A stretch of 62,357 bases of DNA from Candidatus Saccharimonadia bacterium (GTDB taxonomy: Bacteria > Patescibacteriota > Saccharimonadia > CAILAD01 > JADZBC01): the NCBI GenBank assembly GCA_041907025.1, contig JAYRIB010000062.1, positions 1-62,357 of the forward strand, written 5' to 3'. A program made the position numbers and the translations under genes. Position 1 is the first letter of the stretch, and the number at the start of each line of letters is the position of its first letter. The notes under the pieces are model-generated. The model was not told the DNA's origin. It worked only from the letters and a program-made list of their open reading frames with translations, and searched no databases. Of this stretch, positions 1 through 62,357 are shown piece by piece.

Positions 1-228
1 CTCCTTCTGGTAGAACGGCTCAGCGGTGACCGGGCGCCTGACCTCGGAGAGGTCGGGCACATCGCACTGGGCGCGAAGCACGCTGATGGTTCCTCCGAAG
101 GTGTCGTGACGGTTCTCGTCACGCTTGCGGCAGTAGCCGTGTCGCTTCTTGCGGAGCACGGTCTTCTTCCGGCGGGCGGAACGCTTGTCTCGCTCCATGT
201 CCTTGTTGCGCTTTCGATCTGCCTTCAA
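1..228 (-). CDS. Hypothetical basic protein, GC3-rich, truncated by the window edge
   Basis: Minus-strand ORF absent from the ORF track because it runs off the left edge. It reads (L)KADRKRNKD-MERDKRSARRKKTVLRKKRHGYCRKRDENRHDTFGGTISVLRAQCDVPDLSEVRRPVTAEPFYQKE... An in-frame TTG at 228 lies 4 nt after AAGGAGG; an alternative ATG is at 198. Nearly every codon ends in G/C. Function unknown. Confidence 0.45.
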   Translation of the reverse strand, partial: MKADRKRNKDMERDKRSARRKKTVLRKKRHGYCRKRDENRHDTFGGTISVLRAQCDVPDLSEVRRPVTAEPFYQKE

Positions 229-277
229 ATCCCCTCCTTGGAGATATTGTTATTGCACGAATAAAACAAGGACTGTC

Positions 278-306
278 ATCATACATCATAAGTGCTATTA
301 TGTCAA
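278..306 (-). promoter_or_regulatory. Sigma70-like promoter for the edge-truncated GC-rich ORF
   Basis: Minus strand reads CATTGACA-17 nt-TATGAT. It lies in a short AT-rich spacer between the GC-rich ORF and the stop of the 312..1205 gene. The -35 region (CATTGACATAATAGCACTT) closely resembles the one at 15117 (CATTGACTTACTAGCACTT). Confidence 0.4.
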
Positions 307-311
307 TGGCT

Positions 312-1205
312 TTAGAGAGCTTTTTTAGTGCGCGTAAACCGCCGAGCAATCTTAGCGCTCTGGTCAAAGGCATGGAGGTTTAATATATCTGGCCGGACGC
401 GCACGAACGCTTCCTTGGTGTGCATCTTCGGCTGGCCTGCCGTGTGCTTGAGATGCTTACGGTAACCTTTGTTATCCAACTGATCCAGCCATGTTAAGCC
501 GCCGCTATAAACCCGGATCTGCGACTTTGGCCACACGTAATTCGGAAACACCTCCTGCACATAATCGCTACTTTTGAGCAGGTCGTACCATATACTCGCG
601 CCATAAACAGGCCGGGCCAACATGAGCCAATAACCTAAGTGCGGGCCGTTTACCGCCATAATGTCTCTCTGCCAGTTAGCACCCGCAGTGGTCATAAACA
701 TTCCTAGACTAAAACGGCCAGCTTTGCGCTTCTCGATTTCTAGCTGCCCAAGAAGTTTTAGGGTATACATCAAGATTCCCTTGGTAATGTAAATTCGGTT
801 TGGCTTAGTGACAATAAGCAAATCAATGTCGCTATCGGCACGGACATTGCCAATAGCCACACTATTAACTACTACAACCGCCTTCACAAAGGGTAGTAAG
901 CCAAAAGACTTTGCCCAGCGTCGGGCCTTTGTTAGTAGCTTTGTTTGACGCCTGTTACTGATTTCACGGCCTAGGTAAGCAGGTCCCACTAGGCGGTAAT
1001 ACCCGTCGCCATCTTGTTCTATGCGCTTAGCCTCCACCAGCTCTCGAAGTGCCTCTTTTACCGCTAGATGACCAGCCTTAATGTTAATAAGCACGTTAGC
1101 CTCATTCTCGCTAAGTGGTATAGAGAAGATAGCAAAATAAGCCATCAGCTCCAAGATTGCCCCCTCCACCCTACGCTCAGTCTTCTCTAGCACGCCCTCC
1201 GCCAT
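312..1205 (-). CDS. Nucleotidyltransferase-domain protein with an N-terminal winged-helix-like region
   Basis: 297-aa ORF. VVVVNSVAIGNVRADSDIDLLIVT fits the minimal nucleotidyltransferase-fold G[SN]...DxD motif. Function beyond the fold is unknown. Confidence 0.7.
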   Translation of the reverse strand: MAEGVLEKTERRVEGAILELMAYFAIFSIPLSENEANVLINIKAGHLAVKEALRELVEAKRIEQDGDGYYRLVGPAYLGREISNRRQTKLLTKARRWAKSFGLLPFVKAVVVVNSVAIGNVRADSDIDLLIVTKPNRIYITKGILMYTLKLLGQLEIEKRKAGRFSLGMFMTTAGANWQRDIMAVNGPHLGYWLMLARPVYGASIWYDLLKSSDYVQEVFPNYVWPKSQIRVYSGGLTWLDQLDNKGYRKHLKHTAGQPKMHTKEAFVRVRPDILNLHAFDQSAKIARRFTRTKKAL

Positions 1206-1209
1206 ATGA

Positions 1210-2553
1210 TTATGACTTTAGGATCTTCATAAGTTCATCTACCTTTTCTTGCGTTAGCTTGGCGTCTTTGGACTCCACACTCAAACGAAGCAGGGGCTCT
1301 GTATTACTAGGTCGCACGTTGAACCACCAGTCCGAATACGTAACGCTTAACCCATCGAGCTCATCCTGTTCGCCATCGCTATATGCCATACGTAACTCGC
1401 GTAGCTTAGCTTCGGTGTCGCCAACCGGCATGTTAATTTCTCCCGAATTGCTATACATCCTTAGCTTATCGACCATTTCAGACAAGCTTTGGCCAGACCT
1501 GGAGAGAATATCCAGCGCCAGCATTGCAGCAATTAATCCAGAGTCTGCAAACCAATTATCTTTAAAGTAATAGTGGGCAGATTGCTCCACTCCGAGTATT
1601 GCTCCGTGCTGGTGCATAAGCGCCTTGATGTTGCTATGCCCTACCTTGCTCCTAACACCTACTCCGCCCAAGCGCTCAATGGTATCGCGGACAATGTGAC
1701 TCGCGCGAACGTCATACACAATGGTGGCACCGGGGTGCAGAGCCAAGAAGTTCTCGATAAGTAGCGCGCCCAGTATACCCGGGTTTACCGGCCTGGCTTG
1801 ATCGTCTATCAATACTGCCCGATCGCCGTCACCGTCAAATGCAATGCCGACCTCCAATGCTTTACTACGAACCATCTCGATAATGTCTTTGAGTCCTTCT
1901 GGTAAAGTCGGGTTTGCAGGGTGGTTCGGGAACGTGCCGTCGAGCTCGGCAAACATCTTCTCGATCTTAAAAGGTGTCGCGGCCTCGAGCTCATCGAGCA
2001 CAATCCCAGCCATGCCATTACCAGCGTCAATGGCGAGGTGGAACGGCTGCAGTCGCGCCACGTCTACAAAGCTAAGGACGTAGGCAATCCAACGATCACG
2101 TACATCGAGCTGCTCACGGAGTCCAGGTTTCGTAGCCTCTTTGAACATCTCGCTCTTTACGAGGTTCTTAATTTGAGCAAGACCAGTCGTCTCGCCAATA
2201 GGCACTACGCCTTTACCACACAGCTTAATGCCGTTGTATTTACCAGGGTTATGGCTGGCTGTCACCATGGCCCCGCCGGCCGCCTTTAAGCTACCGACGG
2301 CAAAGTAAACCATATCGGTACTTACTAGGTCAATATCTACTACGTCTCTCCCCTGCTTTAGGAGGCCATCTACGAGGGCGGTGTGAAGCTCCTCGGAATC
2401 AGCCCGCATGTCTCGGCCAACAACTACCTTGCCAGAATTAGGTAATGTGTCGGCTAGCGCTCGGCCAACGGCATGAGCAACGTCTGGGCTGAGCTGTTCT
2501 GGGCTGAGGCCACGAATGTCGTAGGCCTTAAAGATTTCCTCCACAAACTTCAT
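1210..2553 (-). CDS. Phosphomannomutase/phosphoglucomutase (alpha-D-phosphohexomutase family)
   Basis: 447 aa. Active-site loop MVTASHNPGKYNGIKL (phosphoserine motif TASHNP), metal loop FDGDGDR, and the N-terminal FKAYDIRG typical of PMM/PGM. Confidence 0.9.
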   Translation of the reverse strand: MKFVEEIFKAYDIRGLSPEQLSPDVAHAVGRALADTLPNSGKVVVGRDMRADSEELHTALVDGLLKQGRDVVDIDLVSTDMVYFAVGSLKAAGGAMVTASHNPGKYNGIKLCGKGVVPIGETTGLAQIKNLVKSEMFKEATKPGLREQLDVRDRWIAYVLSFVDVARLQPFHLAIDAGNGMAGIVLDELEAATPFKIEKMFAELDGTFPNHPANPTLPEGLKDIIEMVRSKALEVGIAFDGDGDRAVLIDDQARPVNPGILGALLIENFLALHPGATIVYDVRASHIVRDTIERLGGVGVRSKVGHSNIKALMHQHGAILGVEQSAHYYFKDNWFADSGLIAAMLALDILSRSGQSLSEMVDKLRMYSNSGEINMPVGDTEAKLRELRMAYSDGEQDELDGLSVTYSDWWFNVRPSNTEPLLRLSVESKDAKLTQEKVDELMKILKS

Positions 2554-2603
2554 GAGGTCATTATAATCTGATTAGCAGCAGTCCACAAATCAGCATGGAA
2601 TAC

Positions 2604-2632
2604 TTGACAGAGCTAGAGTGCTAAGCCAAAAT
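2604..2632 (+). promoter_or_regulatory. Possible sigma70-like promoter of the plus-strand GC-rich unit
   Basis: TTGACA (2604-2609), 17 nt, CAAAAT (weak -10). It shares the divergent intergenic region with the PMM/PGM gene. Confidence 0.3.
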
Positions 2633-2809
2633 TACCCTAACGCTGTAAGGTAAAGTCGATGTTCTGACCAACATTGCACCTCCTGGAGTTGAACCAGGAA
2701 TGTAATCGAAGAAAGTTCCGAAGCCACCTTCCGCACCTATGTGCTGCAGCGCTGTAATGCCCGAACGGAACCCCGTTCGGAGCCGCCCTACGCCTCCTGG
2801 AGGTACCGC

Positions 2810-2926
2810 ATGTGCACCATGCTGAAGGGTGAGACCATGACCGTCTTCGATGCCACCGCGCCCGACGCGCGCGGTGCACCGGAGGCCGCTGGCTTCCTCT
2901 CCTGCACCGGGCAAGCCATCGTCTGA
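2810..2926 (+). CDS. Possible 38-aa small ORF (MCTMLKGETMTVFDATAPDARGAPEAAGFLSCTGQAIV)
   Basis: GGAGG at 2799-2803 lies 6 nt upstream of the ATG at 2810. This is the only ORF in the 2.6-3.1 kb GC-rich block with a good RBS. No recognisable family; it may be non-coding. Confidence 0.25.
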   Translation: MCTMLKGETMTVFDATAPDARGAPEAAGFLSCTGQAIV

Positions 2927-3057
2927 CCGCCCGACGGCGTAACAGACGGTGCTCACCTGGAACAGTGGTGAGGCCAACCCAGGCCAACGTACGCGCCTAG
3001 GTTCCACCGGGGCTAGCTCGGTGGTCGTCGCGCTCTTCGGGGTTCGACGCGCAGTTC

Positions 3058-3116
3058 GGTGGGGTCGGGAATCGCTCCCGGCCCCACCCTCAAGTCCCAG
3101 TCATACTCGACTGGGA
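3058..3116 (+). terminator. Tandem GC-rich hairpins closing the plus-strand unit
   Basis: GGTGGGGTCGGGA-ATCG-CTCCCGGCCCCACC forms a 13-bp stem (3058-3088). TCCCAGTC-atactc-GACTGGGA (3095-3116) follows, then TGTTCGCTTTGT. Confidence 0.45.
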
Positions 3117-3159
3117 TGTTCGCTTTGTATAATATTTAGCATGATTTACCGCCAAAATA

Positions 3160-3838
3160 AAAAGAACCCCCGGGTCGAGCCGTCCGAAGACGGCTCGACC
3201 CGCGAGCATTACAGCGAAATAACACTTGGGAGGGTTTTTCGCCACCGGGGTAAGGATGAACCCCAGTTCTAACGCCGGATAGCCCCGGCTTTGAGCTCCC
3301 CGGAATACCACCACCGGCATCCGGGTTCAAGCCAGGAGCGCATGAGCTGCGCATCACAACCAGCTTGGAGACTAGGTTCCTGCACTCACACTACACCCGT
3401 TTTGGAGTTATAGGTAATAAGTGCAGCATTCAACGCAGAGACGCACAGGTTGGGGGACCCGGCGAGTCTTCTGACGCTACGCGAGTGCAGGAACACTATT
3501 TGACGCCGAGGCGCCGCGAACATCGACTCCGGCTGCCTTAAGTCAGCCTGGTTTTAAGCCAAGCTTAACAGCAGACCCGTACCCCTACGATGCCGGAGTC
3601 GACGATTTGTGCTGTACTAAGAAGTACTGCAGCGATATTCGCATGGGTGTTACTAGACATTGACCCTTCGGCCCTATTATCTCGGCTCTAGCGAGAGCGA
3701 GCTTTGGGCTGACTCCGTGGAGAGAGTGGCTTTGCGCACCAGGTAACACTGCCGCCACGCATTGCAAAACTCCAGGGGTATCGTCTACCCTATCGCTGAA
3801 GCGAATGGGCCCATACGAGAACTTGAACTCAAGGAACT
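3160..3838 (-). ncRNA. Candidate ~0.68-kb structured non-coding transcript, class unknown
   Basis: Bounded by a near-consensus minus-strand promoter (3845-3873) and a strong intrinsic terminator (3172-3201 plus a U-tract). No ORF has an RBS. Long-range perfect complementarities are visible (minus-strand sense): GTTCCTGCACTC...GAGTGCAGGAAC and CGACTCCGG...CCGGAGTCG. Confidence 0.4.
3172..3201 (-). terminator. Intrinsic terminator of the minus-strand GC-rich unit
   Basis: Minus strand reads GGGTCGAGCCGTC-TTCG-GACGGCTCGACCC followed by GGGGGTTCTTTTTATTTT. Confidence 0.6.
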
Positions 3839-3844
3839 GCTTGC

Positions 3845-3873
3845 AATATACTCCCGAGCTAACTTAGCGTCAA
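3845..3873 (-). promoter_or_regulatory. Sigma70-like promoter driving the minus-strand GC-rich unit
   Basis: Minus strand reads TTGACG-17 nt-TATATT, immediately downstream of the FemAB stop codon at 3877. Confidence 0.5.
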
Positions 3874-3876
3874 GAG

Positions 3877-4935
3877 CTAATAATACAGCTCTTTTTTCAC
3901 CTTGAATGAATACGTACTCACTATACGCTCGCCATACTTCGTCCATCGCGCATACTTGCGCTGATCAATCGGCAAATTATACACCCCGACATACTCAGTT
4001 ACTTCCGTATTAAAACCGGACTTGAATTGCACTAATCCTGCCAATGGATGATTGGGGTTCTCGAGTTCCGCCTTGGGCGGCATACCATGCAGGTCATATT
4101 CCTCCACACCACGCTGCTTGAGCCACTTCATAACTTCCCATTGCATCAGGTAGGGCGCCATCAGGTTCGCTTTGTCCCTAGTAGAGCCGCCGTCCTTATA
4201 CAGACCTTTCTTGCCCAAGTAGAGTGCATAGAGGCCAGACAAGACCTCGCCCTCATGGGTGGCAAAGAACATTTGGCCCATGCCAGCGGTGCCGTACGCC
4301 TGCCAGAAGTCCTCCAGGTAGTCTTGGCTACGCATATAAAAGCCGCCGCGCTCCTGAGTAGCCTTGAGCAGTCCATACATTGTCGCCATGTTCTCTTTGG
4401 TTAGCTCAACAACCTGAACTTCCACGCCTTTGCGGGCAGCCAAGCGGATGTTGTAGCGCGTCTTTTGCTTGAAATGTGCAATAATGTCGTCTTCACTCGG
4501 AGCGAGATCGACCAGGGTAGTGGCTTGGTTCCATTGCAAGTTGAATTTGGACTTTACGAGTCCGAGCTTCTCCAGCTTGGCCTTAGGCGCATCGCCCATG
4601 AGGAGGTCTGGCTCAATCTTGACCATGAAGACGTTCTTATCTGCCACGTAAGCGCGAACTTGAGCAATGAATTCTTTGAGCTGAGCTAGATCCTTCACGC
4701 CCGGGCCTTTGGGCGCATACCAAAGCTCACCCAAGCCAACTACTTTGCGCGTCAACAAGGCGACTTGCAGCTTAGTGCCATCACTCAACTCGGCCACAGC
4801 ATAGTGGGCTGGCCACTTGTGTGCAGATTTAAAGTCGCCATAGGCTTTGGTTTGTAATATATTGCCGCCATCGGGGTTGTGAACAATCTGCTCGTCCCAC
4901 TGGGCTAATTCGTGTTTGGTCGCCTGATGCATCAT
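3877..4935 (-). CDS. FemAB-family peptidoglycan interpeptide-bridge aminoacyltransferase (FemX-like)
   Basis: 352 aa. The overall pattern is typical of FemX/FemAB: N-terminal WDE..V..P.GG.ILQT..YG..K and C-terminal GL..FK.GF. Its start overlaps the stop of the upstream paralog by 4 nt. Confidence 0.85.
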   Translation of the reverse strand: MMHQATKHELAQWDEQIVHNPDGGNILQTKAYGDFKSAHKWPAHYAVAELSDGTKLQVALLTRKVVGLGELWYAPKGPGVKDLAQLKEFIAQVRAYVADKNVFMVKIEPDLLMGDAPKAKLEKLGLVKSKFNLQWNQATTLVDLAPSEDDIIAHFKQKTRYNIRLAARKGVEVQVVELTKENMATMYGLLKATQERGGFYMRSQDYLEDFWQAYGTAGMGQMFFATHEGEVLSGLYALYLGKKGLYKDGGSTRDKANLMAPYLMQWEVMKWLKQRGVEEYDLHGMPPKAELENPNHPLAGLVQFKSGFNTEVTEYVGVYNLPIDQRKYARWTKYGERIVSTYSFKVKKELYY

Positions 4936-5915
4936 ACGACCTTCTTTAGTAACGAGTAGAGCATGTACTTGCTACTTTTGAGCGGCAAGTCCCAGGTGCC
5001 GACTGAGCTCACTGTGTCACCGCCAATCGACTTCTTAAACTTTGTGTGGCCTGCCCACGGATGACTGGCTGGTGCACCTTCTGGTGCCACGCCGCCGTAG
5101 TCAAAAGCCTTAAGGCCTTTAGCCTGAGCATCCATAATCAACCACCAAAGCAGCGCAATGGCAGCTTTGAGTTTGTTATTCTGCTCTGGGAACGTACCAG
5201 CATAGATGTAGTAGCGCGTACCCTCGAAGTCCACGCAAAAAGCGCTCGCTATCCTCTCGCCCTCGTGTTCTACAAAGTACAGCTTAGCTTGGCCAGTTGG
5301 TAGCAAGCTCTTAGTCAGCTGATAATAATAGTTATTCGCCTGTGGCTTCCAGCCACCGCGCTGGGCAGTAGCGTGCTGCATGGCCAAGAAGTCGGCTGTG
5401 TCTTTGGGGTCCTCGCTGATCACAAACTTGAGTCCGCGCTTAGCAGCGGTGTTGATGAGGTTACGATTGCTTGGTGACATAGCGTGGCGAATGGCCGCTT
5501 CGGTCTGCGTGAGGTCGAGCACCATGCGGTGCGGTGGTTGCATGTCGGCTACTGGTCGGGCGCCCAGCTTGCGCAAGTCTGCGGCCTTAATTTCTACGTT
5601 GCCCATAGGCTCAAAGCGCACAAAGTCTGCATTGTGGGTTTTGCCCGCGTCGCGCAAACTTTTTAGCGCCGCGCGCAAACTTTTTAGGTCACTCACCGTT
5701 GGCCCATAAGCTGCATACAAATAATTGAACCCAAGTCGGCCATGGCGAATGGCCGCCGTCCATTGCCAGCCATTTTCCCCCTCTTCGCCCTCGTCCATTA
5801 GCACTTGGCGGCTCTGCGCGTTCTGGAACTCCGCCCACAATGAGGACTGAAAGGCGTGCCCGCCAAGCTTGGCAAGGCGTGCGTCCCAATCCTTTGGCAT
5901 GTCTACGAGTGTCAT
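4932..5915 (-). CDS. FemAB-family aminoacyltransferase, second tandem paralog
   Basis: Start set at M89 of the 415-aa track ORF (MTLVDMPKDWDARLAKLGGHAFQSSLWAEF...). TGGTACAAT lies 7 nt upstream, giving a leaderless arrangement. The track's N-terminal extension runs into the opposite-strand GC-rich cassette. Confidence 0.8.
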   Translation of the reverse strand: MTLVDMPKDWDARLAKLGGHAFQSSLWAEFQNAQSRQVLMDEGEEGENGWQWTAAIRHGRLGFNYLYAAYGPTVSDLKSLRAALKSLRDAGKTHNADFVRFEPMGNVEIKAADLRKLGARPVADMQPPHRMVLDLTQTEAAIRHAMSPSNRNLINTAAKRGLKFVISEDPKDTADFLAMQHATAQRGGWKPQANNYYYQLTKSLLPTGQAKLYFVEHEGERIASAFCVDFEGTRYYIYAGTFPEQNNKLKAAIALLWWLIMDAQAKGLKAFDYGGVAPEGAPASHPWAGHTKFKKSIGGDTVSSVGTWDLPLKSSKYMLYSLLKKVV

Positions 5916-6027
5916 AAGCCTTATTGTACCAGAAGCCACTCTGCCCTCATAAGTATTGACTCCTTGGCAACCCAGTTGTAATCTATGCCTATCCCAAAGT
6001 CTGGGTGCACCTATCGAGAGGTAGAAC

Positions 6028-6123
6028 ATGAAACGGAACTGGAAGAAGGTCGCGGCGGCCATCGTGCCGACTGTTGCCTTCCTGCTGTACGTCAACTTCC
6101 GCCGTGCCAAGAAGGTGCGATGA
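6028..6123 (+). CDS. 31-aa single-TM peptide (MKRNWKKVAAAIVPTVAFLLYVNFRRAKKVR)
   Basis: GAGAGG RBS 6 nt upstream. The stop overlaps the next start (GCGATGATG). GC3-rich. Too short to appear in the ORF track. Confidence 0.4.
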   Translation: MKRNWKKVAAAIVPTVAFLLYVNFRRAKKVR

Positions 6124-6416
6124 TGGCGCCAGCAGTGAGAGCGAGGTTCGTGGTTGGCGGGCTTACGGACGCGAGCCAAGCGAAGGACATCGTCGTCTCA
6201 AGGGTTCGCTTGCACCAAGCGAGCCATCCCGGGGCACGAATCGGCCAATCTGTCGGAGCAGTACTCGACGATCTGACCTTCGTCGAGTCGGGTCGTCTGC
6301 TCGGTGCGCTCAAGAAGCAGCCTGGAGTCGCTGGGCTGCCGGAGGGCCAGGCGGCAACTGCCGTCATCGACCTGCTCATCAAGCACTGCCAAGGGGTGAT
6401 TGATGTTCCGTCCTGA
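6120..6416 (+). CDS. 98-aa hypothetical protein, GC3-rich
   Basis: Internal ATG of track ORF 5985..6416 (MMAPAVRARFVVGGLTDASQAKDIV...). It is translationally coupled on both sides. No recognisable motif. Confidence 0.5.
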   Translation: MMAPAVRARFVVGGLTDASQAKDIVVSRVRLHQASHPGARIGQSVGAVLDDLTFVESGRLLGALKKQPGVAGLPEGQAATAVIDLLIKHCQGVIDVPS

Positions 6417-6528
6417 GGCCTTCGCCCACACCATCATGATCGTGCGGCTCTGTGCCCTCGGCGCTGGCTTCCTGGTCGTGGCCCAAGTCCTGATCCTCGT
6501 GAACAGCTTCACCGCCCCCCGGCGCTAA
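6403..6528 (+). CDS. 41-aa single-TM peptide (MFRPEAFAHTIMIVRLCALGAGFLVVAQVLILVNSFTAPRR)
   Basis: The ATG at 6403 overlaps the end of the 98-aa ORF by 14 nt. The stop lies inside the terminator stem. Confidence 0.4.
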   Translation: MFRPEAFAHTIMIVRLCALGAGFLVVAQVLILVNSFTAPRR

Positions 6529-6548
6529 CGGGGGGCGGTTCGCCTTTT
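6512..6548 (+). terminator. Intrinsic terminator of the three-ORF GC-rich cassette
   Basis: CCGCCCCCCG-gcgctaa-CGGGGGGCGG followed by TTCGCCTTTT. Confidence 0.7.
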
Positions 6549-6575
6549 ACCCACAAATTCCTTATTATATAAGCC

Positions 6576-7628
6576 ATGATTATTGTTGCTATCGAATCGA
6601 GTTGTGACGAAACTGCCTGCGCTATTGTGCGCGACGGTCGCGACGTGCTCGCCAACGTCATTAGCTCGCAAATCGTCATTCACGCTCAGTTTGGCGGCGT
6701 GGTGCCCGAGGTAGCGGCCCGCAGCCACATAGAAGTTATCATTCCTGTCATAGAGCAAGCGCTCACCGAAGCTAAGCTCAGCTGGGACGACGTTGATGCC
6801 ATTGCCACTACGCGCGGACCTGGCCTGATTGGCTCTCTCCTGATTGGCACCCTGACCGCGCGAACTATCGCAATGGTCAAACACAAACCATTACTTGGCG
6901 TAAACCACATTATTGCCCACGCCTTCGCCGCTTTTTTAACCGAGAACCAACCAAAGTTTCCGATACTTGCCTTAACAGTCTCCGGCGGCCATTCAGCGCT
7001 CACTATGTACGATTCTAAATTACAACGCACGCTGATTGGCGAGACGCGCGACGACGCGGCTGGCGAGGCTTTTGATAAAGTGGCTAAGCTCCTCGGCCTC
7101 CCCTACCCTGGCGGCCCAGCCATCGACAAGGCCGCGCTAGACGGTGATGAAAACAAATATAAGTTCCCAATTGCCAGGTTGTCTGCCGAGCGGGGCGTGA
7201 ACAGCAACGATAGCTACGACTTTAGCTTCTCTGGCCTAAAGACCGCTGTGCTCCGCCAAGTACAAGAGATTACTGGCCACAACCCCGGCGACTTGAGCCT
7301 GCCCAAGACGTATGAGCTTGAAAACCAAGTCGTGGCCGACATTGCCGCCAGCTTCCAGAAGGCGGTGGTGGACGCACTGGTGCGCAATACCGTGCGGGCT
7401 GCCGAAGAATTTGGGCCAGCATCGATCGTGGTTGGTGGCGGCGTGGCGTGTAACAAGAAACTGCGCTCGGAGCTTACAGCTAAGCTACCAAACGCAATCT
7501 TCGTCCCCCCTATACTTTGTACGGACAACGCCGCAATGATCGGCGCCCTGGCTTACCGCATGGCGCGCCAAGATATGTTCTCTAGCCCGGAATCATTAGT
7601 GGCAGATTCTAGCCTAGAAGAACTTTAG
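6576..7628 (+). CDS. tsaD: tRNA N6-adenosine threonylcarbamoyltransferase TsaD (Kae1/Gcp family)
   Basis: 350 aa. N-terminal IVAIESSCDETACAIV, VVPEVAARSH and GGGVACNKKLR are typical of TsaD. Confidence 0.92.
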   Translation: MIIVAIESSCDETACAIVRDGRDVLANVISSQIVIHAQFGGVVPEVAARSHIEVIIPVIEQALTEAKLSWDDVDAIATTRGPGLIGSLLIGTLTARTIAMVKHKPLLGVNHIIAHAFAAFLTENQPKFPILALTVSGGHSALTMYDSKLQRTLIGETRDDAAGEAFDKVAKLLGLPYPGGPAIDKAALDGDENKYKFPIARLSAERGVNSNDSYDFSFSGLKTAVLRQVQEITGHNPGDLSLPKTYELENQVVADIAASFQKAVVDALVRNTVRAAEEFGPASIVVGGGVACNKKLRSELTAKLPNAIFVPPILCTDNAAMIGALAYRMARQDMFSSPESLVADSSLEEL

Positions 7629-7631
7629 CCT

Positions 7632-7982
7632 TTAAGCCTCATTCCCTTCGGTGCCTTCGTCTTCGTCCCCCTCATCGTCAATTTCGGCGTCTGCAAACGA
7701 CGGCTCGCCGGGTTCATTCTCATCTGGGCCACTCTCTCCAGCCTCGTCTGGCTCATCTGGCTCTATGTCTTCAGTCTCGGGCTCATAGCCTTCATTGCCC
7801 CATCCAGCGTGCACCAACCTACTGCCTGCTTCTCGGATTCTTGCAAGCCTCTTTGGTTTCTCATTATTACTTCCTGCTGCAATCTCCTCGAGTTCCCTAC
7901 CAAGTTGTTGGCCCTTAGTAAGCCCCCCCTCTTCTTGGTTGGATTCTAATTCTGGGCTGACGCCATCTGGTCCTGTTGACAT
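7632..7982 (-). CDS. Acidic, low-complexity hypothetical protein
   Basis: 116 aa, with an extremely Glu/Asp/Pro/Gly-rich C-terminal half. Native-like composition. No family recognised. Confidence 0.55.
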   Translation of the reverse strand: MSTGPDGVSPELESNQEEGGLTKGQQLGRELEEIAAGSNNEKPKRLARIREAGSRLVHAGWGNEGYEPETEDIEPDEPDEAGESGPDENEPGEPSFADAEIDDEGDEDEGTEGNEA

Positions 7983-8032
7983 AGTGTGTTCCTTTTTATT
8001 TTCTTGCTTAAGAAAGTGAGCGTACGATCTGG

Positions 8033-8455
8033 CTACCTCTTCTGTTTTGGCTTACTGTTACCATCGTGTGACTCGACGTCTCTAGTGGGTTCGAATACAT
8101 CCTCACCTGATTGGGTGCGGCTCTTGGGCATACGTGCTCCTGGCTCAGTAAATACTTCGTCTGCCACACCTACTGGCATAATGTCGGTTGGGTTTTCGAG
8201 CGTTGGGCGTGGAGTTACTTCGGTAGAGACTGCCTGGCCACCGCTCGACAATTCTGTAGCGAGGTGTTGGTCACGGCCATAAACCTCCGTACGTCCGTCG
8301 TATAACTCCCCGTGTGCTGTCATACCACTTTCGTCGTGATACGTTTCTGCGACAAAATCCCCCTTCACACCGGAGGCCGATGCTCCAGCCATTCGCTCGG
8401 TCGAGGAACTTTGTTGTGCTTTTAGAGTGCCTGAACTTGGTTCGGTGAACGTCAT
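8033..8455 (-). CDS. Hypothetical Ser/Thr/Glu-rich protein
   Basis: Start moved to the ATG at 8455 (MTFTEPSSG...), which follows AAGGAG by 5 nt. No domain recognised. Confidence 0.5.
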   Translation of the reverse strand: MTFTEPSSGTLKAQQSSSTERMAGASASGVKGDFVAETYHDESGMTAHGELYDGRTEVYGRDQHLATELSSGGQAVSTEVTPRPTLENPTDIMPVGVADEVFTEPGARMPKSRTQSGEDVFEPTRDVESHDGNSKPKQKR

Positions 8456-8574
8456 GAATCTCCTTTTTGTTTTTGTGATGTTGCTACCATTATAGCAAAC
8501 CATAAGCGTCTTGTCAAGTTGACTCTAGTGTTCCCCTTCTGGAACTTGAGCGTGGTTTGAGCTATACTTTGGCC

Positions 8575-10953
8575 ATGGAATCATCTATGCCGAAGGCGTA
8601 TTCGCCGGCTCATTATGAAGAGCGTTTGTACAAACTGTGGGAAGAATCGGGAGCATTCAAGCCCAACTTGGACGCGCCTAAATCTCCCTTTAGCATCATT
8701 CTGCCGCCGCCTAACGCCAACGGCAACCTACACACAGGCCATGCAATGTACGTGGTCGAGGACATTATGGTGCGCTACCGCCGCATGCAGGGCCACCCTA
8801 CCCTATGGCTCCCAGGAACCGACCATGCAGGGATTGAGACCCAAGTGGTGTTCGAGCGCGAGCTAGCTAAGGAAGGTAAGAGCCGCTTTGACTTCACCCC
8901 GAGTGAGTTCTACGACGCCGCCCTTGCCTACACTAAGCAGAATCAACACAACATTATCACCCAACTTAAGTCGCTTGGTTTCTCACTCGACTGGAGCCGG
9001 CTCAAGTTTACCTTGGACGATGACATTATTGAGACGGTTTACGATACCTTCAAGCGTCTCGAAGCCGATGGGCACATTTACCGTGGTGATCGGATTGTAA
9101 ACTGGTGTCCGCATTGCCGATCGAGTTTTGCTGACATCGAAATTAAGCACCGTAACCAGATTGACCCGCTCTACTACGTAAAATACGGGCCGTTTGTAGT
9201 AGCCACGGTGCGCCCAGAACCAATGTTCGCCGACACCGGCATTGCCGTTCACCCAGAAGACGAGCGCTACCAGCAGTGGATTGGCAAAGAAGTAGAAGTT
9301 GATCTACTCTGGGGTCCACGTAAGCTCAAGGTGGTTGGTGATCGGCACGTTGACCCTGACTTTGGGACTGGCGTGGTTAAGGTTACGCCTGCGCACGACC
9401 CGAATGACTGGGAAATGGCGCAACGCCACGGTCTAGAAGTAATCAGCGGCATCGGCACCGACGGACTCCTAACCGAGGCAGCTGGACGCTATGCCGGCAT
9501 GCCGGTTACTGAAGCGCGCGACCAGATAGCCCACGACCTGGAAGAAGCGGGTTTAATCGACCACATCGACATGAACCGCGAGCACTCCATTGCCTACCAC
9601 GACCGCTGCGGCAACCTAATTGAGCCACTAGTCACTGAGCAGTGGTGGATCAAGGTGGAAGAACTTAAAAAGCCGGCCATCGAGGCTGTAAGGAACGGTG
9701 AAATCAACATCGTGCCAGCTCGGTTCAAGAAGTCCTACATAGATTGGCTCGAGAACCTACGGGACTGGAACATTAGCCGTCAGAGCTGGTTCGGCATTCA
9801 CATCCCTGTTTTTTATAACGCTAGTGGCGACAAGACCAAGAAGCCTTACCTAGTTACCAACGACGAAGCCGAGGCGACCGCCTACTACGGCGAAGGCAAC
9901 TACGAGCGCGAAACCGACACCTTCGACACTTGGTTCTCAAGTAGCCAATGGCCGTTTGCGACCCTCATGGCTACCGGTGACTTCGATACTTTCTACCCCA
10001 CTACCGTCATGGAAACTGGCCGCGACATCCTCTTTCAATGGGTTACACGCATGGTTATGCTAGGCACCTACCGCACAGGTAGGGTCCCGTTTGAAAACGT
10101 CTACCTGCATGGGCTCGTTAATGACGCTCACGGCAAGAAGATGAGCAAATCCAAGGGTAACGTACTCAACCCACTTGAGCTCACCGAAGAATATGGAACT
10201 GACGCGCTGCGCCTGGCCCTCACCATCGGCATCACTCCAGGTAACGACGGGGCTTTATCCGAAGAAAAAGTTATTGGCTACCGCAACTTTTGTAACAAGC
10301 TGTGGAACGTGGCGCGGTTTGTGCTTAGTAAACTAGAGGTCGACTATTCCCCTGCTGCGCCCGAGCTCATCAGCAACGCCGACCACTACATGGCGCGCGA
10401 GCTAACCGAGACCAACGCCCTCGTGACCAAGGTCATCGAAGCCTACCGCTTCTCCGAAGCTGGCCAAGCGCTCTATTCCCTTCTGTGGGACAAGTTTGCC
10501 GACCGCTACATTGAGTACTCTAAGTCCGAACTCAACCCTGCTATGCTGGCTACTACGCTGGAGACCATTTTGCGCCTACTCCACCCGATTGCTCCATTCG
10601 TGACCGAAGCGCTGTGGCAAGAATTGCCGTGGACTGATTCCCAGCTTATTACCGAACGCTGGCCGAATATCATTCTGGAGCACGACGACGTCAAAGCCGA
10701 CAAGTTTGAACGTGAAATAATCGAGGTTCTAGCCCAGAAAGCTGCGGGGGAGACCGAACAGCGTCGCAAGGCCCTGGAGCGCGAACTTGCACTCAAGCAA
10801 AACGCGGTGCGCATCAGCGAGCACAAGCTGGCGAGTAAAGCCTTTGTAGCCAACGCACCAAGTGAAGTTGTAGAGGCCGAGCGTAAGCGGCTTGAAGATG
10901 CTAAAATAGCAGTGAAGGAACTGCAATTGAGCATCGATCAACTTGAAGACTAA
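8575..10953 (+). CDS. valS: Valine--tRNA ligase
   Basis: HIGH-region PPPNANGNLHTGHA, KMSKS motif KMSKSKGN and a C-terminal coiled coil. Start ambiguous: ATG at 8575 or 8587 (the track starts at TTG 8557). Confidence 0.93.
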   Translation: MESSMPKAYSPAHYEERLYKLWEESGAFKPNLDAPKSPFSIILPPPNANGNLHTGHAMYVVEDIMVRYRRMQGHPTLWLPGTDHAGIETQVVFERELAKEGKSRFDFTPSEFYDAALAYTKQNQHNIITQLKSLGFSLDWSRLKFTLDDDIIETVYDTFKRLEADGHIYRGDRIVNWCPHCRSSFADIEIKHRNQIDPLYYVKYGPFVVATVRPEPMFADTGIAVHPEDERYQQWIGKEVEVDLLWGPRKLKVVGDRHVDPDFGTGVVKVTPAHDPNDWEMAQRHGLEVISGIGTDGLLTEAAGRYAGMPVTEARDQIAHDLEEAGLIDHIDMNREHSIAYHDRCGNLIEPLVTEQWWIKVEELKKPAIEAVRNGEINIVPARFKKSYIDWLENLRDWNISRQSWFGIHIPVFYNASGDKTKKPYLVTNDEAEATAYYGEGNYERETDTFDTWFSSSQWPFATLMATGDFDTFYPTTVMETGRDILFQWVTRMVMLGTYRTGRVPFENVYLHGLVNDAHGKKMSKSKGNVLNPLELTEEYGTDALRLALTIGITPGNDGALSEEKVIGYRNFCNKLWNVARFVLSKLEVDYSPAAPELISNADHYMARELTETNALVTKVIEAYRFSEAGQALYSLLWDKFADRYIEYSKSELNPAMLATTLETILRLLHPIAPFVTEALWQELPWTDSQLITERWPNIILEHDDVKADKFEREIIEVLAQKAAGETEQRRKALERELALKQNAVRISEHKLASKAFVANAPSEVVEAERKRLEDAKIAVKELQLSIDQLED

Positions 10954-11833
10954 GCTCCACCCCAAAACTCCATTCTTCGTGATTGCTGGCGCCACACTTG
11001 TGGCGGCTAGTTTGCTTATTGTGCTGTCGATGCCACGGGTTCTGGCCTGGCGCGATGCACAAACCAACGCCCTCATTACCAAATCCAAAGCAGCTAGCGC
11101 GGCCGCGCAGCGCGAAGAATACCTCGCCCAAGCTGCCATCGTGGGGTGGGGTAGGGAAGCCGCACCAAAGGCTCTAGTCGACTACTACGTGTCGATCGGC
11201 CGCTACGACAAAGCCTGGCGGGTATTGCAAAGCTGGCCACTGAAGCCCAATTACACCCAACTTGGTGGCTACGCCCTCAAGTCCCAAGACTATGGCGCCG
11301 CCCAGCGCTTCTACGCCCGTGCCATTGCTCAAAAGGGGACAGCCGAAGCCTACGTGGGCCTAGCCGCCGCGCTGTTTAACAAAGGGGATAACAAGAATGG
11401 CTGCGCCAATGCCGCTAAGGCCAACAAGCTCGACCTTGGTAGCCCAGCGGCGCAACAAGTCGCCGTAGCTTGCATTATTCTTGAGCCCCAGCAGACAGCA
11501 TTGCTGCCAGGCGATTATCCGCAGAGTCAAAGCACGCAGCTGCAAACTGACCGCGGAATGGGGCAATTCTTACTCAGCAACCGCATTTATAGCGTAGGTG
11601 AAGATCGCCTCAATGCCAGTTCGCACAAGACGGCCGACGACTGGCTAGCCCTCGCCCTGGTGGCCAACGCTCGTGGCGACTACGACCTGACCGTGCAGCG
11701 AGCAGAGCGGGGTATTGCCCTTGATCGGTCTAACGCTGCATTAAACACCTTACTCGCGCAGACATATCGCACTCTAGGTCAAGACAAAGCGGCCCTATAC
11801 GAAGCTCGGCTCAAATCCCTGCCCAAAGACTAG
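10943..11833 (+). CDS. Membrane-anchored TPR-like repeat protein
   Basis: N-terminal TM helix (FFVIAGATLVAASLLIVL), then Ala/Leu/Tyr-rich helical repeats (e.g. ARGDYDLTVQRAERGIALDRSNAALNTLLAQTY). The TTG start overlaps the valS stop, so the start is uncertain. Confidence 0.65.
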   Translation: MKTKLHPKTPFFVIAGATLVAASLLIVLSMPRVLAWRDAQTNALITKSKAASAAAQREEYLAQAAIVGWGREAAPKALVDYYVSIGRYDKAWRVLQSWPLKPNYTQLGGYALKSQDYGAAQRFYARAIAQKGTAEAYVGLAAALFNKGDNKNGCANAAKANKLDLGSPAAQQVAVACIILEPQQTALLPGDYPQSQSTQLQTDRGMGQFLLSNRIYSVGEDRLNASSHKTADDWLALALVANARGDYDLTVQRAERGIALDRSNAALNTLLAQTYRTLGQDKAALYEARLKSLPKD

Positions 11834-12058
11834 CTAGGTTCATATGAATTGACAAATCCAAAAAATGTGTCCGTATAATATTCGGTTTACCTCCTATGCT
11901 AGGCGGAATAATATGCAGGATATATGCCAGATTCCTAATCCCAAAAGTTGAACCGAACCGCTGGTTAGCGGTGTTTGATTGATAAGAAGGAAGAACACCC
12001 AGATAGCTGGAGTGGAATCTCGAAGAGATTTCGCGTAAACTATATGGTGTTCTGACAC

Positions 12059-12152
12059 GGAGAGGTACCCAAGTGGCTATAAGGGGACGGTTTGCTAAAC
12101 CGTTAGTAGGGAGCAATCTCTAGCGAGGGTTCGAATCCCTCCCTCTCCGCCA
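12059..12152 (+). tRNA. tRNA-Ser (anticodon GCU)
   Basis: Acceptor stem GGAGAGG/CCTCTCC, anticodon stem-loop ACGGT-TTGCTAA-ACCGT, long variable arm, T-arm GAGGGTTCGAATCCCTC, encoded CCA. Confidence 0.9.
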
Positions 12153-12162
12153 GGAGAGAGCT

Positions 12163-12192
12163 GGTCACACGCAAGTGTGGCCGTTTCTCTTC
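12163..12192 (+). terminator. Hairpin plus U-tract directly after tRNA-Ser(GCU)
   Basis: GGTCACAC-GCAA-GTGTGGCC followed by GTTTCTCTTC. Confidence 0.55.
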
Positions 12193-12274
12193 TGAATGAA
12201 GAAAAGGATTCGGGCCCGAGGAGGGTCGGTGTAGAGAGCCTGCCTTCTGGGCGAACGGAAGTGGCGTAGCCACC

Positions 12275-12291
12275 ATCCCTCCCTCTCCGCC
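12275..12291 (+). repeat. 17-nt direct duplicate of the tRNA-Ser(GCU) 3' end (att-like footprint)
   Basis: ATCCCTCCCTCTCCGCC is identical to 12134-12150. It is preceded by the hairpin GTGGC-GTA-GCCAC plus C, and followed by a second terminator (GCTGG-TCA-CCAGC TTTTT, 12307-12324). Confidence 0.8.
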
Positions 12292-12362
12292 CTGCAAAGC
12301 GCCGGTGCTGGTCACCAGCTTTTTGTATTGTTGACTTATATGCTTGCTTGTAGTATAAACAT

Positions 12363-12869
12363 ATGGTCATAAGATCGCACCCCGAAAACTGGAGTACTGA
12401 TTTGCCTACTGCAATCGTTGGTATTGGCCTCCCGGCCAGCGGCAAGACCACCACGCTCAAGCAGCTCGCGACTGAAAAGGGCGCTGCGTACATCTGCGCA
12501 GACGACATCCGTGAGCAGCTCAGCGGCAGCGCCAAAGATCACTCGCGCAACGACGATGCTTGGAGCATTATCTATCGCAAGATTGAGGCTGCCCTGTTGG
12601 AGGGCCATGATGTGGTCGTTGATGCCACGAACGCCAAAGTGAAGGATCGCCGACAGATGGCGCGCTTCTGCAGCAACCTTGGTGCGAAGACGATCGGCTA
12701 CTGGTTCGTGACGCCCTTGCGCGTTTGCATGAGGCGCAACCAGGCGCGAAAGCGCGTCGTGCCAGATCGGGCTATGCGTCGAATGGATTACTGCCTGCGT
12801 AGCGCTCCGCCCGACTTGTCCGACGGCTTCAGCAAGATCGTCAAGATCTTCCCTCCCCAGGGATCGTAG
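12363..12869 (+). CDS. P-loop kinase (AAA_33 / polynucleotide-kinase-like ATP-binding protein)
   Basis: Walker A GLPASGKTT. VVVDATN and the RRNQAR region are typical of small AAA_33/zeta-like kinases. Followed by the hairpin CCGCCCCCT...AGGGGGCGG. Confidence 0.7.
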   Translation: MVIRSHPENWSTDLPTAIVGIGLPASGKTTTLKQLATEKGAAYICADDIREQLSGSAKDHSRNDDAWSIIYRKIEAALLEGHDVVVDATNAKVKDRRQMARFCSNLGAKTIGYWFVTPLRVCMRRNQARKRVVPDRAMRRMDYCLRSAPPDLSDGFSKIVKIFPPQGS

Positions 12870-12970
12870 TCCACCTTTCCGCCCCCTCCAGAGATCGTCT
12901 GAAGGGGGCGGTTTCACGTTATAGGTGGAAAATAATGCTAGATTTGGTAAACTATAGCCTAGCTACTTAA

Positions 12971-13060
<90 letters not shown>

Positions 13061-13203
13061 ATAGAAAGAGTCCGAGCACGTCTCGGGCTTTTTCTATGGT
13101 AGACTAGGTAAGAACCCAGGTTCGGTGGAGTAACGCGCGCAGCGTCAATGCCAAGCTCGCTTGCGCTTTGACCAAGCACGTTACGAAGGTCGCGGCAGCG
13201 ACC

Positions 13204-13221
13204 ATCCCACCCTCTCCGCCA
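13204..13221 (+). repeat. 18-nt direct duplicate of the tRNA-Ser(UGA) 3' end (att-like footprint)
   Basis: ATCCCACCCTCTCCGCCA is identical to 13043-13060. It is preceded by the hairpin GGTCGC-GGCA-GCGACC. The junction ACC|ATCCC is the same as at 12272-12279. Confidence 0.8.
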
Positions 13222-13230
13222 TGCAATTAT

Positions 13231-13587
13231 ATGAAGAACGCAAACGTACAACTTAAACAATCAACCAAGGCTAAGCCGAAGGAGAAGTACTGGCACATTT
13301 ATGCCGGTAAGCTTAGGACTGGGCATGTGGCTATAAAAGAATCGCACAATGAGGAATTGGGCGACCACTACTCAGTAGATATCCACATTAACCAGCGCCA
13401 TCGCGGCAAGGGGATTGGCAAAGCCGCCTACAAGCAGGCGAGCGTGAAGAGTGGCTACCCCACTATTTACGCCCATATGCGTAAAACCAACTTGGCATCG
13501 CAAAAGGCTGCCGAAGCAGCTGGCTACGCGGTTATTCCCCTCGAGAACGATAAGCAACTGACCATGAAGTGGGAACGCGAAGCCTAA
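13231..13587 (+). CDS. GNAT-family N-acetyltransferase
   Basis: 118 aa from the ATG at 13231. The acetyl-CoA motif QRHRGKGIGKAAY (R/Q-x-x-G-x-G/A) and the C-terminal N.AS.K..E..GY are typical of GNAT proteins. Confidence 0.75.
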   Translation: MKNANVQLKQSTKAKPKEKYWHIYAGKLRTGHVAIKESHNEELGDHYSVDIHINQRHRGKGIGKAAYKQASVKSGYPTIYAHMRKTNLASQKAAEAAGYAVIPLENDKQLTMKWEREA

Positions 13588-13655
13588 GACTTGTCGACAT
13601 CGCGCTGGCTTTGTAGCATAATTGGAAGTGATAAAGCATAGGCGCAATTAGGACA

Positions 13656-14378
13656 ATGGACGAAGACGCAAAACCAGGGGTAGTGTATAGGCCAACAGCT
13701 GCAGAGCCGCATGTGGCTGATTCGGGCATGGGCGCCAACCAGCCCATGAGTGCCCCTGTGGCCGCACCAGAGCCCGCTCAAGTAACGCAAAGCCCTCAGC
13801 CGCCTAATTCACCGCCCCCCGTCCAAAACCCCACTCCAGAGCCCGTAGCGTCACCACAACCAGTGCAAAATATTGACGAGGATGACGAAGAGGCAGACGA
13901 TGCCCAACAAGCTGCGGCCGAAACCACCCTCATGAGCTGGAACGCGCCTGAGTTTACCTTTACCAACAAACCCGCCGGTTGGTACGTCCTCCTAGCCCTA
14001 TTCTTTATGGCCATGATTGGCCTCGCCATCTATACCCAGCAGTACCTCACCATCGGCCTTTTGGTACTCATGTGCATTTCGCTTATCATTTACGCCCAAC
14101 GCAAGCCACGCACCCTGAACTACACCATTACCACCCATGGCGTGTATGTAGGGGAGAAGTCCTACCCGTTCGACAGTTTCTCTTCTTTCTACGAAATTAG
14201 CGACTACGGCCAACGAGTGTTTGAGCTGGTGCCAAGCAAGCAGTTGGGCACTCTTGTGTCTCTGCCAATCCAAGAGGGCGAGGAGCGCACCATCGAAGGC
14301 CTGCTAGGCAGCGTGTTGCCCAAAGTTCCACCCCGCAATGATCTGATCGACCGCCTGCTGCGCGCCATGCGGTTCTAA
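13656..14378 (+). CDS. Membrane protein with a Pro-rich N-terminus and two TM helices
   Basis: 240 aa. PQPPNSPPPVQNPTPEP low-complexity region, then WYVLLALFFMAMIGLAIY and LTIGLLVLMCISLIIYA. The C-terminal ~100 aa may form a PH-like domain. Confidence 0.6.
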   Translation: MDEDAKPGVVYRPTAAEPHVADSGMGANQPMSAPVAAPEPAQVTQSPQPPNSPPPVQNPTPEPVASPQPVQNIDEDDEEADDAQQAAAETTLMSWNAPEFTFTNKPAGWYVLLALFFMAMIGLAIYTQQYLTIGLLVLMCISLIIYAQRKPRTLNYTITTHGVYVGEKSYPFDSFSSFYEISDYGQRVFELVPSKQLGTLVSLPIQEGEERTIEGLLGSVLPKVPPRNDLIDRLLRAMRF

Positions 14379-14483
14379 CTATTGTTCATCAGCTCTGTAC
14401 GCCAAGCTATGGCAACACTCCTCCTCTGCTAGCCTAATTTACTTATAGGCACGAATAGGGTAGAATAACGGTTGCTCCAACGT

Positions 14484-14560
14484 GTACCCGTAGCTCAGTT
14501 GGATAGAGCGTCGGCTTGCGGAGCCGAAGGCCGCAGGTTCAAGTCCCGCCGGGTACACCA
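14484..14560 (+). tRNA. tRNA-Arg (anticodon GCG as read from the loop TTGCGGA)
   Basis: Acceptor GTACCCG/CGGGTAC, D-arm GCTC-AGTTGGATA-GAGC, anticodon stem TCGGC/GCCGA, T-loop TTCAAGT, encoded CCA. The T-stem has one A-C mismatch. Confidence 0.8.
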
Positions 14561-14656
14561 TTGACTTATTCGAATATTTATGCTATTATAATCAGGTTCG
14601 CTATTTGGCGGAAGCAAGTTTCTATTTACATCCAAATCGACCAGGAGGTCATTCCA

Positions 14657-14986
14657 TTGAAGCGTTTCGCTGCAATGCTCGTCATGATGTGGGCGTTCCT
14701 GCTGGCAGTCCCTGCTTCGGCACAGGCTGGCCCAGCCGACCGTACCCCGCCTGGGTGTGCATCGCCCGACGATCACGTTGTGGTCGTGTGGAGTGAACTG
14801 AGTTGCCGCACCTTCAAGGTGATGCCGTATGTCGGCCCCACGTTCTACGTGGTCAAGGCAGGCGATACCCTCTGGGGTATCGCGACCCGGTTCTCAGGAG
14901 GCGGCAAGAACTGGAGAGACCTCTGCACCGACTACCGAGATGACCCGCGTCACCTCCCCATCGATTCGAAGGTGTACTTCTGCTAG
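14657..14986 (+). CDS. Small secreted LysM-domain protein, GC3-rich
   Basis: TTG start 8 nt after AGGAGG. Signal peptide MKRFAAMLVMMWAFLLAVPASAQA. LysM core YVVKAGDTLWGIATRF. The promoter TTGACT-17-TATTAT starts right after the tRNA-Arg CCA. Confidence 0.7.
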   Translation: MKRFAAMLVMMWAFLLAVPASAQAGPADRTPPGCASPDDHVVVVWSELSCRTFKVMPYVGPTFYVVKAGDTLWGIATRFSGGGKNWRDLCTDYRDDPRHLPIDSKVYFC

Positions 14987-14998
14987 GCGTTCACTCGC

Positions 14999-15038
14999 CC
15001 AGGCGGACAGAGAAGAGCAATCAACTCTGTCCGCCTGG
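14999..15038 (+). terminator. GC-rich hairpin after the LysM gene
   Basis: CCAGGCGGACAGAG-12 nt-CTCTGTCCGCCTGG. Confidence 0.55.
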
Positions 15039-15197
15039 CGGGCTCAACCCAAGTATTTAATGTGAATTGAATGTTTAGGTCGAGACTAAGTTAGTAAATC
15101 ACTCCGTAAGCTATGGCATTGACTTACTAGCACTTTTATACTATTGTATACTTATTCTGTGCATCCGTGAAGGATAATCGCCTACCGAGAGGTACCC

Positions 15198-15602
15198 ATG
15201 CAGATCAGCATGCATTTCAGCATCCTGGACGAATACACCGACGTCGATTCGATGCTCGCAGCCATCGACAAGATGAAGGTGGGTGACGTGTACCACATCA
15301 CATTCCACCGAGACCCCGACGACATCGAACGAGAGGAGCTTGACGCCGTGGCGTTCTGGCGCCTCTGCGGCGACCGGACAAACGGTGCGGTCATGCCGCT
15401 CGAGCTCATCTACGAGGCGCAGCGGCACAACCTCAACTTCGTGGTGAACCGCGTGGGCACCCACGGCTGGTCGGGCTGCTACTCCTACAAAGTCAAGGTC
15501 CGGGCCGTCACCGCCTTCCTTCGGGCTGGTCTTCATGGCCTGATCCGGCAAGGACGGATCGCCTCCATCGAGAAGTTGGAAGCCGTGACCGCGGCCGCCT
15601 GA
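15198..15602 (+). CDS. Hypothetical 134-aa protein, GC3-rich
   Basis: GAGAGG RBS 5 nt upstream and an upstream TTGACT-17-TATTGT promoter. The strong G/C third-position bias is on this strand only. No family recognised. Confidence 0.6.
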   Translation: MQISMHFSILDEYTDVDSMLAAIDKMKVGDVYHITFHRDPDDIEREELDAVAFWRLCGDRTNGAVMPLELIYEAQRHNLNFVVNRVGTHGWSGCYSYKVKVRAVTAFLRAGLHGLIRQGRIASIEKLEAVTAAA

Positions 15603-15609
15603 GCACCAA

Positions 15610-15671
15610 GGTTGCCAGACCTCAAAACTGGCACTACCCAAGTTCATAACGAAAGTTGTGAGTTTAGGTGG
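15610..15671 (+). repeat. Two-hairpin repeat, copy 1
   Basis: GGTTGCCAGACCTCAAAACTGGCACTACCCAAGTTCATAAC-GAAA-GTTGTGAGTTTAGGTGG. It starts 8 nt after the stop codon of the 15198..15602 ORF. Confidence 0.85.
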
Positions 15672-15756
15672 TTGAGCTACTACAACTGTTGCATTTGTGC
15701 AAAATTGGAATATACTCCTAAATACCTTCCATCCTTCCTTAGAAAGGCGATAGCAC

Positions 15757-16377
15757 ATGGGGGAGAACCTCAAAGCAAGCGGACCGCAATTCGAGACTTT
15801 CCTGGGCAACTTCATCTATACCGCCCGCTGGGTATCTGGGTGTATTGTAGGAGCTCCCCTGGTGCTGGCCTACTACGCAGCCGACCGTGGCCTACGGACC
15901 GCTCGCCTCGTTTTGTCAGTCCTGATTCTGGCCTGCCTGCTGGTGCCAACTGCGATTGGTGTGCACCTCGGCATCCAGTGGGCGCGGCAAGACACGATGC
16001 TGCGAGAAGCGTGGCAGCCCACGCTAGCCACTCTTGACGACATCGAACCGGAGCGGCCAGGAGATGCATACTCTCTGTGGTATAGCTACAGGTTGCCAAA
16101 TTCGGAAAAGGATTACTACCTGTCGCAACCGCTCAAACAAAGCGCGCACAAAGGAGACCAGATCACCATCTGGGTGTCGGCAACTAGTCCAGATGACATC
16201 TACCTCGAAGATCCCTCGCCGATGTGGCCGAACAGCAGTCCGGAGACGCCGATTGTAAACGGAGTTATGGGCTTCTCACTTGGCCTGTTGGCCCTAGGTT
16301 GGGCAACTTGGTCCTACCTGCAGGCCAAGTTAGCTCGTAGAGCAAATCGAAGGTTGGCTGCCGAAAGGACGGAGTAG
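15757..16377 (+). CDS. Hypothetical membrane protein with TM helices at both ends (possibly DUF3592-like)
   Basis: 206 aa, GC3-rich. N-terminal helices (CIVGAPLVLAYY, LVLSVLILACLLVPTAIGV), a soluble middle region, and a C-terminal helix (VMGFSLGLLALGWATWSYL). Own promoter TTGCAT-16-TATACT. Confidence 0.6.
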   Translation: MGENLKASGPQFETFLGNFIYTARWVSGCIVGAPLVLAYYAADRGLRTARLVLSVLILACLLVPTAIGVHLGIQWARQDTMLREAWQPTLATLDDIEPERPGDAYSLWYSYRLPNSEKDYYLSQPLKQSAHKGDQITIWVSATSPDDIYLEDPSPMWPNSSPETPIVNGVMGFSLGLLALGWATWSYLQAKLARRANRRLAAERTE

Positions 16378-16382
16378 CCAAA

Positions 16383-16445
16383 GGTTGCCAGACCTCAAAA
16401 CTGGCACTACCCAAGTTCATAATCTTTAATTGTGAGTTTAGGTGG
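16383..16445 (+). repeat. Two-hairpin repeat, copy 2
   Basis: The first 40 nt and last 16 nt are identical to copy 1. The loop-closing pair changes from C-G to T-A, and the loop from GAAA to CTTTA. It starts 6 nt after the stop of the 15757..16377 ORF. Confidence 0.85.
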
Positions 16446-16552
16446 CAGCTCATAGGTCATTGTTGTTACGGTTGATTATCATAAGGTAATTGTGCTCTAA
16501 TAGCCTAGATCGAATTCGGTCAAACTGTCCCCTAGATGGAGAAGTACCTAGC

Positions 16553-17137
16553 ATGAGAGCACTTTTGTCTGTGTATGACAAGGCGGGCATCGTTGAGCTG
16601 GCTCAACAGCTTCACGACCTCGGCGTTGACCTCGTTTCGAGCGGGGGTACGGCTGACGTCATCGAAGCAGCCGGGATTCCCGTAACGCGGGTCGCCGACC
16701 TGACTGGCTACCCGGCCATGTTGAGCCACCGCGTTGCCACGCTCCACCCGAAGATCCACGGTGGCCTGTTGGCCGACAGGGACAACCCCGAGCACCTGGC
16801 CGAGGTCGAGAGGTACGAGATCCCCTTGATCGACCTGCTGGTCGTCAACCTCTACCCCTTCACCTCGGAGCCGTCGATCAAGCAGATCGATGTGGGTGGA
16901 CCGGCCATGATCCGTGCAGGTGCCAAGAACTATGCCTTCGTCGGAGTGGTGACTGACCCCGCCGACTACGACGTGGTGGTGAGCGAGATCAAGTTGTTCG
17001 GCAACCTGATGCTCAGCAGCCAACAACGGCTCGAGCTGGCTCGGAAGGCATTCGCCCACACCGCCGAGTACGACACCGCCATCGCTGCCTGGTTCCAGGA
17101 CGTGACCATCGATTCCGACGTCGGAAGCAGCACTTAA
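16553..17137 (+). CDS. Stand-alone PurH N-terminal domain (MGS-like IMP cyclohydrolase domain) with no AICAR transformylase domain
   Basis: 194 aa. ALLSVYDKAGIVELAQQL..GVDLVSSGGTA....G.PVT.V...TG.P.ML..RV.TLHPKIHGGLLA...VVNLYPF matches the PurH IMPCH domain. The ORF ends just after the domain boundary (AEYDTAIAAWF). GC3-rich. Confidence 0.75.
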   Translation: MRALLSVYDKAGIVELAQQLHDLGVDLVSSGGTADVIEAAGIPVTRVADLTGYPAMLSHRVATLHPKIHGGLLADRDNPEHLAEVERYEIPLIDLLVVNLYPFTSEPSIKQIDVGGPAMIRAGAKNYAFVGVVTDPADYDVVVSEIKLFGNLMLSSQQRLELARKAFAHTAEYDTAIAAWFQDVTIDSDVGSST

Positions 17138-17325
17138 CCACATGTCCCTACGACCATGAACGGCGCAGGGGTGGGTCTAAGCAGGCCCACCCCACAGCCA
17201 CACTCCAAGGATCTTCGAAAGAGGGTCCTCTTTCGTTAGAAGAGAAAGTTCGTAAATCGCTCTGTAAGCTATACCAAGTATTCTTTATGCATAGAGCCCA
17301 ACGAACTCTCTGGTATACTGCATTC

Positions 17326-17796
17326 ATGAAGTTACTCGTAATTGGTCCGCAGCTTTCGGGCAAGACCACCCTGGTCAGGCACCTGCGCAAGCATACCAAT
17401 ATGAACGTTTCGGAAATTGACGAGGAAATCCTGGCTGCTAACGACGGATCCTGGCCGAGCGATAATACACATAAGGACAAAGTGCTCATACCTGCCATTT
17501 ACGAGCGTATAGCGAAGCTAGATGACATTGTGTTCTTCGCCAACTACTTTGCTCCGCTTTCCCAAGTGCAGATGTTCAGAGATGCTGGCTTTACTGTTGT
17601 ACTGCTTGAGCCTCCTTACGAGGAGATGCTGCGTAGAAATAAACAGCGTATGGAGCAGGAGGGGTATGAAGACGCCACCCAATGGCTGATGGGACAACTA
17701 GAGAATCATAAAGACATTCTTGAAGCAGGATTAGTCGATAAAACATTGGACGCTACCCTTCCTACTGCCAAGATTGCTCAGTTATTGGAAGACTGA
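17326..17796 (+). CDS. P-loop NTPase / small kinase-like protein
   Basis: Walker A GPQLSGKTT. The start at 17326 lies 6 nt after TGGTATACT (extended -10), giving a leaderless arrangement. Native-like composition. Confidence 0.7.
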   Translation: MKLLVIGPQLSGKTTLVRHLRKHTNMNVSEIDEEILAANDGSWPSDNTHKDKVLIPAIYERIAKLDDIVFFANYFAPLSQVQMFRDAGFTVVLLEPPYEEMLRRNKQRMEQEGYEDATQWLMGQLENHKDILEAGLVDKTLDATLPTAKIAQLLED

Positions 17797-17936
17797 AGCA
17801 CGCTATCGAAAATTATGGCGTCACAAAGATAGTTCTGGCTTCGTCGAACAGACCAAGCATAAGCACTTCCTGCAGACTCCGTGTGGAGTTATTTTGCAAA
17901 CTTCCCGCTTTAATTGCCCGAGAACGTGTAGAGATA

Positions 17937-17965
17937 TTGACTTGCTCTATATATTATAGTACAAT
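17937..17965 (+). promoter_or_regulatory. Sigma70-like promoter of the dikinase operon
   Basis: TTGACT-17 nt-TACAAT in an AT-rich spacer. It predicts a leader of about 150 nt. Confidence 0.55.
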
Positions 17966-18055
17966 ATGCGCCTATTAACTTTGTATTAATTGCAGGAGTA
18001 CAAACACTCCTTTGACAACTGCATAGTTCAAAAAGTGTGCTGGCATAAGGTATGC

Positions 18056-18099
18056 GAATCAGCGAATAGTCTTTCGGCCGGAAGATTGTTCGCTGATTC
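18056..18099 (+). promoter_or_regulatory. 44-nt perfect palindrome (about 20-bp hairpin or operator) abutting the RBS
   Basis: GAATCAGCGAATAGTCTTTCGG|CCGGAAGATTGTTCGCTGATTC. Every position pairs (three are G-T). It ends 12 nt before AGGAGG and 20 nt before the ATG at 18120. Confidence 0.6.
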
Positions 18100-18119
18100 G
18101 ACTACCCCTAGGAGGAACC

Positions 18120-20306
18120 ATGTCAGCACCGCGCCAAGTGGTATTCCTCTTCAACGAGGGAGGCCAGGCAACCAAAACTCCCGCGTTTCGCGGCGGCAAG
18201 GGTGCAGGTTTGGCGGACATGGCGGCCCTCGGGCTTCCGGTTCCTCCAGGCTTCACCATCGCTACTTCGGTGGCACGTGCATTCGCCGAGACAGATCAAC
18301 TGCCTCGGCGGCTCGAAGGTCAAATCCGACGAGCCATGCGCAGCATCGAAAGCGAGAGTGGCTTCACGTTCGGTGACCCCAGTAACCCACTGTTGGTATC
18401 GGTGCGCTCCGGCGCTCCGGTTTCCATGCCCGGGATGATGGACACCGTGCTGAACGTTGGCCTACAAGAAAGCATGCTTGAGTCGCTCGAGCGCGTCAGC
18501 GGACGAGAGTTCGCTCAGGACACATACGAGCGCTTCTTGCGTCAATTTGGATCCGCAGTCCTCGATCTCCCGACCGAAGACGATCAGCTTCTCATCAAGG
18601 AGTCGGCGAGCCTCGTGCCCGATGACCCCTACGAACAGTTGATTATGGCAATCCGAGCCGTTCTGCTCTCCTGGAACAGCGATCGCGCGTGCGCGTACCG
18701 CGACAACCAGGAGATCCCTCACTGGTGGGGGACAGCAGTTACCGTTCAGGCCATGGCCTTTGGTAACCGAGATGATCGGTCGGCAACCGGCGTGGTGTTT
18801 AGCCACGACGTCAACTCAGGCGCCGAGGGTCTCACTGGAGAATTCCTCGTTCGCGCCCAGGGTGAAGACATCGTGAGTGGGACAACCTCGCCACAGTCGA
18901 TTGCGTGCATGCAAGCCTGGCATCCGCAGCTCTTCCAAGAGCTTCAAGACCAGGTTCGTCTGCTCTCAGACCATCTCGACAGCATGGTCGATGTTGAGTT
19001 CACCGTTGATAGCGGCAAGCTCTTCATCCTCCAGGTACGACGTGCTACACGCACTCCACTCGCTGCGGCGACCTTCGCGGTTCGTCGTGTGTGGAGTAGG
19101 CGATGGACTCACGGCGAAGCTGTTGCAAGCCTGAGCAAGGCAGAGCTTTCCCAGCTCGATTCAAGCCAGGCCAAGCTGTCAGGAGACTCTTTGCGACTTG
19201 CCGCCTGCGGTGTTGCTGCTTCAAGCGGCTGCGCGGTAGGCGAAGTCGTCTATAGCTCCCAGCGGGCAGTAGAACTTGCCAAGACTGGTCGGCAGGTAGT
19301 TCTGGTTCGTCCAGATACATCACCCGACGACCTACCCGGCATGCTGGCTGCAGTTGCGGTCGTTACGGCTCGTGGCGGCATGAGCTGCCACGCAGCTGTA
19401 GTCTGCCGCGGTCTCAACCGACCGGCAGTCGTTGGCGCCAGCGGCCACCTTACCACTCTGGGCACAAAGCCCTCGGAAGGTGTGGTCGTTTCCGTCGACG
19501 GCGCTACGGGCAAAGTCTACTTCGGCGAGCAGCCGATCCTCGGAGGTATCAACTCCAAAGAGGCACGACTGATCAAAGAGTGGGTCAAGCAGCCGATGCC
19601 TCGCAAAATCGAGTTCAACACGCTCGATCAGCGAGTTTCGGCGAACGCCTATCTGGCCGCTTTCTACATGACCGAGGCCATGGCTTACCAGTCCCGCGGC
19701 AGCGAACTGGAGGCACAAGCACGGGAGCTTCATGAGTCGGTCGTAGCCACGATCGCCCCATACTTCGCCACTTACCTGGCCCTGGCCACTGGTGGCGAAG
19801 TCCGTCACTACAAAGGCAGCTTCCTCCATAAAGCTCCAAATGAGCTAGTAGTGGACTTCCATGCTACTGCAATGCTCAGCGCGAACAGCCGTGAGCGGGC
19901 GCAACTGGAGACAGCGGTCATCCTCGACGGCATTAGTGTTAAGCGACAAGCTCGGTTCACCGAACTCGTAGCGCGCACTTTTGCGATAGAGGACGAGTGG
20001 TCGAGCGCTTATGGCGGCCCGAGGTGGGCCAAGATCGCCGAGACACTGCACGACTACATTGGAGGAACTACACCGGCAGCCGTGTTCGTCGATGCGGTTT
20101 TCGACCTGCGCCACAATGGCGGGGTGCTCTTCAACAAGCACCCAATGTTCACCGAGAAGACTAATGAGCACGAGCTGCATCACATGCTCGAGCTCAAGAA
20201 GACCCGCACCATCCAGGAGTTGTGGCTAGAATTTGGCTGCGTTGACGTGGCTGACTTCTGGTGGAGCGGGTTGTACATCAAGGGCCACAAGGCAAAACTA
20301 TGGTGA
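18120..20306 (+). CDS. PPDK/PEP-synthase-family dikinase (ATP-grasp plus swivel phospho-His domain) with an unrecognised C-terminal domain
   Basis: 728 aa. The N-terminus GGKGAGLADMAALGLPVPPGFTI matches the PPDK nucleotide-binding domain. The mobile-domain motif TARGGMSCHAAVVCRGL carries the catalytic His. The last ~230 aa (contains GGEVRHY, YGGPRWAKIAE and DLRHNGGVLFNKHP) do not resemble the PEP/pyruvate TIM barrel. Strong RBS AGGAGG. Confidence 0.8.
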   Translation: MSAPRQVVFLFNEGGQATKTPAFRGGKGAGLADMAALGLPVPPGFTIATSVARAFAETDQLPRRLEGQIRRAMRSIESESGFTFGDPSNPLLVSVRSGAPVSMPGMMDTVLNVGLQESMLESLERVSGREFAQDTYERFLRQFGSAVLDLPTEDDQLLIKESASLVPDDPYEQLIMAIRAVLLSWNSDRACAYRDNQEIPHWWGTAVTVQAMAFGNRDDRSATGVVFSHDVNSGAEGLTGEFLVRAQGEDIVSGTTSPQSIACMQAWHPQLFQELQDQVRLLSDHLDSMVDVEFTVDSGKLFILQVRRATRTPLAAATFAVRRVWSRRWTHGEAVASLSKAELSQLDSSQAKLSGDSLRLAACGVAASSGCAVGEVVYSSQRAVELAKTGRQVVLVRPDTSPDDLPGMLAAVAVVTARGGMSCHAAVVCRGLNRPAVVGASGHLTTLGTKPSEGVVVSVDGATGKVYFGEQPILGGINSKEARLIKEWVKQPMPRKIEFNTLDQRVSANAYLAAFYMTEAMAYQSRGSELEAQARELHESVVATIAPYFATYLALATGGEVRHYKGSFLHKAPNELVVDFHATAMLSANSRERAQLETAVILDGISVKRQARFTELVARTFAIEDEWSSAYGGPRWAKIAETLHDYIGGTTPAAVFVDAVFDLRHNGGVLFNKHPMFTEKTNEHELHHMLELKKTRTIQELWLEFGCVDVADFWWSGLYIKGHKAKLW

Positions 20307-20314
20307 AAGGAGCC

Positions 20315-20788
20315 ATGATGCCAAGAAGCCATCAGCCCCACGTTGGCGCAAGCGTCAGTGTGGGGGGATACAGTGTGTATGTCGGGGGCAGTCAGGACCT
20401 GGCAGGCGCACCGGACATCTTCCGCGAGATGGACATCATCATCCCTCTCAACGGCATAGTGTCAACCATCTTCGAGGGCACAGTGCTCCCCATCGTCCTT
20501 CAGGACTTCGGTGGAGTACCCCGCGACTGGGAGCAGATCCTGCGCGAGCAGGTCATCCCGGCTCTCGAAGCGGACAAAAGGGTTCTCGCCTACTGTACGG
20601 CCGGCCACGGTCGCACAGGTACGTTGCTGGCATCGCTCGTTGCGCTGCTGGAACCAGACATCGAGGACCCGATTGCCACGGTACGCGCGCGTCACTGCGA
20701 GCACGCTGTGGAAACCCGAGCACAGGCGGAGGCCATCTTCGCCCTGCTCGACCAACCCATCCCAGAGCCGTACACGAGGCTCTACTAG
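20315..20788 (+). CDS. Cys-based (CX5R) protein-tyrosine / dual-specificity-type phosphatase
   Basis: 157 aa. The P-loop CTAGHGRTG fits C-x5-R-[ST]. AAAGGAG RBS. The start lies 9 nt after the dikinase stop. Confidence 0.75.
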   Translation: MMPRSHQPHVGASVSVGGYSVYVGGSQDLAGAPDIFREMDIIIPLNGIVSTIFEGTVLPIVLQDFGGVPRDWEQILREQVIPALEADKRVLAYCTAGHGRTGTLLASLVALLEPDIEDPIATVRARHCEHAVETRAQAEAIFALLDQPIPEPYTRLY

Positions 20789-20804
20789 GCCGAAAGGGGC
20801 CACC

Positions 20805-21167
20805 ATGAGGCAGCAAGACAAGCAGAAGTGGTACATGGGGGGAACGGAGGGCACCGGGGAGTACCTGGTGATCGCCCGAGCTCCCTACCGCGGCAGGATC
20901 GGCGTACGCCTCCTGCCGGGCGGGATCGTGCGCATCCGCGTCGAGCCCGTCAACACTGCCGCAGCGCAGCGGCTGGCTGAGCACTTCCCCGTCGGGGAGT
21001 GGAAGCAGCCCGACCTCGGTCAGCTGCGGTTCTCGCGGGTGCTCAGCGCCAGCGAGGCCATCCCGGTGATCGAGGCGGCCATCACGGCGCTCAACACCAG
21101 GGGCCTGGAGCCCAACTCCAAGGCCCGTACCTGGCGCCGCAAGCTCCGCTCGCACGCGGGCGGCTGA
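20805..21167 (+). CDS. Hypothetical 120-aa protein, third gene of the dikinase operon
   Basis: ATG 5 nt after GAAAGGGG and 17 nt after the phosphatase stop. GC3-rich. No motif recognised. Confidence 0.55.
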   Translation: MRQQDKQKWYMGGTEGTGEYLVIARAPYRGRIGVRLLPGGIVRIRVEPVNTAAAQRLAEHFPVGEWKQPDLGQLRFSRVLSASEAIPVIEAAITALNTRGLEPNSKARTWRRKLRSHAGG

Positions 21168-21222
21168 GACCAGAACGCATCCGGGTGCGCATAGATAGTG
21201 GCTGGGCCCGGAATCCCAGTCA

Positions 21223-21251
21223 TTGACATTCAGCACGTTAAGTGCTAAAGT
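21223..21251 (+). promoter_or_regulatory. Sigma70-like promoter of an ORF-free GC-rich unit
   Basis: TTGACA-17 nt-TAAAGT. A second possible promoter, TTGGCG-18-TAATAC, lies at 21407-21436. Confidence 0.45.
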
Positions 21252-21257
21252 GATGCT

Positions 21258-21832
21258 CTCAGCCAATCAAAGGAGATGCTGTGAGTTAAAGAGAAGCCAA
21301 AAAGAAGCTGTAGTAGAGGTTTTGGTTGTGTGGCTCATCGAGCCCCGGGACCCCTTTGCCGGTACGCAGGGACAGTCTACACTTGAAAAGCTAAAGTAAA
21401 ACCATGTTGGCGTGAGGTTTGTTTTTAAGATAATACTCATGCTAACAGTGGCTGCCATGCGCCGAAGGGTTGATTGTAACTTCGGTTACATTTGCCCAAG
21501 CGTGGTCTGGAGTCAGTTCCCTGTCCGGATTGACTTCAGTATGTAGGCCTTGTGGCGCCCAGCAGGGTGTCTCGGCAGAATGCGGCCTGGCAACCGCAGC
21601 GTAGACAGAACGCAGGCAAGCTACCTTGGAGTGGGTAGTGTAAAGTGCCATCACGGAGCAGGGCAGCAGCCCTAGGCGACGGCGAGGTTTCGGGTTACTG
21701 TATTAGTGTACCGAGACCAGCTATCGCGACAATCGGTCCGGAGCTCCTACCTAATCTAAAAAAATCTTTTGCACTCGTGCAGGAGTGGCCCCTCCCGGAC
21801 GCTTTGGCGTTTAGGAGGGGCTCTTTCTTTTC
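21258..21832 (+). ncRNA. Candidate structured non-coding transcript(s) of about 0.4-0.58 kb, class unknown
   Basis: Bounded by a promoter and a terminator. No ORF has a start context. Many local hairpins (e.g. GTAAC-TTCG-GTTAC). GC-rich relative to its flanks. Confidence 0.35.
21788..21832 (+). terminator. Intrinsic terminator
   Basis: GCCCCTCC-18 nt-GGAGGGGC followed by TCTTTCTTTTC. Confidence 0.65.
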
Positions 21833-21842
21833 CCCGAAAGAT

Positions 21843-21905
21843 GGTTGTCAGACCCTAAAACTGGTACTACCCAAGATCATAACTTAGCGTTGTGAGTTTA
21901 GGTGG
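21843..21905 (+). repeat. Two-hairpin repeat, copy 3 (diverged)
   Basis: GGTTGTCAGACCCTAAAACTGGTACTACCCAAGATCATAAC-TTAGC-GTTGTGAGTTTAGGTGG. There are 5 substitutions in the first 40 nt; the two that fall in hairpin 1 both convert Watson-Crick pairs to G-U pairs. Confidence 0.8.
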
Positions 21906-21920
21906 TAAGCAGGGTAAGGG

Positions 21921-22676
21921 TTATGTCGGCGCAGATGCCGCCCAAATTACGTCATACATCGCACCCATCATCTCGTGATGCTCAGCTGAAGTAACGAGAA
22001 GGGCATACCCACTTGGGAGAGACGATATATACAGTACATTTGAATCATACATAAACACGGTCGTCCTAAATTTGCCTCCAAAATCCGCTGGCATCATGCG
22101 TATTTCAGAACGCTGGTAGTAATTCTGGATAATACCGGGGTCGATCTTTTCTGCCCACAAATTGCGCGTACGAACCCCCAAACGATTGCGCGTAGAGACA
22201 TAATGCGTGACAAATTCTTCGCCAAACTGCCAAAAGAAGTTTTGCTTGGGAACGATGGAATCAATACGGCGCCCATGACAATATACTGCCTCCATAATAA
22301 CACTGCGAACAGCAGCAATTCCTTCGTAAAAAGAAACTTGGGGTTTATGATCCCCATCAGGCTGCTTGGCTACGATTGAGTTAAGGGCATCGACCTCCTC
22401 CCGCAATGCGTCAAGCTCTGACTGCCTTTCGGCTACGATGGTCTGCAAGCGCGACACAGGCTCCACTCTCCACATGGACGGCTCGGCAAGTCCTGTTTTG
22501 CTGAGCAGTCCGCGGCGTTCCAGTGCGGAAATAGCGTAGTAAACCGTAGGTCGACTTCGACCCGTTGTCTTAATGACGTCGCTCGCAGTCCTTGCGCCTG
22601 CAAACATTGCCAGATAGACGTCAACTTCGGATTCTTGAAGCCCCAGTTTAAGGAGCGTGTTGCGTGGTTGTTCCAT
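21921..22676 (-). CDS. TrmB-family transcriptional regulator
   Basis: 251 aa. The N-terminal wHTH LGLQESEVDVYLAMFAGARTASDVIKTTGRSRPTVYYAISALERRGLL is typical of the TrmB family. Native-like composition. Confidence 0.75.
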   Translation of the reverse strand: MEQPRNTLLKLGLQESEVDVYLAMFAGARTASDVIKTTGRSRPTVYYAISALERRGLLSKTGLAEPSMWRVEPVSRLQTIVAERQSELDALREEVDALNSIVAKQPDGDHKPQVSFYEGIAAVRSVIMEAVYCHGRRIDSIVPKQNFFWQFGEEFVTHYVSTRNRLGVRTRNLWAEKIDPGIIQNYYQRSEIRMMPADFGGKFRTTVFMYDSNVLYISSLPSGYALLVTSAEHHEMMGAMYDVIWAASAPT

Positions 22677-22761
22677 ATCGTCTAACCATTATTATACACT
22701 ATTAACTTTAGCCCCACGCGGGACTACGATGAGGCTGTTCCTCGACAGAAAGGCAAGCACA

Positions 22762-23376
22762 ATGACCACACCAAACCTTATGCAGCGCTGGGTTGACCAG
22801 TTTCCAGAAGTAAGTCTGGATCACTGTCTATACGTGTTCCGGCTCGTAGAGAAACACTACAACGAGACACACAGGCACTACCACACGCAGGGCCACATTG
22901 TAGACATGTTGGAGAAGATGGATGTGCACTTCCCAGGAGCGCCGCGATCGGTAGTACTGGCCATCTTCCTGCACGACGTGATCTACCAGCCTGGCTCGCC
23001 AAACAACGAGCTCAACAGCGCCCGGTTCGCCAAGCGGCATCTGAGCCGGCTTGGGCTGAGCCGCGAGGAGGTGAGGGCAGTTGCTCGCGCGATAATGGCC
23101 ACACGCAAGCACGTCGCCCGCAATCGTGTGGAAGCAATCGTGTGCGACCTGGACCTGCTGTCGCTGGCATGTGAACCAGCGTGGTATCGCAGGAATACCC
23201 GTTTGCTCAGGCAGGAGTTCTGCGGATTCACAGATGCTCAGTGGAACTTCGGCAGAAGCAGGTTCATCAACTCCTATTTGGGGCGTAAGTACATTTACGC
23301 AAACCCCAAGCTACGGCGAGCACATGAGGCCAATGCGAGGAGGAACTTGCAGGCAGAGCCGAGCTATAGGGCATAA
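22762..23376 (+). CDS. HD-domain metal-dependent phosphohydrolase (COG4339-like)
   Basis: HYHTQGH ... FLHDVIY forms the H..HD metal-binding signature. Start at 22762 (GAAAGG RBS) or 22729. GC-rich. Divergent from the TrmB gene. Confidence 0.7.
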   Translation: MTTPNLMQRWVDQFPEVSLDHCLYVFRLVEKHYNETHRHYHTQGHIVDMLEKMDVHFPGAPRSVVLAIFLHDVIYQPGSPNNELNSARFAKRHLSRLGLSREEVRAVARAIMATRKHVARNRVEAIVCDLDLLSLACEPAWYRRNTRLLRQEFCGFTDAQWNFGRSRFINSYLGRKYIYANPKLRRAHEANARRNLQAEPSYRA

Positions 23377-23541
23377 AGGTAGGGGAGGAAACTTAACAGG
23401 GGAATACCGTCCGGTGAGGCTTCGGCTTCGCCGGGCTTCGCTTAGCGCAAATAGTATTGACCGCTTAGGCACATTATGTTATTATCTAGTTCTTGTTTGG
23501 GGAAACTGTAGTACCCGACCAGAACCCATAAGGGGATGTAA

Positions 23542-24117
23542 GTGAAGATGTTCATCGAGTTCATGCTCACGGTCACGAGCAAGGTCACGCACAAGAACGC
23601 GATCGTCGCGACCGTGAAGATCACCGACGCCGAGGGCGAGCCCATCGTGGCCGCCGAGACCATGCGGCGCCGCGCCGACACGATCAAGGACAAGCTCAAC
23701 GCCGCCCTCGAGAAGCTGACTGGGATCATCGACCCCGACACCAACTTCTCGTTGGGCTGCGACAAGGCCACGGGCGGCAATGGCCACCTGCAGATCCCGG
23801 AGCTGAGCATCCCGCTGCCCGACGGTAACATCATGTTGCTCCGCCTCGACATCGACACCATGGGCTACACGCCGGCGGACCAGGACATCAACGAGCTCGT
23901 GCTCGAGACCCTCGAGGAGGTGCTTGAGGAGATCGGCGACGCCTGGCTCGAAGATGACGTGCCGCTCGACGAGATGATGGCGTGGCACACCAAGGCGACC
24001 GTGTCGATCCACGAGCAGCTGGGCCTTCCGGCTCTCGCGCTCGTCAGCGCCGCCGCCGGTGGTGCCGACAACTCCGAGAGCCAGATCCAGCACGGCCGCG
24101 ACGCGGCCATCGGCTGA
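23542..24117 (+). CDS. Hypothetical 191-aa acidic protein, extremely GC3-rich
   Basis: The first 20 codons all end in G or C. Upstream promoter TTGACC-17-TATTAT. GTG start at 23542 or ATG at 23548. Followed by the hairpin GGCCGGGGGAG...CTCCCCCGGCC. No family recognised. Confidence 0.6.
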   Translation: MKMFIEFMLTVTSKVTHKNAIVATVKITDAEGEPIVAAETMRRRADTIKDKLNAALEKLTGIIDPDTNFSLGCDKATGGNGHLQIPELSIPLPDGNIMLLRLDIDTMGYTPADQDINELVLETLEEVLEEIGDAWLEDDVPLDEMMAWHTKATVSIHEQLGLPALALVSAAAGGADNSESQIQHGRDAAIG

Positions 24118-24234
24118 CCCTCTCGCCATCCATGGCAAACGGGCCGGGGGAGCGCATCTCCCCCGGCCACGAGCCACCAACCCACAAGGGCTTTTCCTCA
24201 GGAAGAGTCCTTCTTTCGTTCTAGTAATGACTAC

Positions 24235-25431
24235 TTAGCGTTCGAAGGTAGTTGCTGTCGAGGTGAATCCAGTTACTTCTGTGGCAGTCTTGCCCAAGAA
24301 TACTTGAGCCTTGAGCTTCTCGCCAGATTGGACCTGTACAAGTATAACGCCTTGAACTTGCGCGTTTGAAGCGCCAGCCTGCTGCTGTGGTTGGCCTGGT
24401 GAAGCTGGTTGCTGAGTAAGCTCGTATTTAATCACGCCACTTGAGGCACTAATCGTAGCGGGGTCGGGTGCATTACCCTTCACCTGGAAGGCACGAGGCT
24501 GACCATCACCTGGGTCGCCAATTGAAATGACAATTATGCCTGGGTCGTAAGCGTAGGGGATAATGGCTAGGTGCCCGCTCCAGTAGCCACGGCCGCTACT
24601 GTCGCCAACCTGGGTATTCTTAGGCCCTGCGTAGCCATTGGTACCCTGTTTGAACCAGTTACCAATCAGTTTGCCTGGCTGGTCGTAATCAATCTTGCCC
24701 GCGCGCGGCTCCACTGTGCGGGCGTTCTTGGCGAGCATTGGCATCTTCATGGCGGCGTCAAAATAACTAAAGAAGTCATCGGTATGGACCTTCCACGGCT
24801 CACCCTCATACATCTTTGGGCTAATGAAGCCGGAAAGAGTAAGCTCTTGATCGTAAATTGCCGTATCGAGTGACTGTTCGCCAATCCAGCCGATAATCTG
24901 CCCTGATTTGATAGCGATCTTGCCGTTATAGCCCTTGGTTGAAGCATCAGGAGCTTTGGAGGTAATGCTGTCGTCCAGCTTGGTAATCAGGTCGAAGTAG
25001 CTGGTGGTGCGACAGGTGTGCTGCATCTCAAGTCGATACTCAGGTGGACGTTGCTCGCCGTTGCTGACATTCACGCCTCGTACCTGAATGTTGCTAATGT
25101 AGCCATCCGCCATGGCATAGACTGGGTATTTGTCGCGTGGGCCAGCTTTCGGGTAGAAGTACAGGTGGTCTATTGGGGTTACGTGAGCACCGGCCGTGAG
25201 CCCCATAGGGGCGACTGATGACACGTCGGCCATATCCATTGGTTGGTGTGTCATCGCTACTTTATTTTCCCCCTTGCAGCCACTCAACGCCTTAGATAGA
25301 GGATTGTTATTGCTACTCTTGCCACCCTTGCCAGCGAGAGCAAAGAAGACCATCCCACCTATGAGCGCAAGGATGATGATTGGGAGGATTATATGCGAGA
25401 TACCTGTAGGGGTGCGTTTGGATGATTTCAT
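24235..25431 (-). CDS. Membrane-anchored extracytoplasmic hypothetical protein
   Basis: Leaderless ATG at 25431, 7 nt after TATAAT (the track starts at TTG 25437). N-terminal TM helix ILPIIILALIGGMVFFAL. Native composition. No family recognised. Confidence 0.65.
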   Translation of the reverse strand: MKSSKRTPTGISHIILPIIILALIGGMVFFALAGKGGKSSNNNPLSKALSGCKGENKVAMTHQPMDMADVSSVAPMGLTAGAHVTPIDHLYFYPKAGPRDKYPVYAMADGYISNIQVRGVNVSNGEQRPPEYRLEMQHTCRTTSYFDLITKLDDSITSKAPDASTKGYNGKIAIKSGQIIGWIGEQSLDTAIYDQELTLSGFISPKMYEGEPWKVHTDDFFSYFDAAMKMPMLAKNARTVEPRAGKIDYDQPGKLIGNWFKQGTNGYAGPKNTQVGDSSGRGYWSGHLAIIPYAYDPGIIVISIGDPGDGQPRAFQVKGNAPDPATISASSGVIKYELTQQPASPGQPQQQAGASNAQVQGVILVQVQSGEKLKAQVFLGKTATEVTGFTSTATTFER

Positions 25432-25571
25432 AGTCAAGATTATAGTCTAAGCATAAGTACTTAGGCTAGTGTTTTATACATGTAAGATTCTTGCGCTTGT
25501 CTGACGATCTAGAGCGCTCTATAGTAAGAATCAGATCGCAACGCACCCCTACACGAAAGTGATGTGACCTA

Positions 25572-25955
25572 ATGTCCGACCTACATCCGACCACTAGGCA
25601 TGAAGTCTGGAGTGGCACCCCCAAGGGATCGCTTGATTACCGCCTGACAGATCTCTACGCCGGCAGGATTCGTGCCTACATACCGCCTGGCTTCCAGGGT
25701 CTGCTGGTTCCCAAGAAGGAGGGTCGACGAATCCTTCGTATTCCGTTTGGTGCACAAGTACCAAACGAGGGACTTGATGGGCTACGAGATCTCGAGACGG
25801 ACAAGAAGGATGAGCTCCTCGACCTGTTTCGAGAGCTAGGGCACACACTGCCCATCTTTCGGTCTGACCCAGAGAGGTTGCAGGCCCAAAACGACCTTCT
25901 TGCCGTCCATAGAGTCGGCTTCACTCAAACCGAAGGTGTTTTCGTACTCGTGTGA
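25572..25955 (+). CDS. Hypothetical 127-aa protein
   Basis: ORF downstream of a TTGTCT-17-TATAGT promoter and followed by a strong terminator. The RBS is weak. Confidence 0.45.
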   Translation: MSDLHPTTRHEVWSGTPKGSLDYRLTDLYAGRIRAYIPPGFQGLLVPKKEGRRILRIPFGAQVPNEGLDGLRDLETDKKDELLDLFRELGHTLPIFRSDPERLQAQNDLLAVHRVGFTQTEGVFVLV

Positions 25956-25981
25956 CCTCCTTCGGCGCGACAGCACCAACA

Positions 25982-26029
25982 CCCACCGACCAGAGCCCAT
26001 CGGCCTCTGGTCGGTGGGTTTCTCGTTTT
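25982..26029 (+). terminator. Intrinsic terminator
   Basis: CCCACCGACCAGAG-9 nt-CTCTGGTCGGTGGG followed by TTTCTCGTTTT. Confidence 0.65.
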
Positions 26030-26065
26030 GCAAGAACAGAAGCAAGAAAGTGGTATAATATCGGC

Positions 26066-26533
26066 ATGAAGAAGTACGCCCCACTCATCGGCATAGGCAT
26101 AGCGGCTCTGGCGATAATCGGCATTGTCCTATTCGCACCCAAGGCCAATGACTATAAATCAGAGTCCATGAAGGTTCCAGTCAGTACGTCGAGCAATAGC
26201 AATGCGACAACAACCACACAAACAGCGCCCGGGGCCTACATAGATTACTCGGCGGACGTAATCGCCAACACCAACGGAACCAAGATCCTCTTCTTCCACG
26301 CGCCGTGGTGCCCACAGTGCAAAGCGCTCGAGGCTAGCATCAAGGCTGGCCCGATCCCGACAGACACCACCATTATCAAAGTGGACTACGACTCAAACCA
26401 AGCCCTCAAACAAAAGTATGGCGTTACCACGCAAACCACACTTGTGCTGGTGGATGACAATGGCAATCTCGTCAAGAAGTACGTAGCCTATAGCACCCCA
26501 TCGCTGAGCGCTGTAATTTCCAACCTACTCTAG
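26066..26533 (+). CDS. Membrane-anchored thioredoxin-fold protein
   Basis: WCPQC active site and an N-terminal TM helix. The ATG lies 6 nt after TGGTATAAT (leaderless). Confidence 0.8.
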   Translation: MKKYAPLIGIGIAALAIIGIVLFAPKANDYKSESMKVPVSTSSNSNATTTTQTAPGAYIDYSADVIANTNGTKILFFHAPWCPQCKALEASIKAGPIPTDTTIIKVDYDSNQALKQKYGVTTQTTLVLVDDNGNLVKKYVAYSTPSLSAVISNLL

Positions 26534-27252
26534 TGCCGCTCATCATTATCGCATTCTTAGCCGGTGTGCTCACTGCCCTGGCGCCGTGTGTCTTGCCCAT
26601 CATACCAGTCGTCATTGGTGGGTCGGTCGGCGGCAAGCCAGATCGCCGCAAGCCCTTCATAGTCTGTGCGTCTCTGCTCGTGTCAATCGTAGCCTTTACC
26701 TTGTTGCTCAAGGGTAGTACCTTACTCATCTCGGTGCCAGATGTGTTTTGGCGCACGCTCTCGGGCGTAATGATTGCATTCTTTGGCCTAACCCTCTTGT
26801 TCCCGCTACTGTGGGACAAGCTCACCGCTTGGACGGGGATTTTTAATAAGTCACAACGAGCTCTTGGTGGTGCCTACAAGAAGGGTGGGGTTGGTGGCGC
26901 GGTTATGATCGGCGCCATGCTTGGCCCGGTTTTCTCGAGTTGTAGCCCGGTCTATCTCTTTATTCTCTCTACTGTATTGCCGCGCAACTTCCTCGAGGGG
27001 ATCATCTATATCGTCGCATACGCGCTTGGACTGTGCGTGGTACTTCTGCTGGTTGGTATCTTTGGTCAAAAGGTAATCGCCAAGTTTGCCTGGGCCACCA
27101 ACCCGTATGGTTGGTTCAAGCGGGGAACAGGTGTGTTACTGGTATTAGCGGGGCTTGCCATTGTAAGTGGTGCCGACAGAAGCTTGCAGCAATACGTGGT
27201 GGATCGTGGCATCCTCGACATAACCAAGGTCGAGCAGCAGCTCCTTAAGTAG
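26533..27252 (+). CDS. ccdA: Cytochrome c biogenesis / thiol-disulfide transporter CcdA (DsbD family)
   Basis: 239 aa and polytopic. The N-terminal LAGVLTALAPCVLPIIP motif has the conserved Cys. The GTG start overlaps the thioredoxin stop by 1 nt. Confidence 0.85.
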   Translation: MPLIIIAFLAGVLTALAPCVLPIIPVVIGGSVGGKPDRRKPFIVCASLLVSIVAFTLLLKGSTLLISVPDVFWRTLSGVMIAFFGLTLLFPLLWDKLTAWTGIFNKSQRALGGAYKKGGVGGAVMIGAMLGPVFSSCSPVYLFILSTVLPRNFLEGIIYIVAYALGLCVVLLLVGIFGQKVIAKFAWATNPYGWFKRGTGVLLVLAGLAIVSGADRSLQQYVVDRGILDITKVEQQLLK

Positions 27253-27283
27253 AGGCGATAAGGGAATATACCTAGAATATAAT

Positions 27284-27304
27284 AAGGAGCCCTTAGGGCT
27301 CCTT
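27284..27304 (+). terminator. Hairpin after ccdA
   Basis: AAGGAGCCC-TTA-GGGCTCCTT. Confidence 0.6.
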
Positions 27305-27511
27305 ATGTAGGCTGCCTACTTTTATGTAGGCTCTACCTGTGTTTAGCCACCTCACTGGTGACAATCTTATTGTACACCCACCGCTACTAAACGCGTCAAG
27401 GGGGTTTTGGGGACTTTTTACGAACGCTTTACGAACTTATCAACAGTCTTGTACACAGGGGGATAACACTCCTTGTTTACACCAGGCTAAGCCGTGTGCT
27501 TTAATACCCTT

Positions 27512-28303
27512 ATGCTCAAATCACTTCTCAAGATTCGCCTGTCCCTCCTCGCCCCGAGCTTCTTTGTCTTCTTTGTCGTATTAGTTTATATAGTTCCACG
27601 CCAAACGCTGACGCCTGGCCAGCTGGCGCTGTTCTCGGTTAACTCATTCCTGTTTGGCTACTACTTCGGGCCACTACTCAGTGCTCAAAAGAGCCGTGTG
27701 GCCGGCCTCAACGCCCTCACCCGCCAAGAGGAGATGACGATGCTCGACATCCTCTCCCAGGCACACCTCCTAAAGAAGGAGTCGACTCGCCATACACTCA
27801 AGATAAAACTCAAAACCTATCTAGACAGTATTATTGGCAACTACCACATCTCGGCTGACAACGCCCACTATGATGAACTACTGTACTGGCTGAAACACCA
27901 ACAAGGCGAGGACCAACAAGTGCTTGATCAGATCTACAATGAAGTATCAAAAACCCAAGATCACCGCAGCGACATATCCAACCTCCTCGCCTCCAAGGTC
28001 TATAGTCACGAATGGCTCGTAGTAACGGTGCTGTTCTCAATTACACTCTACTTCTCGGTTATGACAAACTTTGGCGACTCACTCTTCTTCGGCTTTATGC
28101 TGGCTGTGTTGTGTGCTGGGCTTTGTATGCTCATGGCAATTCTCATCAAGTTCGCGACTCTGAGCCACAAGGAATCCAAGCGCATGTGGGATACACTCAA
28201 GGCGCTCGACGCCAAGCACTTTGACGACATTACCCATGCCGAGGTGGTAGCCGAAGTTCATCGACTCAGAGAAGCCAACATCAAACGCCACCACACAAAC
28301 TAG
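27512..28303 (+). CDS. Hypothetical membrane protein
   Basis: ATG at 27512. TM helices at the N-terminus (LLAPSFFVFFVVLVYIV, LALFSVNSFLFGYYFGPLL) and C-terminus (LVVTVLFSITLYFSV, FFGFMLAVLCAGLCMLMAILI). Confidence 0.6.
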   Translation: MLKSLLKIRLSLLAPSFFVFFVVLVYIVPRQTLTPGQLALFSVNSFLFGYYFGPLLSAQKSRVAGLNALTRQEEMTMLDILSQAHLLKKESTRHTLKIKLKTYLDSIIGNYHISADNAHYDELLYWLKHQQGEDQQVLDQIYNEVSKTQDHRSDISNLLASKVYSHEWLVVTVLFSITLYFSVMTNFGDSLFFGFMLAVLCAGLCMLMAILIKFATLSHKESKRMWDTLKALDAKHFDDITHAEVVAEVHRLREANIKRHHTN

Positions 28304-28339
28304 AATACAAGGCCTTTTTGCGCTAAACTGTCTTTGTTC

Positions 28340-28431
<92 letters not shown>

Positions 28432-28466
28432 TACAAAGAGTCGGTGCTAGCCACCGGCTTTTTGTA

Positions 28467-29129
28467 TTACTTCTTGGCCACCACCAAGCCCCACACCTGT
28501 TTGGCCCCGGCGGCCTTGAGCATGCGAGCACATTCGTTCATTGTTGCGCCCGTAGTCATGACATCGTCTACAATCAATATGCGCTGGCCAGCCACGTCTT
28601 GCGGCTTGTAGCAAACAAAGTTACCCTTGACCGCCTCGAGCCGCTGAGAGCGGCGCAGGTGCGTCTGTGAGGTATGGGCTGTACGCAAGAGGGTAGCGCG
28701 GTAAGGCAGTGACGCCTGCTTGGCAACAGCCCGCGCTAGCAACTCGGCTTGATTGTAGCCGCGCTGGCGCAAAGCCCTACCGTCGCTCGGTACTGCGGTC
28801 ACGACGTCGTAACCAGAAAGATCAGAGTTTTCGACTAACTGAGCGGCCATAAACCCAGCCACCGCTCGGTCGTTGGCATATTTAAGCCGATACACCAAGG
28901 ACTTTACGTGTCCATCGTAGCGCCATAACACACTCGCGCCGCGCAATGACGTTTTACGCACGCACACCGAGCAGGCTCGGCCATCCGCCGTAAGCCGGTT
29001 GCAATAAAAGCAACTGGGCACCTTGCGCACAAAAGCAGTCTGCGCGCACTCCACGCAGACAACTTCACCTGGCCGGGCACAAACCGCGCAGTCATGTGGC
29101 GCAATGAATCCTATGAGTTTTTGTAGCAT
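28467..29129 (-). CDS. ComF-family phosphoribosyltransferase-domain protein
   Basis: N-terminal Cys-rich zinc-finger-like segment (CAVC...CVEC...CFYC...CSVC) and the C-terminal PRTase motif ILIVDDVMTTGAT. Confidence 0.8.
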   Translation of the reverse strand: MLQKLIGFIAPHDCAVCARPGEVVCVECAQTAFVRKVPSCFYCNRLTADGRACSVCVRKTSLRGASVLWRYDGHVKSLVYRLKYANDRAVAGFMAAQLVENSDLSGYDVVTAVPSDGRALRQRGYNQAELLARAVAKQASLPYRATLLRTAHTSQTHLRRSQRLEAVKGNFVCYKPQDVAGQRILIVDDVMTTGATMNECARMLKAAGAKQVWGLVVAKK

Positions 29130-29204
29130 ACTTGTTGCAATTACTCCTGTTGTGTGGCTATAATAAGGTTAAGAGTAGCGCTAAGCAAGGATAAGGAGTA
29201 ATTT

Positions 29205-29633
29205 ATGGCACGCAAAAATGATGTTGACGAAGAGATCTTGCAAGAAGAGTTCTTAGACGACCAAGCCAGTGGTGATGACTGGATGGCCGAGGGTGAGTTT
29301 GAGGGCCAATTGGCTGTAGATGTTTACCAAACCAAAGACACAGTAGTAATTAAGGCGCCGATTGCCGGTGTGCGCCCCGATGACATTGACGTTGCCATCA
29401 GCGAAGATGTGGTAACTATTCGTGGTGACCGCAAAGACGAGAAGGCCGTTGATAAAGAGCACTACTACGTACAAGAGTGCTTCTGGGGTTCATTCTCGCG
29501 CTCAGTCATTCTGCCAACCTCAACAATTGCCGACAAGGCTGTAGCCAGCCTCAAGGATGGTGTGCTCACTATTGAGATTCCAAAGGTAGTTCAGAACAAG
29601 GTTAAAAAGATTAAGGTCAGCGCGAGCCTCTAG
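29205..29633 (+). CDS. Hsp20/alpha-crystallin small heat-shock protein
   Basis: 142 aa. The alpha-crystallin core is present: AVDVYQT.D..VIKAP.AGV.PDDIDV......V.I.G.R...........Y..E...G.F.R...LP... and GVLTIEIPK. Confidence 0.88.
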   Translation: MARKNDVDEEILQEEFLDDQASGDDWMAEGEFEGQLAVDVYQTKDTVVIKAPIAGVRPDDIDVAISEDVVTIRGDRKDEKAVDKEHYYVQECFWGSFSRSVILPTSTIADKAVASLKDGVLTIEIPKVVQNKVKKIKVSASL

Positions 29634-29655
29634 TAAGCGTCCTATCTGCAACAAT

Positions 29656-29680
29656 CGACCCGCCACTCGGGTCGTTTTTG
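29656..29680 (+). terminator. Intrinsic terminator of the hsp20 gene
   Basis: CGACCCG-ccact-CGGGTCG TTTTTG. Confidence 0.7.
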
Positions 29681-30123
29681 TTTACGCACATTCCCCTTGC
29701 CCCTAACCCCGACCTTGGATCCGCCAGCTGGCGGATCAGGCAGTGAGGAGCTTAGACACCAGACAGAGTGAACCACGAGAGCCTTCAAGGCTTGCAGTGG
29801 GCACGACATTCTAGTGTCTAAGCGAATGAACGCACCTTGATGCGAACCCGTGGTCGGGAATACTTTTGACTACTTTTGGTATCTTCAAAAGTAGTAAGAG
29901 ATTAAAGTAACTATTCTCTTAACCTAATTGTTCTTTTGAAAAGACCAAAAGAACCTAAAGTCTTTGCGGCATGGGGCTTATCTCTTGGTGGTACTCCTCC
30001 ATACTCAAACAGAAGTGCTCTGCGGGGTTCGCTTGGATGCCAAGCTCAGCAATCCTCGAGCGTTCTGTTCTGAGCACTTCGTAGCACGTCCACGATCTTC
30101 GAATGTCGCCAGGGGGCAGAAGG

Positions 30124-31461
30124 CTATTCGCTGCGCGAGATCTCTTGGGTAGTACGGGTAGCGGCTGTGTCCACGGCCGCTTGAGCATCGCCGCCACTGA
30201 GTACAGCGCCAATCATGTCACCAAAAATACCATCGACATTATAGCTGTTACCCTTATACCAGGTGGTTGCGCTCAGCGTCTGCTTAGCAAATGGCCCAAG
30301 GTACTTGTCTTGACCTTGTTGAATCACCAGGTCTTTACGGGCCGCTGGACGATAGGTAGCAATACTATAGCGATTAAGCTGCGTACGAGTTGAGACAAAG
30401 CGCAGGAAGTCCCAAGCCACTTCCTCATGCTTGCTCGTCTTACTCACCTGCTCAACCCAAAACTCCGCGCCGTTGATTGGCTTGGCGGTGTTTACCTGGG
30501 GCAGGGCGGCCATCTTGTACTTCAGGCTTGGTGCGGCGGCGTCAATCTCTGGGGCGCGGTAGGCATAGTCAATCATCATGGCAACCTTGCCAGCCTTAAA
30601 GGCGTCTAGTGAGTTGCCAAGTTTATCGTTCCAAGAATAGTTTGGGTTGGCAGGCTTAGCAAAGCTGGTGTAAAAGCTCATAGCCTTAGCGCTGGACGCG
30701 TAGCCGGTGCTATCTGGTTTGTTAAACGTAGCCTGGGTGGGGGGAGTGTTGGTCATGATAGCGCCGTTTTGCTGCATCAGAACCGATACAATCGCAGTGT
30801 AATCGGTAACTGAGGCGCTGCCCAGCGCTACCCCTGCTTGGGTTATGTCCGCGCCGTTTTTAATAGCCAGCTTAGCGTTCATATCCATCAGCTCCTGCCA
30901 AGTCTTGGGGGGGCTCGAAATTCCGGCTTTGCTCAGCAGGTCTTCGTTATAAAACAGCCCGAGCGTCGAGACGCTATAGGCCAAGCCCTCCACCAGCTGC
31001 CCGCTGACCAGTTTGCTTGAGGCCACATCTACAAAGGTGTCTTTAAACTCTTGGGCGCTGTAGACGGTGTCTGGTGCCGGCTCATGGTAGGCGCGGTAGC
31101 GCGGTAGCCAATCATCTTTGATGGAGTATATGTCCGGCAGTTTGTTGGCTTTAGCCGCCTCTGTCAGCTGTTTGTCGTAGGTGGCAACGTCAACATTGCT
31201 CAGCTTGATCGTCACATTCGGGTGAATCGCCGCATAATCCTTGATGATCTGATTAAACGGCTCCGTGCCGTCAACTGTGCGCCAGTAGCTGAGAGTAATC
31301 GGCTCAGACGGAAAAACGATCCGTGATCCCGACGGCTCTATACCCTCTACTGTTATGGAGTTTTGCTGCGTAGTTGGCACCATCAAGGCCAAGCCAACCA
31401 GAATAGCCAACGATATGCTTACCGCAACAATAGTAGCCTTATGTCGTTTCAGAGACTTCAT
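30124..31461 (-). CDS. ABC transporter extracellular solute-binding protein (family 1, sugar-type)
   Basis: 445 aa with an N-terminal membrane anchor or signal. The overall SBP_bac_1-like pattern is present (LSYWRT...NP.V.I......Y..KL......LPD). No permease or ATPase genes are adjacent in this window. Confidence 0.8.
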   Translation of the reverse strand: MKSLKRHKATIVAVSISLAILVGLALMVPTTQQNSITVEGIEPSGSRIVFPSEPITLSYWRTVDGTEPFNQIIKDYAAIHPNVTIKLSNVDVATYDKQLTEAAKANKLPDIYSIKDDWLPRYRAYHEPAPDTVYSAQEFKDTFVDVASSKLVSGQLVEGLAYSVSTLGLFYNEDLLSKAGISSPPKTWQELMDMNAKLAIKNGADITQAGVALGSASVTDYTAIVSVLMQQNGAIMTNTPPTQATFNKPDSTGYASSAKAMSFYTSFAKPANPNYSWNDKLGNSLDAFKAGKVAMMIDYAYRAPEIDAAAPSLKYKMAALPQVNTAKPINGAEFWVEQVSKTSKHEEVAWDFLRFVSTRTQLNRYSIATYRPAARKDLVIQQGQDKYLGPFAKQTLSATTWYKGNSYNVDGIFGDMIGAVLSGGDAQAAVDTAATRTTQEISRSE

Positions 31462-31552
31462 TACTGCCTATTTTACCACGGCGCTAGCAGCAGCTCCTAA
31501 ACACAAAACGCTCAGGCGGATCCTGAGCGTTTTGTGGAGCGAGAGTGGAGCG

Positions 31553-31915
31553 CTAAAACTGCTTGATAACAAAGTTGGCAATACTATAAGCAAGCAAAGA
31601 CACAACCAAGCCAATAACGGCGTACAAGATAGTGTCCTTAGCTGCCGTGGTGTTCTTAGAATCACCACCCGAGAGGACGTAGCGGAAGCCACCGATGATA
31701 ATCATAATAACTGAGATTATCCCAACTGCCAGAATGAGTACATTGGTAATGTTCCCGAGCTGTGATTCCAGTGTTGGGCCACCCGTCTGTCCTGTACATT
31801 CAGCGCCAGCAGCAGCTCCACCGGTAAGGTCGCAAGCAGCAAAAGCCCGCTGTGAGCCGAGGAGAACGGCTGTTGCAGCGGACGACAAGATAAGGTTTAG
31901 CCTAGCTAAGCGCAT
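31553..31915 (-). CDS. T4SS pilin-like protein (TrbC/VirB2-like), paralog 1
   Basis: Start set at M49 of the track ORF (MRLARLNLILSSAATAVLLGSQRAFA = signal peptide). It has a variable region, then two hydrophobic helices joined by GGFRYVLSGGDSKNTTAAKDTILYA. Confidence 0.7.
   Translation of the reverse strand: MRLARLNLILSSAATAVLLGSQRAFAACDLTGGAAAGAECTGQTGGPTLESQLGNITNVLILAVGIISVIMIIIGGFRYVLSGGDSKNTTAAKDTILYAVIGLVVSLLAYSIANFVIKQF
31619..31699. repeat. 81-nt near-identical segment shared with 31986..32066
   Basis: By my reading the two 81-nt segments differ at about 5 positions. They encode the conserved inter-helix loop of pilin paralogs 1 and 2. Confidence 0.8.
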
Positions 31916-31919
31916 GGCT

Positions 31920-32273
31920 CTAGAACTGGTCAATGACGAACTGCATAATCGAGTAGGATAGCAGGGCCACAACCACACCGATGATGGCGTACAGGATGGT
32001 ATCCTTAGCTGCCGTGGTGTTTTTAGAATCACCACCTGAGAGGACGTAGCGGAAGCCACCGATGATCAGCATGATGACCGAGATGATACCAATCACGGTA
32101 ATCATGATGTTTGTTACGTTGGCGACCGAATCAGTTAAGCTGGTGGTCTGTAGGTTACCCTTAGCCGCATTAATGCCCTCTTGAGCATCAGAGTTAGCAG
32201 CCATTGCAGTGCTTGCGCTCAGCATAGCGCCAGTAAGGCCTAAGCCGACTTTAGAAGTGAGTTGTTTGAACAT
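31920..32273 (-). CDS. T4SS pilin-like protein, paralog 2
   Basis: 117 aa with the same architecture. GGFRYVLSGGDSKNTTAAKDTILYAIIGVVVALLSY. Confidence 0.7.
   Translation of the reverse strand: MFKQLTSKVGLGLTGAMLSASTAMAANSDAQEGINAAKGNLQTTSLTDSVANVTNIMITVIGIISVIMLIIGGFRYVLSGGDSKNTTAAKDTILYAIIGVVVALLSYSIMQFVIDQF
31986..32066. repeat. 81-nt near-identical segment shared with 31619..31699
   Basis: See the partner feature. Confidence 0.8.
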
Positions 32274-32371
32274 GTTTATGATTTCTCCTTAACAATTATG
32301 CTTAGATTGTAACGTAGCGGAGAAGGTTTGACAATACAAGAGCCTGAGAACATGCGCAGGAGAGTGTAGGC

Positions 32372-32722
32372 TTAGAATCGGCCGAGTACGAAGTTGACTA
32401 TCGCACCAGCTAAGAGGGTAATAACGAGGCCAATGACTGCATAAAGGATTGTGTCCTTAGCCGTGCCGGCCTTCTTGGAATCACCAGCAGATATAGCATA
32501 CATTATCCCACCGACAATAATCATAATGACAGAGATGATACCCGCGGCGTACAGGAGGGTGTTAGTGATATTGGGGATTATTTCATCCACGGTAGCCGGA
32601 GTGCCACTAAGATTGTCTATTTTAATTCCAGTAGATGTGGCTGCGGATGCGACAGCTCCTACCCGCAGTGTGGCTGCGGTAGAAATCATGGCGACAGTAA
32701 TTAACTTAAGTAATCTCTTCAT
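32372..32722 (-). CDS. T4SS pilin-like protein, paralog 3
   Basis: 116 aa. GGIMYAISAGDSKKAGTAKDTILYAVIGLVITLL. Confidence 0.7.
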   Translation of the reverse strand: MKRLLKLITVAMISTAATLRVGAVASAATSTGIKIDNLSGTPATVDEIIPNITNTLLYAAGIISVIMIIVGGIMYAISAGDSKKAGTAKDTILYAVIGLVITLLAGAIVNFVLGRF

Positions 32723-32765
32723 AGTTGAGATTATAGGCTAATACCAAATAAGAATAAAGTCTGGC

Positions 32766-33152
32766 TTAGTTAAGAGCTGAGAGTACGAAGTTTCCAATAG
32801 CCGCCGCGCTGATAGCAAGTACTAAGCCCAAGATTGCATAAGTAATGGTAGTCTTAGCCTTCTTGGTTCCGCTAGGATTGCCAGTTGATACAGCTAACTG
32901 GATGCCGCCTATGATTATAAATATTACCGAAACAATACCTACGGCGGTAAATGCCAAGTTAGTAACGTTAGATATGAGTTTTTCAACACCTGCAAGACAC
33001 GATGTATCAACTCCATCAAAGATACCTCCCGAAGCAGTAGTTCCTTGGCAGTTGTCTCCCGACGCAGCTCGAGAAATTGCAGGAATTACAAGGAACAAGG
33101 CTAACTGCACAAGAGTCAAAAGTCTTAATGCGATATTCTTACAGCTAGGCAT
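32766..33152 (-). CDS. T4SS pilin-like protein, paralog 4 (Cys-containing variable region)
   Basis: 128 aa. GGIQLAVSTGNPSGTKKAKTTITYAILGLVLAI. Confidence 0.65.
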   Translation of the reverse strand: MPSCKNIALRLLTLVQLALFLVIPAISRAASGDNCQGTTASGGIFDGVDTSCLAGVEKLISNVTNLAFTAVGIVSVIFIIIGGIQLAVSTGNPSGTKKAKTTITYAILGLVLAISAAAIGNFVLSALN

Positions 33153-33160
33153 GGTCGTCC

Positions 33161-33541
33161 TTAGCCTCCTATCGCAATTCCGAGTAAGCTCAGAATCGCC
33201 CTAAAGCTTATGAGGAGCACCAAACCAACAATCGCATTAGTAAGTCGGCTCTTTGCCGACTTAAGTCTGTCTGGGCTATCAGCAGCAGAGGCCATCTGTA
33301 CTCCGGATATAACCACGGCGAGGACGAATAGGGAACCAAATATGCCAACCATCCAGTTCGCGACATTCCCTATGAACTCGTATATATCGCTCGTGCAAAA
33401 CTCCTGAGGCAAGAAGCTACACTCAACAGCGGCGGAACTACTTGGTAGTACTGCCTCTTCCGCCCTTGCAAACTGCGGCAAGATCATCATCGCCAGAGCA
33501 AGAGTAGTAACTATGACAGTTTTGATGTATCGAACCTTCAT
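33161..33541 (-). CDS. T4SS pilin-like protein, paralog 5 (most divergent)
   Basis: 126 aa with a signal peptide, two Cys residues and two hydrophobic helices joined by SGVQMASAADSPDRLKSAKSRLTNAIVGLV. Confidence 0.6.
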   Translation of the reverse strand: MKVRYIKTVIVTTLALAMMILPQFARAEEAVLPSSSAAVECSFLPQEFCTSDIYEFIGNVANWMVGIFGSLFVLAVVISGVQMASAADSPDRLKSAKSRLTNAIVGLVLLISFRAILSLLGIAIGG

Positions 33542-33637
33542 TATCCTCCTTGCTGTTGACTAAATAACCTTAAAGATGCTTGTTCTGGCCATAAGCACTA
33601 TACCTACTAGTGCCTATTATACTATAATCACCATATA

Positions 33638-36040
33638 ATGATGCGAACTCTTCGTAAAGCAATTCTTCTATTATTCGGCCAACTAGCGCTAGTTAGCCTA
33701 TTGTTGTTTGTGGTGCTTTTAGTACCCTCAACGTCGCATGCTGCAAACTCCAAAGTCCCTAGTGCCTATGCGGCAGTAGACAAAGACGGGGGGCTAAGCA
33801 TCTCTGGTACAGAGTTCTTCTGTGATTTTGCCAGCACGGCCGAGGTAATTTGCAAAAGAAGTTCGACCGCAAGCGAACTCACGGCCGACGGTACATCAAA
33901 AGAAATGTCATATTGGTTTGACCCGGAGTTATCTAAAAAAGCAGGGCACGATGTATTCAGACCCGACGGCGGCACTCGGCAAGCCGAGTTTGGCTGGCTC
34001 CACTTCCCTAGGTCCGCTCAAGGAGACTACTCACTCGGTCAAGTATCGACCAGCTCCTTAGATGGCGAGGGTGGTGTTTACGACGATGATGTAAATACGG
34101 ATAAGTTTAAAAAGGATGTAGGGGACACTTCAACCTGCTCAGTAAGGAAGTTCCGCAATGGGAAGGGTACTATTACCTGTAAGATCGGGGGCAGCAAGGG
34201 GGGTAGGAGCGTAACCGTAACTCAGTACAAAACGGGTTATTCAAACTTTACAGAGCTAAAGAAGTGCGACAAGGGCGGGCTTGGTTTTTTCCTCTGCCCA
34301 ATTCAAAACATGTTCTGGGACACCATTAGGCTTACTACTGGTTGGATAGGCAACATATTAGACGTCAATACAAGTAATTTTCAGAACACTACCATAAGGG
34401 AGGCGAGCAATAATCTTCTCGGAGTAGCTAACGCCGTCTACGCCCTTGTTTTTCTGGTTATTATATTTGCTAACGGCCTCTCCTTGAACCTAGATAGCTA
34501 CATGCTGAAGAAGATGGTACCGCGACTCGTAGTAGCTATTATTCTTTCGCAATTCGCATTCTTCCTCACAGGCGCCTTTATTGATTTTGGAAACGTTCTA
34601 GGCAGAGGTGTGCAGGCCTTCTTTGAGCAGCTAGCCCCTGTCACCAACCCAGGGGCTGGCCTCTTTGCCGTCAGTGCAATTGCTGGTTTGGGAATAATGA
34701 TCGCGTTGATACTGTCTCTGTTTATATTAATTGCCATACTCATTGCGTTGGTGGTACTCATGATTCGACAAGCTATTCTTTATGTACTAATACTGGTCGC
34801 GCCGCTAGCTATTGCCGCCAGGGTACTACCGAATACTGATAAGCTCTTCAAAATGTGGCTCGATAACCTCATTAAGCTAGTGCTCATGTACCCTATAGTC
34901 GTAGCAATCATATCTGGTTCAGCATTCTTGGGCAGCGTTATGATGGGCAACAAGAACTCTTTAGCAATTCAGATTATGGGAGTGTTGTTGCCATTCATTG
35001 GGCTTGCACTATTGCCTAAAGCATTTAAGTGGAGCGGCAATATAATGCATGCTACTGGTGGCAAGCTGGCTGGCTGGGGTGCTGGAGGCTTTAAAAAAGG
35101 AGTTGTTCAGCCACTCAAAGGGGCTGCCAAAGACACTCTTAATGACCAAAGACGCCTCCAGGGCGCGAAGCTTGCGGCCTCAGACAGCAAGCTAGCACAG
35201 CTGGGTAGCGGAGTCGTTGGAGGAAAACTTGGCGCATCACTCCAAACCAGAAAGGGCCATGCAGAGCGTCTCCGCATGCAGGCAAATGCAGCAGCCGAAG
35301 AACGCAAGCTAGAAGACGCGAAAATGTCAGTACTCAGTGGTCCAGCTCTCCACAAAGAAGCTGAGGAAGCTGGTAAAGCTCTGGCTAAAAACCCAGCCGA
35401 TATTCGGGCTAAGGCCAGGATGGAGTCAGTGTTAGCTCGTGCCGGAGCAGTGAGTGATATGAACGCCGTTGCGCGAGCGAACAACGCGTTCACCTCATCG
35501 ATGACAGATAAGGTTGCTGCAAATGATACTTGGGGTAGTGCTCTGGGAAATTCAGGTATCATGGGTGATATCAAAGAGAAGAGTCCAGAACTTAGTAGTG
35601 TTGGTACGTTCTCGTTCGATGCTGCAGGCAGCAGGAGCCTAGATGAGACATGGTCGGTAAAAGACCAGGGTAAGCACGCTGGGGGCACTGGAACTGGTAC
35701 ACCTAATGGAGTTCGTATTGCAGTAACTAACACTAAAGCAATTGATCTTAGTGGTAAGAACCGCTCGGGGCTTGCGGGTCTTTCAAAGGACACTGTCAAA
35801 TCTATAGCTACCGCTGTGGCCGACCCAGCTTCTAGAGCTGCTCAGCTCAAGAGCCTAAGTATTGAAGAAATGGGGCAATTAACCGATCCACGCTACGCTC
35901 CAAAGGATCCTGGAGCGAAGGAACATTGGAGGAAAGTTGCCGATGCTGTTGTCGCTGACTATGGCGCTCTAGCAGCAACCGACCCTGCAGCCAGGGCAAA
36001 GGTTAATGCTGCAAATCAAATTATTCGCGCAGGGTGGTAA
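33638..36040 (+). CDS. VirB6/TrbL/PrgH-like polytopic T4SS channel protein
   Basis: 800 aa. N-terminal signal/TM, a ~250-aa Cys-containing extracytoplasmic domain, at least 6 hydrophobic helices (e.g. LFAVSAIAGLGIMIALILSLFILIAILIALVVLMI), and an Ala/Lys-rich tail. Assigned by topology and by its position next to the PrgI-like and VirB4 genes. Confidence 0.6.
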   Translation: MMRTLRKAILLLFGQLALVSLLLFVVLLVPSTSHAANSKVPSAYAAVDKDGGLSISGTEFFCDFASTAEVICKRSSTASELTADGTSKEMSYWFDPELSKKAGHDVFRPDGGTRQAEFGWLHFPRSAQGDYSLGQVSTSSLDGEGGVYDDDVNTDKFKKDVGDTSTCSVRKFRNGKGTITCKIGGSKGGRSVTVTQYKTGYSNFTELKKCDKGGLGFFLCPIQNMFWDTIRLTTGWIGNILDVNTSNFQNTTIREASNNLLGVANAVYALVFLVIIFANGLSLNLDSYMLKKMVPRLVVAIILSQFAFFLTGAFIDFGNVLGRGVQAFFEQLAPVTNPGAGLFAVSAIAGLGIMIALILSLFILIAILIALVVLMIRQAILYVLILVAPLAIAARVLPNTDKLFKMWLDNLIKLVLMYPIVVAIISGSAFLGSVMMGNKNSLAIQIMGVLLPFIGLALLPKAFKWSGNIMHATGGKLAGWGAGGFKKGVVQPLKGAAKDTLNDQRRLQGAKLAASDSKLAQLGSGVVGGKLGASLQTRKGHAERLRMQANAAAEERKLEDAKMSVLSGPALHKEAEEAGKALAKNPADIRAKARMESVLARAGAVSDMNAVARANNAFTSSMTDKVAANDTWGSALGNSGIMGDIKEKSPELSSVGTFSFDAAGSRSLDETWSVKDQGKHAGGTGTGTPNGVRIAVTNTKAIDLSGKNRSGLAGLSKDTVKSIATAVADPASRAAQLKSLSIEEMGQLTDPRYAPKDPGAKEHWRKVADAVVADYGALAATDPAARAKVNAANQIIRAGW

Positions 36041-36048
36041 AGTAGGCG

Positions 36049-36885
36049 ATGCCACAGTACAAAGTCCCCCAAAACGTAGAGAGCGAAGACACAATCCTTG
36101 GTCCGTTGACGATCAAGCAGTTCATCTATGTCGTGATTGCGATTGGGTGGGGGTTCTTATGCTGGCGCGTGATAGGAGTAGCTCCTGTGGTGGCGATTGC
36201 GCTCATCCTACCAGTCTCAGGACCACTGCTGGCCTTGGGCTTGATTCGTCGTGAGGGTCAGAGCTTCGAAACTTACTTTGTTGCGATGATTCGCTTTTTG
36301 CTTGTACCGCGCAAACGAACCTGGCACAAAGACGAGGCTAGGGTGATTATTAAAGCCGAAGAAAAGAAGCCGATTGAGCAAATGCCGACGCGTAATCAAG
36401 CCCAGGTACGCGGCGAGCTCCGCAAACTCGCTACCATTGTAGATAGTCGCGGACGCATCCCCAAGGGCACCGACGTGCAGGCGGCCGATGCCAATGTAGC
36501 CGGCAGCGCGCTTAGTCAACGCGTCGTAACGCCAGAGGCTACCCAAGTAGCAGGGGAGATTATATCCACCAAAGTTGCGGCTCCCCGCACCGACATGCTC
36601 GACATGCAACACAACCCACAGGCTGTCGCGGTTGGTGAACTACTTAAGACCTCTGGAGACGATATGCGGGCGCAAGCAATTGCCAATATGCAAAAGGCGG
36701 CCACGGAATCCGCTGCCACACCTGCGCCGCAAGCACAAGCACCTTCGCAAGACGAGGGTCAAAATGCTATACTACAAAGAGCAGTGCAAAACAGCGATAC
36801 CATATCTGTTCAGCAACTTTCTGACCAGGTGAATCGCCAAAACGTACTGCAACAAGGCAAAAGCGCACAAGTTCGCCAAGCCTAA
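36049..36885 (+). CDS. PrgI-family (VirB3-like) T4SS membrane protein with a long Ala/Gln-rich tail
   Basis: The N-terminus YKVPQNVESEDTILGPLTIKQFIYVVIAIGWGF, followed by a second helix, is the PrgI/TcpE-type signature. Confidence 0.6.
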   Translation: MPQYKVPQNVESEDTILGPLTIKQFIYVVIAIGWGFLCWRVIGVAPVVAIALILPVSGPLLALGLIRREGQSFETYFVAMIRFLLVPRKRTWHKDEARVIIKAEEKKPIEQMPTRNQAQVRGELRKLATIVDSRGRIPKGTDVQAADANVAGSALSQRVVTPEATQVAGEIISTKVAAPRTDMLDMQHNPQAVAVGELLKTSGDDMRAQAIANMQKAATESAATPAPQAQAPSQDEGQNAILQRAVQNSDTISVQQLSDQVNRQNVLQQGKSAQVRQA

Positions 36886-36922
36886 TTTTTCGCTTTAGTA
36901 CTAATACCGCAGGTAACTTAAG

Positions 36923-37963
36923 ATGGCCAACGTAGCTCAACCTAATCCTCATATCACGGACCAACAGCGCCAAGCTCTGGCCTCTGTAACGCCGCCTAAA
37001 TCCAAGAAGGACCAGCGCGCCAGTACTCAGAATCACCTGATGTTCTCCGAAGTCCGTGACAACATCGTCGTCATGCGCGACGGCTCACTGCGCATGGTAA
37101 TCTTGGCTTCAGCCCTCAACTTCGACCTTAAGAGTGCCCGCGAACAAGCGGCAATTGAGTACTCATTCCAAGGATTCTTAAACGGCCTGCACTTTCCTGT
37201 TCAAATCATTGTGCGCTCACGCAAGATTGATTTAGATAACTACCTAACTAAGCTTGAGCAACGCCAGGCGGAGCAAGAAAACGCTCTGCTGGCCGGACTG
37301 ATGGAAGACTATATATTCAACATCCGCGGGCTCCTCGAGGACGTTAACATCATGTCGAAGTCGTTTTACGTGATTGTACCGTACTTTGTGCAAGCAGTTA
37401 GCAAGGATAATATAGCTAGCAAGATAAGTAGCTTACTGAAGGCGAGCGAGGACGTGGTGCAAAGCAGCGCTGATTACGAAACGCACAAGCGGGACTTGTT
37501 GCAGCGCACTAATTTGGTCGCTCAAGGCTTAGCGCAGATCGGGGTGCGCGCCGCTGTTCTGTCCACTCAGGAGCTGATTGAACTTTACTATGGTTCATAT
37601 AACATCGATGAAGCTCAGAACCAGCCACTTGGCGATGTGGAGGGCATTAGCACCCCAGTGGTTGGTCGCTCGGGCCCTGCCCCTGCACCACACGGCCCAG
37701 AACCACGAGCTGCGGACCCCGACGACATGTTTGCGGCAGCACGTCACGCCCATCCAGAAATGCACGCTGTGCCAACACCAGCCCCGGTAGCGGCACCAGT
37801 CCCAGCAGCAACCCCTACACCGCAAGCTGCGCCCGTGCCACAAGCCACTACTGCTCAGCCTAGTTCTGTAGCTCAAGCAGCGCCTCAACAAGCTCCACAG
37901 AGTGTAGTGGCTCAGCCTGGGCAAGCAACTCAGATAAGTCAGCAACCAGGAGGGCAGAAGTAA
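36923..37963 (+). CDS. T4SS-associated protein: VirB4-N-terminal-like domain plus a Pro/Ala/Gln-rich tail
   Basis: VRDNIVVMRDGSLRMVILASALNFDLKSAREQAAIEYSFQGFLNGLHFPVQIIVRSRKIDLDNY resembles the first domain of VirB4/TraC proteins. No Walker motifs. Its stop overlaps the virB4 start (TAATG). Confidence 0.5.
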   Translation: MANVAQPNPHITDQQRQALASVTPPKSKKDQRASTQNHLMFSEVRDNIVVMRDGSLRMVILASALNFDLKSAREQAAIEYSFQGFLNGLHFPVQIIVRSRKIDLDNYLTKLEQRQAEQENALLAGLMEDYIFNIRGLLEDVNIMSKSFYVIVPYFVQAVSKDNIASKISSLLKASEDVVQSSADYETHKRDLLQRTNLVAQGLAQIGVRAAVLSTQELIELYYGSYNIDEAQNQPLGDVEGISTPVVGRSGPAPAPHGPEPRAADPDDMFAAARHAHPEMHAVPTPAPVAAPVPAATPTPQAAPVPQATTAQPSSVAQAAPQQAPQSVVAQPGQATQISQQPGGQK

Positions 37964-39816
37964 TGGCCGACAAAAAGCCTAAGATTGACCCAAAGGTTCA
38001 AGCCGAGATTAATCGCCGCTTAGCCGTCCAAGGCCAGGCAGACAAGATCTACCGCGAAGGCGTAGTCAGTTTGCGTGATATCATTGCGCCGGCCTCGTTC
38101 GAAGTAGAAAGTAACTTCCTTAAAATCGGTAAGCGCTATGCGCGCACGCTGTTTGTCTTTGGTTACCCCCGCACCTTGTTCACGGGATGGCTTTCGCCTT
38201 TGATTAACATTGATGAGGTCATCGACATTAGCCTCAATATTATCCCAGTGGAGAGCAAAGTAGTACTTGATAACCTGCGCAAGAAGGTAGGGCAACTGGA
38301 GGCTAACTACAACATTAACCAAGAAAAGGGTAAGGTTCGTGACCCAGGATTAGAAGCCGCCATTCAAGATGCTGAGGAGTTGCGCGACAGCCTGCAAGTC
38401 GGCTCGGACCGATTCTTCCGCTTTGGGCTTTACATTACCCTCTACGGTAAAGACCTCGAAGAGCTCGACCTGGTTGGGCGTAAGATCGAAAGCATGCTCG
38501 GCAGTAGTCTGATCTACACCAAGCCAGCTACCATCCAGATGGAGCAGGGCTTTAACTCTACCCTGCCACTCGGCCTCGACCAACTCAATGTCTACCGCAA
38601 CATGAACACTGGTGCGCTCTCAACGTCTTTTCCGTTTACCACCGCCGAGCTCAGTCAAGACGACGGTGTGCTCTACGGTATTAACAGGCACAACAATGGC
38701 CTGGTCATCTTTGATCGCTTCAGCTTAGAAAACGCCAATATGGTGGTGTTTGCCAAGTCGGGTGCTGGTAAAAGTTTCGCGATTAAGCTGGAGTGTTTGC
38801 GTTCCCTCATGATGGGTACCGAAGTCGTCATTGTTGACCCCGAAAACGAATACCGGACCTTGTGTGACGCGGTCGGCGGAAGCTACCTACACCTTTCACT
38901 TAACAGTAATACCCGCGTCAATCCGTTTGATTTGCCAACCACCGTTGATCCTGAGGAGGCCGAGAACGCCCTGCGCGCCAACATCATCATGCTGCATGGC
39001 TTGCTCCGGCTGATGGCAGGGGAGATGAACCCAACAGAAGAAGCCGACATGGATATGGCGCTGATTAATACCTATGCGCGCAAAGGTATTACCAACGATC
39101 CGCTCACTCACACGGCCGTACCACCCGTTATGTCCGACCTCTACAACGAGCTCAACGCCATGCCAGGCACTGGCCCAGCACTGGCGTCACGCTTGCGCCG
39201 CTTTACCGAAGGCACGTTCTCGGGTATCTTCTCCCAACAATCAAACGTTGAGCTCAACAATAAGTTTGTGGTCTTTAACATTCGCGACCTCGAAGATGAG
39301 CTTAGGCCAATTGGCATGTATATTGTACTGAACTACATTTGGAACCGCGTGAAGACTGACAAGCGCAAGCGCATCCTGGTAGTAGATGAAGCCTGGCAAC
39401 TACTACAGTACCAAGACTCAGCCATGTTTATGTTCTCGATTGCCAAGCGCGCCCGTAAGTACTTCCTAGGCCTCACGACCATCTCGCAAGATGTAGAGGA
39501 CTTCTTAAGCACCCGCTTAGGCCGGGCAATTGTAAACAACTCCTCGCTTCAACTCTTGCTCAAACAAAACCCTGCGGCTGTCGATATTGTGGCTGACACT
39601 TTTAAGCTCACCACTGAGGAGCGTAGTCGGCTCAGCCAGTTCCCAGTTGGTGAAGGGTTATTCTTCGCCGGTATGAGCCATGTAATTCTACGCATTCTCG
39701 CTTCGCCTATGGAGGAGCAGTTGATTAGTACGAACCCGCAATACTTACTTGATCAACGTGAAGCCCAGGCGAGTGCGGACGCAGCCGCGCTGGCCGCCAG
39801 AACGGCGCCTCAATAA
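37963..39816 (+). CDS. virB4: VirB4-family T4SS ATPase
   Basis: 617 aa. Walker A FAKSGAGKSFAIK, Walker B ILVVDEAW, and the downstream GLTTISQ motif. Confidence 0.88.
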   Translation: MADKKPKIDPKVQAEINRRLAVQGQADKIYREGVVSLRDIIAPASFEVESNFLKIGKRYARTLFVFGYPRTLFTGWLSPLINIDEVIDISLNIIPVESKVVLDNLRKKVGQLEANYNINQEKGKVRDPGLEAAIQDAEELRDSLQVGSDRFFRFGLYITLYGKDLEELDLVGRKIESMLGSSLIYTKPATIQMEQGFNSTLPLGLDQLNVYRNMNTGALSTSFPFTTAELSQDDGVLYGINRHNNGLVIFDRFSLENANMVVFAKSGAGKSFAIKLECLRSLMMGTEVVIVDPENEYRTLCDAVGGSYLHLSLNSNTRVNPFDLPTTVDPEEAENALRANIIMLHGLLRLMAGEMNPTEEADMDMALINTYARKGITNDPLTHTAVPPVMSDLYNELNAMPGTGPALASRLRRFTEGTFSGIFSQQSNVELNNKFVVFNIRDLEDELRPIGMYIVLNYIWNRVKTDKRKRILVVDEAWQLLQYQDSAMFMFSIAKRARKYFLGLTTISQDVEDFLSTRLGRAIVNNSSLQLLLKQNPAAVDIVADTFKLTTEERSRLSQFPVGEGLFFAGMSHVILRILASPMEEQLISTNPQYLLDQREAQASADAAALAARTAPQ

Positions 39817-39849
39817 GCTATAATAAGGCTATGAAGAAAGTATTGTACG

Positions 39850-42800
39850 ATGGCTCGACCAGCTGAGAGACTCGAAGATGACCGCCAAGAGGGTGGACTA
39901 CTTGATAATGACTTAGGTATACAACCACGCAGCAGCCGCGTAGGACAGGGCGCCTCTGAACATGGTGAGAATATCCGTGTGAGCCCAGTACAGCAAGGGA
40001 TTCATACCTCGAGTGGTCCTGGCGGCTCAGGACCAACACCCTCTGAGAAGCATAGTCTTAAAGATGGGAAAGCTATTGACCCGCAAAGCGCACTTACAAA
40101 AAAAGCTGCGGGAAAAGCACTAGACCACACTCCCGGAATGGTATCGAAGGCTGAGCAGGCTGAGCAAGGATCACTTGAGAAAGCTGGTCGCAAAGCTGCT
40201 TCTAAGGTTGCTAAAAAAGCAGCTCAGGCAGCCGCAACAGATTCAGGAGTCGGTGCGCCACTTGCAAAGGCAGCTGGCGATATTGCAGAAGAAGCTGTTA
40301 AGCGAATTGATGTCAAAGGTGGTGCCAAGAAGAGCGTCAAGGTAGTTGCTATTGCAGCTTTTGGTTTTATTGTTGTTGCTATGCTGCCTTTACTAATGTT
40401 TACATATATCGTCACTCAGCCATGGAAAGCGGTACAACAGGTTTTAAAGGACTCTAGTTTTACAAACTTTGCACTCAGTGCTCGTAAACTTGCTATTGGC
40501 GATGGTAATAATCAAACATTAATGGCTATCGCGGGCAGCATGCCATATGAGGCGGACTACAAACCTGGTAGCGCCATTGCTGCGACTGCAGGTCAGCGCC
40601 CAGAGCCAGGCACCCTGCTAGATGTAATATCAAAAGTTGATTATGAAAAATCACGCAACTTGTTTAAAAATGTGAGCTGTCCCTACAAGGTTAAAACTAA
40701 GCAAGTGGTCGCTAGTGATGGTGCGCAAAGAGCAGTTATTGACAAGGTAGTAGATGCAAAGGGGGATACGGCTGATATCGCAGATGCTGATGTGTTTGAC
40801 TGTATCCTTGAACAATATCCTGTTTTCGAAGCTATGATGCGTAGCCCCGAAGCACGCAAGATCAATAAGCAAATGAAGATAAATCTGTCCTACGCAGAGA
40901 AAAAGGACTCGGAAGCTATAAAAGATAAGCCTAAGGAAGAAGTAAAAAGGGTACTCCATAAGAAGACCACAGACCGAGTTTGGCGAAACGCTAAAGATAC
41001 TAAAGGTCTCTTATACCCAGACAGCTGTCAGGAAGACTTCAAGCCTACGGGAGACAAAGCAAATAAAGCAATCTTGGAAGTTGCGAACGACTTATTGTGT
41101 GGAGATTTAGCTGAGAATATTCAAATCAACTACCCCGTCGAAGACTTAGATGATGACTTTAGTAAGCAGACTGTCAAGCAGCGCATTGATGAGGCAGATG
41201 TTATATGTGTTTTCTATGATAAGCTCAACGCTGACCCTGAGGCCGCCAAGAAGCAACGATATGATAGGGCACTTTCTTCAGCAAGAGCTGGAATTTCAGC
41301 ACTTACACTAGCGGACACTGGAGTGGTGCCGGGTGACATATCTGTAGAGGAATTAGATAATGATTTCTATAAAATATCAAATTTTGCATCCTCACGAGCT
41401 TATAATCAAGAAATTAATGGTACGAGAAACGGTGTTCAGATGGACCCAGAGGCGATACCGACAAGAGCTATCGGCCTGACTAAAGCATACTTTGACAGCC
41501 TATCCGATCCTAATCGACCTGGGGGACAGTTATTAAACCTGGGGGAGCAGTGTAAAAAATTCAAAGCAAACAAACCCACTACTTTGACTCAAAATGTAAG
41601 AGATATTCAGAGCTTAGCGGCAATCGCAAAAGGGCAAATAGCGCGCGAGAATCAAGACTTTTACGGCGGCACTTCGGCAAATCTTGTCTCTACTAACGAC
41701 CTTATTATCCGCACAATCAGGTTGGTTTCAAACATAAGTAACAGTGGTGCTGAGGGAGGTGAGAACAACTTTAACCGTATGACAGTAGGAGCTAAAAACA
41801 CAATGTATAACTACACCATCTCGCTACTTGGGGGTAGCTATCAAACAGATGCGCAGGCAAACGAGGACAGTATAGCAGTTGGAGTTATGAAAAAAAATCG
41901 AGATAAGCAGAGTAGTATGCTTGCTCGTATATTTGATACGAAAAACCCACGTTCTCTAGCTTCCAGGATCGCTGCTGGCTCTACCGCAACACCGAAGCAG
42001 ATTACCGAGAATACCACGCGTTACGCTGTTAATATCCTAAACCCTATCAAGGCACTTGCTGATATTAATGCCGGAATTGCATTCATTGGTTACGGTGAGA
42101 CGAATATTGCCTTGGCAGCCCGAAGTGATGACATGGAGTACTGGAAAATTGACACCACAGGAACTACAACCAATCTCGATACCCTTAAGAATGCTGCATA
42201 CATAGAGAGGCTAAAAAAATCTGGTGCTAACACAGAACTTTTTGCATCCTTTGATAAGTGTATGGAGACCTACTTCCCAGATAAACAAGCTGTAGACGAA
42301 GCTAAAGATGAAAACTGTATGATTATGCGTGAAACAGACGAAGGAAGAAGGTTAGGTGCCGCCAACCCAGCTAAACGTAGTTTGGCTAGGAGCTATGCTA
42401 CTTATAAGGGCAATATGAACTTTTACACCGCTTGGGCCAAGCTTAGTAGCGACGAGCAAGATGACAGTATTTATGCTAAGGGTGAAAACAGTAGTGGTTT
42501 TGGGGTCGGTGGAGCGGTCGGGGCTGATCCAGATGGACCACAGTCTGACCCAGGCGCGGATACATCTGGAACCGATTGTCCTCAAGAGCCCGGCATAACA
42601 ACAGCGCCAGAAGACACTAAGAACGGCGTAGACGCCAAGGGTGTGGTTCAAACATACGGCCCTGGCAGAGTTCCGAAGAATAAGATTAAGCTCTGTGTCG
42701 TACAGGGCATCAGGGTAAATGTCTCGGTAGCGTCTAACCTCAACAAAATGGTGTCAGCAGCTGGCACTAGTGGGCTGGCGTTATCTGGTAGTGGCTGGCG

Positions 42801-43053
42801 CAGTTATGATAGACAAAAGGAATTGCGAATTTCTAACGGTTGTCCTGCGGATGATAATGCACCTTCAAGCTCTTGTAGAGTACCAACTGCTCGACCCGGA
42901 AGCTCAAACCACGAACAAGGTGAAGCGGTCGACTTCAATAATTCGCGAACTAGAGGCACAGCCGTCTATGCCTGGCTCAAAAGTAATGCTAGTAAGTATG
43001 GTTTCTTCAACTTCCCGAGAGAAGCGTGGCACTGGTCAAGGAATGGTAAGTAA
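39850..43053 (+). CDS. Large membrane-anchored protein with a C-terminal M15 (VanY-type) peptidoglycan peptidase domain
   Basis: 1067 aa. Disordered N-terminus, TM helix VKVVAIAAFGFIVVAMLPLLMF, and a ~700-aa unrecognised ectodomain. The C-terminus SGWRSYDRQKELR...PGSSNHEQGEAVDF...FPREAWHW carries the H-x6-D...H zinc ligands of VanY/M15. Confidence 0.7.
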   Translation: MARPAERLEDDRQEGGLLDNDLGIQPRSSRVGQGASEHGENIRVSPVQQGIHTSSGPGGSGPTPSEKHSLKDGKAIDPQSALTKKAAGKALDHTPGMVSKAEQAEQGSLEKAGRKAASKVAKKAAQAAATDSGVGAPLAKAAGDIAEEAVKRIDVKGGAKKSVKVVAIAAFGFIVVAMLPLLMFTYIVTQPWKAVQQVLKDSSFTNFALSARKLAIGDGNNQTLMAIAGSMPYEADYKPGSAIAATAGQRPEPGTLLDVISKVDYEKSRNLFKNVSCPYKVKTKQVVASDGAQRAVIDKVVDAKGDTADIADADVFDCILEQYPVFEAMMRSPEARKINKQMKINLSYAEKKDSEAIKDKPKEEVKRVLHKKTTDRVWRNAKDTKGLLYPDSCQEDFKPTGDKANKAILEVANDLLCGDLAENIQINYPVEDLDDDFSKQTVKQRIDEADVICVFYDKLNADPEAAKKQRYDRALSSARAGISALTLADTGVVPGDISVEELDNDFYKISNFASSRAYNQEINGTRNGVQMDPEAIPTRAIGLTKAYFDSLSDPNRPGGQLLNLGEQCKKFKANKPTTLTQNVRDIQSLAAIAKGQIARENQDFYGGTSANLVSTNDLIIRTIRLVSNISNSGAEGGENNFNRMTVGAKNTMYNYTISLLGGSYQTDAQANEDSIAVGVMKKNRDKQSSMLARIFDTKNPRSLASRIAAGSTATPKQITENTTRYAVNILNPIKALADINAGIAFIGYGETNIALAARSDDMEYWKIDTTGTTTNLDTLKNAAYIERLKKSGANTELFASFDKCMETYFPDKQAVDEAKDENCMIMRETDEGRRLGAANPAKRSLARSYATYKGNMNFYTAWAKLSSDEQDDSIYAKGENSSGFGVGGAVGADPDGPQSDPGADTSGTDCPQEPGITTAPEDTKNGVDAKGVVQTYGPGRVPKNKIKLCVVQGIRVNVSVASNLNKMVSAAGTSGLALSGSGWRSYDRQKELRISNGCPADDNAPSSSCRVPTARPGSSNHEQGEAVDFNNSRTRGTAVYAWLKSNASKYGFFNFPREAWHWSRNGK

Positions 43054-44003
43054 TGAATAAACGAACCATAATCCTTATTTGCGCCGCCATAGTGCTTCTT
43101 GCTAGTGTGCTTACGGTAATATCAATCCTATCTGCTCCAAAAAAAGCTGAAGTGATCGTGCCTTCTGGAGTAAGCGGGCTATATGGCGTAAGCGGTGGCA
43201 AGATATATTACCGAGTAGGCCGATCTCTGATTGCCAAACCAGTGAAGGGTAAGGGGCTAGAGACAATCACAAACCAGTTTAACACCGCCACAATTTCGCC
43301 TGACAGAACTGAATTATTCTACCGGACCATGGTTAATTATGTGATTGACGGATATAAACTCAACCTTGAAACACAAGACTCAAGTAAGTACATCGATATT
43401 ACGGATGGAATATGGTGCGGCCTGAATTTATTCACTATCTCTGAGCAAGGACCTTCTACCTATACCATCAAGGATGCAAAAGATAAGACATATTTCCAGA
43501 ATGTGCCAACAGAAGAAGTATATTGTCTAGATGGCGACCTCGTCTATAATGCCAGCAGTAGCCTCTCTGATTCTGAAGAAGATGGTACGCTTACTCTTAA
43601 ATACCTATCACAAACGAAGGGTAATGCCAAGATTCAAATTAGTTTACAAGAATCTCCGCTCCTACAGAATAATAAGGAACTAAGCTACTTAAACAGCTCA
43701 GGTAGCTTAATCTTAACTAATGCAACGAAGAATACTGTCTTGCCCTTGAGAGTGTCCAATGCAATTACTACGCAACACAGCTCAGGTGAGATGTATGTCA
43801 TAGACAGTCCAAGTAGTGAAGAAAATGGTGTAGATCTGTATCGGGTGGACTTACTGAGTAAGAACTTTGCCAAAGTGGCCTCATATGTGACGAACGCAAA
43901 TGTTGAGCAGAACATGTCGAATATCGACACAAATGTAGCCTTCGAGTACGAGAATTACCTCTACTTCATGGTTGGGAACTCAATTGTAAGGGTGGAACTA
44001 TGA
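43053..44003 (+). CDS. Membrane-anchored hypothetical protein (possibly beta-propeller-like)
   Basis: 316 aa with an N-terminal TM helix. Its start overlaps the upstream stop (TAATG) and its stop overlaps the next start (ATGA). Confidence 0.55.
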   Translation: MNKRTIILICAAIVLLASVLTVISILSAPKKAEVIVPSGVSGLYGVSGGKIYYRVGRSLIAKPVKGKGLETITNQFNTATISPDRTELFYRTMVNYVIDGYKLNLETQDSSKYIDITDGIWCGLNLFTISEQGPSTYTIKDAKDKTYFQNVPTEEVYCLDGDLVYNASSSLSDSEEDGTLTLKYLSQTKGNAKIQISLQESPLLQNNKELSYLNSSGSLILTNATKNTVLPLRVSNAITTQHSSGEMYVIDSPSSEENGVDLYRVDLLSKNFAKVASYVTNANVEQNMSNIDTNVAFEYENYLYFMVGNSIVRVEL

Positions 44004-45319
44004 AGTCTACATTGCAACGATTCATCATGGCAGTCTCGGCTATAACGCTGTGCTTTAGTAGTATTGGTGTGCCGGGTGCCGAAGCATTCACCCCTCAGCA
44101 ACGCAAAGAGATCGAGCTGAGGACGTTCTATGACGCTACTGACATTAACTTATGTACCCAGGCCGACTCGACTGCTGGGTCTGATTCAGCGGCTCAGCCT
44201 ACGGCTGGAGCACCTGATACAAGTGGTGGTGACAAGGGTAAGGTATATATGATCGGTGATTCCATTACCGAAGGCACCCAATCACAGCTTACAACGGCAC
44301 TGAAAGATAAAAAGTATAGCAATGTAGTGATTAATGGCAAATCGAGCCGTCGCCTTAGTGTAGGCAACACCACGCTCGACGGCGTAAGCGTATTCCAACG
44401 AGACAGAGCCCAATGGACTGACGCCTCGACTATCATCATCGAGCTAGGTACTAACGGTGGCGTGTCGGGAGCCAACATTAATAAGATTGTTGAACTCGCT
44501 AAAACCTCTAAAGCCAAGCTTTATTGGGTTAATATTGCAGTCGATAACTCCAAACGCAGTGGTGCCGACATCGACACCGGTCCGATTAATAAGCTACTGA
44601 GTGACGCTGCATCCAAGGGTGGCTTTACCATCATTGACTGGGCTAGTGCGGTCAGGAAAAACCCTGACTTCATTGATCCGAACCCAGCGACTGGCCTAGG
44701 AGTACACCCCTTTACCGCCACTGGTCGACCTGGTTTTGCCAATACAGTAGCGAGTGGCGTTAGTGGCGCGTTTGCGAGTATTGGAGACGCGGCAGCGGCA
44801 ACTGGTAGCTCGGCTGACTGTAATGCAGCCACCGTCGTGAGCAGTACGACTCTCAGCGGTAACACAAACGCGGAAGTAATATGGAACTTCCTGAGCTGTA
44901 AGGGACTGAGCGCTAATCAAGTAGCGGGTATTATGGGGAATATTCAGGCAGAGTCTGGTTTTAACCCTGGGATTGAAGAAAAGACACCGCGGACGAGTAA
45001 GGGTTATGGTATTGTGCAGTGGACGTTTGGACGCCGAACAAACCTAGAGAATTATGCTAAAACACGTGGTAAACCAGCCAGCGATCTAGGTGTACAGCTC
45101 GACTTCTTATGGATTGAGCTTAATACTGCTTACAAAACAAATACTCTCGATCCGATCAGGGCAACGACATCGGTTGAAGTGGCGACCGATATATTCCTGC
45201 GCAAATTTGAGCGCCCTGCTAATCCGGACCGGACTAAGCCTGTCCGACTTGGCTTCGCGCAGAGTATACTAAGACAAACATGGGCTAAAGACGGAGGGAC
45301 CGACTGTGCAGCAAAATAG
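44000..45319 (+). CDS. Secreted bifunctional cell-wall hydrolase: SGNH/GDSL hydrolase plus tail-lysozyme-like muramidase domain
   Basis: Signal peptide, then GDS block VYMIGDSITEG. The C-terminal IMGNIQAESGFNPGIEE...GYGIVQWTFGRR...FER is typical of the phage-tail-lysozyme family. Confidence 0.7.
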   Translation: MKSTLQRFIMAVSAITLCFSSIGVPGAEAFTPQQRKEIELRTFYDATDINLCTQADSTAGSDSAAQPTAGAPDTSGGDKGKVYMIGDSITEGTQSQLTTALKDKKYSNVVINGKSSRRLSVGNTTLDGVSVFQRDRAQWTDASTIIIELGTNGGVSGANINKIVELAKTSKAKLYWVNIAVDNSKRSGADIDTGPINKLLSDAASKGGFTIIDWASAVRKNPDFIDPNPATGLGVHPFTATGRPGFANTVASGVSGAFASIGDAAAATGSSADCNAATVVSSTTLSGNTNAEVIWNFLSCKGLSANQVAGIMGNIQAESGFNPGIEEKTPRTSKGYGIVQWTFGRRTNLENYAKTRGKPASDLGVQLDFLWIELNTAYKTNTLDPIRATTSVEVATDIFLRKFERPANPDRTKPVRLGFAQSILRQTWAKDGGTDCAAK

Positions 45320-45329
45320 CTTTTGGACA

Positions 45330-45977
45330 ATGAATAAAAAGAATCTACTAATTATTCTTGGTATCGTCGCAGTTTCGCTGCTCGGATTGGTAATCTATAC
45401 TGCCGCGTCGTTTCGTGTAACAAATATTGATCCTGGTCAGAACACCACTATTCAAAGTTTAACGAAGACGGTTGTGTTTAGCTTTAGTAAAGACCTCTCG
45501 GCCTTCGATAGGCAGACTCAAATAAAAGGCGGTGAGGGGATTATTGCTGGCAGCAAGGTAGATGGTAATAAGCTCTATGTGCAGCTTAAGTCTATGGAGG
45601 GCAATCAGTCCTATGAATTGGTTTTAGTTGGTGTAACGGCAACTGACGGCTCAACTATTAACGAAGTTAGCTATAAGTTTAAGTACCTCTTTGACCCACA
45701 AGCCAGTGCGGCTACCGAGAAGGGCAGTAAGGACCCGCTTGTAACCAACCTACCTGTTAGCACTGATCAATACTACATTAGCTATGAACTACTTGATGAG
45801 CCGACCGCCGATGGCAAGACTGAGAAGCTCATTATCGCCTTACTTCTAACGAACGAGGACTTAGCAGACCCTCAAAAGGTAGCGAGTTACAAGAAAGCCG
45901 CCCTCGACTTCTTAGACTCTAAAGGCATCGTCGCTAGTAGTTACGTGGTTGAGTTCTCGCCACCTGAAGTGGAATAG
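45330..45977 (+). CDS. Membrane-anchored Ig-like-domain hypothetical protein
   Basis: ATG at 45330 (MNKKNLLIILGIVAVSLLGLVIY). The beta-rich ectodomain begins FRVTNIDPGQNT. It is the last gene of the T4SS-like operon. Confidence 0.55.
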   Translation: MNKKNLLIILGIVAVSLLGLVIYTAASFRVTNIDPGQNTTIQSLTKTVVFSFSKDLSAFDRQTQIKGGEGIIAGSKVDGNKLYVQLKSMEGNQSYELVLVGVTATDGSTINEVSYKFKYLFDPQASAATEKGSKDPLVTNLPVSTDQYYISYELLDEPTADGKTEKLIIALLLTNEDLADPQKVASYKKAALDFLDSKGIVASSYVVEFSPPEVE

Positions 45978-45991
45978 GGCCAAACCGCGGC

Positions 45992-46267
45992 CTAACGAAC
46001 AGTGACACGTAGAAACTTCACAACCTCAGGCTTAATGCGCTCGTTAATAGCCTGACGCAAATCAGCTGAGCGTAGCCTAATCTCGCTTGCCGCTGAGCTG
46101 TCTTCGGTTGCTAGCCGGAGCGTGCCATTCTGAAAGCTGAGCACACGCACTTCAACCTTAATGTGTTCAAGAATCACTAGCTTAGCCTCAGTCATAACGT
46201 CATGCTTACCGCTATCGAGCTGGTCGACGCGGCGAGCTAACATATCACGGATGTTCTCGAGTGCCAT
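45992..46267 (-). CDS. DUF721/DciA-like small protein downstream of recF
   Basis: 91 aa. The position after recF and the pattern G.L.L.......A.E.R.....L...IN are typical of DUF721. Confidence 0.7.
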   Translation of the reverse strand: MALENIRDMLARRVDQLDSGKHDVMTEAKLVILEHIKVEVRVLSFQNGTLRLATEDSSAASEIRLRSADLRQAINERIKPEVVKFLRVTVR

Positions 46268-46271
46268 ATGG

Positions 46272-47333
46272 TTAGCTTAGCCCACTCAGGTCAATAATGT
46301 AACTGTTCTTCGGAATGTTCTTATCTAGTTCCGTAGTCGTAAGCAGAGTCTGTTGCGTAGCGATCAATTCCATCAGGTGCTTGCGGCGCTCAGCATCAAG
46401 TTCGCTAAAGACATCGTCAAGCAGCAAGATTGGCTTGAGCTTGAGTGATTCTTGCAGCAAACGCATCTCAGCAATCTTAAGCGCTAAGATGATCGTCCGT
46501 GTCTCACCACGTGAGGCGGTCGAAGTAATGTTGCCCGTCTTAAAGTCTAGACGCATGTCATCGCGGTGCGGGCCGCTCGTGGTAAAACCAGCGGCGGCGT
46601 CACGGCCGTGGTTACGAGTGAGTACATCAACGTAGCGCCCCGAACGTATATCCACACTCGGTTCATACACAAGTTCGAGTTGCGTCTGAGAGCCGGCAAT
46701 GTCACTATACACCTCGTGGATAATGGGCGAGAGGCGAGCAATAACGTCCTGGCGTTGCCTTGAGACCTCCTCGGCTGGCTGGCTAAGCTGCACATCCCAT
46801 ACAAACAGCTCGTCTTCGCTCACACGGCGCTGCTGGAGCTTCGCTTGGTGTAATAAGCTGTTGCGTTGCCTAAGTATGCGTTTAAAGGCCGCTAGGGCGA
46901 TCATATAGCCTGGTGAGAGTTGGCATAGCACCGTATCTATGTAGCGACGACGCTGATCGGGTGAACCGTCAAATAAGTTCATATCGTGCGGCTCAAACAG
47001 CGTCACGGGGTTTCGGCCCAAGAGCGAATGGAGACTCTGCTTCTTACCATTAAGCTTTAGCCGCTTGGCCTGACTACCACCCTGGTGAGACAGCGAGAGT
47101 TCGACTAGGTCTTTGTCGAACTGAGCCACGACCCGGAAGAATTCTTCCTCAGTGTTCACCAAATCAGCATCATGGGACCGAAATGACTTGGTTGTGGAGG
47201 CTACAAAGATCGATTCGAGCAGGTTGGTTTTACCCACAGCGTTAGGGCCGCTAATAACGGTTAGGTTGTCTTCAAAGTTGAGCTCAATCGATTTATATGA
47301 GCGGAAGTTAGTAAGCGAAAGCGAGCGAATCAT
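46272..47333 (-). CDS. recF: DNA replication and repair protein RecF
   Basis: 353 aa. Walker A GPNAVGKTNLLE, signature SRGETRT, Walker B ILLLDDVFSELD. Confidence 0.9.
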   Translation of the reverse strand: MIRSLSLTNFRSYKSIELNFEDNLTVISGPNAVGKTNLLESIFVASTTKSFRSHDADLVNTEEEFFRVVAQFDKDLVELSLSHQGGSQAKRLKLNGKKQSLHSLLGRNPVTLFEPHDMNLFDGSPDQRRRYIDTVLCQLSPGYMIALAAFKRILRQRNSLLHQAKLQQRRVSEDELFVWDVQLSQPAEEVSRQRQDVIARLSPIIHEVYSDIAGSQTQLELVYEPSVDIRSGRYVDVLTRNHGRDAAAGFTTSGPHRDDMRLDFKTGNITSTASRGETRTIILALKIAEMRLLQESLKLKPILLLDDVFSELDAERRKHLMELIATQQTLLTTTELDKNIPKNSYIIDLSGLS

Positions 47334-47336
47334 ACA

Positions 47337-48440
47337 TTAGCTGCGCAACGGCATGATGATATGTATGTAACTATCATCATCGGCTTTCTTAGCGACGGGC
47401 TTTATAAGACAAGGGTCTAACTTATCATTCACGGCAATCTCAACCTGTGGTGTTGCGATAACACCAAGGACATCAAGGAGATAGCGGGCGTTAATAGATA
47501 TGTCAGCTTCTGCGCCAACTAGCTTACTTTCAACCAACGAGCTGTTTTCGCCAACTTCTGAAGCTTTGGCGGATAGTTGAAGGCCCGTCGAGGTAAAGTC
47601 GAGCTTTATGGTGTGGGCACTTTCGCGGGCAAATAAGCTGGTCACCTTCACAACACTCATAAGTTCCGACTTCTCGAGTACCATCGAAGTTGTGGATTTA
47701 GTGGGGATAATCTGGTTATAATTTGGGAATTTTCCTTCAATCAGGCGCGATACCATACTAATATCACCAATTTCGAATTGAATCTCGGTCTTGCCGATCG
47801 AGATGGTTACGTCGTCGCTCGTATCACTCAAAATACGGTTGAGCTCATTAATCGTTTTAGCAGGCACAATCACACTTATGTCCTTTTCGGACTTCACGCT
47901 CAGCTTGGTTTCGGCCAGTCGATAACTATCAGTCGCAGCCAGTGTTAGGGTGCCAGACTCAACACTAAAGAGTACACCGGCCAGCACCGGGCGTGATTCG
48001 TCAGCCGAAGCGGCTACAACAACTTTGGCTAGGTTGCCCACGAGAATCTCGGCCGGTATCGTTACGACTGCGTCTGGCGCCACCTTTGGGGTAGTAGGAA
48101 ACTCACTAGCGGCAATGCCATTAAGTTGTGACTCGAAGTTCGTGGTCTTGACCTTTAGGTTGTCACCAGTGGCGATCAATTGTAGCTTATCGCTTGGTAG
48201 GCCAGCTACGAGTTCACTCAAGAGGCGAGCGGGAACACTGGTGGAACCTTCTTTTTCTACTTTACAGCCAATACTACAACTAATAGCGATTTCTAAGTTA
48301 GTAGCGCTGACAACTAAGCGAGATGACTCAGTCTTTAAGAGGACATTGGCAAGTACTGGTAGGCTAGTGCGTGAACCAACGACTCGACTAACGTTCCCTA
48401 ATGCCTTATGTAGGTTTTCTTGTACGACTGACAGTTTCAT
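47337..48440 (-). CDS. dnaN: DNA polymerase III beta sliding clamp
   Basis: 367 aa. N-terminal MKLSVVQENLHKAL..V.RVV......PVLANVLL and C-terminal MPLRS. Sits between dnaA and recF. Confidence 0.92.
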   Translation of the reverse strand: MKLSVVQENLHKALGNVSRVVGSRTSLPVLANVLLKTESSRLVVSATNLEIAISCSIGCKVEKEGSTSVPARLLSELVAGLPSDKLQLIATGDNLKVKTTNFESQLNGIAASEFPTTPKVAPDAVVTIPAEILVGNLAKVVVAASADESRPVLAGVLFSVESGTLTLAATDSYRLAETKLSVKSEKDISVIVPAKTINELNRILSDTSDDVTISIGKTEIQFEIGDISMVSRLIEGKFPNYNQIIPTKSTTSMVLEKSELMSVVKVTSLFARESAHTIKLDFTSTGLQLSAKASEVGENSSLVESKLVGAEADISINARYLLDVLGVIATPQVEIAVNDKLDPCLIKPVAKKADDDSYIHIIMPLRS

Positions 48441-48768
48441 TTCTCACCTCTATTGTTATTAGTATTATAAGTTTAAAAAGAAGATAGTAATAGTAGTAGG
48501 TCTTGTGGAAAGAGGGTATAAGCTTTTGATCTTACTTACACAGAAGCATAAATTGTAGCTCACACCTTGTGGTAAAGCAGTGTATAAGGGTTGTGAACAA
48601 AGTAAGTACTCAGCTACTTATACACCCTTGCTACATATATAGCCTCATGACGTGTGCAGAACCTGTGTATGAATTAGTAAGATATGAACAGTTCATAAAC
48701 AGCCTTTACACAGTTTATCCACTAGTTATACACACATTTTACACACAGCTGTGCATAACTCTTATTAC
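48441..48768. other. Candidate oriC: DnaA-box cluster plus AT-rich unwinding region in the dnaA-dnaN spacer
   Basis: Multiple TTATCCACA-like 9-mers occur on both strands: TTATCCACT (48714), TTATACACA (48725), TTATACACC (48618), TTTACACAG, TTTACACAC, TGTGGAAAG (48504) and TGTGGTAAA (48567). The AT-rich tract ATTGTTATTAGTATTATAAGTTTAAAAAG lies at about 48450-48480. Confidence 0.65.
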
Positions 48769-50154
48769 CTACGTGTTAAAGATCTTTTGTTTTAAGGTTT
48801 GTATTTCATGGCTAATAGGCTCACTTGAACCCACTAGCTTGTTTATTTTACGCACCCCGTGCATAACGGTGGTGTGATCTCGGCCACCCAGTGAGTGGGC
48901 GATCTGTGGGAAGCTCATACCAAGTTCACGCCGCATAATGTACATCGCCATTTGCCGTGGCACCACAATCTCTTTGTCTCGCTTCACCCCTGTTATGTCG
49001 GTAACCTTAATATCGTAAAAAGCTGCTGTGCGCTCGATGATCTGCTTGGGGGATAAGCTTTTGCTCGGTGGGGCTAATGAGCCCCCGAGCACAGTTTGGG
49101 CAACACTTAAGTCGAGCGATGCCCCGTGAGCCTGGCAGTAAGCAATGACACGCGTTAGACCACCTTCTAGTTCACGAATGTTACTTTGAATGGTTTCCGC
49201 TATGTAGGCTGCGACCTCGCTAGAGATCTCAAACTCCTTTTCGATCGCCTTGCTCTGAATGATCGCCACACGCGTTTCGTAGTCGGGTGGTTGAATGTCG
49301 GCGACCATTCCCCACTCAAAGCGACTCCTGAGCCTGTCTTCGAGCGTAGCAATAGCCTTAGGCGGCCGGTCACTACAGAGGACGATCTGCTTATTGGCCT
49401 GGTGGAGGGCATTAAAGGTGTGGAAGAACTCCTCCTGGGTCTTTTCTTTACCAGCTATAAACTGCAAGTCATCAACAAGTAGCACGTCTACACTTCTATA
49501 ACGATCACTAAAGTTCTCACCCTTACGAATAGCGTTTGTGAATTGGTTTAGAAAGTCCTCCGTCGTAATGTAGGTAATCTTGGCTTTGGGATTACTGGCT
49601 TCAATCGCGCTACTGATTGCCCACATCAGGTGGGTCTTACCAACTCCTGGCGGACCGTAGAGGAACAGGGGATTGTAGGCTACACCGGGCTTTTCACTGA
49701 CGAGCTTTGCGGCCGAGAAGGCTAGACGGTTACTTGAACCCACTACGAAATTCTCGAAGCCATAGCGTTGGCCTATACCAGAGCCTTGTAAGCTCAGCTG
49801 CGGCGCTTCAGGCTGCTTCTGTTGGACTGCTGGCTGTTTGGTTGGCGCCTTGGTCTCTGCCGGAGCTTTAGTAGGAGCTTCGATCGGTTGCTCTTCTAAG
49901 CTCGAGCCGATAATGTACTCGACCTTCTCAACGTCTGGAGCGAGCTTTTGCAGGGCTTCAATGATTTGTGAGTTATACACAGTAGCTAGTCGGTCACGCG
50001 CAAATATATGCGGTACTGAGACCGTTGCTAAGCTACCTTCAATACTCAAAAGTTGAGTATTTTTCACCCAGGTTTTAAAGTTAGCTTTACTCATACCGAC
50101 CTCGAGTTCACCGAGAACAGCCTGCCAAATTTTCTGACGTGTTAGTTGCATCAT
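48769..50154 (-). CDS. dnaA: Chromosomal replication initiator DnaA
   Basis: Walker A GPPGVGKTHL, Walker B LLVDDLQF, and the C-terminal DNA-binding domain (MYIMRELGMSFPQIAHSLGGRDHTTVMHG). Start at ATG 50154 or 50151 (the track starts at GTG 50163). Confidence 0.93.
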   Translation of the reverse strand: MMQLTRQKIWQAVLGELEVGMSKANFKTWVKNTQLLSIEGSLATVSVPHIFARDRLATVYNSQIIEALQKLAPDVEKVEYIIGSSLEEQPIEAPTKAPAETKAPTKQPAVQQKQPEAPQLSLQGSGIGQRYGFENFVVGSSNRLAFSAAKLVSEKPGVAYNPLFLYGPPGVGKTHLMWAISSAIEASNPKAKITYITTEDFLNQFTNAIRKGENFSDRYRSVDVLLVDDLQFIAGKEKTQEEFFHTFNALHQANKQIVLCSDRPPKAIATLEDRLRSRFEWGMVADIQPPDYETRVAIIQSKAIEKEFEISSEVAAYIAETIQSNIRELEGGLTRVIAYCQAHGASLDLSVAQTVLGGSLAPPSKSLSPKQIIERTAAFYDIKVTDITGVKRDKEIVVPRQMAMYIMRRELGMSFPQIAHSLGGRDHTTVMHGVRKINKLVGSSEPISHEIQTLKQKIFNT

Positions 50155-50163
50155 CACCCTCAC

Positions 50164-50310
50164 TCACTTGTTTCTATCATACCCGCTAGCAGAGTTTTCC
50201 ACAACTAGAAGAAATACCAAAAGTTATCCACTATATCTGACAAAAGGGTGGATAAGTCGCCTTAACAGCGATTGACTTTTAGCCGTAAAACGCGTAGAAT
50301 TGACAAGATT
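50164..50310. promoter_or_regulatory. Second DnaA-box cluster and the rpmH promoter
   Basis: TTTTCCACA (50195), TTATCCACT (50224) and an inverted GGTGGATAA (50248). rpmH promoter TTGACT-17-TAGAAT at 50272-50300. Confidence 0.55.
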
Positions 50311-50445
50311 ATGAAACGAACACACCAACCAAAGAAACGAAGACGACAACGCGTACACGGCTATATGTCACGTATGGCTACACGCGTTGGCCGGGCGGTT
50401 CTCAAGCGCCGACGCCTCAAGGGCCGTAAACGGGTAGCTATCTAA
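50311..50445 (+). CDS. rpmH: 50S ribosomal protein L34
   Basis: 44 aa, [44 protein letters not shown]. Too short for the ORF track. It sits in the canonical position upstream of rnpA. Confidence 0.9.
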
Positions 50446-50448
50446 GCT

Positions 50449-50796
50449 ATGATCGCCCGGGCCTATCGCTTGCGAGCGGCCGCCGACTTCAATAAGACCT
50501 ATAAACACGGCCGTAGTACAAATGCGGACGTGCTTTATGTTAAGACGTACCAAAGCCACCAGGCTCACTCGCGGGTAGCCGTAGTGGCCTCCAAGAAGGT
50601 TTCAAAACGCGCCGTCGTGCGTAATCGCTGCAAACGGCGGGTGGTAGAAATTATTCGTAAAGATTGGCAACACATTAAGCCAGGGTATAACTTCATCGTT
50701 ACAATCAAGCAAGACATTGCAGGTTTGCCGAGCGGGGAGTTAGAGGCGAGATTGCTCGATTGCCTTAAACGCGCTCAACTCTGGCAGGAGGGTTAA
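50449..50796 (+). CDS. rnpA: Ribonuclease P protein component
   Basis: 115 aa and basic. The RNR-type motif (VSKRAVVRNRCKRRV) is present, in the canonical rpmH-rnpA context. Confidence 0.88.
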   Translation: MIARAYRLRAAADFNKTYKHGRSTNADVLYVKTYQSHQAHSRVAVVASKKVSKRAVVRNRCKRRVVEIIRKDWQHIKPGYNFIVTIKQDIAGLPSGELEARLLDCLKRAQLWQEG

Positions 50797-50805
50797 GTAA
50801 GAGTA

Positions 50806-51084
50806 ATGATTAAGCGTACCGCGCTCAAGACCATCCGCCTCTACCAGAGAACGCTCTCACCCGATCACGGTTGGTTTAAGCACCGCCATCCATATGGCTA
50901 TTGCCGGTTTTACCCGAGCTGTAGCGAGTATAGCTATCGGGCCATCGATGAGCGTGGACTGGTGGTCGGGACTGGCTTAAGTCTCGTAAGAATAGTAAAA
51001 TGTAACCCATTGAGTACACCACGGGTCGACGAAAGTTATAAGAAGAAGACCAAGAACTCAACCAGAAAGGCAACCAACCACTAG
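50806..51084 (+). CDS. yidD: Membrane protein insertion efficiency factor YidD
   Basis: LYQRTLSP.....CRFYPSCSEYSYRAI is the YidD signature. Confidence 0.85.
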   Translation: MIKRTALKTIRLYQRTLSPDHGWFKHRHPYGYCRFYPSCSEYSYRAIDERGLVVGTGLSLVRIVKCNPLSTPRVDESYKKKTKNSTRKATNH

Positions 51085-51086
51085 AT

Positions 51087-51899
51087 ATGTTTAATACCCT
51101 GATTGTACACCCCCTGCTTAACCTCCTGATGGCTATCTATGGCCTCATTCCTGGTCATGACTTTGGCCTGAGCGTAATAATCCTTACATTACTACTGCGC
51201 TTTGCTATGTGGCCACTGACTGGCAAACAGCTAAAGTCACAAAAGAAGATGCAAGCGCTGCAGCCAGAAATCGCGAAACTCAAAGTTAAAGCGGCAGGGG
51301 ATAAGCAAAAGGAACAGCAGCTGCTCATGGAACTCTACAAGGAGAAGGAGATTAATCCTTTCTCTTCTTGCTTGCCACTGTTACTCCAATTCCCATTTCT
51401 AATTGCCCTCTTTTTTGTACTTAAAAAGGCGTCTTTGCCTTTCGATCAGATAAGCGGCCTTCTCTACCAGCCAGTCAAGAATATTCCATACATTAGCCAG
51501 CTTATTAGTGGTGCGATTGTTTATGACCCAATGCTCCTTAAAATAATTCCTATGGATACAGCCAGCAAGGTCCTGGCGGTTATAGCCGGTATTACGCAGT
51601 ACGTTCAAGTTAAGATGATCGCTCCTAAGAACGTTGACCCAACCGACCAGCAGGCTAAGATGACCTCGACCATGAACTACCTCTTCCCTGTCATGACCAC
51701 CTTCATTGCCTGGTCACTGCCAGCAGCTCTACCGCTCTACTGGATTACTGGTAATGGCGTGGCAATCTTCCAGCAATGGCTGATTATGCGCGAAGAAGTC
51801 GAGAAGATGGAAGAAGCGGTGATAGTCGAAGAAACTCCAGACAAGAAGACGCTGCCAAAACCTCGCAAGAAGACAAGCAAAAAGAAAAGGAAGAAGTAA
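51087..51899 (+). CDS. yidC: Membrane protein insertase YidC (short monoderm type)
   Basis: 270 aa. PL..KQ..S..KMQALQPE...LK.K...D.....QE.M.LYKE..INP and a C-terminal Lys-rich tail. Confidence 0.88.
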   Translation: MFNTLIVHPLLNLLMAIYGLIPGHDFGLSVIILTLLLRFAMWPLTGKQLKSQKKMQALQPEIAKLKVKAAGDKQKEQQLLMELYKEKEINPFSSCLPLLLQFPFLIALFFVLKKASLPFDQISGLLYQPVKNIPYISQLISGAIVYDPMLLKIIPMDTASKVLAVIAGITQYVQVKMIAPKNVDPTDQQAKMTSTMNYLFPVMTTFIAWSLPAALPLYWITGNGVAIFQQWLIMREEVEKMEEAVIVEETPDKKTLPKPRKKTSKKKRKK

Positions 51900-52343
51900 A
51901 TGAACACAGCTGGTGCACAAGCTCGATTGGAGGAGCTCTTGAGAAAGCTTGGCTTTGACGCCAGTGTCTCGGCTGAAGAAGTCGACGGCAAACTTGTGCT
52001 CAGTGTCGACTCAGCGCACCACGCATTATTGATAGGCAAGCGGGGTGAGACGCTACGTTCACTCCAACAAATCTTCAATGCCATGCAGCGTCAGGCTGGC
52101 GAAGACTTTGTTACTATCGACATTGCTGGCTACCGCAAAGAACGCGAAGCTAAGTTAGAAGCAATTGCCCACGAAGCCGCCGACCGAGCGCGGCTGACAA
52201 AAGCCAAGGTTCACCTTAAGCCCATGAACGCCTACGAACGGCGCCAAGTCCATATGGTCTTAGCAGACATGCCAGACATCGTAACAACCAGCGAGGGAGA
52301 AGAGCCACACCGAGTTATTATGGTACAGTTGCGCGAGGCATAA
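51900..52343 (+). CDS. jag: Jag/KhpB-type RNA-binding protein (KH plus R3H)
   Basis: 147 aa. LIGKRGETLRSLQ (KH GxxG) and YERRQVHMVL (R3H). Canonical position after yidC. Confidence 0.8.
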   Translation: MNTAGAQARLEELLRKLGFDASVSAEEVDGKLVLSVDSAHHALLIGKRGETLRSLQQIFNAMQRQAGEDFVTIDIAGYRKEREAKLEAIAHEAADRARLTKAKVHLKPMNAYERRQVHMVLADMPDIVTTSEGEEPHRVIMVQLREA

Positions 52344-52351
52344 GGAATAAT

Positions 52352-53734
52352 ATGTCTGACGTACGTCGTCCTCAGACTGAGACTATTGTAGCTCTCTCCA
52401 CACCACACGGCCGGGGAGCGATCGCTATTATTCGCTTGAGTGGCCCACAGGCGCTACCAATCGTACAATCGTTCTGGCGGGGCAGTAAGCCGCTCGAACA
52501 TCTTGAGCCACGAAAGCTCTATGGCGGCTGGGTGGTTATTGGCGGTGCTCGGCTTGATAGTTGCCTAGTTGCAACCAGTCAGGCCCCACGTTCATATACG
52601 GGGGAGGATATGGTGGAGCTGCAGGCCCACGGTTCACCCGCTGTCATCCAGGCCACGTTAGCTGCCGCTCTCAAGGCTGGCGCCCGGTTAGCAGAGCCAG
52701 GTGAGTTCACACGGCGAGCCCTGCTAAACGGTAAGCTCGACGTCACCCAGGCCGAAGCGGTGGCCGATCTTGTTGAAGCTGAGAGCACAAAACTTGTGCG
52801 TTTAGCGGCCGACCAATTGGCTGGGGGATTGTCGCACACAATTATTACTCTGGTTGAAAAAATTGTATCCATTGCGGCGCAGGAGGCTGCCTACCTCGAC
52901 TTTAGTGAGGAGGACATCGCTAGTGAGAATAGTGAAGCCTTGCGCGAACGCATAACGGAGTGCACACATGAACTTCAGAAGATGCTCGATTACTCGGTTA
53001 ACATTCCATTACTTCGTGATGGAGTAAGGATTGCCCTGATTGGTCTGCCGAACGCTGGCAAATCAACACTCCTTAATACCTTGGTTGGGTTTGAACGTTC
53101 CATTGTCACCGACGTGGCCGGCACTACTCGAGACACAATCGACGAGCGTATTATGCTTGGTGACGTGCCAGCCCGGATCACGGATACCGCTGGACTAAAC
53201 TTGCGACCCGACGCCGTTGAGGCGATTGGGATTGAGCGCACCCACCGTACGGTGGGGCAGACGGACATCGCGATGGTGCTTGTGGCGCCTGGCCAGCTGA
53301 CCGCGACAGAAGAATACTTAAAGACTCAAAAGCTGGTGAAACTTCTGAGGCCTGAGAACACGATATGTATTTTCACCAAGATAGATCTTGGAGAACCTGA
53401 CCATCAGAGGGTGGACTGGGCTCACCAGATCTGTAGCATCTCAGCCACCACTGGCGTGGGCATAGAAGATCTTAAGGCAATCCTGGCTGCCCAAGTGAAT
53501 GTGGCGAATAGCGAAGAAGCCACGGCTCTGACTACGCAGCGTCAGGTTGAACTAGCTCGCGCATCCAAAAACCGCCTTAATCAGGCGCTTAAGCTATTGG
53601 ACGACAACGCACCTAGAGATGTTGTGTTAGTTGAGCTCGAGGCTGCCGCTAAGGAACTCACCCGTATTACTGGGGTGGACACCAACGACGCTATGCTCGA
53701 TGACATGTTCAGCCGCTTTTGCATTGGTAAGTAG
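52352..53734 (+). CDS. mnmE: tRNA modification GTPase MnmE
   Basis: 460 aa. G1 GLPNAGKSTLLN, G3 DTAG, G4 TKIDL, and the C-terminal FCIGK. Confidence 0.92.
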   Translation: MSDVRRPQTETIVALSTPHGRGAIAIIRLSGPQALPIVQSFWRGSKPLEHLEPRKLYGGWVVIGGARLDSCLVATSQAPRSYTGEDMVELQAHGSPAVIQATLAAALKAGARLAEPGEFTRRALLNGKLDVTQAEAVADLVEAESTKLVRLAADQLAGGLSHTIITLVEKIVSIAAQEAAYLDFSEEDIASENSEALRERITECTHELQKMLDYSVNIPLLRDGVRIALIGLPNAGKSTLLNTLVGFERSIVTDVAGTTRDTIDERIMLGDVPARITDTAGLNLRPDAVEAIGIERTHRTVGQTDIAMVLVAPGQLTATEEYLKTQKLVKLLRPENTICIFTKIDLGEPDHQRVDWAHQICSISATTGVGIEDLKAILAAQVNVANSEEATALTTQRQVELARASKNRLNQALKLLDDNAPRDVVLVELEAAAKELTRITGVDTNDAMLDDMFSRFCIGK

Positions 53735-53790
53735 TTCGCTATGAAAAACAACCATAAGTAGTTATACTTAAGCTAAATTGTGGAGGCAAG

Positions 53791-55317
53791 GTGAGTATGG
53801 GTAGGGTGAGGCTGTTTAGTGGGTTACAGCGCTGTCTATCTATGCTCGTAACCTTAGGGGCGCTCGTCACGATCCTCGCTCCACAGCCCGCAGCCGCCTT
53901 TAGTGGTAGTGGCGCCGGCACAGCTGGAGACCCGTTTGAGATAAACAGCTGCGCTGAGTTATTGGAAATATCAAACAACCTCGCCGCTTATTATGAGTTA
54001 GTCGATGACGTAGACTGCACCGGCACCAGCTATACGCCAATTGGTACGAGCGGTAGCCCCTTCATCGGTAGCTTAGATGGTAACCTGCAGACCATCTCGC
54101 ACGTTTCGTTATCGAGCGGTAGTAGTCTCGGAGTCTTTGGTTACACCACTGGCGCAACCTTGAAGAATCTCAAGTTGTCTTTTGTCAGTGTGTCTGGCTC
54201 GAACACTACTGGCTCGCTGGTTGGTAGCCCGACTGATGGGATTATAAGCAACGTCCGCGCAGATAGCACTAACTCAGTAATAAGTTCATCAGGAAGTGCC
54301 GGCGGCTTAATCGGTATCGCATATGGCACCCTGCAGTTATCTAAGAGTTACTATAATGGCACCGTTGAGTCAGTTGGGGCCGGCTATATCGGCGGCTTAG
54401 TCTCCCGATTACAAGGCAATGTTGTAATAAGCGATAGCTACAGTACAGCAACCATCATCACAAACAGCAACAGTTACGCTGGCGGCTTGGTCGGAGCGAA
54501 CTTGTCTGGCAGCCCGCAGGTGCTCAGGTCTTATGCGGCGGTTACGTTTAACGGTATGGGGACATATAATGGTGGCCTGATCGGAGGCTTCTTTGGTGGT
54601 TTGGTGCAGGACTCTTTCTCTGCTTCGGATATGAGCTCGGCGGCTGGAACACTCTCAGGAGCTATGTTTGGGGTCGGTGATGGCATAAGTACTAACAACT
54701 ACTTTGATCAAACTTTGGCAAATCGATCTGGCTGTACTGGCAATGGCGCGGCAGCGTGTACCGCGGTAAACGTGGCAAATGCTGATCCAAACTACTTTAA
54801 AAGTAACCATACGAACGCACCACTCGATACCTGGAACTTCGACTACTTCTGGAGCAATGTGGGTACACTGCCCACCTTTTCCATGTTTGGCGCCGCTCAG
54901 GTCGGCAATATTGAATCAACTAGCTCAACTATTACCTTCGTTTGGCAGCTTGTAGGCTTATCCGGCTCGGGAGCTATGAGTGGCCAAGAGCTACGTTATC
55001 GGGTAGTAGGGTCTGATTCCGCTTGGACGTACCTTAGCCTCAACGCTTCAAGTGGTACTACAACGCTTTCTAATCTCGTGGCCAGCAGTAGCTATGAAGT
55101 ACAGATGAGACTAGCTTTTGCTAATGCTGGCACGACCGACTGGCTAGACGGTGCATTCACAGCCTCTACTCAAGTTGCTCCAGCAGTCGCTACCCCTATT
55201 ACGGCCGAGTCCTTGGCCACGACAGGGGACGATGCGAGACTACTTACAATCATTGCGGGGTTGCTCGCACTCAGTTCGGCTTCATTGGGGTTGGTTCTGG
55301 CCCGCCAGAATTCTTAG
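53791..55317 (+). CDS. Cell-wall-anchored surface protein: GLUG-type repeats, FN3-like domain and an LAxTG sorting signal
   Basis: Signal peptide; repeated GG(L/I)(V/I)G motifs (AGGLIGIAYG, IGGLVSRLQG, AGGLVGANLSG, NGGLIGGFFGG). The C-terminus LATTG plus hydrophobic stretch plus RQNS is a sortase signal. Start at GTG 53791 or ATG 53797. Confidence 0.7.
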   Translation: MSMGRVRLFSGLQRCLSMLVTLGALVTILAPQPAAAFSGSGAGTAGDPFEINSCAELLEISNNLAAYYELVDDVDCTGTSYTPIGTSGSPFIGSLDGNLQTISHVSLSSGSSLGVFGYTTGATLKNLKLSFVSVSGSNTTGSLVGSPTDGIISNVRADSTNSVISSSGSAGGLIGIAYGTLQLSKSYYNGTVESVGAGYIGGLVSRLQGNVVISDSYSTATIITNSNSYAGGLVGANLSGSPQVLRSYAAVTFNGMGTYNGGLIGGFFGGLVQDSFSASDMSSAAGTLSGAMFGVGDGISTNNYFDQTLANRSGCTGNGAAACTAVNVANADPNYFKSNHTNAPLDTWNFDYFWSNVGTLPTFSMFGAAQVGNIESTSSTITFVWQLVGLSGSGAMSGQELRYRVVGSDSAWTYLSLNASSGTTTLSNLVASSSYEVQMRLAFANAGTTDWLDGAFTASTQVAPAVATPITAESLATTGDDARLLTIIAGLLALSSASLGLVLARQNS

Positions 55318-55383
55318 ATTGCTTCTTCCTGGAATAAGTCTCCTTGCTCGTCTCGCAAGTAGTTGTGACGATCAATTGTTAGA

Positions 55384-56514
55384 TTAATTTGGCATAATCC
55401 TTCTAAACCAGCCGCGATTAATCACAAACCATAGAATGTATACCAGTGCTCCGGACATGATCGTGTTGGCTACGAAGTTGGTCTTCGCAATAAAGATTGA
55501 TGCTAAGAATATAAGGTAGGCTTGCACGATGTAGGTCCGTAAGGATTGTTGACCAAAAAGTAACAGAAGCTTACCAAAGTACTTTGTTATTTTCTTTTCG
55601 TATCTAGTGAAGAGTACGAAAGCACCAGCTCCAATGAGAACAAACAGAACTATCCGCAAGACACCAGTGCGCTGGTTCATAAGCAGCGGCTGGAGTGTAG
55701 TTTGATCGAAACCCCCGACCTTTTCTCCGCTGCTCTTGAGTACTTCTTGGGTAAACAAAGGTAGTTTATCGACAAGCTTCACTATTACTTTAGAGTAGTA
55801 CATGAAGAAGTAGTTAAGCAGGAGGAGTGACGCACTAAGAACTAACAAGGCTGTTCCAGCTCGCTGCCGAAACTCGTGAGGCAACAACAGCACACGGGCT
55901 TTAATTTCTCCATAGTAGTAGCCAAAGACTAATTCAAACACAAAGTAGCTACCCCAATAGAAGTGATAGCTATACATTCCCCAGTCAACAATTCTTGGTT
56001 CAAACCAGCTTATTGCTCCAATCGCTAAAACAAACCACCACAGGTTGTATCGTAAAGCATAAAGCAGGGGGATGGCGGCAAGCAGAAACAGCACGTAATA
56101 GGGCAGAAAGTCAGCAAAGCCGTACGTGTATTGCAACAAGCTGGTTCTAATTGTGGTTGCTAGATCAAGACTCGTTGCAAATCCAGGCTTAACGAGCGCT
56201 TGTAGGTTGTCCGGCAGTGCAACCGCTGCGACGGTAAGACTGAGGGTGACTACTATAGTCGTAATATATAAGATGAATGCGCGGCGGATGAGCTTCTTTC
56301 TGGTTGTACTGCCGCTGTCTCTCTTTCGAACTAATCCAACCATCATGCCGGATAGAAAAAAGAATCCTTCGGCAGCGCTAACCCAAAACAGATTGCGCCC
56401 GGTTATAAATTGAAACAGCGATGGCGACAACGCAAGGTGATTTATGAAGATAACAAAAATGAGATACCCGCGCAGCAGGTCAAAACTTACTATTCTCTTA
56501 AAGGTTGTTGTCAC
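55384..56514 (-). CDS. Polytopic acyltransferase-3/OpgC-like membrane protein
   Basis: 376 aa with about 10 TM helices. The N-terminal SFDLLRGYLIFVIFINH is typical of the acyltransferase-3/OpgC/DUF1624 group. Confidence 0.65.
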   Translation of the reverse strand: MTTTFKRIVSFDLLRGYLIFVIFINHLALSPSLFQFITGRNLFWVSAAEGFFFLSGMMVGLVRKRDSGSTTRKKLIRRAFILYITTIVVTLSLTVAAVALPDNLQALVKPGFATSLDLATTIRTSLLQYTYGFADFLPYYVLFLLAAIPLLYALRYNLWWFVLAIGAISWFEPRIVDWGMYSYHFYWGSYFVFELVFGYYYGEIKARVLLLPHEFRQRAGTALLVLSASLLLLNYFFMYYSKVIVKLVDKLPLFTQEVLKSSGEKVGGFDQTTLQPLLMNQRTGVLRIVLFVLIGAGAFVLFTRYEKKITKYFGKLLLLFGQQSLRTYIVQAYLIFLASIFIAKTNFVANTIMSGALVYILWFVINRGWFRRIMPN

Positions 56515-56583
56515 CCTCCTCGTCCCCTGTATTGTGATTACTATATAACGCGGGGCGTTAGCTTAGCAACAGGTTGGGGTGGC

Positions 56584-58446
56584 CTATTCTTCGGCAACTG
56601 GATAATCAAGCGCGGATTTGTAGTAGGTGTTAAAGGTATCTGTCTTCGTTACTTGGCCGCCTACCAATACATCCCGGTAGAAGACGGTATGCGATGGTTT
56701 GTTTACGTCTGAATCACCAGTTACAAAGAATGGTCCACGAATCACACCTTCCTTCTTCTTCGTGCCGTAGAATCTAAATTTGAGCGTTGTACCAACCATC
56801 TCGGTTTGAATCAGGATGTGGGCATCGGTGTCATTACGGAACTTAAAGTCGACTGGTGGATAGTAAATGGTCGCATCAACTCCGGGCACACCGTAGGGCG
56901 CGGTGTAGTAACTAATAGCAAAGGCGTGGTTGGTGCGCTCGAGAATTGGCAGGCCAGCCATCAAGGCAGCTCGAAAGGCGGTAGACGATACCTGGCACAA
57001 GCCGCCACCATAGTCTTCTACTTCTCGGTCCGCTAGGATGATCAAACTCTTTTTATAACCTTGTTCTGGTCCTACCGCACCAAGTAACTTACCAAACGAG
57101 AATGCCTCGCCGGGCTTGAGGAGCACTCCGTTGTAGCGGGCAGCGCCGACGCGCACGTTTGTGAGGCGATTAGCAGACGAACCAGGGAAGTAACTGGCAC
57201 CTTCGCTCAAGAGCTCTTTGATGCCGAGGTTATTAATGCTCTCTTCGTTCACAGTTGGCTTCAGTATGGCTACATTCATAGCAACACTGCGCTCAGCCTC
57301 GGTAGATTTGAGTGAAGCCAGGATGGCGTCACGGGTTTTGGCGACTTCTAGTTTACGACCATCTTTACTGGCTACAAATATAGTCGCACGGCCCTCGGTT
57401 ACATTCAGTTGAGCGTCGACCGCGGCAGAATCAACCTCCTTACTAATCGTTGTTAAGAACGAATCAATAGCACCGCTGTCGAAGTCGAGGTTGGTAGTGG
57501 TCTCGAGCGCAGGGTAGGCTTCGGTTACTAAGCTTCTGGCATAGACGGCAGCTTCAGGGCTGCGCGTGGAGTGGAGCCAACTAAGCGTTGTGGTTGGTTC
57601 AACCGCCCAGGTCTTGTCGGCAAAGCTAAGTTGTAAGGGCTTGGCAATGTAGCTCTGCGCTAAATCCTTGTTAGCTTCTAGGGTGGTGTTATCTACTGCC
57701 GGGTCCGTGCGTGCCAACACCACCTGAACTGGCTCATCACTTAGTTGAGACACGCGGTCATAAAAGGCGAGTCCGAGAGCGGCGAGGTCGAGCCGCGTTC
57801 CGGCTTGACCATTAACAAAAGTAACAGCGCCATCTTTGGCCTCGTAACGTACATTCACGCTCGGAGTGGCAACCTCGTTATTTAGCGCAATAGCCTGGTT
57901 GGCTAAGGCTTCAGCGTTAAAACTAAGTTGAGCTTCTTCCCGGCCTCGCATGCCAAGCAGTAATGCCCACTGGGTTCTTACTTGCTCGAGCGTAGAACCC
58001 TCACGACCTTGCCGCATCAAGCCTTCAACAAGCTTTGGGTTATCATAGCGTAAACCGATGTCAGCGGGCTTAAGGGTTACTGTCTTTGACTCGGTTTGTA
58101 TCAAGATAGGTTGCTTCGCGTATGCTTCAGACTCTTTAGCTAGTAACTCCGTGGCCGCTTGCGTACTTAGGCCACCCAGGTAGGTGCCGTGACCCCACAC
58201 GCCAGGGTAGAGGCGGTTAGCGTATGCAACGCGCAAGCTCACCGTCGTTAAGCCGAAAAGTAGAACAAAGCCAATGCTTATGTAGATGAGTTTATGTGTG
58301 AAGCTCACATTCTTGCGTGTTGGTAGTACGAAGGTGTCCTCTGTGTCTGTGCTGGTTTTGGTCGACGGTTTAGCAACCGGTTTCTTTACGGCTTTTGGAG
58401 TCGGTGACTTAGGGTTGGATGATTGCTTGGTTGCCATTGCTACCAA
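56584..58446 (-). CDS. VanW-family protein (YoaR-like), membrane-anchored
   Basis: 620 aa with an N-terminal TM helix. C-terminal VanW core: PGEAFSFGKLLG...GGGLCQVSSTAFRAALMAGLPILERTNH. Confidence 0.8.
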   Translation of the reverse strand: MVAMATKQSSNPKSPTPKAVKKPVAKPSTKTSTDTEDTFVLPTRKNVSFTHKLIYISIGFVLLFGLTTVSLRVAYANRLYPGVWGHGTYLGGLSTQAATELLAKESEAYAKQPILIQTESKTVTLKPADIGLRYDNPKLVEGLMRQGREGSTLEQVRTQWALLLGMRGREEAQLSFNAEALANQAIALNNEVATPSVNVRYEAKDGAVTFVNGQAGTRLDLAALGLAFYDRVSQLSDEPVQVVLARTDPAVDNTTLEANKDLAQSYIAKPLQLSFADKTWAVEPTTTLSWLHSTRSPEAAVYARSLVTEAYPALETTTNLDFDSGAIDSFLTTISKEVDSAAVDAQLNVTEGRATIFVASKDGRKLEVAKTRDAILASLKSTEAERSVAMNVAILKPTVNEESINNLGIKELLSEGASYFPGSSANRLTNVRVGAARYNGVLLKPGEAFSFGKLLGAVGPEQGYKKSLIILADREVEDYGGGLCQVSSTAFRAALMAGLPILERTNHAFAISYYTAPYGVPGVDATIYYPPVDFKFRNDTDAHILIQTEMVGTTLKFRFYGTKKKEGVIRGPFFVTGDSDVNKPSHTVFYRDVLVGGQVTKTDTFNTYYKSALDYPVAEE

Positions 58447-58520
58447 TTATATACTGTTGTGGACTAATTCGGCAGAGTTTCGTGATGATTCCAGATGACA
58501 GCAGTACTGGCAACTGATAA

Positions 58521-60383
<1,863 letters not shown>

Positions 60384-60391
<8 letters not shown>

Positions 60392-61430
60392 GTTGCTCAA
60401 GAGCCTTTTTAATATCCTGCGCTCTACGCTTGTGGCAAACGAGGGTGCCATTTGGAGTATCAATTACCACGATGTCGCGCAGCCCAATAGTGATTACTGG
60501 TTTATTGGTGTTAGTACTCACTACCAAGCAGCCATCACAGTCTAGGAGGCTAGATTCGTTGCCATTCGTGCGAACCACATTGTCGTTAGCCGAACCAAGT
60601 ACCTCGTGCAAATCACTAAAGCTACCGATGTCCGCCCAACCAAAGGCGCCAGGCACTACCAGGAGTTTTGGCAGCTTCTCGATGAGCGCAGTATCAATTG
60701 GCTCGCTTGGCAGAGCCATATAGGTGGCATCAAGTCTGCTCTTGTCGTTTATCACGCCTACTAGACTCACAAAGCCGGCGTATAAATCCGGATTATGCTC
60801 TTGGCAGGCTTTTGTAAAGCTTTTAATTGGCCCAGCAAACAGGCCAAGATTCCATAAGTACTGTCCGCTACGTACATACTCGTCTGCCGTTGGCTGATCT
60901 GGCTTCTCTACAAAACTCTCAACTTCGAACACCTCGGCATCATTGAGACCTTCAGCGCGTTCGCCCATTTTGATGTAACCAAAGCCGGTAGCAGGGTAGG
61001 TGGGGTTGAGGCCAATGAGGCTAATGGTGTTCTTTTGCTTGGCGCTCTTACTCGCAAGCTTAACAGCATCGCTAAAGAGCTTAGTGTTGGTAATGTGATG
61101 GTCAGCGTGCAAAAACGCTACATCCTCATCCTCCCCATACTTGGCTTGGAGCTTTGCTAGGGCAAGGAGTACACACGATGCGGTGCCACGTCGGCCAGGC
61201 TCTACGAACAAATTCTCCTCGGTAAGTTCCGGCAAGTGCTCTAGTATCTGATCAGCATGCGATTGCTCGGGGATAATGTAGATCTTATCAGTTAACTTGC
61301 TTACCCGTTCATAGGTGTTGCGTAGTAGGGACTTCTCGTTCGTAAGCGAGAGCAAATGTTTGGGTTTATGGTTGGTGGACAGGGGCCAGAGCCGAGTTCC
61401 TTGGCCGCCTGCGACGATGACTATTATCAT
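60384..61430 (-). CDS. Mannose-1-phosphate guanylyltransferase-type sugar nucleotidyltransferase
   Basis: 348 aa. The N-terminal [14 protein letters not shown] is typical of ManC/CpsB-type NTP-transferases. No C-terminal isomerase cupin was recognised. Confidence 0.85.
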
Positions 61431-61493
61431 GTTTGGGATTATAGCACAAATAATCTCGACTTCTCGATGTAGCTTATGCTACAATGGGGTTAA

Positions 61494-62054
61494 ATGGGGG
61501 CATTAGATATGGGTACAAAAACAAACAAGAAACATCGCCAAAAGAACTTCAAAATTGCTGCAATTGTCGCGGGTGTTGTGCTGCTCGTTGGTGCTGGCTT
61601 TGCCTATAGGCCGTGGAAGAACGACAGAGACAGCAAAACAGCCGGAGTCGCCCAGGAAAAGAACAAGTCCCAAGCGGATACGACTAAATCAAGCACCAGC
61701 TCGGGCGGTGTGGTGGATAACAACGCCACAAAGACCAATACGCCAACAGCACCACAGCCTCAGCCTCAAGCGTCATCGGCCGCCATTATGCTTTCAAGCC
61801 CGGCGGATGGTGCACTCGTGACGAATGGCACCACGCTAAGCGGTACAGCTACGGTAGCTACCGTGCAATACCGCTTTAAGGATGCCGATGGACTCGATGT
61901 TGCGACTGGCGCACTCACGGTATCTGGTGGCAAGTACTCTGGCAGCGTGGCTGGGCTCAACGGCCGGACTAACGCTGGGACCCTCGAGGTATATAACTAC
62001 AATGCTAGCGGCGCGGAAGAAAATTGGGTAAAGATTAATGTGAGGTATAAATAA
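61494..62054 (+). CDS. Membrane-anchored hypothetical protein with an Ig-like C-terminal domain
   Basis: TM helix IAAIVAGVVLLVGAGFAY, a Ser/Thr/Pro-rich linker and a beta-rich C-terminus. TGCTACAAT lies 8 nt upstream of the ATG. Confidence 0.5.
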   Translation: MGALDMGTKTNKKHRQKNFKIAAIVAGVVLLVGAGFAYRPWKNDRDSKTAGVAQEKNKSQADTTKSSTSSGGVVDNNATKTNTPTAPQPQPQASSAAIMLSSPADGALVTNGTTLSGTATVATVQYRFKDADGLDVATGALTVSGGKYSGSVAGLNGRTNAGTLEVYNYNASGAEENWVKINVRYK

Positions 62055-62057
62055 CGT

Positions 62058-62357
62058 ATGAAGAGCATGCTTCGCAAATCAAAGTACTTATTAATCCCAC
62101 TGGTAATAGGCTTATTTATTATTGCTTCAGCCCCTAAGGCCCACGCTGCTTATACTGATAACAATATTATCGATGACAGTGTGTTCTTAAACTCAAACAG
62201 TATGTCGCAAACTGACATTCAGAACTTCCTGAATAGTAAAAGCGGTGCGATTAAGAACTATTCGGCTCCGAATACCGACCCTGGCCAAAACAACCGGATG
62301 ATGAGCGCTGCCGAGATCATCTATTTTACAAGTCAGTACGTAGGTATTAATCCGCGA
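62058..62357 (+). CDS. Secreted hypothetical protein, 5' fragment running off the right edge
   Basis: ATG at 62058. Signal peptide MKSMLRKSKYLLIPLVIGLFIIASAPKAHA. The frame stays open to the window end, and the ORF is not in the track. Confidence 0.5.
   Translation, partial: MKSMLRKSKYLLIPLVIGLFIIASAPKAHAAYTDNNIIDDSVFLNSNSMSQTDIQNFLNSKSGAIKNYSAPNTDPGQNNRMMSAAEIIYFTSQYVGINPR

Follow-up and report, generated by a model that had tools for sequence, protein, structure and literature searches.

A further copy of the origin-proximal Saccharibacteria T4SS-like cluster, probably a pilus-building machine at the host interface

INTRODUCTION

What is a T4SS-like gene cluster for when it sits beside the replication genes of a Saccharimonadia bacterium and is accompanied by neither a coupling ATPase nor a relaxase? 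A pilin-array T4SS locus without a recognised coupling protein or relaxase is essential by Tn-seq for the epibiotic growth of Southlakia epibionticum ML1 (Wang et al. 2023, Cell; PMC10633639), and a Patescibacteria T4SS clade with TrsD, PrgI, VirB6, VirB2 arrays and dnaA proximity, likewise without relaxase, has been described across the phylum (Quinonero-Coronel et al. 2025, Microb Genom; PMC12102498). The locus analysed here is a further copy of this published origin-proximal cluster and as such already known; a 316-aa orphan insertion, a putatively split VirB4 and hydrolase domain swaps are minor new details. In all probability it is an origin-proximal chromosomal T4SS of the Patescibacteria type, i.e. 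a pilus-building host-interface machine that is orthologous to and colinear with SEML1_0004-0019; we read it in this way, and not as a conjugation apparatus, because both a coupling ATPase and a relaxase are missing from the cluster.

RESULTS

Layout and position of the locus

The window is the entire contig JAYRIB010000062.1 (62,357 bp). All 13 ORFs of the original prediction are present (Table 1) and together span 31553-45977. The locus is divergent, with five genes for VirB2-type pilins on the minus strand and an eight-gene operon on the plus strand that encodes, in this order, a VirB6-like protein, PrgI/VirB3, a TrsD/'TraC-like' protein, a short VirB4, an M15 peptidase, a beta-rich orphan, an SGNH-lysozyme and an Ig-like protein. 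The coupled junctions claimed within the operon were confirmed as TAATG at 37960-37964, where the stop of the 346-aa gene overlaps the virB4 start, TAATG at 43050-43054 and ATGA at 44000-44003. On inspection, the divergent intergenic region is AT-rich and contains TTGACT and TATAAT-like hexamers, and a consensus promoter scan of it returned no canonical pair; presumably it holds the promoters of both the array and the operon.

The proposed location in the chromosomal core is borne out, as the locus lies beside dnaA and dnaN; the latter is closer than the 2.5 kb first given, its near end being 1.4 kb from the operon end. The distance to recF is 0.3 kb, dnaA is flanked by DnaA-box clusters (sequence inspection), and the GC content of the locus does not differ sharply from its flanks. 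Also nearby are a tRNA-Ser gene 3 kb upstream of the pilins, a ComFC/GntX-like gene (28467-29129), and DciA and solute-binding-protein genes at the locus borders.

Table 1. Features of the divergent locus, with the matches that characterise them
Feature	Coordinates	Strand	Length	Evidence or remark
VirB2-like pilin 1	31553..31915	-	120 aa	PF18895 E 2e-11; signal peptide, two hydrophobic helices
VirB2-like pilin 2	31920..32273	-	117 aa	PF18895 E 2.6e-10; TrbC/VirB2 E 2.9e-4
VirB2-like pilin 3	32372..32722	-	116 aa	PF18895 E 8e-11; TrbC E 2.8e-7
VirB2-like pilin 4	32766..33152	-	128 aa	PF18895 E 1.1e-10
VirB2-like pilin 5	33161..33541	-	126 aa	PF18895 E 1.3e-12
Divergent intergenic region	33542..33637		96 bp	between pilin array and operon; both promoters presumed
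Extended VirB6/TrbL-like polytopic membrane protein	33638..36040	+	800 aa	TrbL E 0.0025, residues 325-451 (below cut-off)
PrgI/VirB3-like protein	36049..36885	+	278 aa	PF12666 PrgI E 2.4e-15, 57.3 bits vs cut-off 27
TrsD/'TraC-like' soluble protein	36923..37963	+	346 aa	precomputed PF26593 TraC-like
Short VirB4 ATPase	37963..39816	+	617 aa	TraG P-loop domain E 2.4e-28
Membrane-anchored protein ending in M15/VanY peptidase	39850..43053	+	1067 aa	VanY E 6e-13, residues 955-1057
Orphan N-terminally anchored beta-rich protein	43053..44003	+	316 aa	translationally coupled on both sides
Secreted SGNH hydrolase + phage-tail-type lysozyme fusion	44000..45319	+	439 aa	Phage_lysozyme2 E 3.2e-39
N-terminally anchored Ig-like protein	45306..45977	+	223 aa	CopC E 0.003, Big_5 E 0.017, both weak

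The pilin array and the membrane platform

Family matches were judged against Pfam's own cut-offs. All five array proteins match PF18895 (T4SS_pilin) above cut-off (E 1e-12 to 3e-10) and have signal peptides and the VirB2 two-helix hairpin. Pilin 3 in addition passes the TrbC cut-off (31.1 against 27.9 bits) and matches the NCBIfam model Mbov_0395, a pilin-like conjugal transfer protein (E 3.8e-8). Pilins 1 and 2 share 55% of their amino acids, the 3' ends of their genes being 74% identical in DNA, and pilin 5 is the most divergent, with 21-30% identity to the other four. Pilin 1 most likely starts at ATG 31915 and not at GTG 32059 of the ORF list, from where it would overlap pilin 2.

The 800-aa protein consists of an N-terminal signal or TM segment, ~230 aa outside the membrane, five TM segments (residues 260-459) and a ~340-aa hydrophilic tail. 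TrbL is the only family that recurs in its orthologues (12 of 38, best E 1.4e-5), and the orthologue in a relative (L082) carries PF19590 TrbL_3. Two TM segments followed by a long hydrophilic tail make up the PrgI-like protein.

A putatively split VirB4

The Walker motifs claimed for VirB4 (GAGKS, VVDEAW) read AKSGAGKS and ILVVDEAW. The protein exceeds the cut-off of the NCBIfam CD1110-family VirB4 (373 against 325 bits, E 2.9e-111, model positions 177-732 of 752) and matches the VirB4 C-terminal domain in PDB 4AG5 (E 8e-61). Its upstream neighbour, the 346-aa protein, had been described as resembling a VirB4 N-domain. It has no match in a local Pfam copy; against NCBIfam it matches TrsD (E 1.2e-4) and, as described, the N-terminal part of a VirB4 model (VirB4_plasma, positions 94-233 of 894, E 4.6e-6), and the two matches recur in 37 and 35 of 41 orthologues, respectively. 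As the 617-aa VirB4 covers positions 293-893, the two proteins match separate stretches of one VirB4 model, which points to a VirB4 that is in effect divided between a TrsD-like protein and a short ATPase. Profile-profile comparison gave no match between the TrsD-like family and the N-terminus of the VirB4 encoded at the locus. The structure predicted for the 346-aa protein is of low confidence (pLDDT about 50), and the fold search was uninformative. Firmicute plasmids carry the PrgI/TrsD-like/short-VirB4 module as well, with 30% identity for VirB4 (E 2e-89) and 29-32% between the 346-aa protein and the proteins beside VirB4.

Wall hydrolases and surface proteins

The predicted M15/VanY end of the 1067-aa protein scores 49 bits (cut-off 25), and the protein, which has a single TM segment at 165-183, matches the PDB D-Ala-D-Ala carboxypeptidases 5ZHF and 6A6A (E 3e-7). 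It fills the VirB1-type wall-hydrolase slot. Of its 44 positional orthologues, 10 carry VanY, 7 M23, and 2 each CHAP, M74 or NlpC/P60; the cell-wall hydrolase domains are thus swapped between species. The SGNH/muramidase fusion likewise stands, with DUF459/SGNH (29.7 against 27.2 bits) as well as Phage_lysozyme2 above cut-off, a signal peptide and a match to the phi29 gp13 lysozyme domain in the PDB (E 3.5e-16). The fusion also matches PDB 6VJP/6WN9 'Acetyltransferase' (E 1.4e-5), which we take to be the OatA C-terminal domain.

No Pfam or NCBIfam family was found for the 316-aa protein, which is represented by 6 clusters among 5.8 billion clustered proteins and by 8 representatives among 1.84 billion. 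Its AF2 model (pLDDT 50) is all-beta with weak beta-propeller matches, and the fold search was uninformative. The gene is an insertion limited to a narrow subclade: L082 and L085 have it at the same place in the operon, and none of the 80 GTDB loci does. The 223-aa protein is N-terminally anchored; its Ig-like match is weak and below cut-off, and the Big_5 match of the L082 orthologue is also weak; the gene has the position of the Ig/PEGA-like SEML1_0005 in S. epibionticum.

Conservation of the locus

The same gene order, i.e. hsp20, pilins, VirB6, PrgI, TrsD-like protein, VirB4, large hydrolase, lysozyme, small proteins and recF-dnaN-dnaA, is seen in 80 Saccharibacteria species. VirB4 was found in all 80 loci, the TrsD-like protein in 79, PrgI in 69, VirB6 in 60 and recF in 48 (in 47 of the 80 downstream on the opposite strand); in four (L013, L018, L022, L043) tblastn with the five window pilins gave no match upstream of virB6. 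The window VirB4 is 61-88% identical to its 80 counterparts. The recurrence of the same hsp20 to recF-dnaN-dnaA site in dozens of species, at VirB4 identities down to 61%, indicates that the locus is vertically inherited.

DISCUSSION

Function of the cluster and alternative explanations

Pfam scans of 49 contig ORFs detected no VirD4 or relaxase family and no Rep or Par gene, in agreement with the original prediction, and no integrase; the set comprised all ORFs of at least 186 aa in a greedy map, the five pilins, DciA and RnpA, leaving out 15 shorter map ORFs (70-169 aa). Since the window is one whole contig, the absence of VirD4 and relaxase holds for the contig only. Other parts of the genome may contain a VirD4-like gene, as in many Patescibacteria, including S. 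epibionticum with a non-essential one (PMC12102498). We identified no VirB8-like or VirB5-like component in the window, and neither a VirB7/9/10 core nor VirB11 is present at the locus. On the other hand, the HMM check of the 13 ORFs detected PrgI, TrsD-like, VirB6-like and VirB2-like pilin proteins, so VirB4 is not the sole T4SS homologue. The claim of a monoderm T4SS-like cluster next to a divergent array of pilins is therefore supported, and rediscovers published work.

Going by known family roles, the five Sec-exported pilins would be inserted into the membrane, and a hexameric VirB4 ATPase would dock via PrgI/VirB3 onto the VirB6-like polytopic platform. This ATPase, assembled from a separate TrsD-like N-terminal piece and the short VirB4 with their translationally coupled genes, would pull pilins out of the membrane and polymerise a pilus or tube. 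The M15 peptidase and the SGNH-lysozyme would cut peptidoglycan to let the structure cross the wall, be it the cell's own or the host's, and the anchored Ig-like and beta-rich proteins would be surface accessories. We infer pilus assembly from diderm VirB2/VirB4 biology; to our knowledge, no pilus has been seen for a Patescibacteria-type T4SS in any Patescibacterium. The machine may serve as a conduit or in host-wall penetration, as already put forward as speculation (PMC10633639, PMC11665869, PMC12857230).

Alternatively, the array proteins could be secreted subunits or effectors instead of pilins, by the analogy to Bordetella Ptl that McLean et al. 2020 drew, and the machine a protein-effector translocator through which these or further proteins enter the host. 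The array proteins do carry signal peptides, and Ptl and Brucella VirB systems also lack a coupling protein (PMC12102498). We nevertheless consider this unlikely: all five array proteins match the pilin family PF18895 above its cut-off and have the VirB2 hairpin, the best-matching TM7x array protein has only 11% aa identity to pertussis toxin S1 (McLean), and the VirB7/9/10 core and VirB11 are missing. Export of other, unlinked effectors would be compatible with a pilus machine.

Rather improbable, too, is an import machine for host DNA, nucleotides or other building blocks, like H. pylori ComB or archaeal Ced, with essentiality reflecting nutrient acquisition. Saccharibacteria cannot make nucleotides, comEC is dispensable in S. 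epibionticum, and a perspective article lists the T4SS as a candidate route (PMC11665869). The ComFC/GntX-like gene near the locus would fit as well, as would weak matches of the window VirB4 to the CedB (E 1e-10) and CedD (E 9e-5) import ATPase models; these score far under the cut-offs, however, and are due to the shared VirB4/HerA-type P-loop. Moreover, the operon in the window has no DNA-binding or nuclease component, and we know of no experimental evidence for import by a T4SS in any Patescibacterium.

Two peptidoglycan hydrolases, the core-gene neighbourhood and the essentiality of the genes in S. epibionticum (PMC10633639) could also point to a housekeeping envelope machine that serves division or wall growth of the epibiont itself, essential for reasons unrelated to the host. 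The VirB4/VirB3/VirB6/VirB2 set, however, is not known to take part in wall growth, and hydrolase catalytic domains are freely swapped between species, which would not be expected of a conserved housekeeping reaction; we regard this explanation as very improbable. An ordinary or a decaying ICE, of which the cluster would be the transfer module and whose VirD4, relaxase and oriT would lie outside the contig, is scarcely credible. MPF_FATA conjugation genes include homologues of VirB4, TrsD and PrgI, a tRNA-Ser gene lies upstream of the pilins and the contig is only part of the genome, but against this stand the constant chromosomal site across dozens of species with VirB4 identities down to 61%, scanned contig ORFs without integrase, relaxase, T4CP, Rep or Par, a locus without flanking att-like repeats, a GC content close to the flanks, the four loci without a pilin match and a survey count of relaxases in only 103 Patescibacteria genomes (PMC12102498).

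Comparison with known systems

The locus, which we thus favour as a pilus-building host-interface machine, agrees with S. epibionticum SEML1_0004-0019 in order and orientation: dnaA-dnaN-recF, Ig-like protein, lysozyme-type hydrolase, ~1100-aa M15-ended protein, VirB4 (about 612 aa), ~290-aa protein, PrgI, VirB6-like protein, divergent PF18895 pilins and Hsp20. S. epibionticum has six pilins and the window five, and SEML1_0012 (NTF2/VirB8-like fold, non-essential) and SEML1_0013 (ABC-permease-like) have no counterparts in the window, which in addition carries the orphan between peptidase and lysozyme, and, at the borders of the locus, DciA and the solute-binding-protein gene. The lysozyme is joined to SGNH in the window, but to glucosaminidase and cysteine-peptidase domains in S. 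epibionticum. The essentiality data are those of S. epibionticum.

From the Patescibacteria-clade T4SS (PMC12102498) the window does not differ in kind: both have VirB4 with an adjoining TrsD homologue, PrgI/VirB3, VirB6, a VirB2 array, non-VirB1 hydrolases downstream of virB4 and dnaA/dnaN nearby, without a nearby relaxase or T4CP. The top window pilin pair (55% identity) is just above the within-array maximum of 54% in that survey. With MPF_FATA systems (pCF10 Prg, pIP501 Tra, pGO1/pSK41 Trs, Clostridioides CTn/CD1110) the window shares a VirB4 that passes the CD1110-family cut-off, PrgI and TrsD homologues and a large membrane-anchored peptidoglycan hydrolase after the ATPase; the Clostridioides plasmid pESW1602 even has the same PrgI/TrsD-like/VirB4 order. 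In contrast to MPF_FATA, the window locus lies in the chromosome and is inherited vertically. It lacks a T4CP, a relaxase, an oriT, a surface adhesin and a recognisable VirB8-like protein, and possesses a VirB2-type pilin array, a feature that MPF_FATA systems are said not to have (PMC12102498, PMC12857230). Bordetella Ptl and Brucella VirB resemble the window in having no VirD4-type coupling protein, but are diderm systems; their VirB7/9/10 core, VirB8 and VirB11 are all missing from the window. The Ptl locus also adjoins an array of Sec-exported small proteins, which are toxin subunits there and pilins in the window.

Genes of the T4SS-like locus

The 13 genes of the locus (31553-45977) comprise the pilus-biogenesis half of a T4SS, with VirB2, VirB3, VirB4 and VirB6 parts accompanied by wall hydrolases, and lack its substrate-recruitment half, i.e. 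the coupling protein and the relaxase. ORF mapping of the window, which is a complete contig of 62,357 bp, bore out the gene map of the original prediction, an eight-gene operon on the plus strand divergent from a pilin array. The array lies on the minus strand, 96 bp away from the operon. All five array pilins carry a signal peptide and then two hydrophobic helices, a VirB2-like layout, and as tandem PF18895 members they share 21-55% pairwise identity. Pilins 1-3, the three promoter-distal genes, are fairly recent duplicates, since their 3' ends are 62-74% identical in DNA. For pilin 1 the likeliest start is the ATG at 31915, not the upstream GTG.

The operon opens with an 800-aa polytopic protein in which five TM segments form a cluster and the N- and C-terminal regions are long and hydrophilic. 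Its VirB6 assignment is below threshold in the window (TrbL, E 0.0025); TrbL is the sole family recurring among its 38 positional orthologues (12/38, best E 1.4e-5), and the copy in a relative's sequence (L082) carries PF19590 TrbL_3. The PrgI-family protein reaches 57 bits, above the cut-off of 27. For the soluble 346-aa protein a resemblance to the N-domain of VirB4 had been proposed, and this is supported by its precomputed family (PF26593 'TraC-like') and by its orthologues, 37 of 41 of which match the NCBIfam TrsD model (best E 2.5e-10; window protein E 1.2e-4) and 35 of 41 the full-length VirB4 model. A single VirB4 model of 894 positions is in fact divided between two proteins, with positions 94-233 in the 346-aa protein and 293-893 in the 617-aa VirB4; judged by these alignments, the pair looks like a VirB4 functionally split over two translationally coupled genes. 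A remote relationship of TrsD to the VirB4 N-terminus is already on record (PMC12102498). The VirB4 link of the 346-aa family came from the curated NCBIfam models instead of profile-profile comparison, which gave no relationship to the locus's own VirB4 (probability 0.2%, both alignments being of low diversity). A profile search of the family against the PDB returned zero matches, and the AlphaFold2 model (mean pLDDT ~50) yielded only noise in Foldseek. The VirB4 identity of the 617-aa protein is secure on sequence grounds: it matches the NCBIfam CD1110-family model above its cut-off (E 2.9e-111) and the solved VirB4 C-terminal domain 4AG5 (E 8e-61), with AKSGAGKS as Walker A and ILVVDEAW as Walker B. 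The gene overlaps claimed for the operon, two TAATG and one ATGA, are present.

Coordinates of features in the window and of the 316-aa orthologues in two relatives' sequences
Feature	Sequence	Coordinates	Strand	Remarks
Two tandem FemAB-family genes and VanW/PG_binding_4 protein	window	3877-6179 and 56584-58446		cell-wall genes
tRNA-Ser(CGA)	window	28340-28431		upstream of hsp20
ComFC/GntX-like phosphoribosyltransferase gene	window	28467-29129		just upstream of hsp20
GCTATAATAAGG, first copy	window	29157-29174		upstream of hsp20
SBP_bac_1 solute-binding-protein gene	window	30124-31461		E 5.5e-26; between hsp20 and pilin array
Five small pilin genes	window	31553-33541	-	each PF18895 T4SS pilin above Pfam cut-off
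TAATG overlap	window	37960-37964		
GCTATAATAAGG, second copy	window	39817-39834		in 33-bp gap between virB4 and 1067-aa gene
TAATG overlap	window	43050-43054		
Orphan 316-aa protein	window	43053-44003	+	N-terminally anchored, beta-rich; no family match
ATGA overlap	window	44000-44003		
DnaA-box stretch	window	48715-48750		flanks dnaA
DnaA-box stretch	window	50195-50247		flanks dnaA
316-aa orthologue	L082	10001-10945		
316-aa orthologue	L085	5396-6358		

Hydrolases and the orphan protein

Downstream of virB4 the operon encodes a 1067-aa single-pass membrane protein with a terminal VanY/M15 domain, a 439-aa secreted fusion of an SGNH and a Phage_lysozyme2 domain, and an anchored protein of 223 aa whose Ig-like matches are weak. 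The fusion's lysozyme part is similar to phi29 gp13 (E 3.5e-16), and its SGNH part to PDB entries 6VJP and 6WN9 (E 1.4e-5). These entries bear the name 'Acetyltransferase', and we take them to be the C-terminal domain of OatA, a peptidoglycan O-acetyltransferase. Throughout the related Saccharibacteria loci the slot after VirB4 is occupied by a protein of 640-1370 aa, whose long non-catalytic body is constant in position and size across species. The catalytic C-terminal domain found among 44 positional orthologues is VanY (10), M23 (7), CHAP, M74 or NlpC/P60 (2 each). The next slots usually hold Phage_lysozyme2 (35 of 64 proteins), with M23, SGNH, glucosaminidase, SLT, amidase and CHAP as variable partners. 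By these domain assignments, the peptidoglycan-hydrolase catalytic domains of both post-virB4 slots are exchanged between species. The contig carries further cell-wall-related genes unconnected to the T4SS cluster, namely a tandem pair of the FemAB family and one for a VanW/PG_binding_4 protein.

The orphan 316-aa operon member belongs to a tiny family, with only 6 clusters in a set of 5.8 billion clustered proteins and 8 representatives in one of 1.84 billion. A homologue is absent from all of the 80 related GTDB species loci, including the one whose VirB4 is 88% identical (L001). Where the context is visible, in the relatives' sequences L082/L083 and L085, its gene lies between those of the VanY-ending protein and of the SGNH-lysozyme fusion. 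The gene is, as far as its sequence distribution tells, a lineage-specific insertion in the operon of one subclade. Its AlphaFold2 model has a mean pLDDT of ~50 and gave only weak beta-propeller matches in Foldseek (TM ~0.2). No sequence match to a VirB8-like (NTF2-fold) protein was obtained in the locus; the two anchored candidates, 316 and 223 aa long, have a beta-rich or Ig-like character, and the model of the 316-aa protein is of low confidence.

Conservation and genomic context

Scanning one genome per GTDB species for VirB4 revealed at least 581 relatives, the best 80 of which show 61-88% identity across roughly their entire length and are nearly all labelled Saccharibacteria or Saccharimonadia. 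Across these 80 loci the gene order is kept: hsp20, pilins, VirB6, PrgI, TrsD-like, VirB4, large protein, lysozyme protein, one or two small proteins, recF-dnaN-dnaA. This conserved order indicates a vertically inherited core locus and not a mobile element. In the window, the operon ends 15 bp short of a convergent DciA gene. Beyond it recF, dnaN and dnaA, all on the minus strand, begin 0.3-2.8 kb downstream of the operon, and the plus-strand genes rnpA, yidC and mnmE come next. Placing the locus next to oriC was reasonable, since 6 of the 20 one-mismatch DnaA boxes on the whole contig cluster in two stretches of 36-53 bp flanking dnaA. GC skew was rejected as an origin marker, being confounded by gene orientation; the clustering of DnaA boxes is more informative.

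The operon runs on the strand opposite to dnaA-dnaN-recF, as it does in 47 of the 48 related loci that reach recF. If oriC is at the DnaA-box clusters, transcription of this operon, which is presumably essential, would meet the replication fork head-on, and that of the pilin array would be co-directional with it. At the other border, the solute-binding-protein gene looks like a local insertion, since only 5 of the 80 related loci showed such a gene there. The 12-nt GCTATAATAAGG, with a perfect -10 hexamer, occurs twice, and its copy behind virB4 could, from its sequence and position, be an internal promoter for the distal operon half. A ComFC/GntX-like phosphoribosyltransferase gene and a tRNA gene precede hsp20; a competence-related GntX gene has been described in the T4SS region of TM7x (McLean 2020).

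The original prediction further held that coupling ATPase, relaxase and replication or partition genes are missing, and this stands within the contig: no VirD4/TraG-type coupling protein, relaxase, integrase or Rep/Par family was found in the 49 Pfam-scanned ORFs of its 62 kb (all greedy-map ORFs from 186 aa upwards, together with the five pilins, DciA and RnpA; 15 map ORFs of 70-169 aa lie outside the scan). An ordinary ICE with att sites had been named as the contrary case; a search of the contig for flanking direct repeats or tRNA-associated att sites turned up nothing beyond repeats among the pilin paralogues and matches of 16-21 nt at chance level. The GC content of the locus shows no sharp difference from its flanks.

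Possible function

The best-supported reading is a VirB4-powered pilus-type assembly at the host interface, each step of which draws on knowledge of the protein families. On a membrane platform of PrgI and VirB6, VirB4 would drive the building of a VirB2-type filament or tube; dedicated hydrolases would make openings for it in the peptidoglycan, and the assembly would act at the host interface.

The shuffling of hydrolase domains across species leaves room for a more specific hypothesis, in which both hydrolases are aimed at the host wall instead of the cell's own and are swapped between lineages to suit host peptidoglycan chemistry. The OatA-like SGNH domain of the 439-aa protein would then remove O-acetyl groups from host peptidoglycan and thereby allow the lysozyme fused to it to cut, while stem peptides would be trimmed by the M15 peptidase. 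The pilus built by VirB4, passing through the opening, would serve as a feeding or injection tube, and the orphan 316-aa protein would be a lineage-specific host-recognition add-on. Taken as one joint claim, we regard this as rather unlikely. Among the rivals of the best-supported reading, export of effectors by the machine of the locus and import of DNA or nutrients each keep a low but real probability. An ICE remnant and a housekeeping role in the envelope are both unlikely, because the chromosomal synteny is conserved, against the former, and the hydrolase domains are freely exchanged, against the latter.

Comparison with known systems

The observation of a T4SS-like cluster beside oriC is confirmed, and its interpretation as a monoderm-type cluster lacking coupling protein and relaxase is supported; such a locus had already been described. 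In Southlakia epibionticum, SEML1_0004-0019 is colinear with it, and its genes were essential for epibiotic growth by Tn-seq, a need known for S. epibionticum only (Wang et al. 2023, PMC10633639). The same study noted the resemblance to Gram-positive conjugative T4SSs, the essential pilin array, and coupling and relaxase proteins that were not recognisable. McLean et al. (2020) described a conserved VirB4/VirB6/VirB2 region with an array of small secreted proteins. A 2025 review puts forward a pilus through which material would be taken up from the host, the same conduit idea as in the original prediction; a 2024 perspective (PMC11665869) calls the role of the system completely unknown, and in the literature after 2024 we found no functional study settling it. 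Anatomy, missing coupling protein and relaxase, origin proximity and conduit hypothesis are therefore all in print. Small additions made here are an orphan 316-aa protein in the operon, model coordinates in favour of a split VirB4, a fusion of SGNH and lysozyme domains, and hydrolase domains shuffled from species to species. The system, which is essential, T4SS-like and equipped with pilins in a monoderm, is one of the main open questions in Patescibacteria biology. That significance belongs to the published work, to which the window adds one more orthologue and details that might guide experiments; the additions leave existing knowledge unchanged and do not make the function any easier to test than cultivated strains already allow.

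In the phylum survey of Quinonero-Coronel et al. (2025, PMC12102498) the Patescibacteria VirB4 clade is sister to MPF_FATA and is characterized by adjacent TrsD, PrgI/VirB3 and VirB6, VirB2-like pilin arrays, non-canonical hydrolases downstream of virB4, near-absent relaxases and proximity to dnaA/dnaN. The window has an array of sequence-divergent VirB2-like pilins near virB4, adjacent PrgI/VirB3 and VirB6 homologues (VirB6 being weak on the window protein), a TrsD homologue encoded beside virB4 with a TAATG stop-start overlap and, at the scope of the contig, dnaA/dnaN proximity with no relaxase or coupling protein near virB4. Its VirB4 is orthologous to the Saccharimonadia/Patescibacteria group, as assigned by sequence identity. 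As in MPF_FATA, the VirB4 is of FATA type by its CD1110-family match, and the dedicated membrane-anchored peptidoglycan hydrolase (PrgK/TraG/CwlT type) has an analogous, not orthologous, counterpart in the TM-anchored M15 protein together with the secreted lysozyme. Unlike MPF_FATA, the contig has no VirD4/TcpA-type coupling ATPase, and as to relaxase and oriT, no relaxase family occurs in its scanned ORFs. The diderm translocators without T4CP (Ptl, Brucella VirB) and ComB differ in their VirB7/VirB9/VirB10 outer-membrane core, VirB8 and VirB11, none of which was detected by Pfam and NCBIfam in the 13 genes; VirB11 is, to our knowledge, not part of ComB.

Relatives of the TrsD-like protein with 29-32% identity are found on Bacillus, Paenibacillus, Clostridium and haloarchaeal plasmids, and the split arrangement of TrsD plus short VirB4 is common to the locus and Firmicute plasmids. 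As 75 of the 124 plasmids matching the TrsD-like protein are typed non-mobilizable by MOB-suite, relaxase-less versions of the PrgI/TrsD-like/VirB4 module may not be confined to Patescibacteria. On the Clostridioides plasmid pESW1602, the one neighbourhood examined, the module adjoins Tad/CpaF pilus genes. There the order PrgI, TrsD-like, 640-aa VirB4, 883-aa membrane protein and 1066-aa M23 peptidoglycan peptidase mirrors the architecture of the window. BLASTP gave no significant similarity of the 1067-aa and 800-aa proteins to the pESW1602 neighbours, including the 1066-aa M23 protein, and the likeness of the large proteins is, by this comparison, one of architecture only. The two VirB4 proteins are 30% identical (E 2e-89). 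Sequence comparison supports an ATPase core homologous with monoderm machinery and a hydrolase that is analogous only.
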